Part shown: positions 1 to 64,000 of the stretch, one piece after another
Numbering within the stretch: the stretch's first letter is position 1
How the letters are laid out: each line of letters opens with the position of its first letter
Assembly (NCBI GenBank): GCA_044892525.1
Contig: CM097886.1
Location: forward strand, 120,962,001-121,026,000
Reading direction: 5' to 3'
Length of the DNA stretch: 64,000 nucleotides
Source of the DNA: Schmidtea polychroa
Taxonomy: Eukaryota
The notes under the pieces: generated by a model
The model's database searches: none
What the model was told of the DNA's origin: nothing
The model's input: only the letters and a program-made list of their open reading frames with translations
Made by a program: the position numbers and the translations under genes

Positions 1-3000
1 CAAGGGCGCCGAGTGAAAAAGACGCCGGCAGGCGCCTCTTTCACTCGGTGCCACCTCACTAAATAAAAAAATTAAAATTAAATATATAAAAATTAAATGA
101 TAAAAAAGAAAAAATGACAAATATGGATTTATTAGAGAGATACTGGAAACGCAGACGCAACGTATACCTTATTCTACCACGCTATGAAAGCGCACTCGTG
201 ACTTCGTGCGATGCGATCGGTGTAGATCGCTCAACTTCGTTCGATAAAGGCGTCACCGCGACGCGCGGCATTTCACATTTACGTCTAGTCAAGTTTACGT
301 TTAGTCAAGTTTACGCAAATTTACGTCTAGTCAAGAACACCACTGCATTTGTCTTCTGCGTAAATCAAATATTTATTGATTTTCATCAGGCATTCATTAT
401 AAAATTTCAACGTAAGTATAATTTACAATATTAAATAACTAATTATATATTAAATAACAATATTAAATAATTACAATGTATAATAAATTTTAACTTAAAA
501 TCCTTAGATGTCTGGAATCGGAAAAAAATCAAAATTATCAGGCGCGCAAAATAAGAAAAATAGACTTCAGCGAGAAGACGCTCGACAAAAGCTATCAGGT
601 TCTTTAGATAAATTCACTATTAAAACTATTAATCCTACTACGACTGCAACGGCAGAAAATCAAGACCTGAATCTCGAAACACAAAGTTCTTCTGGTGTAT
701 CCACAAACTCTACAATAGAAAACGAATCGAAAGAAAGTAATAAAACCGATTCCGATTCCGAAAAAATTGATTTTAACGATCCGGCTACTTGGCCAAAACA
801 AATTAATATTAAATTAAGAGATTGTTTAATAGAAAATGATCCTAAGCAATTAATTTTGAAAGACTTCCCAAAAAATGAGTCTGGACGTAAATTTTCTGAT
901 AATTATTATTATCGAACTTTATCAAACGGGGAAAAAATTTGCAGGAGTTATTTGCTTTATTCGAAAACTCAAAATTCAGTATTTTGTTACTTTTGCAAAT
1001 TAATGTCTGACAATACTACACAACTTACTAGTGGTTGTAATGATTGGCAACACTTAAGCCACATATTAAAAGTTCACGAAACTAGTGTTGGGCACATAAA
1101 AAACAGTTCAAAATATAGCGAATTGAGAATGTCACTAAAAAAAATTGTATAATTGATGCAATGCAACAACGACTCTACGAAACCGAAAAAAAATATTGGC
1201 GATCGGTCGTGGAACGAATTATTCGTATAATACAGTATTTATCAAGACAATGCTTGGCATTTAGAGGTTCATCTAAAAATCTTTTTCAAAACGACAACGG
1301 AAACTTTTTGAAATTAATAGAAACCATAGTTAAATTCGATCCAATAATGTCTGAACATTTACATCGCGTTCAAACGTTTGAGAAAAAGAATATTAGTCAT
1401 TATTTAGGTGATCAGATTCAAAATGAAATAATTAGCATTATAAGTGATGCTATTAAGAAAAAGATTTTAGAAATGCTCCAGTCTTCAAAATATTATTCAA
1501 TCATTCTTGATACAACACCAGACATAAGCCATACTGAACAGTTAACCATAGTCATAAGATTTGTTTATCACAATAAATCGAGAAATGTTGCAGAAATTCG
1601 TGAGCATTTTTTAGGATTCCAAAGTGTAACTGACACAACCGGTGTAGGTTTATTCGAGTTCATCATTAACCATTTGAAATTAATGAACATTAATATATCA
1701 GATTTACGCGGACAGTCGTACGATAACGGAGCTAATATGCGTGGGAGACATAATGGACTTCAACAAAAAATTCTTGAAATAAATTCACGAGCTTCTTTCG
1801 TTCCATGCGCTGCTCATTCATTAAATTTGGTAGTGAACGATGCAGCTAAAATTTCATTTGAGACGGTAAATTTTTTTTAGTGTGATTCAAGAACTATATA
1901 ATTATTTTTCAATTAGTGTGAAACGGTTGGATCTATTTAAAAAATACGTTTTTTTTCTGCAACCAGATGGGAAAGTTGGATAGAAGCCCTGAAACCTCTG
2001 AAAATGTATATGTCAGAAATTTATCAAGGTCTATTAGATATCACTAATGAGCACACAAAAGACATGGATTCTAGAGCTCAAGCAAATAATATAATTTCAA
2101 AAATTTGTTCTTTTAAATTTTTGTGTTCCGTCTCAATTTGGTATGATATATTGAATCTTGTCAATATTGTCAGCAAAATAATGCAAAAGCCCACATTCGA
2201 TTTACAATTAGTAACAGAAAATCTTAATTCAATTTTGAACAACTTAAAAAGTCTTAGAACTGATGATAAATTTGAAGAACTTGTGACGTCTGCAATGGCT
2301 AAAGCTAGAGAATTTGATATTAAACCTGATTACCCTGAAACTCGAAAGCGAAAAAAAGGAAGTTATTCGATTACGAAGCATCAGATGATACAGTGAAGGA
2401 TGCAAAACATGATTTTAAAATTAACTTCTACTTCGCGATTCTGGACACCACTATATCGTCAATTTCAGAACGATTTCAACAATTGCAACAACACAACGAA
2501 GATTTTGAAATAATACACAACATCAACCAACTAAAACAATGGGATAATGAGGATTTATTGAAACACTGCAAACATTTGCATATAAAATTAACCGACGGTG
2601 CAAACTTAAACGATGAAGATATTGATGGTATAGCTCTAAACGAAAAATTAAAAACCATTCAATTTTTTATAAAATCTGACTTGTCTCCTCACGAGGTTTT
2701 AAATTACATTTATAAAAATGCATTAAATGAGATCTTTCCGAATATAACTATTGTATTACGCATTTTTTTAACATTACCTGTGTCTGTTGCTTCTGGAGAA
2801 AGTTTCTCTAAGTTAAAACTAATTAAAAACTATTTACGGTCTACCATGAAGGAAGAACGATTAACAGACTTATCCATAATATCTATAGAAAGCGATATTT
2901 TGGATTTCATAGATATTAACGATCTCATAAAAAACTTTGTAGCTGCTAAAGCTAGAAGAGTAAATATGTAAAAAGAATTTTGATTTTTGAGTGATGAATA

Positions 3001-3276
3001 ATTATAAAGTAATCTAATTCTTAATATATGTTTGAGACAAGCAAATTTTATTGATTACTTAGATTTAGTATTATATATTGTATGTATATAACCCATGCCT
3101 GTATATTATCGTATTATATAAGCTGTAATTATTTTTTAAAATAAAAGTATTCATTGGAAATATTCTAATGATTAAATTCATAACAAGTCATAGTTTTTGA
3201 CATGGGGGTTCAGTTCAGGGAAGGGCGCTGAAAAAAATCTGGCACAAAGGTGCCTCTTACCCACGCGGCGGCCCTG
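1..3276 (+). mobile_element. hAT DNA transposon (ZMYM1/TTF-zinc-finger type); left end lies upstream of the window
   Basis: Right end ...CCCACGCGGCGGCCCTG (reverse complement CAGGGCCGCCG, a typical hAT TIR start) ends at 3276. GGCGCC-rich subterminal motifs occur at both ends. A fragmented transposase lies inside. Confidence 0.85.
508..2971 (+). pseudogene. Frameshifted hAT transposase
   Basis: Four consecutive ORFs (508-1152, 1161-1880, 2004-2396, 2393-2971) carry a TTF-type Zn finger (CYFC...WQHL...HE), DUF4371-like motifs (LAFRG, IILDTTPD, GQSYDNGANM, CAAHSLNL) and the hAT dimerisation motif (LTLPVSVAS-E-SFSKLKLIKNYLRSTM). Confidence 0.9.
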
Positions 3277-3430
3277 CTTCCTCCCATATGGTTATAATTA
3301 ATTATAAATTCTGAGTAAGCTCAAAATATTTATCTGTTCCTTCGATAAATTGATCTATGTCATCGCCGATTTCGAATGTTTCTGGCGGTCTAATAAACTG
3401 CAGCATATTCGTGGTCGCCATGTTAGGATT
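3277..3430 (-). mobile_element. Ty3/gypsy 5' fragment: LTR tip, PBS and gag N-terminus
   Basis: Minus strand reads ...TCCTAACA TGGCGACCACGAA T ATG, then MLQFIRPPETFEIGDDIDQFIEGTDKYFEL (gag-like start). Truncated at the hAT junction at 3276. Confidence 0.65.
3408..3420 (-). promoter_or_regulatory. Primer-binding site complementary to a tRNA-Arg 3' end
   Basis: TGGCGACCACGAA directly follows a CA LTR end and precedes the gag ATG; it matches the metazoan tRNA-Arg(TCG) 3' end as recalled. Confidence 0.6.
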
Positions 3431-3431
3431 T

Positions 3432-3775
3432 TTTTTTTCTCGTATCATATTTTCGTCGAAATGTTTTAAATTCATTAAAATGACAAATTTAGTGGCAATG
3501 CGATCATATGCAGATTTTCGTTGTTTTATTTCTGCCAAAAGTTTATCAATAATTACATAAAAAATATTTATGCGGAAATTACTATTTTTATCAAATTGTG
3601 TGTCGGCTGATGTCCCTTCATCGAACTGTTTTTTTCTTTTAACAGTTCCTGCAGTTTTAAATTCAAAACAACCCGATAGATTTTCTCCTTTCTTTTTGTA
3701 ATAATTAAATGAATCTATATTTTGATCCAGAAAAATTGGCGAATATTTAATATTATAGAATTCAAGGGATAAATA
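3432..3775 (-). pseudogene. hAT transposase internal fragment
   Basis: Minus-strand translation VKRKKQFDEGT...NFRIKYFYVIIDKLLAEIKQRKSAY resembles the RKRKK..F / FKINFYFAILD region of the 1-3276 transposase. Confidence 0.65.
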
Positions 3776-3888
3776 GGCCGGACATGGGTATTTGTTTTTA
3801 GTAGAGATTTTTGGGGAACCTTGCGAAACTTAACTATTGTATCAGGTTGATTTAACCATTTCAAATGTTTTTAGCGTTTTCAAGAACC

Positions 3889-4688
3889 ATGTCAGAAATA
3901 AATTTCCCTCCCCCGGCCCGAGACCGTGTTTCTCGTGCGCCGACAAAAATGCGCTACTGAAGAAGTCGGCCGAGTACATGGGATCGCTGGAGCGGAAAAT
4001 TGACACCTTAGAGGGTACAGGGTTTACTCCAGCGCGGATGAAAGAGGCTCAAATGAAGATCCTCAGACTCGAGCACTGTCGAGACAGTTTGCTCGAGGAA
4101 AGTCGGAGCCAGCGGCTCACCATCAAGGCACAATCTGCGGCTCTCCACCGCATCTATTCGAAAGCCGAATTGAAGGCCCGCATAGCCGAGTACCCCATCT
4201 TGGATAGGGGAAATCTATTTCCGCAACACCACGTGTTAATTCTTCCAGAGCCGGCTCACCCAACTTACTGTGATTCTCATGGCCCAACTGTCGTGTCCCC
4301 AGTCATTGCAGACGTCCTAAAGACACGAATACCGGTACCCGTACCTTCAATCGTGAATCCTGTAAACTCCTCAACTTCTCAGCGGGTAACCCAGACGGAA
4401 CCGCCCAAGAAGAAAAGGAAAAAACGACTGACACGCGCAGAAAAAACTAAAAAACGGCGTGAGGAAATTTCAGCTCTAGAAGCGACCTTGTTCGCCGTCA
4501 CACAGGCAAAAGTAGTGCCTCCTGCAGGTCCAGTTGCGTCGGTAAAAAACGTACTAGCCACAGTCTCTACCAACTCTCGACCCGATATTAGAGCACGACA
4601 TCAACGCGATGCTGGCAGAAGGGGACATGTAATTGCCAATACTCTACCCGAAGGGTTCACTATAAATCTTCTCCAACAGGGCACATGA
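3889..4688 (+). pseudogene. ORF-X copy A (unknown CxxC/coiled-coil/basic protein) with a 1-nt frameshift near codon 9
   Basis: ATG at 3889 follows acceptor TTTTCAAG. MSEINFPP-GPRPCFSC aligns with the start of copy B if one C is added to the C-run. Core EGTGFTPARMKE..ILRLEHCRDSLLEESRSQRLTIKAQS is shared with copies B, C and D. Confidence 0.8.
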
Positions 4689-4879
4689 CTATTGTAAAAT
4701 CCTTGAGGAACTATTTGTGATCATATGTCTTGGTGTAAATTTGTTATATGTTCATTTTTTTATTGTTTTGTTTGATGTACTTAGAACGGGATTAAATATA
4801 ATGTAGGTTAAAACGCGAAACGTTGTCTCGTTGTTTGTTGAATCGTCAATTATTTGTTCTAAAGGACGCCGTTGGATCA

Positions 4880-5179
4880 TGTAGTTAAAATTAAAAAATA
4901 CACACATTATATAGTTTAATTTAATAGACTTTAGAAAATAGAGGCTACCGCTGGATCAAATAAATACTGTTGGGTTATTGAGTTGGTGATAAATTTCAAT
5001 GTTACTCTGACTCCAAGCGTGTCTTTATACAATTCACAAATAACACTTGACAACAGAAATCTTTATTGATAATCACAAATAAACTTTCACTTGACACTGA
5101 CAATAAATTCAACACTCTGCTTGGTGACTATACAATGCTTATTACAACACTCAGTGAGGAATAGCACTTGTGTATAACA
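4880..5179 (-). mobile_element. LTR (3' or solo) of an LTR retrotransposon; internal remnant probably extends to ~5900
   Basis: TG...CA boundaries, with TATAAAG and AATAAA on the minus strand. Degraded lysine-rich coding remnant at 5220-5900. It truncates the ORF-X copy A cassette at 4879. Upstream boundary tentative. Confidence 0.5.
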
Positions 5180-7320
5180 CCGAATTAAAAGATCACAAAT
5201 TAATGATTGGTTTCTAAACTGCGATTTGGAGCTGGTTGTTTTCTTTGACTTTCTTCGCAACTTTAGTCAAATAATCAAATAACTTCTTTTCGTTTTATTT
5301 TTCAACTAATTCTGTTCTTCAACTCTTCTCCAATAACAATTCTCCACAATTATTTCTTTTACAATTATTTTGACAATCGTTTGTCTAACAACGTTTCCTC
5401 CAACGTCTAATTTTCTCCAATAATTTTATCTCTCAAATCGTTTTCAATTTCGCGTCACTTTGTCTCTAATTTTTCCTCTAAATTTTTTTGTGTCCTTTCA
5501 TGTTCACCAGTTTTCCCTAATATAGTTTGCTTCTCTTGTGGCACTCCAGATAATTAAGTGTTTTTCCATTTTCTTTCTCCTACTTTTCCCGACTGTCCCA
5601 TTTTTATCTCTGACAGCTGTCAAGTTGTTTTTCCTTTTTGCCTTTTTATGTTTGACCGCCTTCTCCCATCAATTCTATTATCACTGCAAGCTGTCGAGAT
5701 AAGGATATTGTTGTTTTCCTTTTTCCCCGATTTCAAAATTCCTTTTCCTTTCTGTACTAATTAATTAGTACTAACCTTGATTTTTATTTTCCTGTTTGAT
5801 AACTTTTATTTCCTTTCTCTTTCTCATTTTTAATATCTTTTCACTTCTGTTTTCTTTTCTGAGTTTCTATAGATCGTCCCGTTTGTCATAGCGATCTTCC
5901 CCAAGTAATTTTATTTATTTCTTTATAAATTGTTATTTAGGTATCCTCAACAATACTATATAGTTTTAATATATACACACATTCTTTGTGGGAAATAAAA
6001 CTGGCTGTATGCACGCATGTGTGCAATGTGCACTAAATAAGGGATAATTCAACAACTTTTAAGAATTTAAAATTTTTATAAAAATTATACAGGTCAAATA
6101 GACTTTCAAATTGTGGGCCCACTAACAAAGTTGATTATTGGGAGTTCCTGACAAGGTATTTCGGCAATCAATTAAAAATAAATTATAATTATATTGTTGA
6201 TTAAAAGTAATTTTTAAGAACTTGAATAATGATCTCATATCTATAAGGATCAAAAAGTTCCTCAAGATTTATTTCATAACACATTGAATTTAACTATATA
6301 TATTATTTAAACCAAATAATTTCCTAATAATTTTTTTCCTAATTCTCGGATTTTGACGCAGAGTTTGAAGAAGAAACGAAACAAGTAAAACAAAGAAAAA
6401 AAATTTTATTTGAACATTTTCATTCTAGTCTAAATGTCGACAAGTTTACAATTTCAAAAACGACAAAGTAAAAACAATGTATAAAGATTATTGCGTGAAA
6501 AATCTGGTAAGTTCATTTTTTTTTAATTTTATCACAACCATTTTTTATTGTAGAAAAAAACTCAAAATGATTGCAAAAAAATCAGTGAAAATGTGAAAAT
6601 TCCAGATCAAAAAGGAATTTTATATAATTTGTGCAGTTCGAACTTGATCAAAATTTAAAGGATTTTTTTTCAAGAATAATTTGTTTTTGTTTTAATTTAA
6701 TAATATTTTATTTACAAATTCAGTTATTCAAATATTCTGCAATTATAAAACTTCAAAACGAAATCGACCACTAGTGAATACAATTTATCTTTTTTAATTA
6801 TATATCCTTATCATCCGTATTGTAATACCTCCGACATTCCAATTATTAAATTAAATAAATTAAATCACGTTATTTAAATATTCATTCTTCCTTGGGACAT
6901 CGCGATCTTTTATTTCAAAATGTATATAAAAAAATTTGTTTCCTCCGAAGATACGTCATTTCTAAAACTCAATATTACAATATTCGAAACATCAGCTCGA
7001 AGCCACTGTCTCGCTTATATCTTGGATTTATTATGGTATTAACATCAATTTCCCTAATCTTGATATACTTATGCGCCACTAATATTCGAAGTTTTATAAA
7101 TTAAAATATCAGATCGCTTTAAAAATCCTCAAACGAACGTCAGATCGCCTCAGATTTGAGCTATACGAAATATAATTAGATCAATAATGACAAATCAATT
7201 GATTATGGTAAATTAACTTCGCGGGTTACTCGATTTTCTTATAAATATATTTTAAATATCGGTCTTATGTTACTACACATATTTATTTTTAGTTGCTTTC
7301 ATTTTATCTATATGTGAAAA

Positions 7321-7720
7321 CTAGCTGGCGTACCCGGCGTTGCACGATTTAAAAAATAGTAAACACATTCAAAATAAAGAAATTCATTTCAATTCATTCA
7401 TTTAAAAAAAATATTTAAAAAATACATTAAAATTTAATTTAAAAAATCTAGGAAGTTGCTTTTGGAGACCAAATTTTACAATCAGATGCAATCTTCAGTA
7501 GTGCAATGTATAAATGGAATTTAAAACTAAGTATAATAGCACTTTAAAAATTTGAAAAATGCTAATGTTTATCTACTGGTGGTATCAAATGTAGTAAATC
7601 AAGGTGACCCTGAGTATGGTTAGGGTACCCTAGGGTGGTCTCCTGGGGTTGAAACATAGCATATGACCTGTCCCGAGTCAAATGTATCGGCTTCCAAAAA
7701 ACCATAAAAATGATGTATCT
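7321..7720 (+). mobile_element. Non-autonomous Helitron/Helentron-like element
   Basis: Starts CTAGCTGGCGTACCCGGCGTTGCACG and contains ATAGCATATGACCTGTCCCGAG; both resemble DINE-1/Lep1-type elements as recalled. Confidence 0.45.
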
Positions 7721-7815
7721 ATGAGACTTGTTTTTTTATGGGTGATACTGATCAATCTAAAAGCTAAACTTAAGGATGAATTATGGAACCCTTATAATTA
7801 GATTAGAGTTTGAAT

Positions 7816-7909
7816 GTAAAAATAGTTTGAATTTGTTTCCTGTATTGCATGGTTTAATAGACTCAATGTGGATGAGATTATGGTATCATTTGATGTTTGT
7901 AGTTTGTTT
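7816..7909 (+). pseudogene. Penelope-like reverse transcriptase fragment
   Basis: With one frameshift reads VKNS-FEFV...NVDEIMVSFDVCSLF, matching the KNSFEF...LVSFDVxSLF motif of PLE RTs. Confidence 0.6.
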
Positions 7910-8189
7910 TAATTTTAGCTGATATTCATAGCTGTGCTCTTCTGAGCGTGGTTATTTTATATTATTTTATATTACTATTGTTCATTCCTTCTGCTGCTCT
8001 AAGCGTTATTGTAATTATGTTGCGTATGTTGGTATTATTATTATTAGTTGATATAGTATTATTATTAAATTGTCAACTATTTCCAAAGAAAAATATTATT
8101 ATGTTGATAGATTTATCCGAGGTTTATTTCAAAATGAATGAGAATGTAAACAGAAATATTTGTAGGGAAATCCTTTTCATTCGCTGAAT

Positions 8190-8438
8190 ATTTTATCAAT
8201 CGAAGATCTTCCATCCAGAATCGCTAGACACATAAAATATTTTATATAAATCAACTTGTAAAAAAAATGTCGAATAAAAGTATATTCCTTCATACCATTG
8301 GCCAAATTTGTTGTGAAAGTAGCAATAGTTGTTGTTTGCAAAATCATTTCTTGATTCTTTTTCTAAGCTGTTGTTTCGGTAGTTGTTGTAACGGTTTGGG
8401 GAGTTGGGCCGGTTTCTGTAGTAGTAGGTAGTTATGTA
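8190..8438 (-). pseudogene. Ty3/gypsy gag C-terminal half (split by the foldback element)
   Basis: Asn-rich tract then YCYFHNKFG (CxxHxxFG knuckle typical of this gag class). In frame with 22658-23075 once the insertion is removed. Confidence 0.7.
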
Positions 8439-11400
8439 CACTCTAGATCCAGATACCCCCCCATAATTTTTTTTTAATTTAAATTTTTGTTTTAATTATC
8501 GATTATGCAATAATTTCATTTTTTGTTTTAATATCGATTATGTAATAATTTCATTTTTTGTTTTAATCATTGATTACGAAATTCTTGTTTTAATTATTGA
8601 TTACCTAATATTTTTATTTGTTTTAATCGTCGATTATGCAACAATTTAAAATTTTTAAACGTTGATTACGTCATTGGTTTTAATTTTTTATAAGAATTTT
8701 TTATGTCATTATACTTGAAATTTAATTCTATGTTAAATAAGACTATGATGTAATCAAAATTCTGAAATTTCATTTTTAGTACACCATTTTTAAATTTACA
8801 CATCTTTTTAAACAAATTGAGATATGTTCACTCAAACAATATATAGATAGAATTTTAATCTCTATAAAATGACATCATTATTTACTTCAAAGTCATAATC
8901 ATAACACCTTAAACAATGTATTTTTTAGCCAACTTTTACATATACACATATTTTCAACTTTAAAAAAAAACAAATTATTCATCTATACTTAACTCATAGT
9001 AAATAATTATATTAAAAGACATATTAAAAGATGTATTAAAAACTAAACATTTATTAAAATCCTAGAGAAATTCGATCACTATCTAATTTCCAAATCGTTG
9101 ATATGACATCTTTCTCATCTATTTTATATCCCTGTATTGACATATTTACAAACCAGCTTTCCCCATCTTTATATTCAATTTTATATAACAAAGACATATT
9201 GCATACAAAGACACACATGACTCATCATACTTTTTAAATATATTACGTTGCGGTATTTTAAAATTTAAATTTATTTTAAAAACTTGTTTTGACGGTTAAG
9301 TTGACAAAATAAAATTATTGCACATACTTTGCATTATCATATATAGTCTACCAGACAAGATATTCTGTTCCTCTAAGGGTAATGGTCACAAAGGTACTGC
9401 TAAAACTTTAACATATTATTACACACAATGTATAAAAAATCTTATTAGTGTCCACACATGCAACAAGTTATTATTATTATTATTATTATTTTCAAAGTAT
9501 TATAATTATATATAGTCCGAGTCTATCCGACAAGATATTCTGTCTCCCTATGGGTAATGGTCACAAAAGTAAAGGTCACAAAGGTAAAGGTCACAAATGT
9601 ACTGTTAAAAATATTCAAGACAGAACTTTAACAAAGAAATTCTAAATATTATACTTAAAATATACATTAAAATTTAATAACACATTGGGTAATGGTCGCA
9701 AAGGTAAAGGTTACTAATGTACTGCTCGCAAAGGTAATACTCACACTCAACATGTCGTAAATTATTTTCAAATACAATTTCAAAGTATTATTATTATTTA
9801 TTATTAAAATTAAAATTATTATTAAATTCTGACCAACTTAAATCAATGAAGGGGTAGGACAAAAATATATTACGTTGCAGTATTTTAAAATTTAAATATA
9901 TTTTAAAAAACTTATTTTGACACTAAAGTTTACTTATTTAACAAAGACATAATTATTGCACATGCTTTGCATAAATATTATTATTATTTTTTGAATTTTC
10001 AATATTTTCTTTCAAAGTAATAATACGCGCGGGAGTTATTATTATCATTATCATTATTATTATTATTGCAAATATTTCAAAGTAACACACGCGGGAATTA
10101 TTATTATTATTATTATTGAAAAACCTAAAATATTTTTAACATACACATACACAACCCATTAAACATTATTATTATTATCTATATTATTATTATCTATATT
10201 ATTATTATTATTGCAAATATTAGTAAAAAAAACTAACCGATTATTTACGCACATATACAACTCATTAAACTTTATTATTACTATTATTATTAAACCTAAA
10301 ATAATTTTTACACACTAGGTTATGGGGTAGAGAATTATTATATGTTTGCAGTATTCTGTATTTGCCTTTACATGAAATTTTCAATAAGGAGCGATAATTT
10401 ACAATTTTACACATACCTTGTTTAACATGGGTGTATATACTCCTAGTCTATCCGACAAGATATTCTGTCCTCCTATGGGTATTGCTAGCAAGGGTACTAC
10501 TCACATTCAACTTGTCGCAAGGGTATATTAATTAAGGTTAGTAAATAAAACTTATCACACATACTATTTTTAATAATTATTTAAACTATAAAAATCAAGA
10601 CAAGACAGGGCAAGGCAAAGTTTATGCAATTATTATTGCCAGGCCTAATGAGCAGTGACCAAATATCTGTGCCTGAAAGACACGGTGGATATTTGTTCGC
10701 GTCCACAAGGGTCGTCTGTGCCTCCCCCAAGTGGGGTCAGAAGAACCTGGGCATTATAGCTTTCCGTACGGAACATTACGCCTAGCATGAGTAGTCAACT
10801 ACCAGCACATTCGAAACGTATAATTTCAAAATACATGCGTCATTGGCACTATAACCAAATTAATTAATGTTTTCACTAACACAAATATATATTTACAGAG
10901 GCCTCCCACTAGTTGGACTACAACCGCCCACCACGACGATCAGCTTGTAAATATATATTAATTAAGGGATAAAGAGGACCCACCCAACCCTATTATATTT
11001 AATTTATAAATTTTTCTCGCTCTTCTGCTGGTAATCTATCTCAAAATTATCATCTCCATCGGGCCATTTGATAGTGATTTCATGGAATACGTCTTGCAAA
11101 TTGGACGGCGTCAACTATCATTGCTAAAATTTATATTGATTTAAAAGCAATTAACTTACAGATGTTATCTAACATTTTATCGTCACAAATTAAATTTTGT
11201 CTGACTATTAGGCAACTGTTATTTATGGTATACTTTTTCCTTATCAATTCCCACCATAAAACACAGATACCTAAATATAATATATATATTTTAAAGAATT
11301 AATTCATGTCTTACATTAATAATAATATTCTTCAGGTATGACGAGTACTTTACTTAATTGCTAAAACATCGGTTTTTCTTGACATTCGTTGAAAGTTTAC

Positions 11401-11928
11401 ATAATTTAAGTCTGATAATTCATGTTGAAGGACACCCACAATCAGATAATTCATTTAAAAAATCCGGAACTATAACTTCTTTAGTGTTTCACCATTGTGT
11501 CTGGTTCATCTTCTTCATAATCATATAATTCATGTTTTAATAAGAAATCTCTAAATCCAGAACATAAGTCTTTTAGTGTTTCACTATTTTGTCTGGTTCA
11601 TCTTCTTCATAATCATATAATTCATTTTCTTCATTACTAAGTAAAATAATTAAAATATTGTAGTAAATTCTTTATTGACTTACTTTATGGATACTAAAAC
11701 GAAAGAAATAAAGTTATTTGAAAAGTTTATTTAATTAATTTAAATTTAGTTATTTAAAAATATTTAAACAAGTTAGTTATTTAAGCATATTTAAACATTA
11801 TTATATAGTATAATTTTATATAATATTATAATATTATAATTTTATGTATTCTAAATTTATTAATAAATACAGTATAATTTTATATAATATTAAAATATTA
11901 TGTATTGTAAATTTAATATATCCTTCAT
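8439..11928 (+). repeat. Left inverted arm (~3.5 kb)
   Basis: Reverse complement of 18132-22657 along its length. Contains repeated ATCCGACAAGATATTCTGTC and GGTAATGGTCACAAAGGTA motifs and (ATT)n tracts. Confidence 0.9.
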
Positions 11929-12054
11929 TTAATTTTTTAAATTCAAAAATTTATAATGAAGCTTTTTTGAATTAAAATAATATTCTGTTAGTATTTCCAG
12001 GCAGAAAACAACGAAATCAATAATTAAATCTTAATTTTCATGTTATATATTTAG

Positions 12055-12931
12055 TGTTTATGTTTAAATTCAAAATAACGATTAATAAGTTTATTTCCAT
12101 CTACAGAGCCAGTTTTGAATAACAACAGTTTGTCCATGTCCATACCAGGAGATAATGTCCTCGTTGAACAACCCAATGGTCGCATCTCGGTTGATTGGGT
12201 AGAAAACTGCTTCATATCCGCAACAGAACGACTTATTATGTCGCAAGGCATTTCATATCCATGTTTATATCTAAATAGAGCTGCTTCCATTTGTGCACGC
12301 CATACTTGAGATCGATAATCAGGGATCATACCAGTCATATCATTTTCAGTCCTTTCAGTAATATTAAACAATCTTGTAGCTGAACTCTTCTCAATCATTT
12401 TATCTGGAACCTGTCTTTGTGTAGCTACTACATCCCAATAATTGCATCGAATATCCATGGAAAGCAATCCACCACATAAATTTGATATCATATTATTCTT
12501 TTCATAATTAACTGCAGCCATCTTTGATCGGCAGCTCATAATACAAAACGAAAAACCAAATCCATAAGAATTCAACAACTCGAGTTCCATTGCCATCTAT
12601 TCTAACTCTTTACCAAAATTCATAACCGAAAAATTCCATACCATTAACTCATCATTAACATTATCATCGATCACCATTAATTCACCATTTTCAACAATCC
12701 ATAAAAATTCCAAATTCTAAAATTCAAATTACAAATAACTAACTAACCATAAAAATACCTCTTGCTCGCGTCTGTGTGCGCACACAGCCAAGAACAAAGA
12801 AAAGAAAAGCGCACACAGACGCGAGGATCGGATTAAAATTTCCACATACTCCATTTTACGCGTCTGTGTGCGCACACAACCAAAACAAAGAAAAAAGCGC
12901 ACACAGACGCGAGAAAAATAATAATTCACCA
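12055..12931 (-). repeat. 3' LTR
   Basis: Direct repeat of 15905-16781 (offset 3850), identical by eye; preceded on the minus strand by a PPT. Confidence 0.92.
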
Positions 12932-12944
12932 TCCTCCCACCCTT
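12932..12944 (-). promoter_or_regulatory. Polypurine tract
   Basis: AAGGGTGGGAGGA abuts the TG of the 3' LTR. Confidence 0.8.
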
Positions 12945-13494
12945 GACACCTTAGTGTCAATCTCAAATCCCCATCAGCTTCTCCTTCTTCTTTTATACTT
13001 AAACATAATTTGAAGATACATTCCCGTGTCAGCTTATCCCTTTTCCCCTTCATTTCTTGCACTTCCCTCACCATTTTATCCCTTCTCCCCTTCATTTTCT
13101 GCATTATGGCTCAATCTCCAATAACCCTCACAAACCCATCTTTGTATTATATAAGCCGCCGCGCCACGCACCTTTTTTGAAAGATCATTGTGGATTCTCC
13201 ATCCACCATCGTTATACTCGGTCAAGCAGCTGTCCATGTTCAGTTTGTTTAGGTGTAATCTCTCCATTATTCTTTCTCCATTTTTCGCCAATTCAATATT
13301 CCACCCTTTTCCTTGTTGCATTTCATTTAGTGACCAGTTTTCACTTAATGTTTTTATAAGCATCCTACAAAGTCGTTCTTTGATTGCTTCGTGTTTCGAT
13401 TCCCCAATCGACCCCTTGTCTTTCATGTGCATCTTTAGAGGCGTGCAAACGAGTTCCAGTGATCCTTGTTGTTTGAAACTGTTCGATGATTCGT

Positions 13495-15594
13495 TCAATT
13501 TTTCCAAACTTCTTTGGCCCTTTGATCATTATCACGTACAGTTTCCCATGATTTCCCATATACCATACTGGTCTCCTTGTTTTGCCTCTCCCCTTTGGAG
13601 TCTTCTGCCCCTTTTACATTATCACGTTTTCCTTTTAGTCGATTAACTTCCCCTTCGTCGTCCAGCATATCATTAACCGCCGCCTCGGGAGTTAAATCCT
13701 CTGATTCTGGTTTGTCTTTTTCCCAATTACTCATCACTTCCGTTGTCTTCGGTTCCACAATTTTATCGTCGGATAATTTTATGATCTCACCAGCCCGGCG
13801 AGCCTCATCTTTCTTTTCCCCTGTATTCATTTTTCCTTGAACATTTTGTGTGATTGTCAAAACGTTAACTAATTCGTTAGTTCTTTCAGAATTGAATATT
13901 TGCCCATCTAAATGACTCTGAGCTCCTTGCTCTTCATTAGATGCCTTACTCCTGTCGCGTGGCGTGTCCTCAATTCCTCGAGATGCCCGTAACTCGTCAT
14001 TGAACATTTCAGTTACCGCAAAATAACTCTGAACCGTCCTCATTGATGCGTTTTCATTTAATAATTCGTTGTGTCTTTGCTTACATCCGGTAACCTCGCA
14101 GAAAGATTCTTTACGACATTCCTTGGCCATGTGATTTCTTTTGAAGCAATTCCTGCCTAGTTTCTTTTCTTCGATGACTCTCTTCCTTTCTGAAATTGTG
14201 AGTTGCTTAAACTTGTCACATTGGTCTAGGTAATGTTGACCACCACATTGTACACACTCTGATCTATAGCCGTTAGAGTTATTCACCTGTATAACCGTTC
14301 CACTTTTAACTCTGCCATCTGGTAGCCCCGTAAAATGCGTCCAACCTCCTGGATTGAAGCTTTCTCTTTCTCTAGACACACCTTCTACTCTTGGTCCATC
14401 ATAAGCCCTGGTGCATGGTTGAGTCCCATACACGACCTCGTTAGTAGACCTTAGGATCTCCGCTTCTTGTTGTATCCATCTTTTCAAATCCTCTATCGTC
14501 TCCCGCAATTCCTTTTCTATTTTCTCTTTCTTCCATTTATACACAAGATCCGTTGTTAACTTGCCCAAACACTTTTGAAAAAGATATCCAGTCTTTAACT
14601 CGGATTCTTTCCCAGTGGATTTAAATCGCACAGTGACTGTTTCTAATAATCCAACAAATAAGTCTAGATCCTTCAAATCTCCTTCTCGAATTGGCCTGAA
14701 CTGGTCCATCTCCTCTAACATTGATAAATATATCCTTTCATCTCCACCATATCGCCTATCCAACTTCTCTTTTGCCATTTGATAAGCCTCTGCCGAATAT
14801 CCTAGATTTTCAATTAACTTTAATGGCTCTCCATGAAGGTACTTGTGCAGGTGAAACATCTTTTCAACCTCATCACCTTCCGCTTCGTCAACACACGCCG
14901 TAAAAGCTGCTTTCCATGGTTCGTACTCTTTCATTTTGCCTTCAAAGACAGGTATTGTAATTTTCTGTAGACTTTCCAGTTTTCTTTTATGCACGGAATT
15001 ATTCTTCTGGGTGGTATCATCATTCACCTTTTCCTTTTTTTCCATAAAAGATTGATTTGCTTTTCTTTCCATCAATGCCCCAATTATTTGATGTTTTTCC
15101 TCGATCTCCTGCAGGTCTTTATCTAAGATTGCAGTGATGTCCAATCTTTGCAATTTTTCACTGATCGTTCTTAGATCTCTTAATTCTTCATCTAGACTCT
15201 CCTTTTGATCTTCATATTCCTCCAACCATTTGCTAACATCCTTACCCTTTATATCATTCAGAATCTTGTTTCTCCATCTCGTTAATTTTCCTTTTTTCAT
15301 TCTCTTTTTCCACAATTCTTCTTCTAAAATCTCTTCGTCATTGCCCCCGCACAGCCTGAGTGACAAATGAAGTGTCGACCCTACTTGTATCCTATAATCG
15401 TTCAATCTTCTTTTATTTTCTAACTGCTTTCCTGCGTATACTAACATTTGATAATTTACCGGAATTCCTTCTTTGTCCTGGATTTTTCCTTTTACATTTT
15501 CAATTGTGTCGTTCCATTCAACGTTAAGAGTAATTGTCTTACCAGTAAGAGTTTTGACAAATATTTGACTTTCCCATCGCAACTCAACACCCAT
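13495..15594 (-). CDS. Ubiquitin-domain/BEL-Pao gag fusion (part of the 983-aa open frame 13495-16446)
   Basis: Ubiquitin domain at 15343-15570 ([14 protein letters not shown]...IQDKEGIP...GKQLE...[12 protein letters not shown]). DUF1759-type gag (IPVFEG...WKAAF...[17 protein letters not shown]...LDRRYGG). Pao-type knuckles [13 protein letters not shown] and [10 protein letters not shown]. Confidence 0.88.
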
Positions 15595-15714
15595 TACCCC
15601 GCTCGTCCTCACCCTTGACTTAGCTCTGTTCTTTACCCTGTTCCCCTGACTTCCCCCTTTAAAAGAGTGCTGGGGCCCATAGCAGCACTTTCCCACGCTC
15701 GGTAGGGAAGGGAG

Positions 15715-15834
15715 GATGATTAATTTTACAAAAATATAATTCAAATAAATGAAAATAAAATTTACATAACCCTTGATGATTAATTTTACAAAAATATAAT
15801 TCAAATAAATGAAAATAAAATTTACATCACCCTT
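15715..15834. repeat. 60-bp tandem duplication in the retroelement leader
   Basis: GATGATTAATTTTACAAAAATATAATTCAAATAAATGAAAATAAAATTTACAT(A/C)ACCCTT twice; the length keeps the frame. Confidence 0.9.
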
Positions 15835-15886
15835 GATCAGCCGGGGCTGTCTCCACTGAAACATTGGTGCGTAGCCCCCTGAAGGG

Positions 15887-15904
15887 AACCACGCTCTGCT
15901 ACCA
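15887..15904 (-). promoter_or_regulatory. Primer-binding site (tRNA-iMet)
   Basis: TGGTAGCAGAGCGTGGTT, complementary to the ...CTCTGCTACCA 3' end of initiator tRNA-Met. Confidence 0.85.
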
Positions 15905-16446
15905 TGTTTATGTTTAAATTCAAAATAACGATTAATAAGTTTATTTCCATCTACAGAGCCAGTTTTGAATAACAACAGTTTGTCCATGTCCATACCAGGA
16001 GATAATGTCCTCGTTGAACAACCCAATGGTCGCATCTCGGTTGATTGGGTAGAAAACTGCTTCATATCCGCAACAGAACGACTTATTATGTCGCAAGGCA
16101 TTTCATATCCATGTTTATATCTAAATAGAGCTGCTTCCATTTGTGCACGCCATACTTGAGATCGATAATCAGGGATCATACCAGTCATATCATTTTCAGT
16201 CCTTTCAGTAATATTAAACAATCTTGTAGCTGAACTCTTCTCAATCATTTTATCTGGAACCTGTCTTTGTGTAGCTACTACATCCCAATAATTGCATCGA
16301 ATATCCATGGAAAGCAATCCACCACATAAATTTGATATCATATTATTCTTTTCATAATTAACTGCAGCCATCTTTGATCGGCAGCTCATAATACAAAACG
16401 AAAAACCAAATCCATAAGAATTCAACAACTCGAGTTCCATTGCCAT
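15905..16446 (-). CDS. Unknown LTR-encoded ORF, in frame with ubiquitin-gag (second copy 12051-12596)
   Basis: About 180 codons of protein-like composition inside the LTR. In the 5' LTR the frame stays open through the PBS and leader into gag; in the 3' LTR it stops in the TSD. Confidence 0.5.
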
Positions 16447-16781
16447 CTATTCTAACTCTTTACCAAAATTCATAACCGAAAAATTCCATACCATTAACTC
16501 ATCATTAACATTATCATCGATCACCATTAATTCACCATTTTCAACAATCCATAAAAATTCCAAATTCTAAAATTCAAATTACAAATAACTAACTAACCAT
16601 AAAAATACCTCTTGCTCGCGTCTGTGTGCGCACACAGCCAAGAACAAAGAAAAGAAAAGCGCACACAGACGCGAGGATCGGATTAAAATTTCCACATACT
16701 CCATTTTACGCGTCTGTGTGCGCACACAACCAAAACAAAGAAAAAAGCGCACACAGACGCGAGAAAAATAATAATTCACCA
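15905..16781 (-). repeat. 5' LTR
   Basis: Followed immediately on the minus strand by a PBS. Confidence 0.92.
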
Positions 16782-18131
16782 TTTAGGGTTGTGGCCATCT
16801 AATCGTTTGTTCTCAATTTTGCTCATTTTTATTCAAAACATTCAGGTGAGTTGTTATCTGGAAAGTTTCTTTTAGCTCAGCTTTGTTAAAACACTCACGG
16901 TATTCTTGAAAGACGTGACACTGGAAATAAATTAACAATGGGTGGTCATTCATACATGTTGTTAGTCTGAGCTGTCGATTTATTTTAGAAATAGGTATAT
17001 TAAAAATATTTAAGTTATCATTCAGTAAAATAATATAGTATTTTGAATATGTTTTAGTTAATTTATAAATAACAGTATTTTGATATATCAATAAAGACCA
17101 TATACTCCGAGTTTATCCGACAAAATATTCTGTCCCCCTATGGGTATTGCTAGCAAGGGTACTGGTCACATTCAACATGTCGCAAGGGTATATTAATCAT
17201 TTAGAAATTCTTAGGTAATTTAGTGAGATGATCAGAAATTCGTGAATATTTTAAATGTAACTTACAGAATTCTTATTTCGAGTGACTAATTTATTGGTTA
17301 ACTTTGTAGTCATTTAAAGCAAAAGGTAATTTATTCATCTAATGTTCGTTACAATAGTTAATAATATGAGAAAAATATGGTCATTATTCATTGATAATTT
17401 TAAATTCTTTATCATTTGGAGTAAATTTGTTTGAGGCAAAAATAGTTAAAGGAGTCATAATAGAAATATGGTTATCATTTATCCAATTAAGGGGCTTATT
17501 ATTTAGAAATATATATTATAAAGTAACAATTATTTTCTTATTTAATTAGATGATCATTAGACGTAATATATCTTTGCGACAAATTTAAGATGTTTGAGTA
17601 ACCAAAACATGGATATTTTGTGCGATAAATTTATGAATATTGGTTAATTTTGTTATTTTTAGTCATTTAAAATAATATTTAGCAAAGGTAATTTAGCAAA
17701 ATATCATTTATCCACCCGATAACAATATTCCTTCAATAGATTAACTGATATTCAACCTATTTAATTTCTGGAAATATAATTAAAATCATAAATTTCTTTC
17801 AATAAAGTTAAATTTTCTTTAGTTGTTTTCCAACTCTTTTAATTCAATAATTTTGTTACCGTTATCTTCATAATGAATGTCCGTCTTTAACATGTTAAAT
17901 AAAGATAATTTAAAGCAATAACCTTTGATATCAATTATCTCTAAATATTTCAAATATTTCATTGACAAAACCAAGTAAATTAGTCATTAACCCTAAACAC
18001 TTCAATAAAATCCTGGATAATTAATAGACTATTTCCCTTGAAACATTTCCAATAAGAACATCACCCATTTAAATATTCAAAACATTTCCATCCTAACCGA
18101 TCCCTCACCAAATATTTCTACCCCTTTAAAC

Positions 18132-20848
18132 ATGAAGGATATATTAAATTTACAATACATAATATTTTAATATTATATAAAATTATACTGTATTTATTAA
18201 TAAATTTAGAATACATAAAATTATAATATTATAATATTATATAAAATTATACTATATAATAATGTTTAAATATGCTTAAATAACTAACTTGTTTAAATAT
18301 TTTTAAATAACTAAATTTAAATTAATTAAATAAACTTTTCAAATAACTTTATTTCTTTCGTTTTAGTATCCATAAAGTAAGTCAATAAAGAATTTACTAC
18401 AATATTTTAATTATTTTACTTAGTAATGAAGAAAATGAATTATATGATTATGAAGAAGATGAACCAGACAAAATTGTGAAACACTAAAGGAGTTATAGAT
18501 TTTGGATTTAGAGATTTCTTATTAAAACATGAATTATATGATTATGAAGAAGATGAACCAGACACAATGGTGAAACACTAAAGAAGTTATAGTTCCGGAT
18601 TTTTTAAATGAATTATCTGATTGTGAGTGTCCTTCAACATGAATTATCAGACTTAAATTATGTAAACTTTCAACGAATGTCAAGAAAAACCGATGTTTTA
18701 GCAATTAAGTAAAGTACTCGTCATACCTGAAGAATATTATTATTAATGTAAGACATGAATTAATTCTTTAAAATATATATATTATATTTAGGTATCTGTG
18801 TTTTATGGTGGGAATTGATAAGGAAAAAGTATACCATAAATAACAGTTGCCTAATAGTCAGACAAAATTTAATTTGTGACGATAAAATGTTAGATAACAT
18901 CTGTAAGTTAATTGCTTTTAAATCAATATAAATTTTAGCAATGATAGTTGACGCCGTCCAATTTGCAAGACGTATTCCATGAAATCACTATCAAATGGCC
19001 CGATGGAGATGATAATTTTGAGATAGATTACCAGCAGAAGAGCGAGAAAAATTTGTAAATTAAATATAATAGGGTTGGGTGGGTCCTCTTTATCCCTTAA
19101 TTAATATATATTTACAAGCTGATCGTCGTGGTGAGCGGTTGTAATCCAACTAGTGGGAGGCCTCTGTAAATATATATTTGTGTTAGTGAAAACATTAATT
19201 AATTTGGTTATAGTGCCAATGACGCATGTATTTTGAAATTATACGTTTCGAATGTGCTGGTAGTTGACTACTCATGCTAGGCGTAATGTTCCGTACGGAA
19301 AGCTATAATGCCCAGGTTCTTCTGACCCCACTTGGGGGAGGCACAGACGACCCTTGTGGACGCGAACAAATATCCACCGTGTCTTTCAGGCACAGATATT
19401 TTGTCACTGCTCATTAGGCCTGGCAATAATAATTGCATAAACTTTGCCTTGCCCTGTCTTGTCTTGATTTTCAAGGTTTAAATAATTATTAAAAATAGTA
19501 TGTGTGATAAGTTTTATTTACTAACCTTAATTAATATACCCTTGCGACAAGTTGAATGTGAGTAGTACCCTTGCTAGCAATACCCATAGGAGGACAGAAT
19601 ATCTTGTCGGATAGACTAGGAGTATATACACCCATGTTAAACAAGGTATGTGTAAAATTGTAAATTATCGCTCCTTATTGAAAATTTCATGTAAAGGCAA
19701 ATACAGAATACTGCAAACATATAATAATTCTCTACCCCATAACCTAGTGTGTAAAAATTATTTTAGGTTTAATAATAATAGTAATAATAAAGTTTAATGA
19801 GTTGTATATGTGTGTAAATAATCGGTTAGTTTTTTCACTAATATTTGCAATAATAATAATAATATAGATAATAATAATATAGATAATAATAATAATGTTT
19901 AATGGGTTGTGTATGTGTATGTTAAAAATATTTTAGGTTTTTCAATAATAATAATAATAATAATAATTCCCGCGTGTGTTACTTTGAAATATTTGCAATA
20001 ATAATAATAATGATAATGATAATAATAACTCCCGCGCGTATTATTACTTTGAAAGAAAATATTGAAAATTCAAAAAATAATAATAATATTTATGCAAAGC
20101 ATGTGCAATAATTATGTCTTTGTTAAATAAGTAAACTTTAGTGTCAAAATAAGTTTTTTAAAATATATTTAAATTTTAAAATACTGCAACGTAATATATT
20201 TTTGTCCTACCCCTTCATTGATTTAAGTTGGTCAGAATTTAATAATAATTTTAATTTTAATAATAAATAATAATAATACTTTGAAATTGTATTTGAAAAT
20301 AATTTACGACATGTTGAATGTGAGTAGTACCTTTGCGAGCAGTACATTAGTAACCTTTACCTTTGCGACCATTACCCAATGTGTTAATAAATTATAGTGT
20401 ATATTTAAAGTATAATATTTAGAATTTCTTTGTTAAAGTTCTGTCTTGAATATTTTTAACAGTACCTTTGCGAACTTTGTGACCTTTACCTTTGTAACCA
20501 TTACCCAATGTGTTAATAAATTTGAGTGTATATTTAAAGTATAATATTTAGAATTTCTTTGTTAAAGTTTTGTCTTGAATATTTTTAGCAGTACATTTGT
20601 TACCTTTACCTTTGTGACCTTTACTTTTGTGACCATTACCCATAGGGGGACAGAATATCTTGTCGGATAGACTAGGAGTATAAACACCCATGTTAAACAA
20701 GGTATGTGTATATAGAATGTATGCATAAAATTGTAAATTATCGCTCCTTATTGACAAATTTCTGTAGAGACAAACACAGAATATTGCAAACATATAATAA
20801 TTCTCTACCCCATAACTTAGTATGTAAAAATTATTTTAGGTTTTTGAC

Positions 20849-20931
<83 letters not shown>

Positions 20932-21077
20932 GTAATAATAAAGTTTAATGAGTTGTATATGTGTGTAAATAATAGGTTAGTTTTTTCACTAATATATGCA
21001 ATAATAATAATATAGATAATAATAATAATGACGTTTAATGGGTTGTGCCTGTGTGTATAAATTATTTTAGCTTTTTC

Positions 21078-21122
<45 letters not shown>

Positions 21123-22657
21123 TGCCGTGCGTGTTAATACTTTGAAAGAAAATATTGAAAATTCAAAAAAATAATAATAATATTTATGCAAATCACGTGC
21201 AATAATTATATTTTTGTAAAATAAGTCAACTTTAGTGTCAAAATAAGTTTTTTAAAATATATTTAAATTTTAAAATACCGCAACGTAATATATTTTTTGT
21301 CCTACCCTTCATTGATTTAAGTTGGCAGAATTTAATAATAATTTTAATTTTAATAATAATTAATAATAATACTTTGAAATTGTATTTGAAAATAATTTAC
21401 GACATGTTGAGTGTGAGTATTACCTTTGCGAGCAGTACATTAGTAACCTTTACCTTTGCGACCATTACCCGATGTGTTAATAAATTTATGTATATTTTAA
21501 GTATAATATTTAGAATTTCTTTGTTAAAGTTCTGTCTTGAATATTTTTAACAGTACATTTGTGACCTTTACCTTTGTGACCTTTACTTTTGTGACCATTA
21601 CCCATAGGGAGACAGAATATCTTGTCGGATAGACTCGGACTATATATAATTATAATACTTTGAAAATAATAATAATAATAATAATAACTTGTTGCATGTG
21701 TGGACACTAATAAGATTTTTTATACATTGTGTGTAATAATATGTTAAAGTTTTAGCAGTACCTTTGTGACCATTACCCTTAGAGGAACAGAATATCTTGT
21801 CTGGTAGACTATATATGATTATGCAAAGTATGTGCAATAATTTTATTTTGTCAACTTAACCGTCAAAACAAGTTTTTAAAATAAATTTAAATTTTAAAAT
21901 ACCGCAACGTAATATATTTAAAAAGTATGATGAGTCATGTGTGTCTTTGTATGCAATATGTCTTTGTTATATAAAATTGAATATAAAGATGGGGAAAGCT
22001 GGTTTGTAAATATGTCAATACAGGGATATAAAATAGATGAGAAAGATGTCATATCAACGATTTGGAAATTAGATAGTGATCGAATTTCTCTAGGATTTTA
22101 ATAAATGTTTAGTTTTTAATACATCTTTTAATATGTCTTTTAATATAATTATTTACTATGAGTTAAGTATAGATGAATAATTTGTATTTTTTTTTAAAGT
22201 TGAAAATATGTGTGTATGTAAAAGTTGGCTAAAAATATATTGTTTAAGGTGTTATGATTATGAATTTGAAGTAAATAATGATGTCATTTTATAGAAATTA
22301 AAATTCTATCTATATATTGTTTGAGTGAACATATCTCAATTTGTTTAAAAGATGTGTAAATTTAAAAATGGTGTACTAAAAATGAAATTTCAGAATTTTG
22401 ATTACATCATAGCCTCATTTAAATTATTACATAATCGACGATTAAAACAAATTAAAATATTACGTAACCATAAAATAAAACAAAATTTTACGTAATCGAT
22501 GATTAAAACAAAAAATGAAATTATTACGTAATCGATAATTAAAACAAAAATTTTAATTAAAAAAAAACAAATTAGGGGGGGGGTATTTTAAAAATTTTAA
22601 AAAAATAAAAAAAAATATTTAAAAAAAAATAGGGGGGGGGTATCTGGATCTAGAGTG
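18132..22657 (-). repeat. Right inverted arm (~4.5 kb, with an extra ~1-kb internal tandem unit)
   Basis: Mirror of the left arm. The unit starting GACAGAATATCTTGTCGGATAGACTAGGAG occurs at ~19590 and again at ~20650. Confidence 0.9.
20849..20941. repeat. (AAT)n microsatellite
   Basis: About 30 AAT units; source of the spurious poly-N and poly-I ORFs. Confidence 0.95.
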
Positions 22658-23075
22658 CACATGGATCTGCAGCTGTAGTTTTGCCTGTTGTTTCCGTCTG
22701 ATGATTGGTTATGATTATCTGATGATTGGTTTGTGTTGTAATTGCTGCTATTGTATAGGTCTATAGTTTCGTTTGAATTGAAATTGTGCATGTTGTATTT
22801 CTCTTTTATTTCGGCTAGTTCTGCATTTATTTTTCTCTTTTCGACAATTATTTCGTCGAATTTGCTAATCAATGTGTTAATTAGTTGGTTTGATATTTCG
22901 TTTGATTCAGTGTTTTTGTTGTTTGTCTGGTTGTTGTAATTTGTTTTGTTGCTGTTGTAGTCTTAAGTGCTGCATATAGTTGGAGAAATTTCTTCATTTA
23001 TTTTATCTGCTGTCTGCTAGTGTTTCTACGTCCGAATTGCTGCTGACTGTAAGAATACGTCTTATTTCTGGTTGC
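22658..23075 (-). pseudogene. Ty3/gypsy gag N-terminal/central part
   Basis: QPEIRRILTVSSNSDVETLA..ADKI then an Asn/Thr/Gln-rich tract; joins 8438 in frame. Confidence 0.65.
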
Positions 23076-24594
23076 ATTGCTCGCATATGAAAATGAAAAG
23101 AGAGAAAAACGTCACCCTCACCGAGCATAAAAATAGAAATCTAGTATTGGAAATTCTAGAACCGGCTAAGTCCTACCATTTGAAGTGGGCAAACGAACCC
23201 ACATGGATCTTCAATGTGAATGAAAACGATTATAGGTCGTTCAAGCCATTCGTCCAGAACATCTACCCAAACCAGGAAAACAACCTAACATTGTTCGTAG
23301 TTTTGGGGTGGAGAAAATCCTTTGTTTTGTTTTAATAATTTTTCTTTTTTTTAGGATAAGTTTGTTTTAAATAATGAAATTAGGTGAGATGAAAGATTCA
23401 ACTAAAGATGAGAAAATAAAGTAAAAAGCACCAAGTAAAATAAAATATCATGAAAAACATCAAGTAAAACAAAGTAAGAAGTAGGGGTTTGGCCTTTGAG
23501 AGCCAATCACGATTTAAAATTTTAATTTTAGGTTTCAACCCTACTAGTTTTTGTCGGTGAACCATAAGTCAGTGAACGACTTGTCATGATACTTACATAT
23601 AAATAGATATCACTTATACATGAATGAAAAAGGAATAGAAAATTTTACGTCGACGTAAAATTATTTGGTTACTTCGTCTACACCGCCAACTTATTTTCAA
23701 AATTATTAGACTATCTCTAAATAAATCTTAGTCGATGCCTTAGATGTAATTGCGCTGGTGGGTTACAGGTAATCAACATTTTACCTCGTCGTGCTGTTTC
23801 CAGCGTAACCCAGAATACAATTATACATTCGACCACTTGGTACCCGTTGTGTAATCAACGTTGGTACTGTACCAAGAGTTTAAGTACCAGTAAAAAGTGA
23901 GCATGCATAGCATTCTCTAATTGTCTAGCACTCACTTGGATCCACGGACTGCCGATATAAGGCCTGTGTGGGATTTTCTCGGTCCTTCAGTTTCAGATTG
24001 TGTTGCCAAATGATCAGAGTTCATGCAGACATACGATTTAACATAATAATAAATACTAATTTTATTTATATCATGTATACTATCATAAAAGTTCGTGGTG
24101 CATCAGTTGGCAGCGATTCACTCAGGGTAACACTGTAACCTGTCGTATCCATCCAAATCATCCAGTTATTCGGTCAGGGTTTCATTTTCCAGCCTCTGCA
24201 GCCGATCTAAGGCTGCCTTGCCACTACAGAAGGCATCCGTCAGAGCCAGCTCTGTGTAGTTGATGAACGGATTTACTTTCGGAGTGACTGGAATCACATT
24301 CTGATAGGTCTACCAGATCCACCGAGATCTTAGCTGGATGAGCTCCTCCTTTCGGTCAAGACTGGTGGTGTCTTCAACCTCCACCTGGGTTGACTCCGGA
24401 ATTAGTTCTGTCGACAAGGGACCAACCTGTTCGTTTCTTCGTCTAGTGAATATATTCCTTGACGAGCCTACACCCATCACTTAGGTTTAACATTAACAAA
24501 ATGATATCCTAATTCTACCCCTGGATCAAAGTTAAACCAACTAACTGATCTGTTTCTTATACGTTGACGTTCAAACGTACTCTTACATTCTAAG

Positions 24595-25260
24595 TGTTGG
24601 GCTGAACGTAAAAATAAATAATATAGCGGTTAATGGATAGGGACTGAATAAAGAAAGAAAAACAGGAAATAGGAAGCAAATAAAAATAATTAAATTTAGT
24701 AACAAATAGGATAAGAATATAAAATAATATGAAAAAACAAGAAAATAAAACTTAAACAAAGAAATAAGAGTAAAAGTATAAATAAAAACATGAAATATCG
24801 ATTTAAACTCAGAGAAAAGCCAAAATAGGCCGTTGCACCACCAAAAACCCATAAAATTAGGCGAAATTAGGAAAATAATAGAACAATAAAATAACAAAAT
24901 AAAATAAAATAATATATAATAAAAAAAAATGAATAAAGGAAAATAATCAAAAAACAACCCGACTCAATTATTATTGGTCAAAAATTAATATATAAAGCGG
25001 CCGCTAAATTAGTTAAGTAACGACTTAAACAATTCACTGCAGCTAAAATGATTTTTTATAGAACGACTTAAACAATTCACTACAGGTCAAACTTCTTCAA
25101 ATTCAATACAGGAACCACTACGAGGAATCAATTAAGCTTAACTACAGGGAATACTATTTAATCACGACCACAGGACCGAGAAATCACTGAGAAACTCTCA
25201 TTTAGAATTTCAAACGTATATCTAACACTCGGGACAATCCATTTAGTAAAATCTTAGCCG
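24595..25260 (+). promoter_or_regulatory. LTR-like promoter module P1
   Basis: Starts TGTTGGGCTGA (same as P3), A-rich tract, ATTGG at 24973, TATATAAA at 24989, GCGGCCGCTAAATTAGTTA. 3' boundary uncertain. Confidence 0.55.
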
Positions 25261-26485
25261 CAAGAGAAATCATTTTAATGTCGTCACATACTCGGAATCC
25301 AAACGGCATGGTCGCCGGTTAAAATTTGTTTATTTATTTTCATTATAATAGTAAAAAGAATTAAAACGAAACGAATATAATTTTCGTTACATTATATTAA
25401 TATCTCTAACATAAATAATCTGAATTGGAAAATATGTTTGGTCAGATGGTGCAGACATGGTGGACAGTGATGTCGGTGATGTGTGGGTGAGTTCTGGCGA
25501 GTGGAGGAACCAAAGCTGCTGACAGAGTATAGAGAATAATAAATGAAATCGGGCAGTTCGTATCGAGTGATATTCGGCAGTAATCTTCTGAAAAGTGATC
25601 GATGGCGTGCGTCTCAAGCTACATAACGTTCCAATACATTTGCTAACGAGGAGAAATTACCGAGATGTTCCAATCACGTAGATGAAATCTTCGGTTCCAT
25701 AAGAACCCTTGCCGGAATTGACATTCAACATCCAGATTCTTTTTTGTAATAAGAGACTCACGAATGCTAGGTGCTGCATCCACTTCCTTCATGATTTGTT
25801 ATCGATAAGAGCACGTCCGAGAGTCGGATACAGAGGTTGAAATTTAAGAAATGGCATGAATCCACCATGAACATGTGAACGGCGATATACAATCCATATT
25901 CTCGTCGAATTTCCGGGATAATCATCGCATTCACGAATCATCACGAACAGCGCTAATTCCCTTCATAGTTGACGATCACTTGAAATTCTTCTGATAAACA
26001 ATGGTTAGGCGAATCACCGTGCTGCGAGACCACCGAATTTTGCGAGATAATCATTTTCCATGACATGTCGATAAACAAATGCTGGAATAACATGGATTTT
26101 CTACGATCACTAGGCCTATCCATCAGTAATGCAAAGGTTTACATAAACATTGACATTAAAGAGAGATAATCACGAAAATCACGATGCGATCTCGAACCAC
26201 CGAGAACAAATGGTGTGCGATTGCAGGGAAATTAGACATGATTGATGACCTGATGCCTGATGTGGATGTTTGCGAGATAAATAACCGAAATCTTCTAAAC
26301 GACCAGATTACTACAGTCTGATTTTTTATTTGTTGATTAATTTTCTGTCAGCGGTGAGCTGAAGTAGAAATAAATATTTATGTCAGCATTAGATTTTTAC
26401 CCGATAAACTGGTCGTGGAAGATAACATGGCATTATGATATACACTGCATGAGGGATTCTCCAGCACACAAATTGTTAATTAGAT

Positions 26486-29240
26486 TAAAGATTGGAATCG
26501 AGAAATCTCGTATCGGGAATTCTCGAGACTTGTATATTTTTTTTATGTCTTGTTTCTCGAGAAGTGAAAAAGGTTAAAAAACGAGATTCTCGATTTCTCG
26601 AGATTTTATTTTCAAGTCCCGAGAAGGAAACCTTAAAATATTTCCCCATAGAAAATTCTTATTTATAGAAAATTCCCCAACAAATTATAATTTTTGACTT
26701 ATTTAATAGATGGTATATAATAGATAGTATATATTTATCACTCGATCCATAATACTTTTATTAAATTTCGAAAACCAATACTTTCAAATTATACAATTTA
26801 GTACATTTTTCTGTAGTTGCTGTGATAGCAATTGTTTTAAAAGTGCACAAAGCTAATTTTGTAATTTTAATTCTATTATTAAATTATTATTATATATTTA
26901 TACAAATCATACCAGAAAAAATTTAAATATTTCGTAAGTATTGATAATTAAATCATTTACAATTACAATCACAATTACTTTATTTAGAACTTAAAGTAAA
27001 GGGCTAAAGATGTCTGAAAATACCAAACCAAATGAGTATCAGAATTGTTGGCTAGAATTTGAAAGAAGTGAAGACCGAAATATGGCAATATGTAAATATT
27101 GCAAAAGTGAAATTAATTGCAAAGGATCAACAACAACTGGATTACACCGGCATTTAACAGCAAAACATGGTATGACCAAGACTTTGCAGGCTGGAAATAT
27201 AGGTTGCAAACGTATGAGAAGCAGTGCTACTACGAGCATAAATAATTATTTTAAACCAAAAAGTACACAACCACAAAGTCTTGGGGAAATTGTTTCAAAA
27301 CTAGCAGCGTTCGACAATATTCCCATTCAAAAAATTTCAAAATGTGAATTTATTCGAAAAAGTTTAGAATTACAAGGATTTGTTTTACCAAAATATCCAA
27401 CGGATATAATGAATATAATTTATAAATATTACAATGAAAAAAAAGATGATATTGTCAATAAAATAAAACTAATAAAATCAAAAAATCAAAAAATTTCTTT
27501 AAGTATTGACGAGTGGACCAGTTTTAGGAACCGACGATATTTAAATATACATATATATTATAATGCAAGTGGTATGTCGGAAAATCTAGGACTAGTTCGT
27601 ATACATGGTAGCTGCCCGGCAGATAAAATGGTCGATTTAGTAAATGAAAAGTTAAATTCATTTAATATTAGTTTTGATAAAGATATTATTGCCACTACAA
27701 GTGATGGTGCAAGCGTTATGGTAAAATTTGGAACTTTATCACCAGCTTTGTTGCAGCTATGTTACAATCATGCTTTACATTTGGCAGTCCTTAAAATATT
27801 TTATTCAAATAAAAATAATGAACATGAACATTCTTCAGATTCTGATTCATCAGATGATGTTGAAGACAATTTATTTTCAGATGAAGATAATAATTTAACA
27901 CAGGAAACATTTTTATTGAATGATATAGATGATATAAAACTAACAATTCTAAAAATTCGAATAATTGTTAAAAAATTTAAAAATTCCCCTGTACGAAATT
28001 CTGTTCTTCAAAAATATGTAAATGAAGTAGAAAATAAAGATCTACATTTATTACTTGACTGCAAAACAAGATGGAATAGTATGATCACAATGATAGAACG
28101 ATTTTTAAGGTTGATTGAACCAATAAAAAAAACGCTAATAGATTTAAATTTTTATGATTTATGGGATAATAATTTTACTCTTAAAGCAAAAAATATTTTA
28201 GAAGCGTTAAAACCAGTAGAAATTGCTGTTGAAGCATTATCCAGACAAGACACAAATTTATTAACATCGGAAGGAATATTAAGATTTTTGTTCGAATCGT
28301 TGACTGAGCAGAGTACACATTTAAAAGCCGTATTACTTACTGAAATAACAGATCAAATTTCGAAAAGGAGAAATGTACCTTTAGTCTCATTAATTAAATT
28401 TTTAAATAATCCCAATTCCTTAAATGCTGATGCAAAAGATTTTTTCAAATCTGCTTCGAAAAATGAAATGTTAAAAGTAGCAAAATCTATTATGCTGAAA
28501 ATTAATAAAAATGATGGTGATGGTGAAGGAGCTGTTGTTGGTGTTGGTGATCATCCAAATAATTGTGAGGAGAATAATATTGAAATAATTGAAATTGATA
28601 AATCTGCTGAAAAAACATTAAAAGAAAAACTTGAAGATTCGATCAACAATTGTTTGGCAACAGCTGAAATAAAAACAAATGTAAATTTATTATTAAAGGA
28701 AATGAATTTATACGAAATAAATGGACAAATTTCCCAAAACTTATTCAAAATAAAAGAATGTTTACTGACTATCAGACCAACATCAACACAAAATGAAAGA
28801 AACTTTTCAACAGCAGTAAATATAGTAACTAAAAAACGAACACGTTTAACTGACAAAGCAATTGATGCACTTTGTTTTTTAAAATTTTATTTCACAAATA
28901 TCAATAAATAAAAAATATTATATTTGTTTTTGTGGTATATTTGGTATAATATCATATGATGTATTAAATTTTCTATTTTTGCTATATATTCTTTAGTTTT
29001 GTAGTGAATAGTGTTAGTTTTAATTGTGTTAGTTTTATTTGAATACAATTTTTTTCTTTGAAATTTTCTTGTTTTCTCATTTTTTATAAACTATTTCAGA
29101 TTCTTTAATTTCTCGGAAAATTTCCCGGGTCCTGAAATTTCTTGAACGAGACTCTCGCTTTCTCGAGAATCATAATATTGCAAAAAACGAGACTCTCGGA
29201 TTCTCGAGAAATTAAAAAAGTTGAGAAATCCCAATCTCTA
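26486..29240 (+). mobile_element. Full-length hAT element (Ac/ZBED-like)
   Basis: TIR TA(A/G)AGATTGG(A/G)AT. 8-bp TSD AATTAGAT/GATTAGAT. TCTCGAGA subterminal repeats. Confidence 0.92.
27010..28911 (+). CDS. Intact hAT transposase with BED zinc finger
   Basis: 633 aa with CKYC...HLTAKH BED finger, SLSIDEWTS, TSDGASVM, CYNHALHL, CKTRWNS and PTSTQNERNFS. Confidence 0.95.
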   Translation: MSENTKPNEYQNCWLEFERSEDRNMAICKYCKSEINCKGSTTTGLHRHLTAKHGMTKTLQAGNIGCKRMRSSATTSINNYFKPKSTQPQSLGEIVSKLAAFDNIPIQKISKCEFIRKSLELQGFVLPKYPTDIMNIIYKYYNEKKDDIVNKIKLIKSKNQKISLSIDEWTSFRNRRYLNIHIYYNASGMSENLGLVRIHGSCPADKMVDLVNEKLNSFNISFDKDIIATTSDGASVMVKFGTLSPALLQLCYNHALHLAVLKIFYSNKNNEHEHSSDSDSSDDVEDNLFSDEDNNLTQETFLLNDIDDIKLTILKIRIIVKKFKNSPVRNSVLQKYVNEVENKDLHLLLDCKTRWNSMITMIERFLRLIEPIKKTLIDLNFYDLWDNNFTLKAKNILEALKPVEIAVEALSRQDTNLLTSEGILRFLFESLTEQSTHLKAVLLTEITDQISKRRNVPLVSLIKFLNNPNSLNADAKDFFKSASKNEMLKVAKSIMLKINKNDGDGEGAVVGVGDHPNNCEENNIEIIEIDKSAEKTLKEKLEDSINNCLATAEIKTNVNLLLKEMNLYEINGQISQNLFKIKECLLTIRPTSTQNERNFSTAVNIVTKKRTRLTDKAIDALCFLKFYFTNINK

Positions 29241-29736
29241 GATTAGATGACCTTACTTAGCAGTAATTTGTGTTAATGGTAAATTTATTTTGTTTTAACT
29301 GATAAATTGAATTAAGTGCAAATAAAGATAAATAAAATATTCAGGTTAATAACAATTTCTTTTCTGATAATTTTGTTAAAGTAAGATAAATAAAATAGTC
29401 AAGGTAATAATAATTTTTCAAATGTAAATTTCTAAATAACGTTTTCTTCATTGACAAAATAAGACAATATATTTTTTTTGTGTCATAATAATCTTCAAAG
29501 GTAAATTACACATGAGATAATTAGTAAAGGAAATGATGAGATGTAATAAATCAAATTTTGTTTGTGATCAAGTCTCCGTTCCCAGCGCTCTAATGTTAAT
29601 CAACTCAATTTAATACTAGTAGGAGTGATGATATCGTATAAGGGGATTGGTAAAATGACAAGTATTATCAAACTTTCTTCTGCATCCTATTCCGTCACAT
29701 TGTTATTTTAAATTATCATACCAACTTATCTTCAGA

Positions 29737-30462
29737 ATGTGTGAACCAAGCTTGCCGCCAAAAGGTCTGCAGTCATGCTTCTCATGCGCTGGTAAAAATG
29801 CAGACATAAAGATGCTGCAGGAGTACAATGGGGCTCTTAAGAAGCGGATCGAATATTATGAGGGTACGTGGTTCTCCCCACCACAAATGAAGGAGGAGCG
29901 AGCGAAAATATTGCGGCTGGAGCACTGTCGTGACAGTCTCCTGGAAGAAAGCCGTTGCCAACGGCTGACCATCAAAGCCCAGTCGGAGGCTCTCCACAAG
30001 ATCTATACTGAGAAAGAAATTCTACAAAGGGTTCGAGAATACCCGGTCATTGATGGGACTAATGTCTTCCCAGTACATCACCAACAAGGAAATCCGCAAC
30101 CCTCTAAGTCTCATTGAAGTGGGCATGGAAATGATTTCCCACCTCTCATCGTCCCAATATAGTCGGGATCTTCTAAAACAAATGACACCTCGACGGTGAA
30201 AGTCATCAATTCTGATTCTATGCCCAAGAAGCGGAAACGACCATCACGGGCCGAGAAAAACCAGAAGCGAAGGGATACCATCGCTGCTTTGGAGGCATCT
30301 CTGTTCGCTGCCCAGTCGTCTAGGAAACGAAGTCCAAAGGTTCAAGTACCTGTCTCAACCGGGGATTTTCGAATTATCTCCACTGAAATGTGTCAACTTC
30401 GAAAAGATGCCCGGCTACAGATGGATATAGACGCCCTGTTAATGGAGGGCGAGATGCAGTAA
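29737..30462 (+). pseudogene. ORF-X copy B (disrupted around 30060-30200)
   Basis: ATG follows acceptor CTTATCTTCAG. MCEPSLPPKGLQSCFSC...EHCRDSLLEESRCQRL. A second fragment carries KKRKRPSRAEKNQKRRDTIAALEASLFA and DIDALL. Confidence 0.85.
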
Positions 30463-30715
30463 TGAATGCCAACCATTCCGCACTCCGGATCCGGAATGCT
30501 GATATATCCTATGTACTCTACGTATAATGAACTGTGTTTTGCATGAATATCTTACATTTTTCATGTCGTTTAAATAAAAGTATTAGTATTAAAGCTGTTG
30601 TGTTAAATCTGACCATGTGATTTGAGTGTTTGAAAGTGACAAAATCTAAATAAACCAGTTCGATGTTTGAAAGACGTCCCTTGGACCAGGACGCAAGTTG
30701 GTGTACAAAAATGAG

Positions 30716-30855
30716 GTAAGGCCTTCTATGGCACTCGCGAACCCGCATTGTGAAGTCTACCGGGAGTAGTTCTAACATAGGAGCTCACCTGCTGGTAGAT
30801 TCCAACCTATGTGTACGATACCAGCGTGTTACACCATCACGGGTACACATAAGGG
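30716..30855 (+). ncRNA. Structured RNA motif M1 (unknown family)
   Basis: GTAAGGCCTTCTA; CTACCGG-GAG-TAGT-hairpin-GCTC-ACCTG-CTGGTAG; TATGTGTAC/GTACACATA stem enclosing GATACCAGC and a hairpin. Confidence 0.7.
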
Positions 30856-31059
30856 AGACGATTGCAATATCATGAAGGTTGTTTAGGGCATGTTATCTCT
30901 TTCCCCTTTGTAACCAACATAAGTTTAAACTGCATACAAATCAAGCCAACAGGGAATGATTTTATATTTCATTTAAGATGGATTTAAATTATGAAATGAG
31001 TTTCATATTTTGATTTTCGATTTAATTCAAAAGGATCGACCTGGGAGTAGTTAAATTAA

Positions 31060-31350
31060 GGGTTTACAAATTAAGAATCACTAGATTTAATTAAGTTCGC
31101 ATATTTAACTTAACGGTTAATAAATTCAGGTTTAATAAATTAGGAGTTGATAACTTTAGAAATAATAAATTGAAATTTTATAAATTTGTACATTTAAATT
31201 AAAGATTAATGAGTTCAGGTCTATTAAATTAAAATTTAATAAATTTAGAATTGATAAATTAAAATTTTATTATTTAAATTAAGTTGGGATCTTTCAATTA
31301 CGGACCATCAAATCAAGGTTCAATAAATTAAAAGTTGACAGGATAGGAAA
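31060..31350. repeat. Degenerate 15-bp tandem array
   Basis: Units such as TAATAAATTCAGGTT, TAATAAATTAGGAGT, TAATAAATTGAAATT. Confidence 0.65.
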
Positions 31351-31904
31351 ATTAACGATTTAAATTATATTTGTTTGGTCAGACCATTTCACATTTTTGT
31401 TTGTCAGATTGAATTATAATTAAAAAATGTTAATGCAATTTGGCCTAAATCGGACAAAATTTCTTAGCTACCGAACCTTGTTAGCTGGAAACTGAGTGTA
31501 ATACTCGAGTCGTTACTTAAGTTCCTTACCTTTCCTCCGTAGATAATGGTAGTAAGTGGTGTCATCGACATTGGTCCAGGTAATAAAATTTATATCTCCT
31601 TTTTGGTTTATTTTTAGTGATGGTGATTTTCCCTTATTTTCCAATTATTCTGACTGCAAATCTTCGGTATATGATGAAATTCGGATTATGGTAATATTAA
31701 ACTCTCGAAATCGGATTTTTTCGTTTCTCAAATACCTGATTTGTTCTAATAAACAAAATGTTGTTATTATTTTTATTTCGTAACAATGCAATGTAACAAG
31801 GTATCAAAGATGGTTGAATTTATTATATAGCGGCGAACCCTCGAGCTATTTCCTGGTTATCGCTTGACTCCTGTTGGGTAGTCGTGATTTTAGTTGTTGA
31901 TATT

Positions 31905-32037
31905 CCCGTACGTACACCGTGATGATGGTTCACGTTGGTACACAGGTCGGAACTGATGGACAGGTCAGCATCTGCGTTAAGACTACTATCCACCAAATTC
32001 ACAGTGCAGGTTCCTGGTTGCCGATAGAAGGCCTTAC
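31905..32037 (-). ncRNA. Structured RNA motif M2
   Basis: GTAAGGCCTTCTATCGGC; TGGTGGA-TAG-TAGT-hairpin-GCTG-ACCTG-TCCATCA; GTAC-CAAC-GTGA..TCAC-GG-TGTAC. Confidence 0.7.
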
Positions 32038-32291
32038 CCCTTAATATTCGCCTCTGGTCCGGCGAGACGGTCATTATACCTACATATTCAGTCATGTCAC
32101 ATCCCTCATGTTTACACGCGCAATTGACGTTCTTTATTACCTTATTTATTCACTTGCTTTTTTGCCCAATTCGATTTTCGATTCCTAATTTAATTAACCA
32201 AAATCTCAGATAATTCAGACGCCCTCCTTATCACAGACCTCGAAAGTTATAAAATGAATAGCAATTTAACATCAAAGATTTATTGACAATA

Positions 32292-32790
32292 GGAAGCATC
32301 AATTAAGGACGTCCCATAAAATAAGCACTTTTTGACCCCCTTGTCCCTTTTCTGGAGACCTCCCGACGGAGACATCCGTCCGAAAACAGAACTCCCTTAT
32401 TTTCAGACGAAATTTAGAACATAAAATTATAATATTAGGCAGATTATTTTGTTGCTGGTAATACATAATATTGTTTAAGCTTTAGTAAAAATTGTCCAAA
32501 TTTAAAGAGAATCCATTTTTTAAAACAAAATTAATAAAGTGTTGGGACAAAACTGTAATATTAAACTAATATTGATACAGGAGCATAATTTAATGAAATA
32601 GGGTGCTAGGTTATAGGCTACAAGTTTGCAACTCTTACTAAGAGATGGGAGATAATGTTCAAATAATAGGGGTGTTGGGTAGGTATTAGGTTTAGTCTGA
32701 GGATGTCCTAAGCACTTGGACCCCCTCCCCCATTGTCCCTCTGTAGAGACCCCCCCTCCCTCTTAGTGAACGTCCTTAATGGATGCTCCC
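32292..32790. mobile_element. MITE between ORF-X copy C and motif M2
   Basis: Inverted ends GG(A/G)AGCATC(A/C)ATTAAGGACGT; TSD not resolved. Confidence 0.7.
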
Positions 32791-32917
32791 ATAAAACATA
32801 TTTAGACACCGAAAAACAGACTCAAATCAAGCAATGGAATCATTCCTCACATATATTGTCTCAGAGTTTCCAAATAGTGTGGTCCCGTAGAGTTCATATT
32901 CATTGGGAATATATGCA

Positions 32918-33603
32918 TCAGATAGTAGCGTCTTCGGCTAGTAATGCATCAATATCGGCCTGAATCCAGGGGTCGTTTGGAGCCGAGGTTTTACCCGACG
33001 AAATTATCCGGAATTGATCAGGAGTGGCGACTGGAAGAATAACAGAGATGTTCGCGAACAAAGATGTCTCGAGCGCTGTACGTTTAGCTCTTTCGCTTCT
33101 TTACGCCACTCTGTGATGTTGTACTGACATTTATCGAGACGATGTTAGGCGCAGGATTGACGATACCTGGTCCTGCCGAGGGAATCAATACCGTGTTCCC
33201 ACTGAGAATCGGGTCGACAATTTTAGTCAGCTCAGGCCCATGACTGGTGCAAGACGATGCCACTGGTACGCTTACTTCATCGGTATTATGATGTAAGGGG
33301 AATATATTAACCCCATCTTTGATTGGGGACTCTCGTATTCTCCACTGCATCTCCGATTCGGTATTGCGCTTTTATCGTGAGCCTCTGGCATCTACTCTCT
33401 TCTAGGAAACTGTCACGGCAGTGCTCCAATCTCAGAACTTTCATCATATCCTCTTTCATTTGTGGTGGGAGAACCACGTGTGTTCGAGCGTTTCAATACG
33501 CTGTTTCAGAACCCCTGTGTCTGAAGTTTTCGAATATCGGCATTCTTGTCGGAGCACGAGAAACACATCTCGGCTCCTTTTGTGGTAGACTGGGCTCACA
33601 CAT
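32918..33603 (-). pseudogene. ORF-X copy C (several frameshifts)
   Basis: Acceptor TTTTTCTTCAG then MCEPSLP; CFSCSDKNADI; WFSPPQMKE..KVLRLEHCRDSFLEESRCQRLTIKAQ; ALETSLFA; DIDALLAE. Confidence 0.85.
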
Positions 33604-35487
33604 TATTCTGAAGAAAAACGATGAACTTATTTCCGCCAAAATACTCCCCTCCTTCCCATCTACTCTTTCCAATCTCTCACGAATACCCCATCCCCTTCAA
33701 TCATCATCGGCAATTCCCCAATTCCCTTTACAAAGTGTCCTTGACGGATAAGTTTAATTTAAACATTTAATTAACGGTTGAGGGTTCATGGATCGATAAA
33801 TGAAGTAATTATTATTATTGTATACTAAAATTTAAGAATTCCTAGTTTCCGAAATTACTTAACGTCATATTGTTGAGTTAGAGTTATATATATTTCACTT
33901 TATGATTTCGAATTTACCGTATTGTATTCTTACAAATTTTTTAAGGTAAGTACTATTTAACGTGATAATTAAATAAGTCTATAAGTAACAATTTTTGCGT
34001 TGGAATTTGGCGAGTTTTACTATATCCTTATTTGACTAAACGACAAGATGAGAAAAACTCTAGAAAACTTTCCACTTGGGGGAGTCGAGTGTATCGACTT
34101 TTTACTATAGGCTTATGTCCCTATTACTTTATTATCAAACTACATGTACTTAATTGTCTGTTTGCATTTACTACTTGGAGATTATGTAATCATTGGATGT
34201 TTGTTTATTAGTTTCAAACATCATTAATTAGATTTAGTGCTGTGAATTCGGTTCCTGTTTTATGTAAATAGACGGTTTGGTGAAATCTCCAAATTTTTTA
34301 TAAACATTAATTCGCCATTGATAAACAAAGCTGGGATCGCCGAGATATCTGTAAGCTCTACCCTACCATGGCGATTGTTTATGATTCGTCGACGTCGATG
34401 ATTGTGACTTAATGTTACGTGAATATTGGAAGATTTTATCCCACGTATGATATTAGTATTATTTCTATCAGATTGTCTTAGATTGAATTCGAATCTCTAT
34501 GTCGCTTACTGGACTACCCCTGGTAACTACTTACAAAGGTGTTCATCGTGTTCAAGAGTTCCATTTCCAGCTACTTATCTAAAAACGGAAGAAATTCTGC
34601 GAATGATCAATTTTCCACTATAGTTGTACGAAAATCCAAACTCTCATCATCTATATTCTCAGGACATTCTATCATTCTACGCATTTCTCTACTCGCCCCT
34701 CGAAAATGGCATTTGCTACTCTCGTTATCATATAAAATGTGAAACTGGCATCATTGATCCATCCACCCTGCATGGTACACTCAAAAAGCCACCGGTGCAA
34801 GCACTGACTACCTTCGAACGACCTTACAACACGGTTCGATCATTATAACAATTAAATAATTATAATAATAAAAATTATCTATTCTGCAAAATTAGAATAA
34901 TACTAAAAATCTATTTGGTGAATTAAAATAATAATCATAAAATTCCCACCGATGACCATATCACCTGATCCCGTGCATGAATGTTTCATTCATTGGATTC
35001 TTCCCGATTTCGAAACTTTCATAACCAATTTTCCGGAATTTCACATGGATAATTTCTATTTTCGGCGATTTGCATGCCATATTGAAAATCATAATAATGC
35101 TCTCTATCCATGCACGGCTCCTCAGGCAATATCGTCCGCAGGGCCCATCATGAAGAGAGAAAATGAAATTCAATGAAAATCTTTTAATTAAGTAAATGTT
35201 TTAATTCTGATTTATACAATAATTTATCATAAGACTGCTTAATAAAAATTTCATAACGATTAATATCAAATAAACTAAATAAAATAAACAGTAAATTACT
35301 TTTCCGTATATAAGTCTATGAATCGAAACAAGATTTCTACTGATTGTTCTCTCGAAATGGTCCCTCGAAATATGATTAATTAATCTTAATAGTATTTATT
35401 TCTGTATGAATCTGTCGTCAGGTCCTTCGGAGTTTTGAATGCTAAGTTGTCCTGTCGTATAAATTTAAAAGTTGCCTAACTAACTTA

Positions 35488-35900
35488 GCGGCCGCTATAT
35501 ATACTAATTTTTATCCAATCAGGACGCGATTGGTGTGTTTCTTATTATTTTCTTTGGTTTTTATAGCTTATTTGTCAATTTTAATTTATTCTTTTATTTA
35601 TTTTTCTATTCATTCTGAATTTTGACGTATTCCTTCGGCTGATTCTTTCCTAATTGGTTAATTTTAGTCCTTATTTTGCGTTTTAGATTGTTTCTTACTT
35701 ATTTCTTTTAATTTTTATTAATATTCTTATTTTATTCGGTTATTTATTTTATTAATTTTGTCGGTTTATTCAGTCTGTGTTGTTGGTTATTTATTATGGG
35801 ATTCTCATTTGTCGTTTTTTATTATTTTTTCAATTATTTAATTTCCCTTTTTCTTTTATTTAACTCGCCCATTTTTCCTGTTGTTGTAATTTAATTTCAG
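35488..35900 (-). promoter_or_regulatory. LTR-like promoter module P2
   Basis: Minus strand: A-rich tract, ATTGG at 35519-35515, TATATATA at 35503-35496, GCGGCCGCTAAGTTAGTTA (near-identical to P1). Confidence 0.55.
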
Positions 35901-36479
35901 ATGGGTTAGTTCCATTATTTTGGTGACTCCTGACTTTTTTGGTTTCCGTAATCTTATTACGACTTTTGTTAGTTTTTGAACTTAGTTAACCTCATGGTTC
36001 TTATTAAATTTTTTCGATCATAGCTCTATTTCGATTCACAGTTTTACAATCCTATTTCGATTCTTGGCTTTTATCCCAACTCGCTTGGCTTTACATAAAT
36101 GCAAAAGGTAGGTTTTATTTGGTTCCGAGACATGGACTTAATGATGATACTATACCGAGTCACCTCCTGAAATTCACTCGATGAGGTGTGATGTAGGGTA
36201 TATGCCTATGCGTAGGGTTAACTGGTTTCTTGGCTTATGATTTTTAATATTTAAGTTAATCAATGTGTAACCATCCATGGAAATATTCTTAGAAAATATA
36301 ATTATTGAAAAAATTATTTAGTCAAATTCAATATCATTACAAAGTCATCATCAAAATCAAATAATTTATCCTATCATTTGATTATTGTAAAAACTCTAAC
36401 TATTAACCTAACTATCATTAAAAATAAATTTTTATTTAAAATTTAAAAACGAAGTCAATAAAAAATGCTTTATTATTAA

Positions 36480-36860
36480 AGACTCCCTTTTGTATTGAAA
36501 ATCCTAGGACTATTGAGACCCAACTTAATTTACTTGGAAAAATCTTGCTTTTTTAGTGTAGACCCCTTTTTGTATTGAAAATATCCTGAGACCTTAAATT
36601 ACTATGGGTTTTTTATCGAAAATTGAAATTTGTATTGAAAATTCCAGGACAAAGGAGACCCCTCACTATATTCAGAAAAATCCTTGACTTTTTTATTGAA
36701 GAGCACCTTTTGTATTTAAATTCTCAGGTTCCATCGAGAGCTCCTCACTAGTTAGAAAATTCTATACTTTTTTTATTGAAGACCACCTTTTTCTATTAAA
36801 AATATCCTCAGACCTTAAATTACCACGCATTTTTATTAAAGACTGATTTTGTATTGAAAA
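36480..36860. repeat. Degenerate tandem repeat (units of roughly 60-80 bp)
   Basis: Recurring TTTGTATTGAAAA...GAGACC motifs. Confidence 0.6.
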
Positions 36861-37443
36861 AAATTACAGAACAGCAATTACATAATCACAAAGCAAAAAA
36901 CGAGTTGCAACAATTTTTTACTTGTACTTGTTGCAGGGGTACTTTTTGCAGGGAGCTACTAAGTACCTACTATAGACTATTAAGAAATTGTTATTTTAAT
37001 AAATATTACGAACAATTTTTGTTATGATTGAAAAGTAAAGAAATTTAATTTTGAAAAATTTAATTATCATTACGACATATTATACTAATTCCATGATAAC
37101 TGATAAAAAATTTACCGATATATAACTACAGTAATGACAAATGAAAATGAACTTCTCGAATACAGAATTTTGAGTTCTCACAAAATGAATTTATTATTCA
37201 CTCATATGCTTACATTGGAGAATAGGGTATTGTGACATGAATTATACGATAGTCATGTCACATCCATGATTTCTTTGTCGGTTAATTGAGAAAAGATCAG
37301 TATAATTTTTTCTTGTGTTTGGAATTGATTAACAAAATTTCTGTAATAATTTAAACGCAAATAACCGTATTTTTTTAGTCGTTGTATATCTTGTACAGTT
37401 TACAAAAGTCCAATTTCTATTACACACCATAGTGCAATATTAA

Positions 37444-37511
37444 CCCTTTGGACGCGTCAAGCGACTATAGTCGCCCGAATTTAATTGAATAAATCTACCA
37501 CGTTGAAAGGG
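37444..37511. mobile_element. 68-bp piggyBac-type MITE
   Basis: TTAA|CCCTTTGGACG...CGTTGAAAGGG|TTAA. Confidence 0.7.
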
Positions 37512-37799
37512 TTAATATATTATTTATATTAAATTGTTTTTTATTTTAATCATGTATGTCAGGAAATATTTCACCAATAAATAAAAGAAATATAAGTTAC
37601 GTCACTCCATATAAAATTCGTAATCACTCTGTATCGTTAGAAGTTTATTAAGTTATAACTTGCTACTACTATTTCATAAGTAAATTCTTTGAAATGTTGA
37701 TTTGGAAATCAATCTTCTCTTTTAATTTTTTTTGTTTTAATCTAGCGGGTAATTAGGCAAATGATACGACCTACATAGTATGTAAAAAGCACTACCAAT

Positions 37800-38175
37800 A
37801 CTCAAATTAATTTGAAAGTACTGAATAAAACAAAAGAATAAAATAGAAATAAAATTAATAATAAAATAATAAATTGATAAACTGCAAGCAGATGCACACG
37901 AAACACATTTTAAAGCATAGAAATAACATAAATCGCTGAAAAAGACACAGAAAATAGCAAAAAAATACTGTCTTATGAAAAGGCTATCCTTCGATCAATC
38001 AAAATAAAAAAAGAATTAAAATAAAAAACAACAAATTTTAACAAAATAAAGAAATAGGTTAATCAAAATGATTGGAATTTCAGATCAAAAAATAGAAATA
38101 AAACACGATCTGAAACACACACGATCGATCCTGATTGGTCGATGGCATGCACGACAGACTATGTAAAGGGCCGTC
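37800..38175 (+). promoter_or_regulatory. Degenerate LTR-like promoter module P4
   Basis: A-rich tract, CTGATTGG at 38131-38138, TATGTAAAGGGCCG at 38160. Confidence 0.35.
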
Positions 38176-38821
38176 TCAGTAGCTACATTACCCTTTTTAC
38201 TTTAGAAAATCTAGTCTAAACAATTCAGTAACTTGAATTACTTATTCTATTTATCTTTCAACGACTATCTATAGTTAACTTTTCTACGAATTTCCATCAT
38301 ATCACTTCGGAAGCATAATTTATTATTTTCAACATTGCAATTTCCTGCTTATAATTGTATAATTCAAAAAATAGTTTATTTTATCATCGGTCATTTGGAT
38401 CATTTTGGTATCACAATTATCGACATCAATTGTAATTTATAGTTTGTAGCTTGGAACCGAATTATTATACTCATAGTAAGCGTGGTTTGATATTTTATTA
38501 TTCATGTAATTAATAATATTATGTAATAACTATTGTAGTTAATATTTATTAAAATTTGTTAAAAGTGTCGTTCTTCCTCCTAAATCTAATATCTGTCTAA
38601 CAGTTTTAATTCATTAAATTTTATATTAGTATAATATTAAGAACTCATTAAATCTTATATTTTTATGATCATGCTAACTCATTAAATTTTACAATTACCG
38701 ATATTTTTAGCAGGGCTATTGTTGAGATTTCCAGTGTGTAGGGAAAGGTGACCTGCGTAATTGATAAAGTCGGGATCGATGAGTTGGAGATCGTCACCAT
38801 GGAGAATAAATAACTCGTAGA

Positions 38822-38955
38822 CATAAACCCTTCTAACGACACTCAAGAACCCGTATGAAACTTAAAGTGGAGTAGTTATAAGATAGTAGCTCATCTGCCC
38901 TTTATTTTTCACTGACAGTGGGCAGTACCAACATGACGGTTGTCATGTGTACGTA
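38822..38955 (+). ncRNA. Structured RNA motif M3 (degenerate)
   Basis: CCTTCTA; TAAAG-TG-GAG-TAGT..GCTC-ATCTG-CC-CTTTA; CAGTACCAAC-ATGAC-GGTT-GTCAT. Confidence 0.6.
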
Positions 38956-39290
38956 CATTAGTCATTATTTTTATAAATCATGAGCGTTGAACTGAGTCAA
39001 CAATCAACTATGAGTTTTAGTTTTGTTTACTCAAACGCCAACAGAAATATTGATGTAAACTATTTCATGATAAAAATTTCTTTATAAATGTTGTTCTCCT
39101 ATAATTCGCTGAAAAACACTAAATAATTTTATGTTTGGAAATAAGAAAAAGCCGAAACAAATCAAGAATTTAGAAATTATTTATTCACAGTATGATTATT
39201 TCAACAGTTGTCTTTAAACAAGATTTTGTGATTGTAAATCTGTATCGGCGACAATGTATAATTCTCCGTCAACCTCATCAATTACCAGTA

Positions 39291-39895
39291 CAGTAAAGTC
39301 CCGTTTACCCGAAATCTGACTAACCGGAATTCGGTTTATCCTGACAAAATTTTAATTTTTTAAGTTACATTTTAACTCAGCCCATTAAATGAGTACTTTC
39401 CAAAATTGTAAATATAAATATTGATTAAAAAAGTAATATCTCTCAGCCCCATAGATATCGAAAAAGAAAAGGGCACTATTACAATTGAAGAGAAATTATA
39501 TACAGTTAATCGGCTAGAAAATAAAGAATCAATAAACATTTTGTGTCAAGAGTATCAACAATAGACAATTTACGAAAGAATCGAAGGTTCATGAGGCCAA
39601 ATATTCTGAACCAGATATTGCTTTATTTATAAGATTTATGTAGAAAAGATTATGTGGAGTTCCGATAGAGTGGTGTAAGCATTTAACCTTCACAATGAGT
39701 TATTGATAGGTGATTTTTTCTACAAGTTGGTGATTAGATAGGTTGAAATAGGCATGATGTAATTAATGATCGTATTTTTGGTAAAAACTTTCAGCAGATG
39801 AAAATTCAGCAAGTCTATTTGCTAACAAGTGGAAATGTGTAGCGTGTTAGATATTATAATATGGATGAAACAGAAGTTAATTTTAAAATGCTGTT
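39291..39895 (+). mobile_element. pogo/Tigger-like transposon remnant
   Basis: TA|CAGTAAAGTCCCGTTTACCCG TIR, a degraded CENP-B-like HTH and the YNMDET motif at ~39855. Confidence 0.7.
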
Positions 39896-40255
39896 AACTA
39901 TAAATTAGTACCAACTTCAAAGCACAATCTTTCCGGATAGAAATCAAATAAAGAAAAAATAACCGTATGTTTATGTTCCAATGCGTCTGGAAAACATAAA
40001 CTGCCACCGTTTTCCATTGAAAAATATGTGAGATCACGTTTCAAAAATATTAATGTGAAAAGTATTCCTGTTAATTTCGTTCTCAAAAATCAAAAAATCG
40101 AGCCACTCGTAATTCAAAACGAGTTCGAATTACACGCTCTAGTCGCCGAAATTGAGCTGGAGATTAGGATATTAGGAATTTTAGTAATGTTTTTCTGTAA
40201 CAAGATGTTAGTAAAGAGTTCACAGTACCAGAAAGTAGAAAGGAACGATTCTAAC

Positions 40256-40380
40256 GTAAGTCCTTCTATCGGCCGTATGGGACCCGCGAGAAATATTATA
40301 TGTGAGTAGTGTTAAGACAGACGCTCATCTGCCCTTTAATTTTTCGCCGACGTTGAACAGTACCATTCTGATCGTCGTCG
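40256..40380 (+). ncRNA. Structured RNA motif M4 (degenerate)
   Basis: GTAAGTCCTTCTATCGGC; GAGTAGT..GCTCATCTGCCCTTTA; GCCGAC; CAGTACCA. Confidence 0.6.
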
Positions 40381-41608
40381 GGGGCTCTCTATTCGGTATA
40401 GAAAAAAACATGTACGCTGATAAACTGAACCAAATTTTCAATCTTTGCTAGACCAAGCGCCAACACTGTTCATAGAAGACGTGTGTAGAGCTTTGTGCTA
40501 GTTGGAACAAACAATATAGTATCTGATGAAATGAATATTTAAAATAATTACGAAATAAAAAATGGACCTAAAAACAGGAGGAAAATACTCAGTAACACAA
40601 CTTTATAAACCTAACCTATATAATTTAAAAAGAATGTTGAATTTGTTAATAAAATTATAGTTAATTTATAATTTATTAATATATAATCTTTAATAATCCC
40701 AATTCTATTGTTATTATTAAATTTTTATTGCTATATAATAAATCATAATTAAGGAAAATAACCTAAATAACCAAGAAATCTATACAAATCAAATCTATAA
40801 CTAATCAAAGCTAGACGTTATTATAATTGTACTTATCCCAAATTGTGGAAGCATTAATCAGATGAATGATTTGTTATTTGTTAAACTATAAAATCAGTCA
40901 ATTAACAGCTTATTAAAAGTTTTAGTTTATTAAATTTATTTGTGTTTTAGTTATGACAGCACAATCAAATGTAAAAATATTGGTGTTGCATTACGATATA
41001 ATCCGAAGAAAACTAAAAGGTCAACATTAACAAATCATTGGAAGAATTATGTGATGCATTTCATGTGAATAAAGATTATGCCTCTGATATAGGGAGAATT
41101 TTACCTATAAGTACGCTAATGGACCATGTACAAAAAGAATGAAGATATTGTTGAAGGTGCTTTCTATTTGTAGTAGCATATCATGAACGTCTGAAGAAGC
41201 AAAAATTCCAATAGTGTTTACAGATAAATTGATATTTGTCATCAAAGGTACATACCAGTTGTTAACTGAAATATCGCCAGTGTAAATATCGACATTGATT
41301 AGAATTTATTTAAATTACATTATTTCAATTATTAACACCTCGGATGATGCTTCAAGAAAGAAGCAGCCATTAATCAATAGATGCAATCCTCCGAATTTAA
41401 TGATAATTATACGAATTCCCAAACTTGTTAATACATTTGTCTTTGATTAATTATGAAATATCTGTCCAATTGTAATGCACAAAGGAATATAACTACTTAT
41501 TTTAGAAAGACTGTAGATGATTCATTACTTTATTATTTTATTATCCTTTATTACAGTTTTTACATCTTATGATATTAATTGCCTTTTAAAATCCAAAGTA
41601 TATGTTAA

Positions 41609-41680
41609 CACGTGGAACGTCGTGCGAATCGTATACGATGCACAATACATTTATTTTTTACCGTTGCAGCGTTCAACGTG
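41609..41680. mobile_element. 72-bp piggyBac-type MITE
   Basis: TTAA|CACGTGGAACG...CGTTCAACGTG|TTAA. Confidence 0.7.
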
Positions 41681-41809
41681 TTAATATTCCAAAATCTTGC
41701 AATACTATAAGAAAATAGTAGTGGAATACGCACAAAACATTCGTCGGCAACATGAATTAATGGTTATAATCGCGAACGAAGAAAATGGAGAGTTCTGACT
41801 TTTTGTGAC

Positions 41810-41874
41810 AAGTGGGAGAGGGGGGGGGTGTCAAAAATAGGCAAAAATCGCGTGACGTCATTTATGGACGGCCC
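41810..41874. mobile_element. Terminus of a DNA transposon/MITE (Harbinger- or Kolobok-like end)
   Basis: ...CGTGACGTCATTTATGGACGGCCC|TTAA; partner end not identified. Confidence 0.4.
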
Positions 41875-42439
41875 TTAATAAATATGTTTTCGATTTTTGA
41901 AATAGATAATAAGAAATTAAGTATCACTTTTTTTAATCCAACTACCTCGAGATCTACCCATGGCCAAATAATTTAGATCTTCAATTAATATAACTTCACT
42001 TTATTTCACTTGAATTCAAAGTCGAAACTAAAATATTCAATCAAATTTATGTTTCTCGATTTAATTATATACCATAAATCTTTATTTCATATATTTATTA
42101 ATATATAATTATTATAAATCAATTAATATATAAATATTTACATATACTTCAGAGACAAAAAGAAAAAACTCCTAAAGAAATTTTACTTCACCAGTTCCTA
42201 CCTACTTAAAACATATTTTTTTAATTTGCACAATTTCTTTTTCAGAATTTAAGATTTTTAGTTTGTAGTGGACGATCGACCGAAATTCGTGTCGCGATCG
42301 CCTGGTTGGGCAGGCCTGCTATAGATGAATGGACGTCCAAAAGAAATCGCCGATATATGAATGTCGCCGCATATAACAAGCGTGAAATCTGGAATCTAGG
42401 CCTCGCAAGAAATATTGAGAAATTATAAAAATTTAATTT

Positions 42440-43678
42440 TAATTATGACGATACTGTATGCGTAACTACAGATGGCGCATCTGTAATGAAAAATTATGGT
42501 CACACTACCTATTATTCATCAGTTGTGTTTTACCCACAGTATCCAGTTCTGTAAGGAAAAAATGAAAATCATGGTGATTTGGCAATTGAAGAAAACAATG
42601 ATTCTTCTGATGACGATGATAGAATAGAAAATGATGAAAGTTTAGGTGTCTTATACTATCATGCCCGAAAATGATACAGAAGATACATATATTAATGTAT
42701 TATTATGTAAAATTAGAAAAATCGTAAAAATGTTTAGAAAAACTGCTGCAAAAAATGAAGAAATACTTCAAAAGCATGTTATTGAGGAATTTGGCTATGA
42801 AAAACCATTAATTATGTTTTCTAGACCACGTTGAAATAGCTTATTGGAAAAGTTAGAGAGATTTTACGAAATGAAAAATTGTATAAGAAAAAATTTAATT
42901 GATTTAGAAAGTGATATTAATTTGTCAGGAAGTGACATAAATTTATTACAAATTATAATATGTTTATTACTTCATATAAAAATTGCAGTAGAAACAATTT
43001 GCTGCAATGATGCCACTTTATATACAGCAGATATAACTAAGAAATTTATGTTGGATGAATTATCAATGCAAGATAGTTTTCTAAGTAACAACCTAAAAGA
43101 ACTAATTAAAAGGATTAATGAGAGGAAAACTAAATATTCCGATGTATTGCAGATTTTACGCAACATGAAAGAATGTTTTGATGACAAAAAAATAATTCAT
43201 TTAACAAGACATCAAGAACTGAACTAAATTAATCATGAAGATGGTAGAGAGCGCAAGGATATACCACTAAAACACTTATTGGCGAAGAATCAGAAGAAAT
43301 GGGAAGCGTAAACGAATGAAATGTCTTATAAAAATTATGGCAAGGAACAATCTTCAAAAGAAAAACTATTTTCAACTATTAAAGAAAAATCGCTACTAGC
43401 AGAAAATTCTGGTAGTATTACGGATATCGATATAACATGTAATGCGGCAAAAACACGTAAAAGCAGAAATGATACCCCTTGCATTAAATGATATGCTAGA
43501 GACATATTTTGATGAAGCTTATAATCATCTTTTATCGATAAAACCTACATCAGTATGCTCAGAAAGACCATTTTCATCAGTCGGACTGCTTAGTTCTAAA
43601 ATAAGTTTATTGATAGATGAAACTCTTGATAACTTATGTTTTCTTAAAGCTTTTTTTAATAAAGAAAAATTAAATTGA
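42440..43678 (+). pseudogene. Degraded hAT transposase related to 27010-28911
   Basis: VTTDGASVM, KIRKIVKMFRK, PRWNSL-like, IKIAVETICC and SIKPTSVCSERPFS motifs with many frameshifts. Confidence 0.85.
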
Positions 43679-43693
43679 TTAAATATTTTAAAC

Positions 43694-44172
43694 GGTGACA
43701 GGTCACTTAATCCCCAGTCACTTAATCCCCATCACTTAATCCCCGTCAATTAATCCCCGAGTCACTTAATCCCTGTCAATTAATCCCCGAGTCACTTAAT
43801 CCCCGAGTCACTTAATCCCCGAGTCACTTAATCCCCTTTATAAATTCCTTTATAAAGCATTGTGTAATGTAGTGCTGTCAATTTCAGTTAGTACGAATAT
43901 TTTTGTAATATTATTACCGTTATTGAAATATTATTGAAAATATTATTTTGAAATATTATTACCGTTAGAAAAATGCATCTAGAGTTCATAATAAGTAGTA
44001 AAGGAAGATCTATGCTAGTTCATGAGGGATATGAATTCTGGCTCAAGAAGAAGGCGCTAAACGGAAACATGAATTTTTGGGATTAAGTGTCGGGGATTAA
44101 GTGACTCGGGGATTAATGGACGGGGATTAAGTGACGGGGATTAAGTGACTGGGGATTAAGTGACTGGTAATC
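43694..44172 (+). mobile_element. Non-autonomous Mutator (MULE) element with a FLYWCH fragment
   Basis: Perfect 9-bp TSD ATTTTAAAC. Arms made of tandem GTCACTTAATCCCC units. Internal MHLEFIISSKGRSMLVHEGYEFW (FLYWCH N-terminal half) at ~43974. Confidence 0.85.
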
Positions 44173-44329
44173 ATTTTAAACAGTATAAATTTTGTTAGAT
44201 TTTTTACCATTAAATACTATAAATTATTACATATTTAGTTTATTGAATATTTTTCGAATTCATGTGGTATATAGAAACCGTGTTATACGAAACCTTGAAA
44301 TATTATAAATAAAGTCAATGTGTACCGTG

Positions 44330-45726
44330 TAGAGCATCCAATCCCGGGATCCCGGGAATACCGGCTTATTTGTGGCACCAGAATCCCGGTGCTGAGAATC
44401 TTCGAATCCCGGGATTTCGGTACTGATTACTTGTATGTGAAATTATGCGAAAATATTCAAAATAAACTCAAGTGTTGTCAAATTCAGTACCGAAAAAAAT
44501 TTAAAAAGTGAGTCCAGCAGAAAACAGGTGAAATCGAAGCCAATAATGACGAGTTCGAATCAGAATTTGATCACTACGATAGCGGATTTCAATTAATTTT
44601 TGAGGAAACTGAACCAGAATTATTAAATGAGCTATTACCATTGATAACAAAAGTAAGAAGTATCGTCAGATTGTTCCGACACTCACCAACTAAAAATGAC
44701 GATATTCTTCAAAAATATATCAAAGCAGAGTTTGGTAGAGAAAAATCGTTGTTAATTGACATAAAAACTCGCTGGAACAGTCTTTAGAACGTTTTTTTTT
44801 TGAAGTAAAAAATGCTGTACTGAAATCATTGATTGATATCAAATCACCGTTATCGTTCAATGAAGAAGAAATGGACTTGATTAAGAATTTGCTGTCAACA
44901 CTAGAGCCAGTTAAATTAGCTGTGGAAGCATTATGTCGTCGTGATTCAACACTTTTGACAGCAGATGCAACTATTTCTTTTCTAATCAATAATTTGGGCA
45001 ACAACTATTTAGCTCTTCATCTCAAAGAAGCAATAATCCGTCGAATAAACGACGGTCGAACCAATCTAATTTGCTACAATATTTGCAGAAAGGAAATCAA
45101 GTTTACGACGACTTTGATCTAGACTTGTGTTTAAACTTTAAACAGCTAACAAAAACTCAGATTTGGGTTGGTTAATCGTATGTCCAAACCGTTTACCAGC
45201 GAACCACCGCAGGAATGCGAATCAGACAAAGAAATTGAAATAACTGTAGATGAAGAAGCATTGGTGTCTCTACAAGAAAAACTGGACAGAGCAATTAGTC
45301 AAGAAACTAATTCCAAAATTGTACCAAAAACGACAAAAACAGCAAACGATATAGTAAGTATTGTCAAAAAAGAACTGGCAGTTTTCGAGGCAGAAGGTTG
45401 TCGTGGATCCATACTCTAAAAACTTTACAACTACTTGAATTCTGTACCGCCTACCAGCGTAGAATCGGAGCGAGTTTTTTTCTGAATGTTCAATAGTTGC
45501 AACTAAAATTCGATCATTAAATGATGAAAGCTTAGATATATTGTACTTTCTTCGATCATATTTTAAACTTGCAACAACTGAATTTATTAATTATTTTCTA
45601 TTTCTACTGAATTCTATTCATTTTTGTATTTCATTTTTATTTTTTGTTTGATTTACTATAGCAGTTTGATTAAATCTAGTACCGAAATCCCGGGATCAAA
45701 AAAATTGACCTGTATTGGATGCTCTA
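44330..45726 (+). mobile_element. Internally deleted hAT element
   Basis: TIR TAGAGCATCCAAT, perfect TSD GTACCGTG; fragments KTRWNSL, LEPVKLAVEALCRRD and PPTSVESERVF. Confidence 0.9.
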
Positions 45727-45879
45727 GTACCGTGTTATATCAAAATCAAAGTTTAAGCTGTACTTCATAAATGAAAAAGTAAGTTAACTTCTTACTTTTT
45801 AAATTATTATAAAACAAATAGAAACAGCTAATTACGATCAAAAAATTAATTTTCATGATCGCTCTCATCAAAATATACA

Positions 45880-46240
45880 GTTAATCTAATTTTTTCTCAA
45901 GGTTGGTTGAAACTTCTTTTCTTCACTAGTTTTTTCTCTATCAAATTTTCAGCTAAAGCTATTCCTTCTTGCAGATCAATTAAATTTAAATCAAAAACCG
46001 TTGTAATATTACAATTTTTTTTCAGAAAAATCGGCATATTTAAAAGTGGAGATGTTTAGTAGTTCAATTAGTTCTTCCTCATACAAAGTTTGTTCTTCAA
46101 ATAGTTCCCAAACATCATCAACGTTAATATCTGAAAATTCGCCCCCTTTAAAATTAGAAGCAACAGATATTATTTTGTCAAATTCTACTGTCTCAAATGG
46201 GACAAAGTTTCGTCTCTTGGCAATTTGGGGTGACAAAAGT
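45880..46240 (-). pseudogene. pogo/Tigger transposase C-terminal fragment
   Basis: GEFSDINVDDVWELFEEQTLYEEELIEL resembles the Tigger acidic C-terminus. Confidence 0.5.
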
Positions 46241-46247
46241 TTCCAAC

Positions 46248-46560
46248 TAGGGTTGCCACCTCTCCGGGTTTCAGTGAGTTATCTCTGGACTCTGGGTTTA
46301 AATATTATTTCTATGGGCGACGAAAGTAAAATTGAACATGCACAAAATTATGTCAACTCCATCTTGCGGCAGACGTTACAACTAATACTCTTTCGCGCGA
46401 AAATATCGCTGCTGCGGTGACGATCGACGCGTACTTTCGATTGCACCGTTCATATTAGAACGACGGTCAGTGCTACATTGATGATAGTCTAGTCTAGTTT
46501 GATAATCTGTGTTCCGTGTTGATTGGTGATAAATGGTAAGTTATATTGATAGTTACTTTA
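46248..46560 (+). mobile_element. hAT 5' end remnant
   Basis: Starts TAGGGTTGCCACC (a common hAT TIR) followed by a GC-rich subterminal region. Confidence 0.45.
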
Positions 46561-47510
46561 CACGTAATTAAATTGATGCTGATTTAATAGGCTAATGGAA
46601 ATTCTATTCAATTAATTATAGTCCATAGACCAGTGCAAGAGAAAAAGGATCACTACACCCTTTACGATAGCCCATAAACCCAGAGGCTCGTCAGGTCATT
46701 AGCAGTCCTTATGGTAGGGCTCTCTTTTTGTTGACAGCCACCCGCTTAATCGCAGTATTAATGTCACCTGCGCTGGCGTTTTGTGGCAAATTTAATTAAC
46801 TATGCGTAGTTTCAAGAAATGCGAATATAGTAAAGGTATTGACAGGATAAGAGTCCAGGATTAAAAGATCAGCCCCAAGCGTAAACCCCGGGAGTAATTT
46901 AAAAAATACTAAAAGTAAGTTTAGAATTTCAGTTATCTTTATTTAGATTTCAACCATAGATCAATTTTTTCCTATTTAACTCAAATTTTTACCACTGGCC
47001 TTTCAAAGTTTTATTTTAATTAATTTTAACATGCTTGTTGATTGCAATCTCATAGTTTTTATTTTAAATTAATTTTATTGGATAATTTAATTTTACTTTT
47101 AAAATAATAAGTAGGTGAAAAACAAAGAATTCTAATTTTATTCTAAAATTTTGATAGAAAAGTTCTGCGTTTTGATAATTGAAGATTTTAAAAGTTGTCT
47201 TTTATAAGCTATTTCTAAACACACCTTATTAAATTTGGCATTTTAGTCAGCATTTTGTTGACATTCTGTGATTTTGCGTGATGTTCGTGATAATAGCTGG
47301 TTTTGTTTTTGATAGGTTCATTATGTGGAATATGAAAATTGTATGCGTTTTCTACGTCAGTTGCGTCACATGTTATTTAAATAATCATTTTTGAAAAACA
47401 AAGATCTAGTTCTAGAGATGTAAAATCAATCACGATGTAATTTATTATTTTTAATATCAAAATCAGCATTATATATAGAAATTTTTTTTTTGAAATTTAA
47501 CCTCTTAAGC

Positions 47511-50389
47511 CATGGGTGGGCAAGTGCGGCCTTAAAGGCCGCATGCGGCCTAAAAAAACAAAATTGCGGCCTTCAGAACGATTAGAAATGTATAATGTTT
47601 GCGGCCATCAAATCCTTTATAAGGGATTTTGTATATTATCGTTAATTAAAATCGTTCATTAAACTTTTATCAGTTGGTCATCTCATTCATTTCAAAGTTA
47701 TCACCATTCAATAGTAGCCTACACGCCTTCAAAGACAATATATTCTTTGCTATCATAACGAATTGGTCTCTGTGACACTCATAAGAAATCATGGGTATAA
47801 ATTACATTACATTCGTGAGCAAGAAGAATTAGTTGTTTGCCATATAGAGTAATTGACAAAAGCAGTTGGGCTAGTCAATAAGGAAAGGCAATACCCGTAC
47901 ACACATATACTAGTGTGGTTAAATATCTATACGTGGGTGTGAAAACAGGAGAGTGTGAAGTATTGTTATTCGTTGTCAGATTGCGTGGTAGCTTATCTAT
48001 TATTGGTTAACACTCAGTCGCGTGATAACAGCTGCCATTTTTCATTTCAAATCATTATTTGTTGAGTGGAGCTGCCGAGCATACGTAAGTTCTATTGAGA
48101 CGTATTGTCTTGTCTATTGGGATTACAGCGTTCTATCATAATGACAGGCAGATCATGCTTGCTATTGACTTCTCATGTACTCTTATTCAGTATAATCAAT
48201 TGATTAACAAATAATTAATTGAGTATTGACAATTTGTTATATTCCTTTGCAGCTCATCATCCTTTTTTCTTTCCATGCCGAAACCACCTTTATGTAAGAA
48301 ATCCAGAACATTGGAGAGTGAGAATCGACAATTCAGTGAAGAATGGAAGTTGGATTTCTACATGTCTAACAATGACAGCACAATGATGTGTCTGAGATGC
48401 AAACAACAAATAAAAACATTGAAACGATCTAATGCGAAACAACATTATGAGAGCTGCAAGTCGTATATGAAGTACATGACACTAGAAGGTTAGGCAGTGG
48501 TTGCTATTGTATGGGCATAAATAACTTGTAAATGTTTTATATTTTTCCGCACAAAGGTGAAGCAAGGAAGCAAGCCTACGATGCACTGAATAGTAATCAT
48601 GCAAAAGAAGCGGGATTGTTTTCCACGTTCAAGTCAAGTGGTCACAATCCAGCGGTGGAGGCAACTTACCGTGTTGCATTCCAACTTGGTGCTGCAGGGA
48701 AGCCTTATTCTGATGTGGAATTATTTAAAACATGTCTTCTGGAAGTGGTGCAGTGCCTTGAACCATCTCAAATTCAAAAGTACAAGGAATTGCCTTTGTC
48801 TCGACGGACGATAGTAAGACGTCAAGAAGAGCTAGCAGTTGATATAAGACGACAACTTGATGAGGTCTGTAAACAACCAGATGTACTCTTCTCTATGGCA
48901 CTCGACGAATCGTGTGATGCTTCCGACACCTCACAATTACTTATCTATATCCGTGCTACAACGTCGTCATTCCAAGTCCATGAAGAATTATTGGCTGTGA
49001 TTAGTATGAAGTCAACCACACGTGCACCTGACATTCTTGCCCAATTGAATAAAGTATGCGAAGAAAAACAATTGGACCTGGCCAAGCTGGTTTCCGTGTG
49101 CACTGATGGCGCACCCGCTATGATTGGCAGCACTGGAGGATTTGTCGCACTTCTGACAAAGCAGCTACGATCTCAATGGCCACATTTACCAACCTTAATG
49201 TCACTACATTGCATCATTCATCAAGAGGCGCTGTGTGCAAAGTCTGTAACATTAGACAATATTATGGAGGAAACAATCTCTATTGTGAATTTCATACGTT
49301 CCCGTGCACTTAACCACAGACAATTCCGGCAGCTACTTGTGGATGATAATTCTACTGATAAGGAAGATGTTCTCTACTATTCGAATGTTCGTTGGTTATC
49401 CAAGGGAGCTGTCATCAAGAGAGTCTATGAACTGCAAAACAATATAAAGGAATTCTACTCTTCGAAAGGCTTGGAATGTAAGTTGAATAATCCTTCCTTC
49501 TGTCAGAAGCTTGCGTTCCTTGCAGATCTTCTGGATCATTTGAATGGCTTGAACACTCAACTTCAAGGTAAAGGCCAAAATGTTTGTGACCTGTGGCGAT
49601 TCATCAAAGTGTTCCTGCGTAAATTGAAACTCTTCCATGGAAAGTTTACCCAGAAACAACTGACAGAACACTTTCCCCTACTTCGGGATTTCGCCATCGC
49701 CCATCCCACAGAAGAGGTGACCTACGAGGAGTTCACTGATGTTTTCAGTACACTAATTCAAGAGTTTGAAATGCGATTTCATGACTTTCGAAACCATGAA
49801 AATGACTTGCGCCTCGTGTCTGAGCCGCACTTGTTACAGCCAGAAACAGTGTCTGAGATGTATCAAATGGAGATTTTGGAACTGTGTGAGGATGCAAATT
49901 CTCGAAGCGTTCTGTCTCGTGCACCTGTCGATTTGGTTTCATTCTGGCATGGTGCCTTTCAGTATCCAAATCTACGCAATCATGCTCGCCGAATTTTGAC
50001 CTGTTTTGGCAGTACATATATATGTGAAAGCACATTTTCACACATGAATTACATTAAAAATTGTCAACGTATTGCTTTAACTGACGGTCATTTAGAGGAC
50101 CAGTTGCTCTTAAAGACTACCTGCTTCGTACCATGTTATTATGCTCTCTCCACTAACATACAAGCTCACAAGAGCCATTAATGTACATTTTCAGTATCCA
50201 CTTGGTCTGTTTTCTCTCCTATAACAGAATAATTCTGACTTGTTTTGATGTGTTATTGTAGGCAGTTGTTGAATTTCCTTGCGATATGAATAACAAACTA
50301 AAAAGTACATTATACAATTGTTTTGCGGCCTTGGAAGTTTTTAATGAACGTAAATTGGCCTTCAGGTGTAAAAAGTTTGCCCACCCCTG
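47511..50389 (+). mobile_element. Full-length Buster/Charlie-type hAT element
   Basis: TIR CA(T/G)GGGTGGGCAA, perfect TSD TCTTAAGC. Confidence 0.93.
48275..50181 (+). CDS. Intact spliced hAT transposase (GTF2IRD2/EPM2AIP1-like); intron 48489-48556
   Basis: Exons 48275-48488 and 48557-50181 join in frame (LEG|EARKQ) across a GT...AG intron, giving 612 aa. Motifs ALDESCD, CTDGAPAM, HCIIHQEALC, VRWLSKG and FGSTYICESTFS. Confidence 0.88.
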
Positions 50390-51191
50390 TCTTAAGCGGT
50401 TTATTTCGTCAAACGAGATGCGCTCCTCAGCGGCGAGTTTTGTTATCCGCTAGCGTATATATACGTCTTGGGAATAGTGTTACAAAAAATAAAATAATAT
50501 CTAATTGGATGATATTTATTAAGATATGTTAACAAAAGTAAGATTTATGATATATTTTAATATATTTTGTCAATTGTTGATGACGTATATATCCGTCATA
50601 GCCACTTAAGAGGTTAAAAGGGTTGATCATTTAGTAATTAATTTAGTAATCATTTATTAATTAAAATAGTTTTAGTTGGATTTTTGGGATATGATAATTT
50701 AGTTTAGTGTTTGCAATTCGGGAATCCGGATAACTTGGTATTTAGCCCATTTTCGAGTATTTAAAACCCGGACAATTTGGTCGAATACCCAAATAGTAAA
50801 TTTGGTATTTTTCAATACAATTTATAAAGCAATTTTTTCAGTAAAATTAACCACATTCAGTTCACTAAAATATCCCAAAATTAATGTCTCTTTTTTCGAA
50901 TTTTAATTATTCTTTGCGTTAGTAGTCAAACAGATAACATTATTTTAACCATAAAAATTAAACTGCCCTCTAAACAATTTGAGTCAAAAACGAATTGAGA
51001 AACCTGTTAATACAAAATCTCTAAAGAGACGTTTACTGAAACTTAGCCACGTGGGAATTAGAATCAAAACGAAGTGTTTGTTTATGTGTTAGTGACTTCG
51101 AAAACATCCGTAAAAGCGAATTGTTTACGAAATGTATTTTATGTAACGTTTTCAATGAATGGAATTTTAGGTTATATTTAAGATTCTAAAT

Positions 51192-53749
51192 CAGTGTTTC
51201 CCAACGTGGGGCCCACGCCCCACTTGGGGGCAATTTCGATTTCCAGGGGGGCAATTTCAATTTTAGGGAATATATGTTAATTTTAGGTTTGAGTTACGTT
51301 TTCTTTATTTTCTTCAGTAAAATTCGAGAATAGTCTACGAAATTTTAATATCCAATTCTTATTTAGTTTTATGTCTTTTTATTATAGATCGAAAAAATAT
51401 TCTTTTCATTATATTTTTAGTAAGAAAATTTTTGGGTTTTATCTAAGCAGAAGATCATCTTTTTCTTTATCTTCTGTTTATAATTAAACAGTATGGTAAG
51501 CATAAAAACAATAGATAATGAGTAAAATCGTGTTAAAAGATTCAATTCTTTATTTTTCATCCACAAAAAAACTATGGCAACTTTTTTTGATTTTTTCTTC
51601 AAATCTTATCCATAAGTTTTTTAAATAATGAAAAATAATAGTAAGAAATTTTAGTTTCTTAATTGTTTAGTTATGTTATATTTAAAATAATAGTAAGAAA
51701 TTTTAGTTTCTTAATTGTTTAGTTATGTTCAAATTTTCATTATTTTTTTGAATATTTTAAAAACTTTTGATCATTGTCTTTTAAAAAATATAAAATTTTT
51801 TTTAGGGGTAACAGAAAAATGAAGGAAAAAAATTATAATGATAGAACAAGAAAAGTGCGCTTGACAAAAAAAAATTCTTAAGTACTCACTAGAATATTTG
51901 AAATTTGGTTTTATACCTGCAACTTATGATGAAAGATTACCTTTGTGTCTGCTTTGTAAGCAATGTCTTACAAATGAATCAATGAAACGAGGTCGCCTCG
52001 AAGCACACTTTTTGGCCAAGCATAGTTCTTATAAAACATCTGATTTAGCTTTCTTTCAATCCTTAAAGAAACAATTCGAACAGAGAACAACTTTGACATC
52101 TTTGTTTACCCTTCATAGTTCTATAAGTGATCGTACACTTGAAGCTAGTTTTGAAATTTCAAAGATGATTGCAAAATCTGGAAAAAATCATACAGTAGGA
52201 GAAAGTCTGGTCAAGCCTTCGATTTCTGCATTTCTTAGGATAGTTATGGGTAAAGATGACGCGGATGTTAAGGGAATGCCGTTAAGTAATAATACTGTCA
52301 GTAGAAGAATTGATGAAATGAGTAAAGATGTGGAGAATCAACTTGTTGAGAAACTAAAAACTTTAAATTTCTCTTTACAAATGGATGAATCAACTTTTAG
52401 AGACAGCGAATCGATATTAATTGCTTACGTAAGATACATTGATAAAGAGGAATTTTTTGAAGAATTTTTATTCAGCAGATCGCTGGAAAGCACAACAACT
52501 GCGAAAGATATTTTAAATCATCTAAAAGATTATCTTACAATTAATAATATACCTCTAAGTAATATTACTTCCTGTGCTTCAAATGGCTGCCTTAAATTAC
52601 TTAAAGACGAAAATCCAGAAATGATGATTATTCATTGTGTCATTCACAGAGAAAATTTGGTAGCCAAGAAGATTTCTCCTAAGTTAAATGAAGTTTTACA
52701 GTCAGTTATAAAATGTATTAATTTCATTAAAGCCAATTCAAAGAATGAACGTCTTTTTAAGTTATTCTGTAAAGAACAAAATGAAGAATATATTCGACTT
52801 TTATTACATACTGAAGTAAGATGGCTTTCAAAAGGAAATTGTTTGGCTAGATTCATGGAGCTTTTTGATAGTCTTAGTGTCTTTCTTTCCGACAAGATTG
52901 AGATGAAATTCTTAATGACGAAAGATGGTAAGGTTTATTTGAGCTATTTAACAGATATCTTTGAGAAGTTTAATACTCTCAACAATCAACTTCAAGGGAA
53001 AAACAGAAATCTTATTGAAGTTAAAGCAAAAATTTTTAGTTTTATTTCGCTTTGAAAAATAAGTATTAAATCACTCTCAAAGAAAAACTTTGAAAGTTTT
53101 AATTGGCTTCAGAAATGTGAAGTAAGTGAATCAGCCAAGTCAGTGATTCTTGACCATTTAAAATTACTTATAGAAGACTTAGAAGAGAGGTTTTCAGACT
53201 TAAAAGAAATTATCTTCCCAAATTGGATAACACAGCCGATGCTTATAGATTTGGCAGAATTCGAAAATTTCGAATATATAGAAGAAATCGCTGAGATTCA
53301 AAACGATGAATCAATAAAAAATCTGTTTGGTTTGAAAGGGATAATGGCATGGCTTAGCGATGAGATGAATAAAAAATATCCAATGTCAACATCTTATGCA
53401 AGAAAACTATTATTACCATTTCCCACTACCTATTTATCTGAATGTGGATTTAGTGTAATTAATGATTTACTTATCAAGAAGAGAAATCGTTTAGATATCA
53501 TCGAAAGAGGAGATCTAAGGCTTAAACTTACCAACTTCGAACCTAATATTAAATCACTCTGCAGTAACCATCAGAGTCAATTGTCTCATTGAATAAAAAA
53601 ATTAATCTTTATCTATTAATTACGTATATCAATAAAATAGTTGGAAATTTTTTAAAAACTGTAAAATGTTTTGCATAGGGGGGGGGGGGGCAAAAGAAAA
53701 AAAAATTCAGCTAGGGGGGACATGAGCTAAAAAAGGTTGGGAAACACTG
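51192..53749 (+). mobile_element. Buster/Charlie-type hAT element (ZBED5/SCAND3-like)
   Basis: TIR CAGTGTTTCCCAAC, perfect TSD TTCTAAAT. Confidence 0.93.
51898..53592 (+). pseudogene. hAT transposase with a frameshift and a deletion of the DGA motif region
   Basis: LQMDEST, HCVIHRENL, EVRWLSKG and FPTTYLSECGFS present; the expected DGAPAM motif is missing. Confidence 0.88.
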
Positions 53750-54464
53750 TTCTAAATCATGTTTAAAAAATAAAGAACGCAAATATATTTTAGTTTTATT
53801 TATTTAATTATTATTATGATAAATAATAATCTTTTAATTACCAAAATAAGCAAAAATTCAGTGAAAATCTCTGTATATTAGTTTAAAATAAAAGTTCAAT
53901 ATTCGGAACTAGTAAACAGTGAAAAGGCAAAATTAAATGATGAAAAAAACCAATGTCAATACTGTCATTTGTACATAGAGAATAAAGAATCGTGGTTTGA
54001 ATTTCATTCAAAACGATTGGAAAAGTGAAGCAATTTCTTGGTTTGTTATTAACCGGAATTATAATTTCAACTTGTGTAAATTCTATACAAAAAATGGGGT
54101 ATTAATTTGCATTATATAAAAGGTAAATTGTTTGGAATTCGTTCCATCTTGAACGGGAAATTACTATTACGATTAATATTATTAGTAATGACAGTAGTCT
54201 CTGGGGTAGCTTATATTTTCTGATATTGCTTGATTTTCTGATATTAAGAATGTTGTGTAAAACTACCCCCAATAGGCGGTAATAATCGGTGTCATAATGG
54301 TATTTCTTCATATAAATGTTGATTCCAGTGGTAAAGGGAGTTCTGTAAAATTTTGTCTTGTTTTTCTTTGCTATAATGTTGAAGTGGGGAAAAATTTGTG
54401 GTGATAAAGGAGTAATTGATTATGGAATCTCGAGATCTTGACCAATATTTCGAATACCGGAAAA

Positions 54465-54606
54465 GACTTAAGTCCTTCTATCGGCAGTCGAAAAGTGGAA
54501 AAGTCGAGTTAGGGTGAAGGAGTAGTCCTAAGGTAGGGGCTCACCTGCTTCATAGTAGTTCACCGGCATGGCACAGTACCAACATGATGTAAATCATCTG
54601 TCATGT
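54465..54606 (+). ncRNA. Structured RNA motif M5
   Basis: TAAGTCCTTCTATCGGC; TGAAG-GAG-TAGT-hairpin-GCTC-ACCTG-CTTCA; CATGGC..GTCATG stem enclosing ACAGTACCAAC and ATGAT-GTAA-ATCAT. Confidence 0.72.
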
Positions 54607-54607
54607 T

Positions 54608-55737
54608 GTGGAAATAATCGTGTGGGTTTTTGGTCAGCGGTCCGCAGAATATGCTGTAAGGTCATTCTTTTCGGACTATCATCCTCTAGTAATTAGTAAC
54701 CTCTTGTTGACCCTGCCGACTACCCAACAGTATAATGATATCCATAATGATGCCAATACTGTATCACCTCTTCATCCCGTGTCCTGCTTAGGCGATCATC
54801 CCTCTTCACCTCAAGTGGCCGCTCCAGGCAAAACTGAAAAATCGCAGAACAAGTTCTCTTCAAATTTCCAATTCCGTTGCGAAATGAGGAAACTCAACAA
54901 CTGGAAAAAATTCAAGGTAGACCCGAGTCATAAACACCGCGTTCGGGACCTTAACACCGCTCTTTCTCTTTAAACAGACCTGCCTCAGGATCCGGCTCTC
55001 TTGTCAATGCTCCTACGATATCGTGCAACGACACTGTGTATCTTACACCTGCTCTTTCACCCCCTCTTCTGTCTGCAACCATTACGGCTAGTGCAGCCAC
55101 CGACGTCATCTCACCCCAAATTGTTCAAAAGCTCATCCATACTCCAATTTTATCTCCTAACACAGATACAACTAACAACAAGCATATAACACCACAAACT
55201 CAAACTTCACAGACCCCCTCCTGAACACAGACCTCTTCCCAGAACTCCGACATCACTCATGACAACAATACACCACCGCGCAAAGTGACCATGGCCAACT
55301 TCTTTCTAACAATCAAACGACACAACCAAGCCACAGTCAACTTATATTCGTCGCCAACTGACAGGACAAGCAATAACACCCCGCCCCAATTTCATCAACC
55401 CAAACACTAACATGATGGCTCGGACCACCTCTTTTCTCTACCGTGACACAAATCGAAATCACCTGATAGCTCTATGTCCACTGTGAACCCTCAACAAATA
55501 AAGAAACTTCATCACAAGTCAAAAAACGCCCATAGCCGCAGATCATACTTTAACGATAAGCGTAATATCAATAACAGAATCGACAAAATGGAAAACGCCC
55601 TACATAAAATTGCCCACCATCTCACTAAACTGGCCTCTGACAAATATGGCATGGACGCCACGCGCCTGTCCCCAACGCACCCCAGCCTCTCCACATCTTA
55701 CCAGTTCGTTAATGAAGACTCACGCGTCGACTGCTAG
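54608..55737 (+). pseudogene. Degenerate Pro/Ser/Thr-rich ORF of unknown origin downstream of M5
   Basis: Locally GC-richer chain of short same-strand ORFs; no diagnostic motif recognised. Confidence 0.3.
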
Positions 55738-55899
55738 CAGTGCAGGCCCAAAAAGGGAAATGAAAGATTCACCATGAACCACGTCAAATTCAAAGACCTT
55801 TATAATCATGTTGACCACTTTACAACATGGCCATGGAAGAGATGATTTTACAACAATCAGGAAGAATTGTAGAATTAGTCAATAAGGTAGCGGAGCTCG

Positions 55900-56110
55900 A
55901 TCGAGACAGCAACGGCTGCGAAGGTTTTATACATCTGACAGTTAACCACTCTATACATTTTGTTGACCCAATAACTTTTGCGACAACTAACCACGTGGAA
56001 AGTATGTGGCAAAAAAATGAGACAAGCACATAAGTCTCGCTATGGTACTCATAGGACAATGCTGACTTCTTATTTAGTCGAATTCATGTGGCTTCAGAGA
56101 TTTGAAATTT
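55900..56110 (+). pseudogene. Merlin (IS1016/ISXO2-like) transposase C-terminal fragment
   Basis: [29 protein letters not shown], then after a frameshift [21 protein letters not shown]. Confidence 0.85.
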
Positions 56111-57849
56111 ATTGAATTTGTAAAGGACGTTTATGATATATAAATATGATTATTACATTAATTCTTATTATTTTTTATATAATATATTTATTTAAATATT
56201 ATTTAATTAAATAATAAACGGGGGGATTAAAGTGCATAAGTACCGCGATTGGCTTCCTCTCAATAAAAAACTTACTAAATATGAACTAAAGAAACGCTTT
56301 AGATGTCAAATTTTTCTGTGTCATAAAGATTCAACCCCCTCTTATGGTTGTAATATATGTAAAAAACCTAACTGTTGAAGTCATTTATGTTTGCTATCAT
56401 TGTATCATAATGTATGTAATCCGTTTTTTGCAATATGTTTGTATTTAGAAAATAAATTGTTATCTTTAATATTTTAATTAGGATAAATTTCGGCTAATAT
56501 TTATGGGTGTTAAAATTACCCCAAACTTACTTAATGTATAGAAAGAGAACTCTGGATTAGTGTTAAAAAGATGTTGAACAATTAACATACCGTATACTCC
56601 TTTATATTTATTATGCAACCCAAAAAACAACTAACAAATTATATAATTATACATAATCTTGTGTAAATATATTGTAAGCGATAATATAAATATACAAAAT
56701 TGTGCAATTACTTTGAGAATCTTTGGATGCGCATCAATCGCCAATTGAAGATCCAGATCAAGACAAGTGGCCAGATGTTTCCGTCATCCTTGCGATAATT
56801 TGAAATTCGGTCAGAAGTAATATAATGTTTGCCGTATCTATTTTGCTTATTTCCGAGCAATATCGTGTGGTCTAAATGACTAATTTAAAAAACTGTTATT
56901 CCATAATTCCTTGTTTCATATAATTAAAATCGCTAAAGCTACATAATACCCATATTTATTTAACATAAAATCCGATTACTGCTCTAAGTAAAAGCAATTT
57001 ATAAAAATGTATTTAAAATGATTGATTAATTCAATGAGCTTTGCTAGATATGATTTTTCATTGGCAAAGCTATTATTAGTAATCTATAAAATGAATTATG
57101 TGTCAAAGAATTTTCTAGAAATAAACAATAAATTACTTTGACAAAATCTAAATTAATTTTTAGCAAAATCCAAACAAATTACTAATAAGTTGCAAACTTT
57201 GTATACATAAATTCAAAAGAGTTATTTATTGCTCTCATTTAAACAATTTCATAGTTGTTAAATGAGTATGATTTTCAAACTTTGCTTAATTTAATAAAGG
57301 TGTTTTCAATATATAATTTGCAAAAAAATATTATAAACAATTTTTTGATATTTTTAAATTGTGCATTAAACTATTTATAATATATCAATAAGAATTCTAA
57401 TGTTCCTGAAAATGAATTACTTTATTTTTAAAAATTCTTAAGTTATACATGATTGAACTCATTTTTCTTTCTTTATTTATTATTAAATTAGAATATGGTC
57501 CAAAATTATATTTAATGCAGATTTTTTAGCTTGAAATTTGCAAAAATGTATTAAAAGAAAATAAAATAGAGACAAAACAAAAATCAGAATGTAAACTTTT
57601 TCTTTTTAAATGATATTTGACTTTACAAACAACACGCAATAAATTCTACTGTGTCTTATTATATGTGCTAGGGGCTCCGGGCAAAAGACCGACAGACAAA
57701 AAGCCAGTGTGAACAAAAGCAAACAAAAAGAACTTGTTTTATTTTAATAACAATTAAATAAATTGTTATTTGGATTAAGTTATTATTTATTTCATGTATT
57801 ATAATTTATAAGTTTTTTCTTGTAAAGAATTAGACGATTGTAAACATTA

Positions 57850-58240
57850 GACGATTTACACATTCCAGGTGATTATGTGAATGGCCGATTAAGGAACATA
57901 AATCGAAGAGAAGTGAGGGACCAACTACTTTTTCAGTCTCAGCTTTGGTCTGTATATGACAACGAAATAAACGGCATACCAAGAACTCAAAACAAAGTAG
58001 AGGGGGTTGGCACATAATATGGCAAATATTGGTTGGAAAAATCCAAGAACAAATCCGCACCTCAGCTGAAATGGAATCCATAATTCTTGTGCAACTATGC
58101 CCTAAACGCTAAAAACAATGTGTAGAGAAATACCAAAGATTGGCAACGATTGAAAATAATCGACATCAATGAACAACGTTAGAATTTTTTAGATTCTCAA
58201 CGTTGCACTGGTGACTATGTATGTCTATCAAATATGAAAG
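57850..58240 (+). pseudogene. MULE transposase C-terminal fragment
   Basis: QLWSVYDNEINGIPRTQNKVEG-WH matches the RTNNxxEGWH signature. Confidence 0.75.
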
Positions 58241-59644
58241 CAAAGTCGGGTTAGTGAATTATTTATTGTGAAATACGAAATATTACCAATACAGATTCCG
58301 TTAAGAAAATGATTCTACTGAAAAGATGGTGCGTGTTGTATAGGTGTTATATATTGTATATGCGAGTTATGTTGCTTGTAAAACCTTGAACGTTTTTGTT
58401 ATTTTACTGTTCTGGTTTAAAAATTAATAAGGATTTTCCCTTTATAGTTTACAGTAGAAATGGTAAAATATTTTGGCGGCCACTACTGATTTTGGGTCGC
58501 TATTTATATTATTTTCATGGGCGTTAACATAAGGAAATTTATTTATTTATTTAAAGCGTATGTCTTTGTTAAAATTTAATCATGTTTTTCTTTATATATT
58601 TATTTAGCTTTATATTAAAAATGTTCTTTGTTAAAATATAAAATTATGCTTTTATATATTTATTTAACTTTAAAAATATTTCCATTATTCTTTGTTAAAA
58701 AAATGTTATTCTTTCATTATTTGCTTAAGCCGAGCTGTCGCAAAATTCGTTTACTCGGGCCGAACTGTTATAATTTCTTCAAGCGTTGTTTTATTATATT
58801 TATTGCTCTAACGGAGCTGTTGTTCGTTTACAAATATCATTCAATAGAAATTATTAAAATTATTTAACGAGATTTAATTTGAAAATTATTCTATTTTTTT
58901 TGACAAAATTTAATTTGTAAATTTATTTTTATATTTTGAAAAGAAAATTTTCCCTTTAAATTATATAATTAAGTGTACATAACACAAAATAAATAAACCA
59001 TCAATGCATACGATATAAAAATGTTAATAATAAATTGTTCATCACATATTATATACAAGTTAACACGAGTTATCAAATTGTTTATTGAATAGATTTGATA
59101 TCGGAATTGAATTATATGGATTATATTGTATTGTCTGGTTTTGTCATTTTTCTTTATCTGATTTACGCATAAATATTAACTCTGTATCTATTAGCTCCTG
59201 TCCTATAATATTTTGTGAGTTTAAAATTTTCGATGACCCTGCCTCTGTCATCCAACAATAGTAAATAAATAAATTTAAAACATTTAAATGATGATGATAT
59301 TCAGAGTTTCAGTCTAAAATGGGAAACAATGGATGTTTATTTGCAAGTCGATTAAAATTGTGATCAATAATTAATATTGTGTATAATAAAATTTAAATGA
59401 ATTATATAAGTAGTGGGAAAGCGGTCCACTAAACCAGCGGCCCTCTGGGACAAAGAAATACCCCACCCCCCGGCATTAAAAAATTTTTTCAAAGTCAAAT
59501 TTTAAACAAAGGCATATGCTGGGGCACTACTCGGTTGACCACCCTTAATTCAACTTTTAGCCTAGGAGATGAATGCCCATTCCGATTATGCTTGTCATTA
59601 GTTTGCCAACCCCGAGCAGGACCCGTACATAACCTACTCTCCAA

Positions 59645-59787
59645 CATAGCACCCGTGAATTACTTCACGTTGGAACCGTGCTATGCCGGCGAGACGCCAG
59701 TAAGCAGGTGAGCCACTCCCTTCGGACTACTCCTTACTGAGGCCTCGACTTCCTACCCTTGACTGCCGATAGAAGGACTTACGTCTC
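59645..59787 (-). ncRNA. Structured RNA motif M6 (best preserved)
   Basis: GAGACGTAAGTCCTTCTATCGGC; CAGTAAG-GAG-TAG-TCC-GAAG-GGA-GTGG-CTC-ACCTG-CTTACTG; CATAGCAC-GGTTCCAAC-GTGAA-GTAA-TTCAC-GG-GTGCTATG. Confidence 0.75.
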
Positions 59788-60074
59788 TTTGTTCTGTCAC
59801 CCATCGCAATGCCTCTAGTTTGGGTTTCCAACTGACTAATACTTCTCGAATTTTAGAGTCTCTCAATATTATTTACCAACTTTGTACTGAACCTATTACA
59901 AAAGAAAATAAATATAAATAGACGAAAAATGGTTTATTTTTAACATTTATGTACAGATAGGTCGATAATTTACACAACAGAATCACAGGGATAAGAAGAA
60001 TGTAAGAACAGAAAACCGTTATTAGTTTGATTTCAGGATTCTCCGTAGGATGAGGTCGTTTCACAGGAAAGTTC

Positions 60075-60824
60075 TCATTTTTCCCACTCCGTGTCGGCCA
60101 GCAGTTCTTCCAGGTTGAAAAATTCGGAGGCGTTCTCCTCCCATGTTACCCCAGCGGCAGATATAATTCGCCCTGGTATGCCGGAGGTTAGATCAACCGT
60201 GGCAGGGAGTTCGTTGACTTGAATCGCGAGATCCGTTGGTTGCTGGAGCTGCTTCGCGGCTATTCGCTCCCGCTGCTTCTTTTTGCGTTCGGCCCTTGAT
60301 AATTGCCGACGCTTTGGCTTTGCGGTCGATGAATTGTTCGGGGCTGCTGCGGATGTAGAGGCGATGTTAGGCGGCACCTGACTATTTCCAACAAAGATAA
60401 CTTCAGGCTGTTCCGGCGAAAGTTGAGTTTCTACGCACGGCCGGCAAGACTTCTTAGAAGGAGGTGACGATCTGGCCGATGTGTCATGGTGTGCCGGAAA
60501 AAGATTGTCGGCTTCATGGATAGGAATTTTTACTATCTTCCTAGTGGTCGCTGCCTGTACATATACTTTGTGCAGCGCTTCGGACTGCTCCTTTATTAAG
60601 CTTCTTTGGGAACGACTCTCGGAGATTAGAGCGTCCCGACAATGTTCACTTCGGTATAACCTCTTCTGAGTTTCTTTCATCTGGGCGGGACTAAACCATG
60701 TCCCTTCTAACTCGTCTATTTTCCTCTTATACCGTCCAATCTGGGTCTGTAGGTCTTTGATTATTGCATTCTTGTCTGAACAAGAAAAGCAGGGTTTGAG
60801 AACAGGTCTTGAATTGGGTAACAT
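60075..60824 (-). CDS. ORF-X copy D, intact 249-aa unknown protein
   Basis: ATG follows TTTTCTTCATAGCCATCAG. PCFSCSDKNA, coiled coil, EGTWFSPAQMKE, EHCRDALISESRSQR, Arg/Lys-rich KRRQLSRAERKKKQRER and C-terminal FFNLEELL. Confidence 0.85.
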   Translation of the reverse strand: MLPNSRPVLKPCFSCSDKNAIIKDLQTQIGRYKRKIDELEGTWFSPAQMKETQKRLYRSEHCRDALISESRSQRSLIKEQSEALHKVYVQAATTRKIVKIPIHEADNLFPAHHDTSARSSPPSKKSCRPCVETQLSPEQPEVIFVGNSQVPPNIASTSAAAPNNSSTAKPKRRQLSRAERKKKQRERIAAKQLQQPTDLAIQVNELPATVDLTSGIPGRIISAAGVTWEENASEFFNLEELLADTEWEK

Positions 60825-62622
60825 ATCTGATGGCTATGAAGAAAAGATAGAACTAAAATAAGATAAACCAAATTATAACGTCATCATCCCGACACAATTA
60901 TTCGTCAACTAGGTATTCCTATAGAAAAGAAACGGGTAGCTAGCAAGAGGAGTTTCTTTGGATTCATCAATATTCATTCCCTCTGGATTATTTACTTACA
61001 AGAAAACTGACCGGCAACACATGACTGTGTCTAACGAAGGTAACGCATTATTGTTGAAAATGAAAATTACATGTTTATGAAATTATTACAAATTGAATTT
61101 GCCTTGAAAATGGTAAATAGTATTGAGGAGCTCAAACTAAAATACATGACTAATTTATAAAAGGAAATTATTCAATATGCAGATTTTATAGATAGATAGG
61201 TAAATCAATTGCAATTAATTATTAATTATAAATATTAACTTTTTTGAAATTCCAATAATGTGGACTTAAAACATCCGATCGCCGCTGTTGATTATCTGTG
61301 GCTAGTGTTAAATCCATTAATGACTGATGATTTTATCTATTGGTTGAAACTACACATGACGCACCAGGTAGGATTTCTCATGACAATTGTTCGCTGCGAA
61401 TCTGCCTACTGCTATTGGATAACTGAACAATTCTAATGCTTGTGACGCATGGAAAATTATTTTCGTACGATTGCGCTTAATCATGATTGTGTTGTCACTG
61501 ATGGGTATTCTCATACGGGTTCCGTTTACTGGAATTCACAATTTGTGCCTGTGCCTGTATGCGTGTGTATTCACTCCATGGAACTTTAATCCGATTTACA
61601 TGTTGCGTGGATTTTCAGATGTTACCTCACACTGCTTTGGATTGCTGTCCATCAGAAAAATTAAATTAGGAAATTCTCTCTCGTCGTAACTGTTGGATAT
61701 ATTGCTTCGTGGATGAATTATTCAACTATTCAAGATACATGCACCGATCTTAACTCGTGGATATCGACCATCTCGGAATTTATACAAATATGAATTTTTA
61801 TGCACTATCTCCTATGTAAGTATGTCAAAATTTGTTTTCCTTTTATGTAATCAAATAAAGATCTTTGCATATTTTGTCTTGTTTTCGATTGTATATTGAT
61901 GATATATATACATAGCTATTCTACTGCCAAAATAAGTGTTTTTAAACTACATTCATTGTTAGAACCGAGTATGAGTGGCAATTTCGAGGTGAAGGAATAA
62001 TCTACAGACAGATGATGCTTACTCTATTAACGAAAATGACAGATCTAGACCTACGGTTGACGGTGACACTAAATTTTCAGATTACGAGAATTTTAGTTTG
62101 AAGAATTATTGTAGATACGAAGACTTTTGACTCGCTCAGTCACTGTGATTCGCTGCTACTACTTTTCCTACAAATTAGATTGATTCCACTCCTTCTTTCT
62201 GATTATTCCAGAGACATTTTAGAGTGTCCTTCAGCGACGGACCCGTGAGGAAGCCCCCACATTACGGCCCGAATCAGCTGCGTGATTGAAACGTCCCACA
62301 CCCACCGGATGAGCACCCGAAGGCCCATTACACCATGGTATGGAACGTCTCAACTCCACGTTCCTCGTGAGATTAAAATCATAAAATAATAACCCATAAA
62401 AACAATTATAAAAATCTAGAATAACTCGTTTATTATTAGTGATTACGATTAAGCAGCTAAATTATTTAATAAATTAAACTCATTATTACGGAATCAAACG
62501 AAAAGAAAATCATTTCAAATTAAAAATTTAATTATTTCGCAAATATACATGATCATTATTAACCGTTTAAAATAAAACAAAAATATAAAATAAAATGTCC
62601 TTACTAAGTGTTTTAAATAGAT

Positions 62623-63209
62623 TTATAGGCTGAGTCGGAAGGTACTGGATCGAATTAAGTATTAGTCGAAGTCTAAGTAGATTTTTAACTGCGGATGTGC
62701 TAATGTTTCTGGTTTCTGAATCGAATTCCTGTAGGTCGCTGTTGTCTGTAAAATTTTGGAGTTAACTGTGTACTATAGAAATTTCACTTACCTGTAAAAT
62801 TTTGGAGTTAACTGTAATTTTAATGATTTTGGTGCCTGTTTATATAGTAATTTTTTATTTGTGCGGACCAATCAGAATTGAGTACCGCTTAATTTTGTTA
62901 CTTTAATTAATTTTTCTTGTTTTTTGGTTATTTCTTCCTATTTTCTTTATTTTTAATATATTTTCTATTTATTTTCTTTAATTTCCTTATTATTTACTGA
63001 ATTCTACGTTATTTTCCGTCATTCTATTGTCCTATTTTAATTTATTTTATTTTTATAATTTTTGTTTTAATTCTTATTTTCTAATTATTGTTTTTCTTAT
63101 ATCTTACTCTATTTTATTCGTAAATTTGTTATTTTATTTTTACTTTCCTCGCATCCTGCTTATTTTACTCTCTTAATTTTCAAAATTAATTTTCCGACTC
63201 AGCCCAACA
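62623..63209 (-). promoter_or_regulatory. LTR-like promoter module P3
   Basis: Starts TGTTGGGCTGAGTCGGAA. ATTGG at 62872-62868, CTATATAAA at 62847-62839, donor-like CAG|GTAAGT at ~62792. 13-bp inverted repeat GGCTGAGTCGGAA at both ends. Confidence 0.6.
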
Positions 63210-63483
63210 AATCACTCGGGGACCCATCAAAATTGCGTCCCGCAATTGCATACTGAACTTACTTCATACATTCCATAAAAACTTAAAATCAATAACAAAA
63301 TGGTACAACATAAAATTTATTAATAAGATATAGGTCAAAACAAGACCAAGTAAGCATCACTTAAGGTGATAGTTCATATACAAAAATACAAAATAGTGTG
63401 CAATACAATTGTCGTATGGATGGATTGCTCTGATGGTTTGGTTGGAGAGTTTGGTGCATTTGGAGATTGATGTTATGGTAAGT

Positions 63484-63999
63484 TCAACGACTGGATGATG
63501 GTTGGGAAGATTCATTACTAGATATTCTGGGTGGACTTGTGATGGTGTTGGTCATTTCGGTTAGGTTTTGTTGGGTGTTGTTTGGTTTCGAGTTCTGACA
63601 TTTTTTCTTCATTTCATAGATTTTTAAGAGGGTTATCAGGCATAATAAGATAGTTTCTGCGATCACCACATACATGAGATAATGGGTGTCGCTGGTTTCT
63701 GGAGGTGTTTCTGTGCTTTCTGCGAGATTTCCAAGATTTTCTTGTTGCACTTGTTGCTCCAACTGGTCGAATTGTTGGATTTGTTCGAGTATTCGTTTGT
63801 CTATCATTTGACACATGGGATTCTTTTTACACATTGTTCTGATGTTGTTGACATATGGTCGGACTGATTGAAGGTTATGGATGATGTTGGTTTTTATTAC
63901 ATTGGGGTATGTGCATTGGCAGGACTCTTGTATGGGTTTGTGGTTCGGATTTCGGAAATCTCGTACACTTTTCGGTTGGGTATTGGTTTGTTGGCTTTC
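63484..63999 (-). CDS. 3' end of a type-I membrane (env-like) ORF, open to the window edge
   Basis: Frame open from 63999: Cys-containing segment, Gln-rich helix, hydrophobic YLMYVVIAETILLCLITLL, basic KIYEMKKK, then a Ser/Thr-rich tail. Confidence 0.55.
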   Translation of the reverse strand, partial: ESQQTNTQPKSVRDFRNPNHKPIQESCQCTYPNVIKTNIIHNLQSVRPYVNNIRTMCKKNPMCQMIDKRILEQIQQFDQLEQQVQQENLGNLAESTETPPETSDTHYLMYVVIAETILLCLITLLKIYEMKKKCQNSKPNNTQQNLTEMTNTITSPPRISSNESSQPSSSR

Positions 64000-64000
64000 C

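Follow-up and report, generated by a model that had tools for sequence, protein, structure and literature searches.

A gene-less foldback DNA element with inverted arms of several kilobases, inserted in a gag relic of Schmidtea polychroa

In the stretch of Schmidtea polychroa DNA analysed here (the window: 64,000 nucleotides, positions 120,962,001 to 121,026,000 of contig CM097886.1, assembly GCA_044892525.1), two parts of a gag sequence are separated by a pair of long inverted arms enclosing a spacer. What kind of unit is this, where does it end, and how could arms of such length have arisen? All the features of the element were read from this one copy within the window. Its main parts are the following.

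8436..22660, no strand: whole element with the favoured boundaries, 14,225 bp (9,493 bp minus the Pao element and one copy of the Pao target-site duplication, TSD)
8439-22657: whole element with the boundaries of the initial annotation
8436-11927, + strand: left inverted arm, 3,492 bp
18133-22660, - strand: right inverted arm, 4,528 bp
11928..12054, no strand: unique spacer, left part
16787..18132, no strand: unique spacer, right part, containing a copy of the arm unit head (17100-17197)
12055..16781, - strand: nested BEL/Pao LTR element, TSD TTTAG, 877-bp LTRs

The initial annotation had described inverted arms of 3.5/4.5 kb, far longer than ordinary terminal inverted repeats (TIRs), many subterminal repeats, about 1.5 kb of unique spacer once the Pao element is removed and no visible transposase. 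The measured arms and a computed spacer of 1,473 bp agree with this, the left side has 6 subterminal repeats and the right side 4, and no trace of a transposase was found by Pfam at E values up to 1 in the six frames of the spacer and right arm. The arms are long, internally repetitive and non-coding, which is the feature of the foldback structural class. The locus is a gene-less foldback DNA element of about 9.5 kb without Pao, and a real structure, not an assembly fold-back.

The symmetric ends and the colinear gag flanks likewise bear out the insertion of a discrete unit and a duplication of 2 bp. The flanks are:

22663..23092, - strand: gag relic, upstream part, matching residues 157-247 of the homologue P0086
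8301..8433, - strand: gag relic, downstream part, matching P0086 residues 271-305, up to the start of the zinc knuckle

A search with only the right flank retrieved P0086, and this homologue matches the left flank as well. By these alignments the two flanks are colinear halves of one Ty3/gypsy-type gag. The relic is disrupted by a stop near 22963 and a frameshift near 23015; residues 1-156 of the homologue have no counterpart in it, and its match stops at the start of the zinc knuckle near 8300. The proposed in-frame insertion into gag holds for the two halves and for the codon phase, which is kept, but the interrupted gag is a broken relic and not an intact gene. Other protein searches gave little: none of 5 candidates was found when the left piece was compared with longer proteins, an Atlas search with the right piece gave only matches of 0.75, and none of 187 pattern matches to P0086 in metagenome contigs was confirmed.

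The exact ends were examined next, with these features.

8436..8462, + strand: left core TIR of 27 bp, with a single mismatch at position 3 and none over 8439-8462
22634..22660, - strand: right core TIR, pairing with the left core TIR
8434..8435, + strand: left AT target-site copy in the favoured model
22661-22662: right AT target-site copy in the favoured model
8463..8732, + strand: left subterminal zone, 6 GATTAY-cored repeats of about 27-36 bp each
22423..22633, - strand: right subterminal zone, a second C-run block besides 4 GATTAY-cored repeats; identity to the left zone 85.5%

A 24-bp inverted repeat is perfect between 8439-8462 and 22634-22657. The terminal 18-mer occurs at these two sites only in the window, even with 3 mismatches allowed, and at none in 100 shuffles. 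When 8 symmetric boundary models were compared, a perfect duplication of at least 2 bp arose in one alone, 8436-22660, which also keeps the codon phase. The boundaries first proposed (8439/22657) also keep the phase, but leave TA on the left and CA on the right, so that one of the two bases matches, and no TSD length up to 9 gives a better match. The palindromic empty site that had been reconstructed does restore the codon phase; it assumes a mutation, since the two copies mismatch. From sequence comparison, the element thus probably ends 3 bp further out, with GTRCAC...GTGYAC termini and a perfect AT duplication, which requires the mismatch at TIR position 3.

The spacing of the homologues points the same way. 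Placing one codon rather than three at the break scored 62 versus 52 with P0086 and 54 versus 43 with P0087. The identity between these two homologues is 85%, and that to the relic only about 40-45%. One codon was the best spacing under all 3 gap settings, and the best gapless diagonal of each flank agrees with it. In shuffles, the margin was equalled in 11 of 500 and the score in 0 of 500, for a test region that is a low-complexity linker with several indels close by. With the ends moved to GTRCAC...GTGYAC, the CAC (CMC/EnSpm) and TA (Tc1/mariner) signatures are gone. Other candidates were set aside: neither of two further ATGTRCACT sites in the window (6026 and 58980) is an element end; blunt TGT..ACA ends preserve both phase and spacing, yet fit no duplication rule tested; and TAC..GCA ends with a 4-bp TSD require two mutations. 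A 6-bp TSD is absent at all 8 symmetric boundaries.

Within the arms, the following parts were distinguished.

8733..11927, + strand: left inner arm, with units A, B (recombinant) and C, AAT microsatellites and an AT-rich imperfect palindrome at its inner end
18133..22422, - strand: right inner arm, with units A, B1, B2 and C, one unit of about 1 kb more than the left
9529..10453, + strand: left unit B, a B1/B2 recombinant with its switch between 9670 and 9797

Left unit B has 61 ungapped diagnostic sites, 19 of B1 type and 42 of B2 type, with no private one. The left arm lost one unit of about 1 kb through recombination between the diverged B1 and B2. The inner arms differ at 24 of 3,181 sites (17 transitions), besides several indels and this loss of 1.09 kb. 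Their identity is 97.4% at 8733-8969, 99.9% at 8970-9666 and 99.2% at 9678-11927, the step between the first two zones being significant (Fisher P = 0.0014). The arms, called near-identical at first, are so in their inner parts (97.4-99.9%) but not in the outer 300 bp or so (85.5%), and 87 bp of the left subterminal zone (8646-8732) have no partner on the right. The copy of the arm unit head in the spacer is 98 bp long, 93% identical and in left-arm orientation. Units A and B both begin with AG directly after the palindromic hexamer ATATAT.

The nested Pao element carries a 983-codon frame with a proteasome alpha-6 piece, ubiquitin and DUF1759. Its LTRs are identical at 877 of 877 positions; at the rate of the arms, zero differences have a probability of 0.0013. 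Pao is a young element and the most recent insertion, into the spacer.

Each arm also contains a short RNA-like module.

10901..10944, - strand: 44-base 5' Alu head of 7SL RNA, left copy (RF00017, E 2.7e-5 on 751 bases, 28 bits)
19118..19161, + strand: 44-base 5' Alu head of 7SL RNA, right copy (RF00017, E 9.4e-5, 26.1 bits)

The left head is enclosed by a 14-bp AT-rich inverted repeat, head and closing stem making about 76 bases together. In the Alu 5' domain fold (positions 1-44), 13 of 14 base pairs are kept in the left head and 12 of 14 in the right one, and the exception shared by both heads is also unpaired in the Rfam consensus. Loop-loop pairing, which we take to be a feature of the 7SL Alu head, gave 4 of 4 pairs in one of four registers tried. 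A full 7SL RNA of about 300 nt is not present: the scores of 26-28 bits compare with a gathering value of 70, and the S domain is absent. Between the two heads, 2 of 44 sites are different, compared with a rate of 0.75% elsewhere (P about 0.04), a divergence that gives no sign of selection. Most likely, the head is passive cargo acquired before the arms were duplicated. Neither the 7SL head nor the recombinant left arm figures in the initial annotation. No hammerhead or other RNA family was found near the head at E values up to 10, no Pol III A or B box inside the element by the patterns used, and no tRNA or tmRNA in the window. A 386-base GC-richer region folds no better than its shuffles (z -1.4 and -0.7). 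Viral contigs gave 0 matches to the head and likewise 0 to the unit core.

Searches beyond the window were also made. In sequencing runs, part of the left flank and arm is held by 20 of the 24 rows listed (7 studies), and at least half of it by 2; there is no RNA run among the matches listed, and the rows are uninformative on structure, habitat or expression. The terminal 19-mer had 0 matches in metagenome contigs. The terminal 14-mer matched 115 viral loci, but alignments extended from the terminus reach 14-20 bases at best, as expected by chance.

For the origin of the element, we lean cautiously towards a non-autonomous cut-and-paste foldback transposon with AT/GTRCAC ends whose arms grew in the manner of Galileo. 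A DDE transposase encoded elsewhere would bind the 27-bp TIRs together with the 6 left and 4 right subterminal repeats, and the element would have inserted at an AT dinucleotide within the decayed gag, with a stagger of 2 bases. Judged from the AT duplication, our best guess for this helper is a transposase related to PHIS/ISL2EU. Galileo serves as the analogy for the next step: the original, asymmetric ends may have measured only about 300-500 bp, and repair of a break at one end, templated on the other and copying into the interior, could have produced arms of several kilobases. The left-oriented unit in the spacer, represented by its one 98-bp copy, hints that the right arm may be the copy. 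The left arm later lost its unit of about 1 kb by B1 x B2 recombination. The identity pattern suggests that patchy arm-to-arm conversion maintains an inner-arm identity of at least 99%, with the outer zones left to drift; the Pao insertion is the most recent step.

The main alternative concerns the ends. It takes the same foldback element to end at CAC...GTG (8439-22657), with one copy of its 2-bp TSD mutated (TA/CA), and to be mobilised by a CMC/EnSpm-type or Tc1/mariner transposase. Its TIR is then perfect over 24 bp, the codon phase is kept, and subterminal repeats such as those found here are typical of CACTA ends. The target implied by a TA duplication fits the palindromic Sleeping Beauty/Tc1 motif at 6 of 8 positions (motif from PMC2577343), and the end types and TSD lengths of CMCT lineages (PMC12730594) and animal CMC MITEs (PMC6004678), as given in the available parts of these sources and set out below, would suit it. 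We nevertheless hold it to be doubtful, given the duplication that agrees at a single base, the 3 mirror-symmetric bases that it requires around the core, found at 204 of 6,129 TA sites of the window (3.3%), and the two-codon insertion relative to both homologues that it places exactly at the break. An assembly fold-back, or a local inverted duplication unrelated to transposition, we consider very improbable. The best public sequencing run, with 0.71 of the sampled words, may be the source data. A chimeric read would yield near-identical arms including the flank. Here the arms differ by the substitutions, indels and recombination loss given above, the symmetry ends at the TIR without continuing into the flanks, and these are consecutive parts of one gag.

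An unlikely composite origin, which would fit either boundary model, has a small TIR element (the outer 300-500 bp or so) invaded by a gene-less Polinton-type palindrome, or its interior replaced by one, so that the long arms and the 7SL head would be inherited from a Polinton-type family and not grown in place. The identity steps at 8733 and 8970, the 7SL head with its closing stem, and the AG starts of units A and B after ATATAT, the pattern expected of a 6-bp Polinton TSD at the centre of a hairpin, speak for it. The left arm, however, holds 8 sites with a palindromic hexamer followed by AG, so this sign does not discriminate; the sequence at 9236-9334, outside unit A, is 80% like the interior of unit B, so unit A is not a clean boundary; and the left-only stretch of 87 bp contains a subterminal repeat, without a direct duplication at its flanks. 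A more far-reaching proposal, which we regard as improbable, would see an undescribed AT-duplicating TIR group with GTRCAC ends, its arms and 7SL module deriving from a Polinton-ended palindrome family of the same genome. The foldback chassis would have swapped its ends, passing from a Polinton integrase to a cut-and-paste transposase, and an SRP9/14-binding RNA module would be kept as working cargo.

Under the preferred reading of arms grown in place, this one copy would record the evolution of its arms, from asymmetric native ends through inverted copying, unit loss and patchy homogenisation to a later nested insertion. If Polinton-ended and 2-bp-TSD families of one genome both become giant palindromes sharing a 7SL module, the tendency to form palindromes would belong to the host genome and not to one superfamily. 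An unclassified transposase group may lie behind the end signature; should CAC ends turn up in other copies, the element would be an ordinary but unusually large CMC or Tc1 derivative. In the literature searched, in which subscription journals and Repbase Reports are thinly covered, no description of such an element, or of a 7SL head in a DNA transposon, was found.

Among known groups, 'foldback' denotes a shape and not a lineage. The Drosophila FB/Foldback elements, which are MULE-related with long TSDs, share the structural class, with long modular inverted repeats and little or no coding sequence. Galileo, of the P superfamily of Drosophila, has a 7-bp TSD, against 2 bp here. Its TIRs are extended through recruitment of internal sequence and changes in tandem repeats, most of all in non-autonomous copies, according to the available part of PMC3573991; the long, internally repetitive arms that change in length, longest in gene-less copies, are its likeness to our element. 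In the same part of that source, Galileo differs by TIRs of up to about 1.26 kb, against 3.5/4.5 kb here, and by a P-type transposase. Polinton/Maverick elements have a 6-bp TSD (PMC8969392, PMC10045372), which the outer ends lack. Spy makes no TSD and inserts between AAA and TTT (PMC4122938); blunt models keep the phase here, but the flanks are not AAA/TTT.

The initial annotation had also matched the CAC termini with CMC/EnSpm, a TA target with Tc1/mariner and an AT duplication with ISL2EU. The first two are in doubt, the homologue spacing favouring ends 3 bp outward (GTRCAC) and an AT duplication, with TA present on the left only. CMCT lineages mostly have CA..TG ends with 2-5 bp TSDs and transposases with C(2)C and H(3-4)H motifs (PMC12730594), and animal CMC MITEs have CAC..GTG ends with 2-bp TSDs (PMC6004678), in the available parts of both sources. 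The element resembles CMC/CMCT (EnSpm/CACTA, Mirage, Chapaev, ESTA) in CAC..GTG at positions 4-6 of the favoured ends, a 2-bp TSD and subterminal repeats, but taking CAC as the terminus leaves unequal TSD copies and a poorer homologue spacing, and no trace of a transposase with these motifs was found in six frames. ISL2EU elements, of the PHIS superfamily, have an AT TSD, TIRs of 6-259 bp usually starting with GG, and the target A-AT-T in the available part of PMC4482050. The third match stands in part: the AT/AT duplication, seen in one copy, is perfect with the favoured ends, the host is an animal and the short core TIR lies in the reported range, but the ends begin with GT, the target is T-AT-G, no THAP/HTH-DDE or YqaJ frame was found by six-frame Pfam search and the arms far exceed any TIR reported there. 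Membership in ISL2EU is not shown, because the GG ends and A-AT-T target are wanting; a missing transposase is expected of a non-autonomous copy, so ISL2EU stays among the candidate helper families. The element is of a kind already known, unusual in its end signature and its size, with arms about three times the longest TIRs in the available parts of the literature compared (Galileo 1.26, Spy 1.47, PIF/Harbinger 1.04 and ISL2EU 0.26 kb; PMC3573991, PMC4122938, PMC4482050).

The giant foldback element is real, and its structural kind is already known; its ends are corrected here but still uncertain, and it carries an unexpected 7SL fragment. Self-comparison and global alignment recovered two long inverted arms, of 3,492 bp (left) and 4,528 bp (right), flanking a nested BEL/Pao LTR element (Pao). 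Without Pao the element comprises 9,493 bp, of which 1,473 bp are unique spacer, close to the 3.5-kb and 4.5-kb arms and the spacer of about 1.5 kb read by eye in the initial annotation. Positions 8439-8462 and 22634-22657 form a perfect inverted repeat of 24 bp; its first 18 bases matched no other site in the window at ≤3 mismatches, and 0/100 shuffles contained such matches. The many subterminal repeats previously noted correspond to GATTAY-cored repeats internal to the terminal inverted repeats (TIRs), 6 on the left and 4 on the right. Likewise, no transposase was visible: translated in all six frames with X for stops, the spacer and right arm matched nothing in Pfam at E ≤1, and the element is thus non-autonomous as judged by Pfam. 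Parts of the locus sequence occur in public sequencing runs of several studies, which attests the presence of the sequence and not its arrangement. No such foldback is described in the accessible text of PMC6431247, on giant eukaryotic transposons including planarian Burro elements; Repbase Reports and subscription journals, outside the search, may contain similar families.

Identity between the arms was computed by zone and found to be layered: the outer ~300 bp match at 85.5%, 8733-8969 at 97.4%, 8970-9666 at 99.9% and 9678-11927 at 99.2%. The arms, annotated as near-identical, are not uniformly so. The 8733-8969 zone differs from 8970-9666 (Fisher P = 0.0014) and from 9678-11927 (P = 0.017), with no clear difference between the latter two (P = 0.09). 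Over 8733-11927, 24 substitutions were counted at 3,181 sites, 17 of the 24 being transitions. The inner arms contain units headed by GACAAGATATTCTG, four in the right arm (A, B1, B2 and C) and three in the left. Among the 61 ungapped sites distinguishing B1 from B2, left unit B carries 19 of B1 type, all at or before 9746, and 42 of B2 type, 41 of them from 9797 onward, with no private state. Left unit B is therefore a B1/B2 recombinant, and it is the left arm that lost a unit rather than the right arm that gained one. An extra unit head (93%) lies in the spacer at 17100-17197, in left-arm orientation. A chimeric fold-back read was considered and rejected, the layered identity and the recombinant left unit not being the pattern expected from one. 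AT-rich imperfect palindromes occupy the inner end of both arms (11803-11921 / 18110-18302), where arm homology stops, and are a possible template-switch site.

Pao was delimited as follows:

12055-16781, Pao element, target site duplication (TSD) TTTAG, LTRs identical at 877/877 positions

At the arm substitution rate, zero LTR differences would have P = 0.0013, so Pao inserted after the arms were last homogenised on a large scale. Within each LTR (12055-12931, 15905-16781) lies a fragment of the proteasome subunit alpha type-6, covering approximately residues 6-138 in the mammalian protein (E 1e-28). A 983-codon frame (13495-16446, minus) starts in the LTR and continues through the proteasome piece, ubiquitin and a DUF1759 gag; Pfam found no pol domain within it. 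Pao is very young and has made two ubiquitin-proteasome captures.

Each arm also has an outward-pointing Rfam match to the 7SL RNA 5' Alu domain, absent from the initial annotation:

10901-10944, minus, left 7SL Alu head, E 2.7e-5 in a 751-base search, well under the gathering score
19118-19161, plus, right 7SL Alu head, E 9.4e-5 in a 751-base search, well under the gathering score

In a 15.5-kb search the right head scored E 0.0019. Of the 14 base pairs of the consensus, 13 can form in the left head and 12 in the right; an AT-rich inverted repeat of 14 bp closes the head. The loops, which contact each other in the 7SL Alu domain, are complementary at 4/4 positions in one of four registers tried, with U-A replacing the consensus C-G. 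The two heads differ at 2/44 sites, one of them breaking a pair, a comparison that does not suggest selection. A pattern scan of the element for Pol III boxes was negative. Beside the head lies an island of 48% G+C (10639-10838 and its mirror near 19225-19425), the rest of the arms being at 20-30%; it has no Pfam or credible Rfam match and folds no better than shuffles.

Neither flank piece alone has a Pfam match. When the right flank piece was run by itself with phmmer against 1.84 billion representatives, a single protein matched, P0086 (E 3.3e-4), a DUF7041 protein of 320 residues which we take to be of the Ty3/gypsy gag type. The right flank matches its residues 157-247, and the left flank, absent from the query, matches residues 271-305, including the start of the zinc knuckle, so that the two flanks are successive portions of a single gene. 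The annotated insertion into a gag gene is borne out by this colinearity, but the gag is a broken relic: its frame shifts near 23015 and is stopped near 22963, the first 156 residues of P0086 are unmatched, and nothing matches past about 8300.

Eight symmetric boundaries, with TSD lengths of 0-9, were enumerated. The ends of the initial annotation (8439/22657, CAC..GTG) keep the codon phase with a 2-bp TSD whose two copies do not match (TA and CA). Ends at 8436/22660 (GTRCAC..GTGYAC) keep it too, with a perfect AT/AT duplication and one mismatch at TIR position 3; either model requires one mutation, at the same site. They differ in the codons left at the break, three for CAC..GTG and one for 8436/22660. 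In alignments to P0086 that place X at the break, the one-codon spacing scored 62 and the three-codon spacing 52; one codon was best under all three gap settings, and the best gapless diagonals of the two flanks imply that same spacing. With a shuffled reference (n=500), a margin this large arose in 11/500 and a score this high in 0/500. A second gag homologue, P0087, gave 54 against 43, to be weighed in view of its 85% identity to P0086. The CAC..GTG boundary also requires three mirror-symmetric bases around the core, as at 204 of the 6,129 TA sites in the window, although a Tc1-type target preference would make such symmetry likelier, as far as the accessible text of PMC2577343 goes. Taken together, homologue spacing argues modestly for the 8436/22660 ends, and no more strongly because the linker is low-complexity and indels lie nearby.

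Elsewhere in the window, an open hAT transposase of 638 codons with zf-BED and dimerisation domains (26995-28911, plus) has best relatives 51% identical, Rhinolophus bat proteins being at 42%. The Pao and hAT content indicates an animal host. Three related frames (3834-4688 plus, 29659-30117 plus, 60075-60833 minus) share a C-F-S-C motif and a C-R-D-x-L block, with no Pfam match; at the DNA level 4011-4157 resembles 29860-30006 at 73%, and the frames would form a dispersed repeat family. The other features were:

508-2971, hAT remains in several frames
39941-40309, DDE_1 fragment
48532-50181, open hAT, 549 codons
51865-53592, transposase-like frame with one internal stop, without Pfam match
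54593-54973, plus, frame without Pfam match, whose end resembles a bHLH exon's basic helix

The following comparisons rest on the accessible portions of the cited papers. AT duplications define ISL2EU, whose target is A-AT-T and whose TIRs, of 6-259 bp, usually start with GG (PMC4482050). The element shares the AT duplication under the favoured ends, but its target is T-AT-G and its ends start with GT, so membership is not established. Ends of CA..TG and TSDs of 2-5 bp predominate among CMCT lineages (PMC12730594), and animal CMC MITEs have CAC..GTG ends and 2-bp TSDs (PMC6004678), a signature that fits only with ends at 8439/22657. Spy, inserting between AAA and TTT with no TSD (PMC4122938), and Polinton, with a 6-bp TSD (PMC8969392, PMC10045372), were rejected, the outer ends displaying neither pattern. 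We propose that the element would be mobilised in trans through its TIRs and subterminal repeats, and that conversion may have acted between the arms. Arm growth may have followed the route proposed for Galileo, in which repair copies inward from one end and gene-less copies have the longest TIRs, of 1.26 kb (PMC3573991); the element described here is likewise gene-less, with far longer arms.

Follow-up and report, generated by a model that had tools for sequence, protein, structure and literature searches.

A gene and covarying RNA structures inside the long terminal repeats of Burro-type gypsy retroelements in Schmidtea polychroa

Introduction

The regulatory proteins Rev of HIV and Rex of HTLV are made from spliced mRNA, contain a basic helix and are paired with RNA structures (RRE and RxRE, respectively) that are present only in unspliced RNA. 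MMTV sag and HIV nef are open reading frames (ORFs) that overlap the long terminal repeat (LTR); they are located within U3, and the promoters that transcribe them lie upstream. In foamy viruses, the regulator Tas has an N-terminal DNA-binding domain and a C-terminal activation domain (PMC12282171). The gypsy element Cer1 of C. elegans encodes CERV, a nuclear protein made from spliced mRNA, indicating that an invertebrate gypsy element can have a Rev-like factor (PMC10309623). Planarian Burro elements encode a polyprotein with an in-frame fusion glycoprotein and the same domain set as that described below (PMC6431247, section 7).

Here we analyse a 64,000-nucleotide (nt) stretch of Schmidtea polychroa DNA (hereafter referred to as the window). 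A preliminary description had proposed that three diverged cassettes (B, C and D) each contain a promoter, a spliced ORF (ORF-X) and a structured RNA (M), and that ORF-X and M might form a Rev/Rex-like pair in an uncharacterised invertebrate retroelement.

The cassettes are LTRs of giant gypsy retroelements

The three cassettes were found about where, and in the order in which, they had been described.

24595..30919, + strand: solo LTR B (Burro-type), with TG...CA ends and a flanking 4-bp target duplication, TAAG
31872..36081, − strand: decayed solo LTR C, with its 5′ end set from relatives and a target duplication that is not clean
59517..63209, − strand: LTR D, the 3,693-bp 3′ LTR of an RT-bearing Burro-type element
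63210..63247, − strand: conserved hairpin immediately upstream of 3′ LTR D, at the expected place of the polypurine tract
63484..64000, − strand: 3′ part of a 192-amino-acid (aa) accessory ORF with hydrophobic segments

Their ends had been placed about right, although B and D reach slightly further out than was given. It is virtually certain that B, C and D are LTRs, and by their architecture the elements are Burro-type giant gypsy retroelements. As had been guessed, the cassette is the very long LTR of an RT-bearing retroelement: beyond position 64000, where the preliminary description advised looking, the element bearing D, which extends outside the window, carries gag, RT, RH and IN. Its 5′ LTR lies 33–64 kb past the window, is 99.6% identical to D and has the target duplication TATG. 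Paired copies lying 26–26.4 kb apart are 99.9% identical, and the LTRs of three elements other than that of D reach this value. TG...CA ends with matching 4-bp duplications are present in 12 of the 14 LTRs or elements for which both ends were read, including B and D of the window, and the two misses are L190 and window C. The primer site, located 7 nt past the LTR end, is an 18-nt complement of the tRNA-Pro(TGG) of this genome. A polypurine tract was not seen before the 3′ LTR, and a conserved hairpin takes its place at 11 of 11 loci with upstream sequence.

The polyprotein frame of 4,732 aa comprises gag, CCHC, a fusion glycoprotein, PR, RT, RH and IN, together with weak matches to ubiquitin and Bcl-2 (the latter with E = 0.06), and the element carries TRAF-MATH (E = 4e-26) and RING (E = 1e-11) cargo. 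The accessory ORF preceding D had been called env-like; we rejected this identity because the ORF has no Pfam match, and the fusion glycoprotein (PF24664, E = 4e-70) sits instead within the polyprotein, ahead of PR, RT, RH and IN. Elements of this type measure 30.2 kb and 30.6 kb.

These features resemble those of Burro/GYPSM1 in PMC6431247 (section 7), which describes elements of ~30 kb with one ~4,700-aa polyprotein, zinc knuckles, TRAF/MATH and RING ORFs and thousands of copies, with the fusion glycoprotein in frame between gag and PR and followed by PR-RT-RH-IN. The element class thus fits a published architecture and cannot be called uncharacterised. By contrast, the TRAF/MATH ORF follows pol in the elements here, unlike in the described Burro, and section 7 of PMC6431247 mentions neither a gene nor an intron nor an RNA structure within the LTR. 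A Burro LTR gene is not described in the literature searched; that coverage does not extend to Grohme 2018, Lee 2026 (Dev Cell) or the supplements of either, which may describe one.

ORF-X is a gene under purifying selection

The window contains four ORF-X copies, and among cassettes B, C and D only D has an intact one.

3842..4761, + strand: fourth ORF-X copy (A-type), in a truncated LTR fragment with no M within 1.5 kb
29737..30462, + strand: ORF-X of B, with two in-frame stops (30115 and 30160) and the acceptor CAG in front
32918..33603, − strand: ORF-X of C, with frameshifts and stops
60075..60824, − strand: intact 249-aa ORF-X of D, with a CxxC motif, coiled coil, linker, basic helix and acidic tail
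26486..29240, + strand: hAT transposon in B, with a BED finger and a hAT dimerisation domain
26995–28911, + strand: 638-aa hAT transposase in B
32292..32790, no strand assigned: MITE-like insert of C, bounded by inverted ends and located between the stop and M

The spacings reported earlier were reproduced. The distance from TATA to ATG is 2,022 bp in D (62846 to 60824; ~2.02 kb claimed), 1,898 bp in C (35501 to 33603; ~1.90 kb claimed) and ~1,985 bp in B (24989 to 29737; ~1.98 kb claimed) once the 2,755-bp hAT insertion and its 8-bp duplication are subtracted from the raw 4,748 bp. The stop-to-M distance of D, given as ~290 bp, is 292 bp; in C, the stop and M are separated by the insert of ~500 bp.

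ORF-X is a real gene, as had been supposed. It lies inside the LTR and is under purifying selection: 28 intact, non-redundant copies encode 243–253 aa, and the whole-ORF dN/dS is 0.09, 0.15, 0.20 and 0.08 in four families (0.04–0.10 for the N-terminal domain), as calculated from intact copies only, with dS near saturation. Many other copies are broken, and one young family is without ORF-X, as might be expected of a captured passenger or a decaying ORF with no function for the element. This explanation is already largely refuted, and hardly credible, given the dN/dS of 0.08–0.20, the conservation of length, start and acceptor across families that are 33–36% identical, and the existence of ORF-X relatives in another organism.

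Predicted architecture of the ORF-X protein

The basic segment and acidic C-terminus of the preliminary description are both present. The Lys/Arg-rich basic helix is conserved and may be just a nuclear localisation signal. Net charge over the final 20 residues lies between −3 and −8 in 26 of the 28 copies, and the extreme C-terminus has a conserved hydrophobic-acidic pattern of the kind that typifies acidic activation domains. ORF-X is predicted to dimerise as a coiled coil and to bear a basic helix and an acidic tail. The homodimer model scores 0.57, compared with 0.00 for the best control, with pLDDT of at least 73 and runs agreeing in at least 73% of contacts. In microbes, 21 of 30 solved pairs but none of 23 single chains passed the dimer mark, and in animals 7 of 16 pairs did; the prediction was made without the alignment, and a pass may reflect generic coiled coils.

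At E ≤ 0.001, the full-length model (pTM 0.33) matches no viral structure and the N-terminal model (pLDDT 83.7) no PDB entry; the best Z of the N-terminal model, 9.2 to unrelated helical proteins, is generic. ORF-X has no Pfam match, no specific structural match and no recognisable DNA- or RNA-binding fold. A word-based protein search returned 608 candidates, none at E ≤ 0.001, and the first matches in a protein atlas (0.82) gave no family.

Relatives of ORF-X exist in another organism, with an arginine run far more Rev-like than that of ORF-X here. One of them, P0004, weakly matches Pfam REV (E = 0.0013; 19.1 bits, under the cutoff of 22), whereas the ORF-X proteins of the window have no match to this family. 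A class-1a export-type leucine-spaced motif is present in two of the nine distant relatives scanned. For P0003 and P0007, the best matches in this genome are ~40–44% over the N-terminal part, and neither has a close copy here. We also observed that ORF-X relatives get fused into host gene models.

Predicted transcription start, splicing and long R region

The predicted expression signals of B and D are as follows.

24989..25085, + strand: B promoter, with a TATA box and tandem 24-nt copies (25019–25042 and 25062–25085), the first donor mutated
62746..62873, − strand: D promoter, with a CCAAT box (62873), TATA (62846) and a putative start site
62815–62792, − strand: predicted first exon of D; the mini-intron ends in an identical second copy (62769–62746)
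62626..62642, − strand: inverted copy of the first bases of the LTR, at the end of exon 2 before the large-intron donor (D)
60834..62604, − strand: predicted large intron of D, GT...AG
62228..62375, − strand: M2, a long covarying stem within the large intron of D, present in the D family as well as in the N family, which lacks ORF-X
59933..59938, − strand: predicted AATAAA poly(A) signal of D, 136 nt past the ORF-X stop

Of 28 LTR promoters, 21 carry a family-specific duplicate, with 0–1 mismatch, whose start lies +26 to +31 from TATA, and its first copy continues into GT in 19 of these 21. Copying of a spliced cap end onto the second copy at the first strand transfer would be expected to give this pattern. 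The duplicate, starting ~30 nt past TATA, points to an R region of ~3 kb, and by the same argument packaged RNA would usually still contain the large intron. Such an R is far longer than in well-studied retroelements. We infer a layout with a U3 of ~0.4–0.55 kb, a start site ~30 nt past TATA, an R of ~3 kb and a U5 of ~0.4 kb containing M, followed by the tRNA-Pro primer site. Within R, the putative order is a 24-nt exon, the mini-intron, exon 2, the large intron with M2, ORF-X and the poly(A) signal. AATAAA is found 109–164 nt past the ORF-X stop in only 18 of the 28 copies, and the R/U5 border therefore stays inferred.

The splice acceptor postulated in front of ORF-X, an AG just before the ATG, appears to work, as judged from the exact loss of a GT-AG intron of ~1.7 kb in L055, a relative of the B family and the one such genomic copy among 121 screened. 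At its left break, 5 of 10 relatives continue with GTAAGT and three with GTGAGT, while two have a changed donor; at its right break, 3 of 3 relatives have TAG/CAG. Five other shortened LTRs have non-splice deletions or no defined breakpoint, with no GT-AG breaks. No joint was found at the predicted acceptor of D among the 15 joints listed of 54 (four contig runs), and depth tracked conservation, also in a non-RNA run. Pairing between U3 and exon 2, assessed without a shuffle control, is predicted and is weak in L191 and L192.

M and M2 are covarying RNA structures

Seven copies of M are present in the whole window.

23814..23970, − strand: extra M copy, diverged
30708..30876, + strand: M of B (163.5 bits; B belongs to the model training set)
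31886..32045, − strand: M of C
38815..38984, + strand: extra M copy, followed by an LTR-type end
40248..40414, + strand: extra M copy, followed by an LTR-type end
54460..54624, + strand: extra M copy, with an LTR-type end at ~54728
59626..59790, − strand: M of D, in the predicted U5, opening with a donor-like GTAAG motif at 59782

Consistent with the earlier proposal, M is, judging from its covariation, a conserved RNA structure downstream of the poly(A) signal. Its core pattern has 4,281 exact matches in the genome, a lower bound since only exact patterns were counted, compared with 0 for the reversed control. Single-sequence folding is modest (z = −2.29 and −0.99), and the support for a structure comes from covariation. 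No Rfam family matches M at gathering score in the window, where the one hit was a chance snoRNA match in D (E = 1.6); a known ribozyme or Rfam family was rejected for M on these grounds.

The proposed coupling of M to ORF-X did not survive. Eight of the first 30 M sites have no ORF-X upstream, and M is retained, together with M2, the primer site and the pre-LTR hairpin, in a complete young element of 15.6 kb that has 99.9% identical 1,645-bp LTRs and gag, with no pol and no ORF-X. Nor is M placed as a 3′ response element, since by position it marks the 5′ end of the genomic RNA. Its retention in non-autonomous, ORF-X-less elements suggests that M is a cis signal of the genomic RNA.

M, which is universal, falls within the predicted U5 close to the primer site, and the ORF-X protein is a predicted basic dimer that has candidate zinc ligands. 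These features would be accommodated if ORF-X were an accessory with a structural or chaperone function, bound to M in the particle and serving RNA dimerisation, packaging or the copying of a 3-kb strong-stop DNA. We consider this role quite improbable, because gag itself contains zinc knuckles, a nuclear role would suit the NLS-like helix and the acidic hydrophobic tail, and an extended pairing between the 5′ part of M and tRNA-Pro is no better than shuffles in most families. In the 11 LTRs analysed for this pairing, which we rejected, the best cases (B, L192 and L106) had 1–2 of 25 shuffles as good, and the other eight gave no signal.

M2 also covaries, with double-sided changes at 16 of 46 pairs across 12 sequences, and is kept by the ORF-X-less N family. 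By position, both M and M2 fit a Rev-type response element, and M2 is the better candidate. It is in this light that ORF-X could be a factor like Rev, Rex or CERV, which would bind a structure in intron-retaining RNA (an M2-type stem rather than M) and license both retention and export of the genomic RNA. Such a factor would suit a spliced early mRNA and an intron-retaining genome. It would also suit the location of M2 in the intron, the stable folds at a similar place in the introns of E, L106 and L192 (z = −2.5 to −4.9; none in L186) and the Rev-like arginine runs of distant relatives, and CERV of Cer1 provides a gypsy precedent (PMC10309623). Nevertheless, we regard this explanation as rather unlikely, though it remains a serious rival. 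Export-type motifs, identified by regular expression, are scattered in ORF-X, occupy no position shared across families and are absent from 5 of the 28 intact copies, including the young L106, which argues against a nuclear-export factor. The predicted long parallel coiled coil stands apart from the basic helix, an architecture unlike that of Rev, and the cap-proximal mini-intron and U3 pairing would offer protein-independent routes to export and intron retention.

The Rev/Rex analogy holds for an LTR with a spliced gene and a structured RNA, and finds no support in a link between M and ORF-X or in a conserved export signal. Like Rev and Rex, ORF-X has a basic helix and comes from a spliced mRNA (n = 1 genomic copy), with structured RNA in the unspliced or read-through RNA only; unlike their response elements, M lies in the predicted U5 and occurs in elements without the protein, and the predicted protein architecture is different.

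Indications of LTR exchange and trans action

In one pair of elements, RT-RH is 99.6% identical (4-fold sites 2.5% apart), whereas ORF-X is just 64% identical (4-fold sites 71% apart), and we count this sequence divergence for LTR exchange among elements. The retention of M, M2, primer site and hairpin in the 15.6-kb ORF-X-less element counts for action in trans.

LTRs that are exchanged and diverge far faster than pol, and M without ORF-X, would also suit a counter-defence or host-modulating protein, one that opposes silencing by piRNAs or chromatin, works without a specific RNA element and leaves M and M2 as unrelated cis signals. Burro1 is a target of SMEDWI-2 (PMC8532177), and the element carries many host-modulating domains (also PMC6431247). 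This explanation appears improbable, since selection on ORF-X within families is strongly purifying and not diversifying, and ORF-X is similar to no listed family.

A model for ORF-X function

ORF-X is probably a functional trans-acting regulator of the element. As to how it acts, we tentatively favour a dimeric nuclear transactivator that would boost the full-length RNA of its own element, with each autonomous LTR carrying ORF-X; this role is preferred to Rev-like export because there is no conserved export signal. By default, the LTR would give rise to a short, spliced mRNA for ORF-X that terminates at the LTR poly(A) signal. Its product would form dimers via the coiled coil and enter the nucleus, where the basic helix would bind nucleic acid, either the cognate LTR DNA or a nascent intronic stem. 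Much as with Tas or Tat, transcription machinery recruited by the acidic tail would then increase initiation or read-through of the 30-kb RNA. The cis role of M would be played at the 5′ end of the genomic RNA, in suppressing 5′ polyadenylation via the donor-like GTAAG, in packaging or at the start of reverse transcription. U3 pairing beside the large-intron donor would fold the 3′ LTR differently from the 5′ LTR. With gene and target in one LTR, the two would travel together when LTRs are exchanged. The implied retention of the large intron in packaged RNA would pose a post-transcriptional problem that an activator alone would not solve, which speaks against the transactivator. The lack of a recognisable DNA- or RNA-binding fold and the more Rev-like arginine run of the distant relatives are further observations on that side.

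As in MMTV sag and HIV nef, the coding frame is duplicated along with the LTR, whereas ORF-X would lie in an R of ~3 kb and be expressible from a solo LTR. Like foamy virus Tas, ORF-X would be an accessory regulator with a C-terminal activation domain, the activation being predicted from its acidic-hydrophobic tail; the promoter of Tas is internal and lies outside the LTR, whereas ORF-X is wholly inside the LTR, behind the LTR TATA (PMC12282171). The likeness is one of layout, and we do not claim homology. In the foamy virus LTR, a donor lies upstream of the poly(A) signal and is hidden by a U3 fold specific to the 3′ LTR, which parallels the U3–exon 2 pairing predicted here (PMC3694450). CERV is likewise a novel protein with conserved cysteines and predicted self-association, but it is a large three-domain protein, and ORF-X is set beside it by description only (PMC10309623).

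A fuller picture, which remains doubtful as a whole, would cast Burro as a complex gypsy element in which the LTR, with an intron-containing R of ~3 kb, forms a self-contained regulatory module that can be swapped. This R would encode a new family of dimeric regulator that binds its own family-specific RNA stem and shifts LTR output away from a short spliced message towards the 30-kb genome; the whole R would be copied to the cap during reverse transcription, ORF-X-less parasites would use the protein in trans, and thousands of solo LTRs would be potential ORF-X expression units in planarian stem cells.

Implications

The Burro class is already known; the gene inside its LTR appears in none of the literature searched. 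Planarian genomes are rich in Burro elements, Burro1 reportedly supports regeneration and the survival of stem cells (cited in PMC13465017), and what is at issue is the self-regulation of a 30-kb retroelement. The locus offers several handles on this question: an LTR gene expressible by solo LTRs, predicted start, splice and poly(A) sites, two covarying RNAs and an R of ~3 kb. The gene is also relevant to genome annotation, because its relatives end up in host gene models. If ORF-X regulates its own element, Burro would have layered control as in complex retroviruses, and if it is an activator or a Rev-like factor, it would represent an independent invention of complex-retrovirus regulation in gypsy elements, alongside CERV.

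Cassettes as LTRs of Burro-type retroelements

The window holds three cassettes, B, C and D, as the preliminary description had it. B carries a hAT element and C a MITE-like insert, and with both subtracted the spacings agree. Their gene, ORF-X, encodes 249 aa in D, where it is intact, whereas the copies in B and C are broken; the window also carries a fourth ORF-X fragment and, in total, seven copies of M, a structured RNA near the cassette end. A protein search of the genome returned ORF-X matches paired about 26 kb apart, with near-identical pair members. One such pair encloses an element of 30.2 kb, whose 4,158-bp repeats are 99.9% identical and whose ORFs encode a RING protein, a 4,732-aa polyprotein, a TRAF/MATH protein, two coiled-coil-like proteins and a hydrophobic protein of about 220 aa. 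The polyprotein contains Pfam gag, zinc-knuckle, fusion glycoprotein (E 4e-70), PR, RT, RNase H and integrase domains, together with weak ubiquitin and Bcl-2 matches. This architecture agrees with the published Burro/GYPSM1 elements of planarians (PMC6431247), and the element, judged by its sequence, is of this already known class. In the literature searched, which was incomplete in coverage, no gene, intron or RNA structure is described for a Burro LTR.

The link of the cassettes to RT-bearing elements, one of the proposals at the outset, is borne out: D is the 3′ LTR of an element whose interior, beyond the window, encodes gag, RT, RNase H and integrase, interrupted by stops. Its 5′ LTR, also beyond the window, is 99.6% identical to D, with target duplication TATG. 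This 5′ LTR is split (L037 and L034, 33–64 kb beyond the window) by 27 kb of other sequence, and a 746-bp stretch is present in it twice, reflecting a rearrangement or an assembly artefact. Cassette B is a solo LTR with target duplication TAAG, and C is a decayed solo LTR. Both ends were read for 14 LTRs or elements, and 12 of these have matching 4-bp target duplications. The primer site exactly complements 18 nt of a tRNA-Pro(TGG) gene from the same genome; the tRNA-Pro(TGG) pattern has 2,167 matches genome-wide, and one locus (L111, G000:C1:130.90 Mb) holds an array of such genes with 475-bp spacing. Protein searches with three ORF-X types yielded 7,008, 6,473 and 5,494 first-look candidates in the 781-Mb genome, which are not copy numbers, 150 having been scored per search. 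The exact M core pattern matched 4,281 times, versus 0 for a control pattern.

No polypurine tract precedes the 3′ LTR in the window (63210–63247, minus strand) or at 10 other loci. Its position is occupied at these loci by a conserved element in which a GGGNCCC-type motif comes after a hairpin of 7 bp and could pair alternatively with the hairpin loop, and this element is kept in autonomous and non-autonomous elements alike. The ORF upstream of D, earlier called env-like, has no Pfam match and proved to be the last accessory ORF of the element, possibly encoding a small membrane protein. This ORF diverges fast (23% between two elements with RTs 97% identical).

Features in the window
63484–64000 (minus strand; also L040:8095–8751): last accessory ORF, 190–220 aa, with N-terminal and internal hydrophobic segments
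12051–16782: 983-aa ORF with proteasome-subunit fragment, ubiquitin and DUF1759 (BEL/Pao-type gag); the locus includes an 878-bp exact direct repeat
8434–11928 and 18132–22662: large inverted repeat, up to 98% identical, enclosing the 983-aa ORF
508–2971, 42835–45122, 48532–50181 and 51865–53592: further hAT-like transposase ORFs, intact or broken

The ORF-X protein

ORF-X is a real gene under selection. We collected 38 intact copies (28 non-redundant, 243–253 aa); the D protein shares 33–36% identity with the other three families, and certain Cys, His and Trp residues are invariant. Among intact copies only, with saturated pairs dropped, pairwise dN/dS is 0.09 for D (n = 11), 0.15 for B (n = 4), 0.20 for A (n = 11) and 0.08 for E (n = 2), and 0.04–0.10 for the N-terminal domain.

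Pfam, protein and structure searches assigned ORF-X to no known family or specific fold. The structure model comprises helices at residues 13–40 and 46–98, a disordered linker, a basic helix (177–193) and a short terminal helix. Modelled as a homodimer with zinc, the N-terminal domain is predicted to form a parallel coiled coil (score 0.57, versus 0.00 for the best of three controls), with contact agreement of at least 73% and pLDDT of at least 73 across runs. Of the solved microbial pairs, 21 of 30 reached the mark used for dimers, against 0 of 23 microbial single chains; among animal pairs, 7 of 16 reached it. The model thus supports dimerization, short of proof. We infer such a dimer, a nuclear location and any binding by the protein.

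A profile run against 1.84 billion proteins found 16 relatives (P0001–P0016), which come from another organism than the source genome. Most are chimeric gene models with the ORF-X-like part fused to host genes; in the public gene models of that organism, they appear as exons wrongly joined to these genes. The relatives retain the helical core without CxxC and carry arginine runs, which we take to resemble those of Rev, and one has a Pfam REV match below cutoff. Several have an arginine run, a PPPY motif and an acidic aromatic segment.

Splicing and LTR transcript layout

In our proposed layout, the LTR runs from U3 and TATA box through a short exon 1, mini-intron, exon 2 and large intron to ORF-X, AATAAA and M. 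A promoter-like module lies within 1.5 kb of ORF-X at 7 of 121 screened loci. One, L055, aligns to its relatives as two pieces, with about 1.7 kb absent between them; at the left break, a GT donor continues in 8 of 10 relatives, and at the right break, an AG acceptor directly precedes the ATG context in 3 of 3. By its sequence, L055 arose by reverse transcription of a spliced LTR RNA and was afterwards truncated within M, which shows that promoter exon and ORF-X are joined on an RNA extending as far as M. This intron-less B-type LTR sits nested in a solo LTR of C type, within its intron (L212/L235, G000:C1:86442200–86448717). Among the other six loci, the five that were checked have no splice-type breakpoints.

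An 18–30-nt duplicate begins +26 to +31 from the TATA box in 21 of 28 LTR promoters (omitting four spurious hits and counting L052 and L222 once). Its copies differ by 0–1 mismatch within an LTR but differ between families, and GT directly follows copy 1 in 19 of the 21. Copy 1 may thus be the first exon, and the spacer plus copy 2 an intron of about 46 nt; the spliced cap end, copied onto copy 2 at first strand transfer, would keep the copies alike. This reading puts the predicted start site near +30 and gives a predicted R of about 3 kb. The poly(A) site is likewise putative: AATAAA lies 109–164 nt past the ORF-X stop in 18 of 28 copies and at 196 in one, and is absent in nine. Public contigs yielded no usable signs of expression.

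A comparison of 25 LTRs, made without a shuffle control, shows complementarity between the first ~45 nt of U3 and the end of exon 2, immediately upstream of the large-intron donor. Family-specific perfect stems of 13–17 bp occur in E, L106, N1, N3, the C family and one B subfamily, and are absent in L191 and L192. The pairing could form only where the RNA includes U3. It parallels a fold of foamy viruses that is specific to the 3′ LTR and blocks U1 binding (PMC3694450). Alternatively, it might circularize the genome, by analogy with CYC5/CYC3 in Ty1 (PMC3592414).

The RNA structures M and M2

An alignment of 31 diverse M copies gives 31 predicted pairs, of which 23 show double-sided changes. 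Paired cells reach 92%, versus 74% in shuffles (0/500) and 35–45% in slid controls, and the excess of G-U (113) over A-C (12) favours the sense strand as the RNA. GTAAG stands at the start of M in 86 of 107 copies. M lies about 150 nt beyond AATAAA and 100–260 nt short of the LTR end, and therefore in the predicted U5. Inside the large intron, a second block of about 130 nt, M2, is 79–82% identical between the D family and the short-LTR, ORF-X-less family described below and is predicted to form a long stem, in which 16 of 46 pairs covary (12 sequences). The introns of E, L106 and L192 have stable folds in a comparable position, the L186 intron none.

The preliminary description had treated ORF-X and M as a pair. 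Starting from ORF-X, M is found at 72 of 90 loci (71 on the same strand; part of the 90 had trained the M model), with 0 of 5 in internal 10-kb controls. Starting from M, ORF-X lies upstream of 22 of the first 30 sites on C1, and the remaining eight, without it, resemble one short-LTR family. A complete member of that family, young and non-autonomous (L203–L204, G000:C1:5728807–5744375; 15.6 kb, 1,645-bp LTRs 99.9% identical) carries an 877-aa gag-like ORF and a 52-bp tandem array, without pol or ORF-X, and shares the primer site, pre-LTR hairpin and M with ORF-X-bearing elements. Because it retains M, the RNA probably requires M in cis, with or without ORF-X on it. LTRs identical to those of this element occur in L034/L036, and one copy of the family lies within the interruption of the 5′ LTR of D.

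Possible roles of ORF-X

At the C-terminus, the four families have one conserved feature in common, an acidic hydrophobic motif, whereas export-type motifs are scattered and absent from 5 of 28 intact copies; for this reason we tentatively favour a transactivator-like role. The foamy virus transactivator Tas has the layout proposed here, a nucleic-acid-binding part and a C-terminal activation domain (PMC12282171). A Rev-like factor is the less likely rival; it draws support from the need to keep the large intron, from M2 and from the arginine runs and sub-cutoff REV match of the distant relatives, and CERV of Cer1 offers a gypsy precedent (PMC10309623). A counter-defence protein seems improbable, and a particle accessory more improbable still.

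LTR turnover

Two elements that are 99.6% identical in RT–RNase H (fourfold sites 2.5% apart) have ORF-X proteins with 64% identity (fourfold sites 71% apart). The LTRs of E and C1 barely align, whereas the interiors of the two share 79% identity across 18 kb. These comparisons suggest that LTRs, with the gene and cis elements inside them, are exchanged as modules, or that they turn over far faster than pol.

What the first reader, a model, noticed from the sequence alone, without database searches (positions are those of the whole stretch)
30716..59787. Six copies of a ~140-nt RNA motif with strongly covarying stems
Copies: M1 30716+, M2 32037-, M3 38822+, M4 40256+, M5 54465+, M6 59787-. Conserved sequence blocks are AAG(T/G)CCTTCTA (degenerate in M3), (G/T)AGTAGT, GCT(C/G)A(C/T)CTG and TACCA-like. 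Stem sequences change while pairing is kept: CTACCGG/CTGGTAG (M1), TGGTGGA/TCCATCA (M2), TGAAG/CTTCA (M5), CAGTAAG/CTTACTG (M6). The distal stem also covaries: TATGTGTAC/GTACACATA (M1), CATGGC/GTCATG (M5), CATAGCAC/GTGCTATG (M6), capped by GTAA tetraloop hairpins in M5 and M6. This is the signature of selection on RNA structure. I could not match it to hammerhead, HDV, twister, snRNA or intron families by eye.
Basis: seen in the sequence. Interest (0 to 1): 0.88.

Follow-up and report, generated by a model that had tools for sequence, protein, structure and literature searches.

The report
New structured RNA beside repeated gene
Seven copies of a ~145-base RNA fold that has kept its base pairs while its sequence changed lie in this window, three of them just downstream of the same small protein gene. 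It matches no catalogued RNA family and is probably a recognition signal of a repeated, selfish-looking gene unit.

Summary
A covariance model built from them finds a seventh, diverged copy at 23827-23969(-). Across 26 base pairs, 88-89% of cells are paired and 13-15 pairs show changes on both sides. Sliding the partners gives only 36-46% paired, and no shuffle reaches the observed values. G:U pairs outnumber A:C 22 to 3, and every copy folds better on the stated strand, so the constraint acts on RNA.

The new finding is context. A ~250-aa ORF family (helical hairpin plus a basic helix) sits 0.26-0.9 kb upstream of three motif copies on the same strand. Its synonymous sites are saturated, yet the coding signal and the stop position are kept. 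Spacers and flanks are not alignable.

Nothing known matches: no Rfam hit even at E<=10, no hammerhead core, Sm site, snoRNA boxes, tRNA head or bracovirus integration motif. The protein has no Pfam, PDB or viral structural relative.

My best reading (about 40%) is a cis-acting protein-recognition RNA of a repeated, TE-like ORF+RNA unit. It works like Rev/RRE, Gag/psi or a LINE 3'UTR signal but belongs to none of them. A new ribozyme, an intron-associated element, a host gene-cluster 3'UTR element and a free-standing small RNA remain open.

The parts
30715..30859 (+). RNA motif copy M1 (intact fold)
   Evidence: CM R1 131.8 bits; all stems paired; 257 nt downstream of ORF copy c1
31901..32038 (-). 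RNA motif copy M2 (intact central arm, shortened distal stem)
   Evidence: CM 117 bits; about 0.9 kb downstream of ORF copy cM2 on the same strand
38822..38965 (+). RNA motif copy M3 (5' leader degenerate, stems mostly kept); no ORF upstream
   Evidence: CM 132 bits; tblastn and HMM find no ORF relative nearby
40255..40400 (+). RNA motif copy M4 (main stem decayed, outer extension helix of 9 bp kept); no ORF upstream
   Evidence: CM 126 bits; folds; lies about 175 nt after a truncated pogo-type DDE_1 remnant
54467..54616 (+). RNA motif copy M5 (intact fold, first base of the GU changed); no ORF upstream
   Evidence: CM 129 bits
59636..59783 (-). RNA motif copy M6 (intact fold, best-folding copy)
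   Evidence: CM 134.6 bits; z-score -3.4; 289 nt downstream of the intact ORF c6
23827..23969 (-). RNA motif copy M7, new here: 5' block and 3' arm kept with new compensatory pairs, central hairpin replaced
   Evidence: CM 31 bits, E 3e-7; sequence; fold
60075..60824 (-). ORF copy c6, intact, 249 aa: helical hairpin (residues 13-88) plus basic helix (177-193)
29659..30459 (+). ORF copy c1, broken (two in-frame stops), upstream of M1
32933..33631 (-). ORF copy cM2, broken (at least three frameshifts), upstream of M2
3837..4688 (+). ORF copy c0, open (283 aa from a TTG), with no motif downstream
   Evidence: the CM finds nothing downstream
24973..25021 (.). 49-nt conserved element, one of an inverted pair, about 1.85 kb upstream of ORF c1 once the hAT insertion is discounted
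35471..35519 (.). Partner of the 49-nt element (86% complementary), about 1.84 kb upstream of ORF cM2

Best explanation
The motif is a cis-acting, protein-recognised structured RNA. It belongs to a repeated, long-lived, selfish-looking gene unit. Shown: it lies on the same strand as a ~250-aa ORF, a few hundred bases downstream of it. The ORF protein has a helical-hairpin (oligomerisation-type) domain and a lysine/arginine-rich helix. The RNA has a conserved ~15-nt 5' leader that none of the supported helices includes. A long 5' arm follows: a closing helix, an extension helix, a covarying stem, two conserved internal loops, and a hairpin with two invariant U:G pairs and a conserved 6-nt loop. 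Then comes a 3' arm: a covarying distal stem, a conserved 7-8-nt bulge (UACCAA type) and a covarying apical hairpin. Inferred: the conserved loops and leader are contact sites for a protein. That protein could be the unit's own basic protein, the host or element machinery that exports, packages or copies the transcript, or both. The stems only need to hold these sites in place, which would explain why they covary freely. Copies without an ORF are either remnants or hitch-hikers that keep only the signal.
For: RNA-level selection on this strand. Linkage to the ORF: three of four ORF copies have a motif 257, 289 and about 900 nt downstream on the same strand. My estimate of the chance of this is under 1e-3. 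The ORF is real and old. Codon position 3 identity is 0.29-0.40 against 0.58-0.75 at positions 1 and 2. The stop position is shared by c1 and c6. Spacers and flanks are unalignable, so only the ORF and the motif are held by selection. Protein architecture: AF2 gives a helical hairpin with pLDDT above 90 and a basic helix, with the rest disordered. Database relatives have an arginine-rich run and a PPPY motif; one gives a weak Pfam REV-family match over its arginine run. The family is dispersed. All 16-plus database relatives are chimeric gene models fused to unrelated host domains or to a hAT transposase. ORF-less copies M5 and M3 still keep the fold.
Against: There is no evidence of binding, transcript boundaries or mobility. 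Only seven copies from one window are available, and they fall into about three related pairs. No reverse transcriptase, integrase or transposase belongs to the unit, and no terminal repeats, tails or target-site duplications were found, so calling it a mobile element is an inference. Eight family members in 64 kb could equally be a local host gene cluster. The conserved leader starts with a 5'-splice-site-like GUAAG in four copies, which this model does not explain.
Confidence: 0.4

Rival explanations
1. It is a 3'UTR regulatory element (localisation, stability or translation control) of a host multigene family that grew by local duplication. The ORF-less copies would be remains of dead paralogues. 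Nothing here would be mobile.
For: Eight family members at synonymous saturation lie within 64 kb, in both orientations. Two ORFs are intact. M1/M2 and M5/M6 are convergent pairs. A 49-nt element sits at the same distance (about 1.85 kb) upstream of both c1 and cM2, as a promoter would. Three hAT copies sit less than 1 kb upstream of family members, as expected if hAT favours promoters of active genes.
Against: Database relatives are fused to about 15 unrelated host genes, which suggests dispersal. ORF-less M5 keeps a perfect fold with no coding remnant nearby. The family is seen only in one old annotation set and has no named orthologues.
Confidence: 0.2
2. It is a self-cleaving ribozyme of a new class that processes the unit's transcript downstream of the ORF, as ribozymes of several retroelements and of delta-like agents do.
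For: It shows the typical signature of compact size, invariant unpaired nucleotides at junctions and freely covarying stems. It is associated with a repeated unit. The arrangement of an ORF for a coiled-coil basic protein followed by a structured RNA recalls the delta antigen and its ribozyme. Conservation starts abruptly at the 5' edge.
Against: No Rfam ribozyme model matches at E<=10. There is no hammerhead core. A scan for conserved complementary diagonals found no crossing helices of the HDV type. No rod-like complementarity to the ORF region was found. Two simple hairpin arms are less knotted than most ribozyme cores.
Confidence: 0.15
3. It is a free-standing small non-coding RNA gene family, or a SINE-like head, that only happens to lie near the ORF.
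For: Similarity between copies ends within about 10 nt of both motif edges. Four of the seven copies lack the ORF.
Against: No tRNA-like head was found. There is no Sm site, snoRNA box, or consistent T-run terminator, no conserved upstream promoter block and no Rfam hit. The same-strand ORF linkage in three cases is unlikely by chance.
Confidence: 0.1
4. It is the structured 5' part of a spliceosomal intron (an introner-like or 3'UTR intron). The leader would be the 5' splice site and the UACCAA(C) bulge a branch site.
For: GUAAG(U/G) starts four copies. The UACCAAC block resembles a branch-point sequence. AG dinucleotides follow 36-65 nt later.
Against: The GU is absent in M3, M5 and M7, although M5 is otherwise intact. 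No AG sits at a conserved column. The motif follows the ORF's conserved stop by 257-289 nt in M1 and M6 (about 900 nt in M2), so no copy can be shown to interrupt a reading frame. The strongly conserved non-splice blocks are unexplained.
Confidence: 0.08
5. It is a DNA-level site: a recombinase or transposase binding site with inverted repeats, such as the host integration motif of bracovirus segments.
For: TAGT and ACCA tetramers lie 42-51 nt apart in five copies, like the junction spacing reported for those motifs (PMC8549517).
Against: The defining 8-nt and 5-nt inverted repeats given in PMC8460044 are absent from all seven copies. G:U exceeds A:C by 22 to 3, with two invariant U:G pairs, so the constraint is not strand-symmetric. 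The paired strands are nested hairpins, not arms flanking a spacer.
Confidence: 0.02

Closest known systems
Rev/RRE-type modules of complex retroviruses (also Rex/RxRE, Rec/RcRE) and the CTE of simple retroviruses
   Same: A small protein with a helical-hairpin oligomerisation domain, an arginine/lysine-rich helix and a leucine-rich acidic C-terminus is encoded next to a structured RNA on the same transcript. The RNA has conserved internal loops and variable stems. A splice-donor-like sequence sits at the RNA element.
   Different: There is no LTR, gag-pol-env or reverse transcriptase in the unit. There is no sequence or fold match to Rev, only one weak Pfam REV-family match in a relative. At 145 nt with two arms the RNA is much smaller than an RRE. 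Binding and export are untested.
3'UTR recognition structures of stringent-type LINEs and their SINE partners, and the R2 3'UTR
   Same: A conserved fold with little primary conservation lies downstream of an ORF1-like coiled-coil basic protein. Truncated or ORF-less copies keep the RNA.
   Different: The motif is not at a recognisable 3' end. There is no tail repeat, poly(A) or target-site duplication. No RT ORF occurs anywhere in the units.
Ribozymes of mobile elements and delta-like agents (HDV-like, hammerhead, twister)
   Same: Compact size, covarying stems, invariant junction nucleotides and a repeated genomic context. The order of ORF then RNA recalls the delta antigen and the antigenomic ribozyme.
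   Different: No covariance-model hit, no hammerhead core, no double-pseudoknot topology and no rod-like genome.
Bracovirus host integration motif
   Same: About 110-145 nt, with two short conserved tetramers about 50 nt apart.
   Different: The defining inverted repeats are absent, and the constraint is on one RNA strand rather than on duplex DNA.

Membership tests
HDV-like ribozymes | Match to the HDV / CPEB3 / drz-Agam covariance models | tested here: not met
   Rfam 15: no hit at gathering score or at E<=10 on the motif
HDV-like ribozymes | Nested double pseudoknot (P1 and P2 strands crossing P3 and P4) | tested here: inconclusive
   The supported helices are nested hairpins. The scan for conserved complementary diagonals found no crossing helix with covariation. 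Seven sequences give little power.
Hammerhead ribozyme | CUGANGA and GAAA core around a three-way junction | tested here: not met
   No CUGANGA in any copy; no Rfam hit
Twister, twister-sister, pistol, hatchet, hairpin, VS | Match to the family covariance model | tested here: not met
Any self-cleaving ribozyme | Site-specific self-scission | not testable with these tools
   Needs RNA end mapping or biochemistry
Sm-class snRNA / spliced-leader RNA | Sm site; conserved leader exon upstream of the donor | tested here: not met
   No Sm site inside the structure; sequence upstream of GUAAG is not conserved
tRNA-derived SINE / Pol III small RNA gene | tRNA-like head and a T-run terminator | tested here: not met
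   ARAGORN finds none; T-runs are absent after four of seven copies
H/ACA or C/D snoRNA | H box in the hinge plus ACA 3 nt from the end; or C/D boxes | tested here: not met
   No consistent boxes; no Rfam hit
Bracovirus host integration motif | Paired 8-nt and 5-nt reverse-complement repeats bordering a ~50-nt spacer (PMC8460044) | tested here: not met
   Absent from all copies and 100-nt flanks
Spliceosomal intron / introner | GU...AG ends at fixed positions, interrupting an exon | tested here: not met
   GU in four of seven copies; no conserved AG column; where an ORF is upstream, the motif lies after its stop
Rev/RRE-type export module | Oligomerising helical hairpin plus arginine-rich RNA-binding helix in the protein | tested here: met
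   AF2 model and alignment. This is architecture only; no sequence or fold homology to Rev.
Rev/RRE-type export module | Retroviral genome context (LTRs, RT) | tested here: not met
   No RT, LTR or integrase in or beside the units
Rev/RRE-type export module | Specific binding of the protein to the RNA, and export dependence | not testable with these tools
   -
LINE/SINE 3' recognition element | Position at the extreme 3' end, followed by a tail and a target-site duplication; partner RT | tested here: not met
   No common tail after the motif; no RT in the window

The most novel reading that the evidence does not exclude
The ORF and RNA together form a previously undescribed kind of minimal selfish unit in an animal genome. 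A Rev-like or delta-antigen-like basic coiled-coil protein would act with its cognate structured RNA, which is either a new self-cleaving ribozyme class or a new export/packaging signal. The unit would persist with no polymerase or transposase of its own.
Probability: 0.2. Interest if true: 0.85.

Novelty: new variant of a known kind. Interest (0 to 1): 0.64.

Why it matters
Structured RNAs with clear compensatory evolution and no Rfam family are rare in animal genomes. Here the RNA comes with a conserved partner ORF whose layout (oligomerising hairpin plus basic helix) is that of viral RNA-binding adaptors. Neutral sites are saturated, yet both the RNA and the ORF are kept. If the pair is a protein-RNA recognition module of a polymerase-less repeated unit, it would be a new example of how selfish or fast-evolving genes secure handling of their own transcript. 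If the RNA cleaves itself, it would be a new ribozyme class. Either way the covariance model gives a direct handle for a genome-wide census.

Tried and rejected
Rfam at gathering and permissive thresholds found nothing on the motif. Exact pattern scans gave 0 hits in viral contigs and 3 chance hits lacking the other blocks in metagenome contigs.

The window's genome could not be reached. Exact look-ups of four window proteins and one relative found no contig. The best relative of the hAT transposase is only 51% identical. No further copies could therefore be fetched.

For the ORF: the word-based protein search found nothing. The exhaustive HMMER and profile searches found only chimeric, unnamed gene models. 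Pfam, PHROGs, PDB sequence search, Foldseek against PDB and BFVD, and the viral-contig scan gave nothing significant.

A full-text search for the conserved blocks found nothing relevant. The bracovirus integration motif was considered because of the TAGT..ACCA spacing and rejected.

The idea that the ORF is a passenger gene of hAT transposons was rejected for c1. That hAT has its own subterminal repeats and ends about 385 nt before the ORF.

I could not find the rest of the pogo transposase after M4, which would have defined an insertion boundary. A by-eye similarity of a short open frame upstream of M7 to the C-termini of database relatives was not supported by tblastn. A weak ORF-like stretch about 1 kb downstream of M5 is not significant. 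Searches for terminal repeats around the c0 and c6 units gave only AT-rich noise.

The closing helix of the 5' arm and two alternative pairings of the leader rest on invariant columns and cannot be tested with seven sequences.

The profiles (covariance model R1 and one HMM) were used only for searching.


Full report
OBSERVATION. The window is AT-rich (24-42% G+C) and looks like repeat-rich animal DNA. It holds five hAT transposase genes, a Pao-type gag and a pogo remnant. MAFFT plus RNAalifold recover the main stem, an inner hairpin and an apical 3' hairpin.

COVARIATION. I added the top of the distal stem and counted 26 pairs on the unfitted alignment A2. 89.3% of cells pair, 13 pairs change on both sides, and the covariation score is 0.526. 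With partners slid by 1-3 columns the score is 0.08-0.14 and 36-46% of cells pair. No shuffle out of 500 reaches any observed measure.

A SEVENTH COPY. The covariance model R1 scores the six copies at 117-135 bits. It also finds a seventh at 23827-23969(-) (31 bits, E 3e-7). In that copy the 5' block and the 3' arm are kept. The distal stem is an entirely new 8-bp sequence and the apical stem has changed on both sides. The central hairpin has been replaced by a different one. With this copy included, 15 pairs change on both sides.

RNA OR DNA, AND WHICH STRAND. Within the 26 pairs there are 22 G:U cells and 3 A:C cells. Two U:G pairs of the inner hairpin are invariant or nearly so. All seven copies fold more stably as written than as the reverse complement. 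The constraint is therefore on an RNA of the stated strand, not on a DNA palindrome.

ANATOMY.
- Leader: a conserved ~15-nt 5' leader, starting GUAAG(U/G) in four copies and followed by a CCUUCUAU-type block that is identical in five copies and differs at one base in M3 and in M7. None of the supported helices includes it.
- 5' arm: a short closing helix pairs the UCGG(C) at the end of the leader with a CCG(R) after the arm. It is seen in six of seven copies but rests on invariant bases.
- 5' arm, continued: an extension helix pairs a GA-rich segment with a UUC-containing hinge. It is present in every copy and differs on both sides between M5 and M6.
- 5' arm, continued: the strongly covarying main stem of 5-7 bp follows, then an invariant AG:CU step with a U / CAC-type internal loop. 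The arm ends in a 6-bp hairpin whose middle pairs covary, capped by a 6-nt loop of the form AA...A.
- 3' arm: a covarying distal stem, a conserved 7-8-nt 5'-side bulge of the UACCAA type, and a covarying apical hairpin (GUAA loop in M5 and M6).
- Decay: M4's main stem and M7's central hairpin have decayed. M3's leader is degenerate.
- Alternative pairings of the leader with either strand at the base of the inner hairpin exist. They involve only invariant columns, so I leave them as leads.

CONTEXT, THE MAIN NEW RESULT. An all-against-all comparison of open frames shows a protein family at 3837-4688(+), 29659-30459(+), about 32933-33631(-) and 60075-60824(-).
- The last three lie upstream of M1, M2 and M6 on the same strand, with gaps of 257, about 900 and 289 nt. 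By my estimate the chance of three of four ORFs having a motif within 1 kb downstream on the same strand is below 1e-3.
- Two copies are open. One has two in-frame stops. One has at least three frameshifts.
- Between copies, codon position 3 is 29-40% identical, about what unrelated AT-rich sequence would give. Positions 1 and 2 are 58-75% identical. The stop codon of c1 and c6 falls at the same place.
- The ORF-to-motif spacer and all flanks are unalignable. Two things alone have been held by selection over a long time: the protein and the RNA.
- M3, M4 and M5 have no ORF remnant. The short open frame upstream of M7 is not demonstrably related. The first ORF copy has no motif.
- The M1 and M2 units face each other. 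Each has the same 49-nt element about 1.85 kb upstream of its ORF, once a hAT insertion with its own ends is discounted. This suggests the unit is at least 3 kb long.

THE PROTEIN.
- There is no Pfam or PHROGs family, no PDB sequence relative and no word-based homologue.
- An exhaustive profile search finds 16 relatives, the best at E 4.5e-15. A later profile search adds three more.
- All are unnamed entries of one old annotation batch. All those scanned or carrying precomputed Pfam domains are chimeric, with the domain joined to a transporter, a phosphatase, ankyrin repeats, a subtilase, a hAT transposase and others.
- That pattern is what gene predictors produce around dispersed repeats.
- The relatives carry an arginine-rich run and a PPPY motif after the conserved domain.
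- AlphaFold gives a confident helical hairpin (residues 13-88, pLDDT above 90), a disordered middle and a basic helix (177-193).
- Foldseek finds only generic coiled coils in the PDB and nothing significant among viral models. No viral contig encodes a relative.

WHAT IT IS NOT.
- Rfam 15 gives no hit on the motif at gathering score or at E<=10, even when single copies are searched.
- There is no hammerhead core, Sm site, C/D or H/ACA boxes, or consistent T-run, and no tRNA-like head.
- The TAGT-to-ACCA spacing of 42-51 nt recalled the bracovirus host integration motif (PMC8549517). The defining 8-nt and 5-nt inverted repeats (PMC8460044) are absent, and the strand asymmetry argues against a DNA site.
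- The leader looks like a 5' splice site in four copies. M5 is otherwise intact yet lacks the GU, and no AG sits at a fixed column. In all three ORF-linked copies the motif follows the ORF's end.

MECHANISM.
- Shown: selection on an RNA fold of this strand; linkage to, and same-strand orientation with, a conserved ORF for a helical-hairpin plus basic-helix protein; persistence of both beyond synonymous saturation.
- Inferred: the RNA is part of the ORF's transcript, and its invariant leader, loops and bulge are protein contact sites held in place by interchangeable stems. The unit's own basic protein is the natural candidate ligand, as with Rev and its response element, Gag and psi, or delta antigen and its RNA. 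Export, packaging or copying machinery could equally read it.
- I put this at about 0.4.
- Whether the unit is mobile is open. It has no polymerase, transposase, terminal repeats or target-site duplications that I could find. Eight members in 64 kb would also fit a host gene cluster with a 3'UTR control element (0.2).
- A new ribozyme (0.15), a free-standing small RNA (0.1), an intron-linked element (0.08) and a DNA site (0.02) follow.

LIMITS. The source genome is not in any collection I could query, so all inference rests on seven copies in one window. No transcript data were available. Broken ORFs were searched piece by piece, and only counts of breaks are given.

Noticed in passing
window 8367-11972 and 18121-22708: A large inverted duplication. 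Open frames in the two stretches are 93-100% identical in mirror order. It brackets the 12-17 kb region.
   Followed up: no
window 12024-13010 and 15883-16872; ORF 13495-16446(-): Two ~1-kb direct repeats whose open frames are 100% identical flank a 983-aa ORF. That ORF joins a proteasome-subunit domain, a ubiquitin domain and a Pao-type gag domain (DUF1759). A 181-aa proteasome-domain ORF at 12051-12596(-) repeats its first 181 residues exactly. This may be host gene fragments captured in or fused to an LTR element.
   Followed up: no
window 508-2971, 26464-29275, 42225-45119, 48532-50181, 51865-53589: Five hAT transposase genes of at least three lineages (DUF4371 type, BED-finger type). Two have long open frames. 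Three lie less than 1 kb upstream of, and on the same strand as, a member of the ORF/motif family (c0, c1, M5), which is more than I would expect by chance.
   Followed up: partly
window 43686-43836 and 44079-44180: Two arrays of a 14-16-nt unit (GTCACTTAATCCCCGA type) in inverted orientation, 89% complementary over 102 nt, inside the decayed hAT region. They may be subterminal transposase-binding repeats or a foldback.
   Followed up: no
window 31103-31282: An AT-rich tandem array (15-nt unit, about 11 copies; 89-nt higher-order unit) midway between the convergent M1 and M2. A similar AT-rich stretch lies downstream of M6 (59262-59412).
   Followed up: no
window 39418-40079: A truncated pogo/Tigger-type transposase remnant (start of a DDE_1 domain) between M3 and M4. 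The rest of the domain was not found downstream.
   Followed up: partly
window 55815-56112: Open frames downstream of M5 look by eye like the C-terminus of an IS1595/Merlin-type transposase. One of the two frames (55823-56083, minus strand, overlapping the stretch) was not scanned; 55447-55774 gave no Pfam hit.
   Followed up: no
window 25013-25091 and 31495-31520: A 19-26-nt block (TTAAGTAACGAC... type) is duplicated next to the left 49-nt element. It recurs inverted about 380 nt beyond the end of M2 and might mark an end of the unit.
   Followed up: partly
proteins P0001-P0016, P0100-P0102: Every database relative of the ORF is an unnamed UniParc entry. Every one scanned or carrying precomputed Pfam domains has the domain fused to an unrelated host domain. 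Two of these are a tyrosine phosphatase and ankyrin repeats.
   Followed up: partly

Follow-up and report, generated by a model that had tools for sequence, protein, structure and literature searches.

What kind of gene is the intact 249-aa open frame near the end of this stretch, to what family does it belong, and what could its product do? The window, by which we mean the whole 64-kb stretch of DNA analysed here, is an AT-rich eukaryotic stretch crowded with DNA transposons and retroelement fragments, and it contains four versions of the frame, referred to below as ORF-X:

60075..60824, minus strand: ORF-X copy D, intact 249-aa open frame
3889..4688, plus strand: ORF-X copy A, frame-broken
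29737..30462, plus strand: ORF-X copy B, two in-frame stops
32918..33603, minus strand: ORF-X copy C, frame-broken

The ORF-X protein family

A tblastn search of the window with copy D recovered exactly three extra copies, namely A at about 3.9-4.6 kb on the plus strand (E 5e-39), B at 29.7-30.5 kb on the plus strand (E 5e-36) and C at 33.6-32.9 kb on the minus strand (E 9e-13), while a family profile search found no fifth copy in the window. These are the four diverged copies that a sequence-only reading of this DNA had listed; copy D is intact as it stated (a 249-aa open frame on the minus strand, 60824-60075), and the motifs it named are all present in the sequence. That reading had restricted the DIDALL/NLEELL-type end to B, C and D. 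The end is indeed found in those three, but A also has a tail of this kind (DINAML-type, in another frame), so that it is present in all four copies. Both in-frame stops of B are located after the HH motif, C has several frame breaks, and the frame of A is broken near its start and near its end.

Codons were compared over a gap-free core of 102 codons in A, B and D. Amino-acid identity in this core is 52-63%, and identity at third codon positions is only 29-42%, versus 65-78% at second positions. Synonymous sites are saturated (pS 0.75-0.94), and dS is therefore not computable, while pN is 0.26-0.33; the resulting pN/pS of 0.35-0.40 has bootstrap limits of 0.24-0.54. For copy C, values come from a single unbroken stretch of 35 codons (pS 0.87-0.93, pN 0.09-0.33). 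Saturation of pS at these values of pN indicates that the protein was conserved while the copies diverged, and a pN/pS ratio below 1 supports, at the level of codon comparison, the purifying selection that had been proposed for ORF-X. The region 59500-61000 is partly contained in 7 of the 15 sequencing runs listed, with no RNA run listed among these 7, and these matches have no bearing on expression.

Relatives of ORF-X exist outside this window. A profile built from A, B and D matched 15 proteins among 1.84 billion (best E 1e-14), and a second profile search added 4 more, for a total of 19 outside relatives. Conversely, a profile made from these 19 alone scores D, A and B at 65-82 bits, compared with at most 8.5 bits for 500 shuffles. 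The 10 relatives that were looked up are single records without names. In 16 of the 19, the ORF-X part is fused to an unrelated domain, a different one each time: the first search gave fusions to neurotransmitter transporter, glycine cleavage P, CRAL-TRIO, ribosomal L21, subtilase, ABC, actin, phosphatase, hAT transposase, DAD, ion channel and M1 peptidase domains, and four more fused relatives came from the second. No fusion to gag, reverse transcriptase (RT) or integrase was present among the 19. A methionine lies 39-48 residues ahead of the GTW motif, matching the start of D, in 11 of the 17 relatives with a locatable motif. From the variety of unrelated partners we infer an artefact of gene prediction, in which a scattered exon with a strong acceptor was joined to host exons by the predictors, as expected for an exon dispersed by a high-copy mobile element. 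In an unrooted tree with long branches, from which 3 short rows were excluded, the three local copies tested form a clade separate from the 16 outside rows (100/99).

None of our searches attached a known domain to the family. The best Pfam match of D as a single sequence had an E value of 0.99 and assigned no family; a word-indexed protein search with D confirmed 0 of 608 candidates; the best ESM Atlas hits (0.82 and 0.84) were unnamed clusters at noise level; and 0 of 34 pattern matches in viral contigs were confirmed. With the structural model, a BFVD fold search returned nothing at E<=0.001 and Foldseek found no match in the PDB, while VIA-align gave a best Z of 6.4 to generic coiled coils, a value that neither shows nor excludes a family. 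ORF-X thus stands, as the sequence-only reading had suggested, as a real family without a name by sequence, profile and fold searches. Within the literature that we searched, whose scope lay outside Repbase and subscription journals, we found no description of the protein, of the RNA fold discussed below or of a gene within a planarian LTR.

Predicted architecture of the protein

Copy D is laid out as a coiled-coil core (residues 13-99), a Pro/Ser/Thr linker, an Arg/Lys-rich helix (168-193) and an acidic-hydrophobic tail. AlphaFold places helices at 13-39, 46-99 and 177-193 and leaves the linker disordered (mean pLDDT 67.5, pTM 0.32). For residues 8-116 an in-register parallel homodimer was predicted, with a score of 0.54 versus 0.00 for the best control, contact agreement between runs of at least 89% and pLDDT of at least 76. 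Among solved structures, the mark used for this dimer score was passed by 21 of 30 pairs but 0 of 23 single chains from microbes, and by 17 of 29 pairs, 0 of 30 single chains and 1 of 7 pairs lacking an older solved relative from eukaryotes; since long parallel coiled coils are common among solved structures, the pass of ORF-X may reflect mere likeness to them. The invariant residues L66, Q73, I77, Q80 and L84 are predicted dimer-interface positions, and the wider family keeps G41-T-W-x-x-P46, R58, R63, L66, E69, R71 and Q73, together with R74, I77, Q80, S81, L84, P110 and H113. On these models ORF-X is predicted to dimerise through a parallel coiled coil, and the two long helices and the modelled dimer uphold the coiled coil previously read from the sequence.

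The cluster of basic residues exceeds that of shuffled sequences in D, A and B (p<=0.007) and in 8 of the 12 relatives tested (p<0.03). In several relatives the stretch is almost pure arginine with one asparagine, and such pure arginine with asparagine is the pattern of RNA-groove helices. Weak profile matches of this stretch, with E values of 0.02-0.25 overall, were to the Elp1 basic region (E 0.02) and to a nodavirus capsid N-terminus (E 0.14), both of which bind RNA. The Pfam REV family (PF00424) matched 1 of 15 relatives, at an E value of 0.0013 that lies under the curated cut-off and over the basic stretch only, and gave no match in D. By pattern, neither D nor A contains a leucine-rich export signal, and the matches to this pattern in B and in 3 of 12 relatives are at chance level, being found in 15-70% of shuffles. 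Past the basic region, D has an acidic tail (12 D+E versus 4 K+R), as do most full-length relatives; in A and B the tail has no net acidic character.

The suggestion that the CxxC, EHC and HH groups form a metal site did not hold up. Conservation of the candidate ligands was counted in the 15 relatives of the first profile search, wherever the residue was covered: C12 and C15 are kept in 0 of 10, H61 in 1 of 15, C62 in 5 of 15 (it is mostly alanine), H85 in 0 of 15 and H112 in 4 of 13, and H113 alone is well kept (12 of 13). Moreover, the model spreads CxxC (12-15), EHC (60-62) and HH (112-113) along or past the extended helix pair. A metal site is therefore not a feature of the family, because its cysteines and histidines are not conserved in outside relatives. 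The CxxC is retained in all four local copies, and as residues 12, 14 and 15 fall in the predicted interface, a four-cysteine zinc clasp between the two CxxC motifs of a dimer is possible in the local subfamily.

LTR-like units and a structured RNA

The sequence-only reading, supported on the family and the coiled coil but not on the metal site as a family feature, overlooked the LTR-like mobile context in which ORF-X lies. This context is made up of the following features:

59517..63209, minus strand: LTR-like unit D, 3693 bp, with a TGTTGG start, a CCAGCA end and no target-site duplication
62838..62872, minus strand: CCAAT-type (ATTGG) and TATA boxes of unit D, preceded by an A-rich stretch and located 2048 nt upstream of the ATG
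62786..62794, minus strand: splice-donor consensus CAG/GTAAG of unit D, about 55 nt past the TATA box; candidate short first exon
60827..60844, minus strand: pyrimidine tract and CAG of unit D, ending 2 nt before the ORF-X ATG; candidate splice acceptor
59933..59938, minus strand: AATAAA of unit D, 137 nt after the ORF-X D stop codon
24595..30919, plus strand: LTR-like unit B, TGTTGG...CCAACA, TAAG on both sides, 3571 bp without the inserted transposon
26486..29241, plus strand: DNA transposon, presumably hAT-like, in the leader of unit B, with a transposase-like ORF (26995-28911) and a near-perfect 8-bp duplication
31872..36085, minus strand: LTR-like unit C, with its right end (CCCAACA) at 31872, its promoter at 35519 and a degenerate, tentative left end
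37695..39043, plus strand: sister unit F, short (1349 bp; TGTTGA...CCAACA) and flanked by GAAA on either side, with a promoter at 38134 and no ORF-X
54450..54729, plus strand: 3' part of unit E, with RNA motif and CCCAACA end
40238..40465, plus strand: 3' part of unit G, with RNA motif and CCAACA end
23756..23986, minus strand: 3' part of unit H, with a diverged RNA motif and a degenerate end

Units B, C and D share a common layout over 3.6-3.7 kb, in which an A-rich stretch, CCAAT and TATA boxes, about 2 kb of leader, a splice acceptor, ORF-X, AATAAA, an RNA fold and CCAACA follow one another. Unit C also has a foldback insertion of about 500 bp at 32.3-32.8 kb, and the unit of ORF-X A has been cut by other elements on both sides, with loss of its promoter and RNA motif. 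The CCAAT/TATA pattern, which was composed after its sites had been seen, occurs 4 times on both strands of the 64 kb, each time (4/4) upstream of an RNA motif on the same strand. It precedes the ORF-X ATG by 2010 nt in B (transposon subtracted), about 1920 nt in C and 2048 nt in D, and in unit F it lies 0.7 kb before the RNA motif. A pyrimidine tract with AG is located 1-4 nt ahead of the ATG in all four ORF-X copies, compared with 110 of the 2209 ATGs in the window (5%). Units B and C show no clear splice donor past the TATA box, unlike D with its perfect one.

The ends of the units were also informative. The window has three instances of TGTTG[GA] leading into an A-rich stretch, at the left ends of B, F and D, and a CCAACA-type end is found 160-260 nt past the anchor of the RNA motif in 7 of 7 copies, although it is degenerate in D and H. 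Exact 4-bp flanking duplications are present in 2 of the 3 delimited units (TAAG in B and GAAA in F, words with frequencies of 0.004 and 0.009 in the window), and the flanks of C match at 3 of 4 bases, at its tentative left end. All 241 pairs of start and end words yield 7 four-base flank matches, so such matches are not rare when the ends are not fixed beforehand. Terminal inverted repeats amount to 2-6 perfect bp, or 7-12 of the first 20 bases. Unit D contains a near-perfect inverted copy of its left end, 18-20 bp long, at 62615-62645 (minus strand). As this copy sits 585 nt inside, the first 0.6 kb of D could be a separate short LTR, and the copy is possibly the relic end of an ancestral short LTR. 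Weaker end-like words were seen by eye at similar offsets in units B and F. The leader of unit D also has a GC-rich (48%), self-complementary-looking block at 62180-62390 (minus strand), without an Rfam match.

The RNA fold downstream of ORF-X is a non-coding motif of about 130 nt with two stems, present in 7 copies in the window. In addition to those in units E, G and H, these are:

59635..59800, minus strand: RNA motif of unit D, beginning with a GTAAG donor-like word
30698..30860, plus strand: RNA motif of unit B
31900-32055, minus strand: RNA motif of unit C
38805-38966, plus strand: RNA motif of unit F

Of 26 predicted pairs, 13 change on both sides, and 85.6% of cells pair, compared with 71.7% in shuffled alignments (0/500) and 35-44% in slid controls, the fold having been tested on the same alignment from which it was derived. 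In all 7 copies, folding z-scores are lower on the strand in the sense of the ORF than on its complement, with just 2 of 7 folding below a z of -2. Because the covarying fold is strand-biased, an RNA stage of the element is suggested. The motif lies downstream of the ORF-X stop, on the same strand, by 261 nt in B, 887 nt in C (about 390 nt without the foldback insertion) and 299 nt in D. Of the 4 ORF-X copies, 3 are accompanied by a motif on their own strand less than 1 kb away (P 0.0007 under random placement). The remaining 4 of the 7 motifs do not adjoin ORF-X, and unit F lacks it even though both of its ends are intact. AATAAA precedes the motif by at most 260 nt in 5 of 7 copies, as judged at the motif level; in B, C and D the distance from AATAAA to the start of the motif is 70-160 nt, and 4 of the 7 copies open with GTAAG.

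Comparison with known RNAs yielded no match. Rfam 15 gave 0 matches at gathering score in the window (the best around D, at E 1.7, lies off the motif), and with no Rfam match a Penelope or ribozyme reading was set aside; likeness to hammerhead, HDV, twister or CTE, compared by eye, was unconvincing. Exact 17-18-mers of the motif matched 9 metagenome and 3 viral loci, which we attribute to chance, as none of the 12 carries the fold or ORF-X.

What, then, is the unit? B and F look like gypsy-type solo LTRs, because they start with TG, end with CA and are flanked by 4-bp target duplications. The same ends and duplications mark Ginger elements too in the available text of PMC2836005, and the unit might instead be a non-autonomous, integrase-mobilised DNA element (Ginger- or Polinton-like), or else a patchwork of a 0.6-kb LTR and unrelated DNA. 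Such a reading, which we consider quite improbable, would account for a window with neither pol nor paired LTRs, for the resemblance of unit F to an internal-deletion derivative and, in the case of a patchwork, for the inner inverted repeat of D at +585. Ginger, however, has inverted repeats of 40-270 bp and, for Ginger1, CCGG/CCGT targets in the same text (PMC2836005), as opposed to 2-6 perfect bp and the targets TAAG and GAAA here, and Pfam found no integrase, and hence no integrase-like transposase of the Ginger type, in the unit frames scanned. A Polinton gene cassette was rejected, given the unfitting ends and 4-bp duplications and the lack of any Polinton-type protein by Pfam in the flanks. 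A patchwork is hard to reconcile with the equal 2-kb spacing in three copies whose synonymous sites are saturated, or with the single duplication that brackets the whole of unit B, and a strand-biased, covarying fold argues against a DNA element. The TG...CA ends, the 4-bp duplications and inverted repeats of only a few bases, together with a promoter and a poly(A) signal inside the unit and a strand-specific fold, thus fit gypsy-type solo LTRs rather than Ginger.

Some features expected around complete elements are missing. We saw no paired LTRs around gag-pol in the window, a TGG primer site follows 0 of 7 right ends, Pfam matched no RT or integrase in the 30 flank frames scanned, and no purine tract precedes unit D (7/15 purines). 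The missing primer site and purine tract are expected for solo LTRs, but this does not account for D. If the upstream TATA box were the only promoter, R would span about 2.9 kb; retroviral R regions are typically far shorter. In an alternative topology, ORF-X may lie in U3 under its own promoter with the fold in R.

A lineage-specific host gene family, for example of a metal-binding nuclear protein with D as the working gene, would explain why D is intact despite the decayed right end of its unit and the absence of a duplication, and why all local copies retain CxxC. We regard this as very improbable, since 3 of the 4 copies are broken, the copies lie within TG...CA units among nested transposons, the relatives are stray exons fused to 16 different unrelated domains, and the cysteines and histidines are not conserved outside the local copies. 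Overall, the ORF-X unit is probably an LTR. From its sequence features, ORF-X is most likely an accessory gene within the long terminal repeat of a gypsy-type LTR retroelement family, and the copies in the window look like residents of solo or truncated LTRs.

The surroundings contain many further elements. Upstream of unit D, an open C-terminal protein part (63484..64000, minus strand) has one hydrophobic stretch and is env-like by anatomy only; it has no database match, and its identity as env could not be demonstrated. A foldback element of about 14 kb (8430-22670; arms 8434-11928 and 18132-22662, up to 98% identical) interrupts a gag-like frame. At its centre is a 983-aa ORF joining proteasome-subunit, ubiquitin and DUF1759 domains, the last of which we take to be of the BEL/Pao gag type, with an 878-bp exact duplicate of the start of the ORF. 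Unit H (23756-24594 and 30924-31871, minus strand) appears to be interrupted by unit B, with C adjoining. It includes a GC-rich, stop-containing frame (24480-24100) after an acceptor-like site; this frame before the RNA motif of H is not homologous to ORF-X (hhalign probability 0.3%) and is perhaps another LTR cargo gene. Just past copy A, a 985-bp TGTTGA...CCAACA unit (4968-5952, minus strand) with a GTAT duplication and no RNA motif is probably a solo LTR of another family. At least six transposase frames, presumably of different hAT-like subfamilies and two of them long and open, lie in 508-2971, 26995-28911, 42300-45600, 48532-50181 and 51865-53592. Inverted arrays of a short GGGGATTAAGTGAC-type repeat at 43686-44180 are likely ends of a small DNA transposon, and a decayed Pro/Thr/Ser-rich frame with a coiled-coil-like end and no Pfam match follows unit E (54730-55780, plus strand).

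A possible regulatory role for ORF-X

At the motif level, each presumed LTR reads as a small but complete transcription unit, after which come the RNA fold and the right end. If the unit is an LTR, this layout implies a short, spliced ORF-X mRNA with its end at the AATAAA and a longer read-through RNA that alone carries the fold. The best explanation that we can offer, and a tentative one whose chances we put slightly short of even, is that ORF-X is an LTR-borne, RNA-binding regulator of the element's own transcript, comparable to Rev, Rex or Tat. In this scheme, transcription from the LTR promoter would at first end at the poly(A) signal of the same LTR and yield, after splicing, a short mRNA for ORF-X. 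The protein would enter the nucleus, where the two basic helices of a dimer would bind the element's RNA, with the fold as the most likely site. Lying past the poly(A) signal, the fold would therefore mark read-through, genome-length RNA, the production or export of which ORF-X would promote. Such an early-to-late switch would work like that of retroviral Rev/Rex or Tat without homology to them. By analogy with these systems, we infer that a dimeric arginine-helix protein made from the LTR would be a natural partner for such a fold. Given that the unit is an LTR, we lean slightly towards a nuclear RNA-binding regulator of the element, and given such a regulator, we consider it an even call whether its target is the fold. 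The full combination, a gypsy-type element with both a whole spliced gene and the RNA switch that its product binds in the LTR, and with the protein licensing read-through or export, is rather unlikely.

The basic stretch and the tail can also be read at the level of DNA. The main alternative to an RNA regulator is a protein, again encoded in the LTR, that activates the LTR promoter in the manner of foamy-virus Tas or HTLV Tax. It would form a coiled-coil dimer, with the basic region as a nuclear signal or a DNA grip and the acidic-aromatic tail as an activation domain, and the fold would be an ordinary U5/R packaging or processing signal unconnected with the protein. This alternative is unlikely in our estimate, but not without merit: the tail is acidic in D and most full-length relatives and carries the hydrophobic DIDALL/NLEELL word, D is without an export signal, and the fold is also found in units that lack ORF-X. 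In bZIP proteins, the basic region lies directly beside the coiled coil, whereas in ORF-X the basic stretch is about 70 residues past it; the stretch is also pure arginine with asparagine in several relatives, and the A and B tails are not net acidic. Tas and Tax provide precedents for such a transactivator in the available text of PMC12789967.

Alternatively, ORF-X could be an LTR-borne factor that acts in trans, including from solo LTRs, and either counters host silencing (an anti-piRNA or anti-heterochromatin factor) or targets the RNA or chromatin of the host. As a self-contained transcription unit, the gene would multiply along with solo LTRs, PIWI controls planarian LTR elements according to the available text of PMC8532177, and the conserved, outward-facing R58, E69 and R71 suggest a partner surface. 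On the other hand, no known silencing suppressor was matched in our sequence or fold searches, and the fixed place of ORF-X before an RNA fold is left unexplained; we give this possibility little weight.

Returning to the RNA-regulator reading, the available text of PMC12789967 supplies the closest retroviral parallels. Retroviruses with a poly(A) signal in R must suppress the copy in the 5' LTR, which HIV-1 and foamy viruses do via U1 at the splice donor, while in HTLV-1 an RNA fold bound by Rex bridges the distance to the poly(A) signal (PMC12789967). Like Rev, Rex, Rec and Rem, ORF-X is a small protein with an arginine-rich helix and a predicted surface for oligomerisation, and it is probably translated from a spliced RNA; the structured RNA in the LTR region is reminiscent of the RexRE of HTLV-1 (PMC12789967). 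Unlike Rev-type proteins, the homology of ORF-X is limited to the basic stretch, where the PF00424 match does not extend to D, and ORF-X D lacks an export signal, has a 90-residue coiled coil and has its whole gene inside the LTR. An LTR retrotransposon can encode its own export factor, because CERV of the C. elegans element Cer1 exports the genomic RNA of that element (PMC10309623). CERV, as the available text describes it, is likewise an extra LTR-retrotransposon protein from a spliced mRNA, with a leucine zipper and a nuclear signal, and the export of genomic RNA requires it. It differs in its length of 517 aa, in the exons that it has in common with gag and in its M and G-protein-like domains; no RNA-binding motif has been recognised in it, and beyond nematodes it is without obvious homologues (PMC10309623). 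ORF-X, at about 250 aa, within the LTR and with a clear arginine-rich helix, is set apart from it by description, not by sequence comparison.

Genes within LTRs are known from retroviruses, and ORF-X is, in our assessment, a new protein family in a known kind of arrangement. MMTV sag and lentiviral nef lie in or overlap the U3 of the LTR. Like them, ORF-X is a protein gene in a terminal repeat, which gives two copies per element and survives in solo LTRs, although Sag is a membrane protein. The main TATA box of sag and nef is located after the ORF, whereas the only clear CCAAT/TATA of ORF-X is 2 kb before the gene. MMTV sag is listed among retroviral genes in the available text of PMC12789967. 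The giant gypsy-like planarian element Burro/GYPSM1, with its 4,900-aa polyprotein, has very long LTRs and accessory ORFs as the ORF-X units do, and env homology where the frame upstream of unit D is env-like by anatomy only, a likeness drawn by description and not from LTR sequence; its accessory ORF lies upstream of the polyprotein and its env between gag and pol, and the available text of that source mentions no LTR gene (PMC6431247). The additional ORFs of plant LTR retrotransposons are also conserved, of unknown function and proposed to help retrotransposition, but their position is internal, in most cases between pol and the 3' LTR, and many run antisense, as far as the available text of PMC7264820 describes them.

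These findings add to the LTR retroelements an unnamed protein family and an unlisted structured RNA, arranged in a way for which complex vertebrate retroviruses are the main known examples, and they account for public chimeric gene models in which an ORF-X exon is fused to unrelated domains. To our knowledge, it is for most families still an open question by what means a retrotransposon brings its unspliced RNA beyond an early poly(A) site and exports it from the nucleus; a candidate protein and a candidate RNA site that lie side by side here bear on this question. If the proposed circuit is true, a Rev/Tat-like mechanism would have been invented independently and packed into a terminal repeat, from which solo LTRs could supply the protein in trans.
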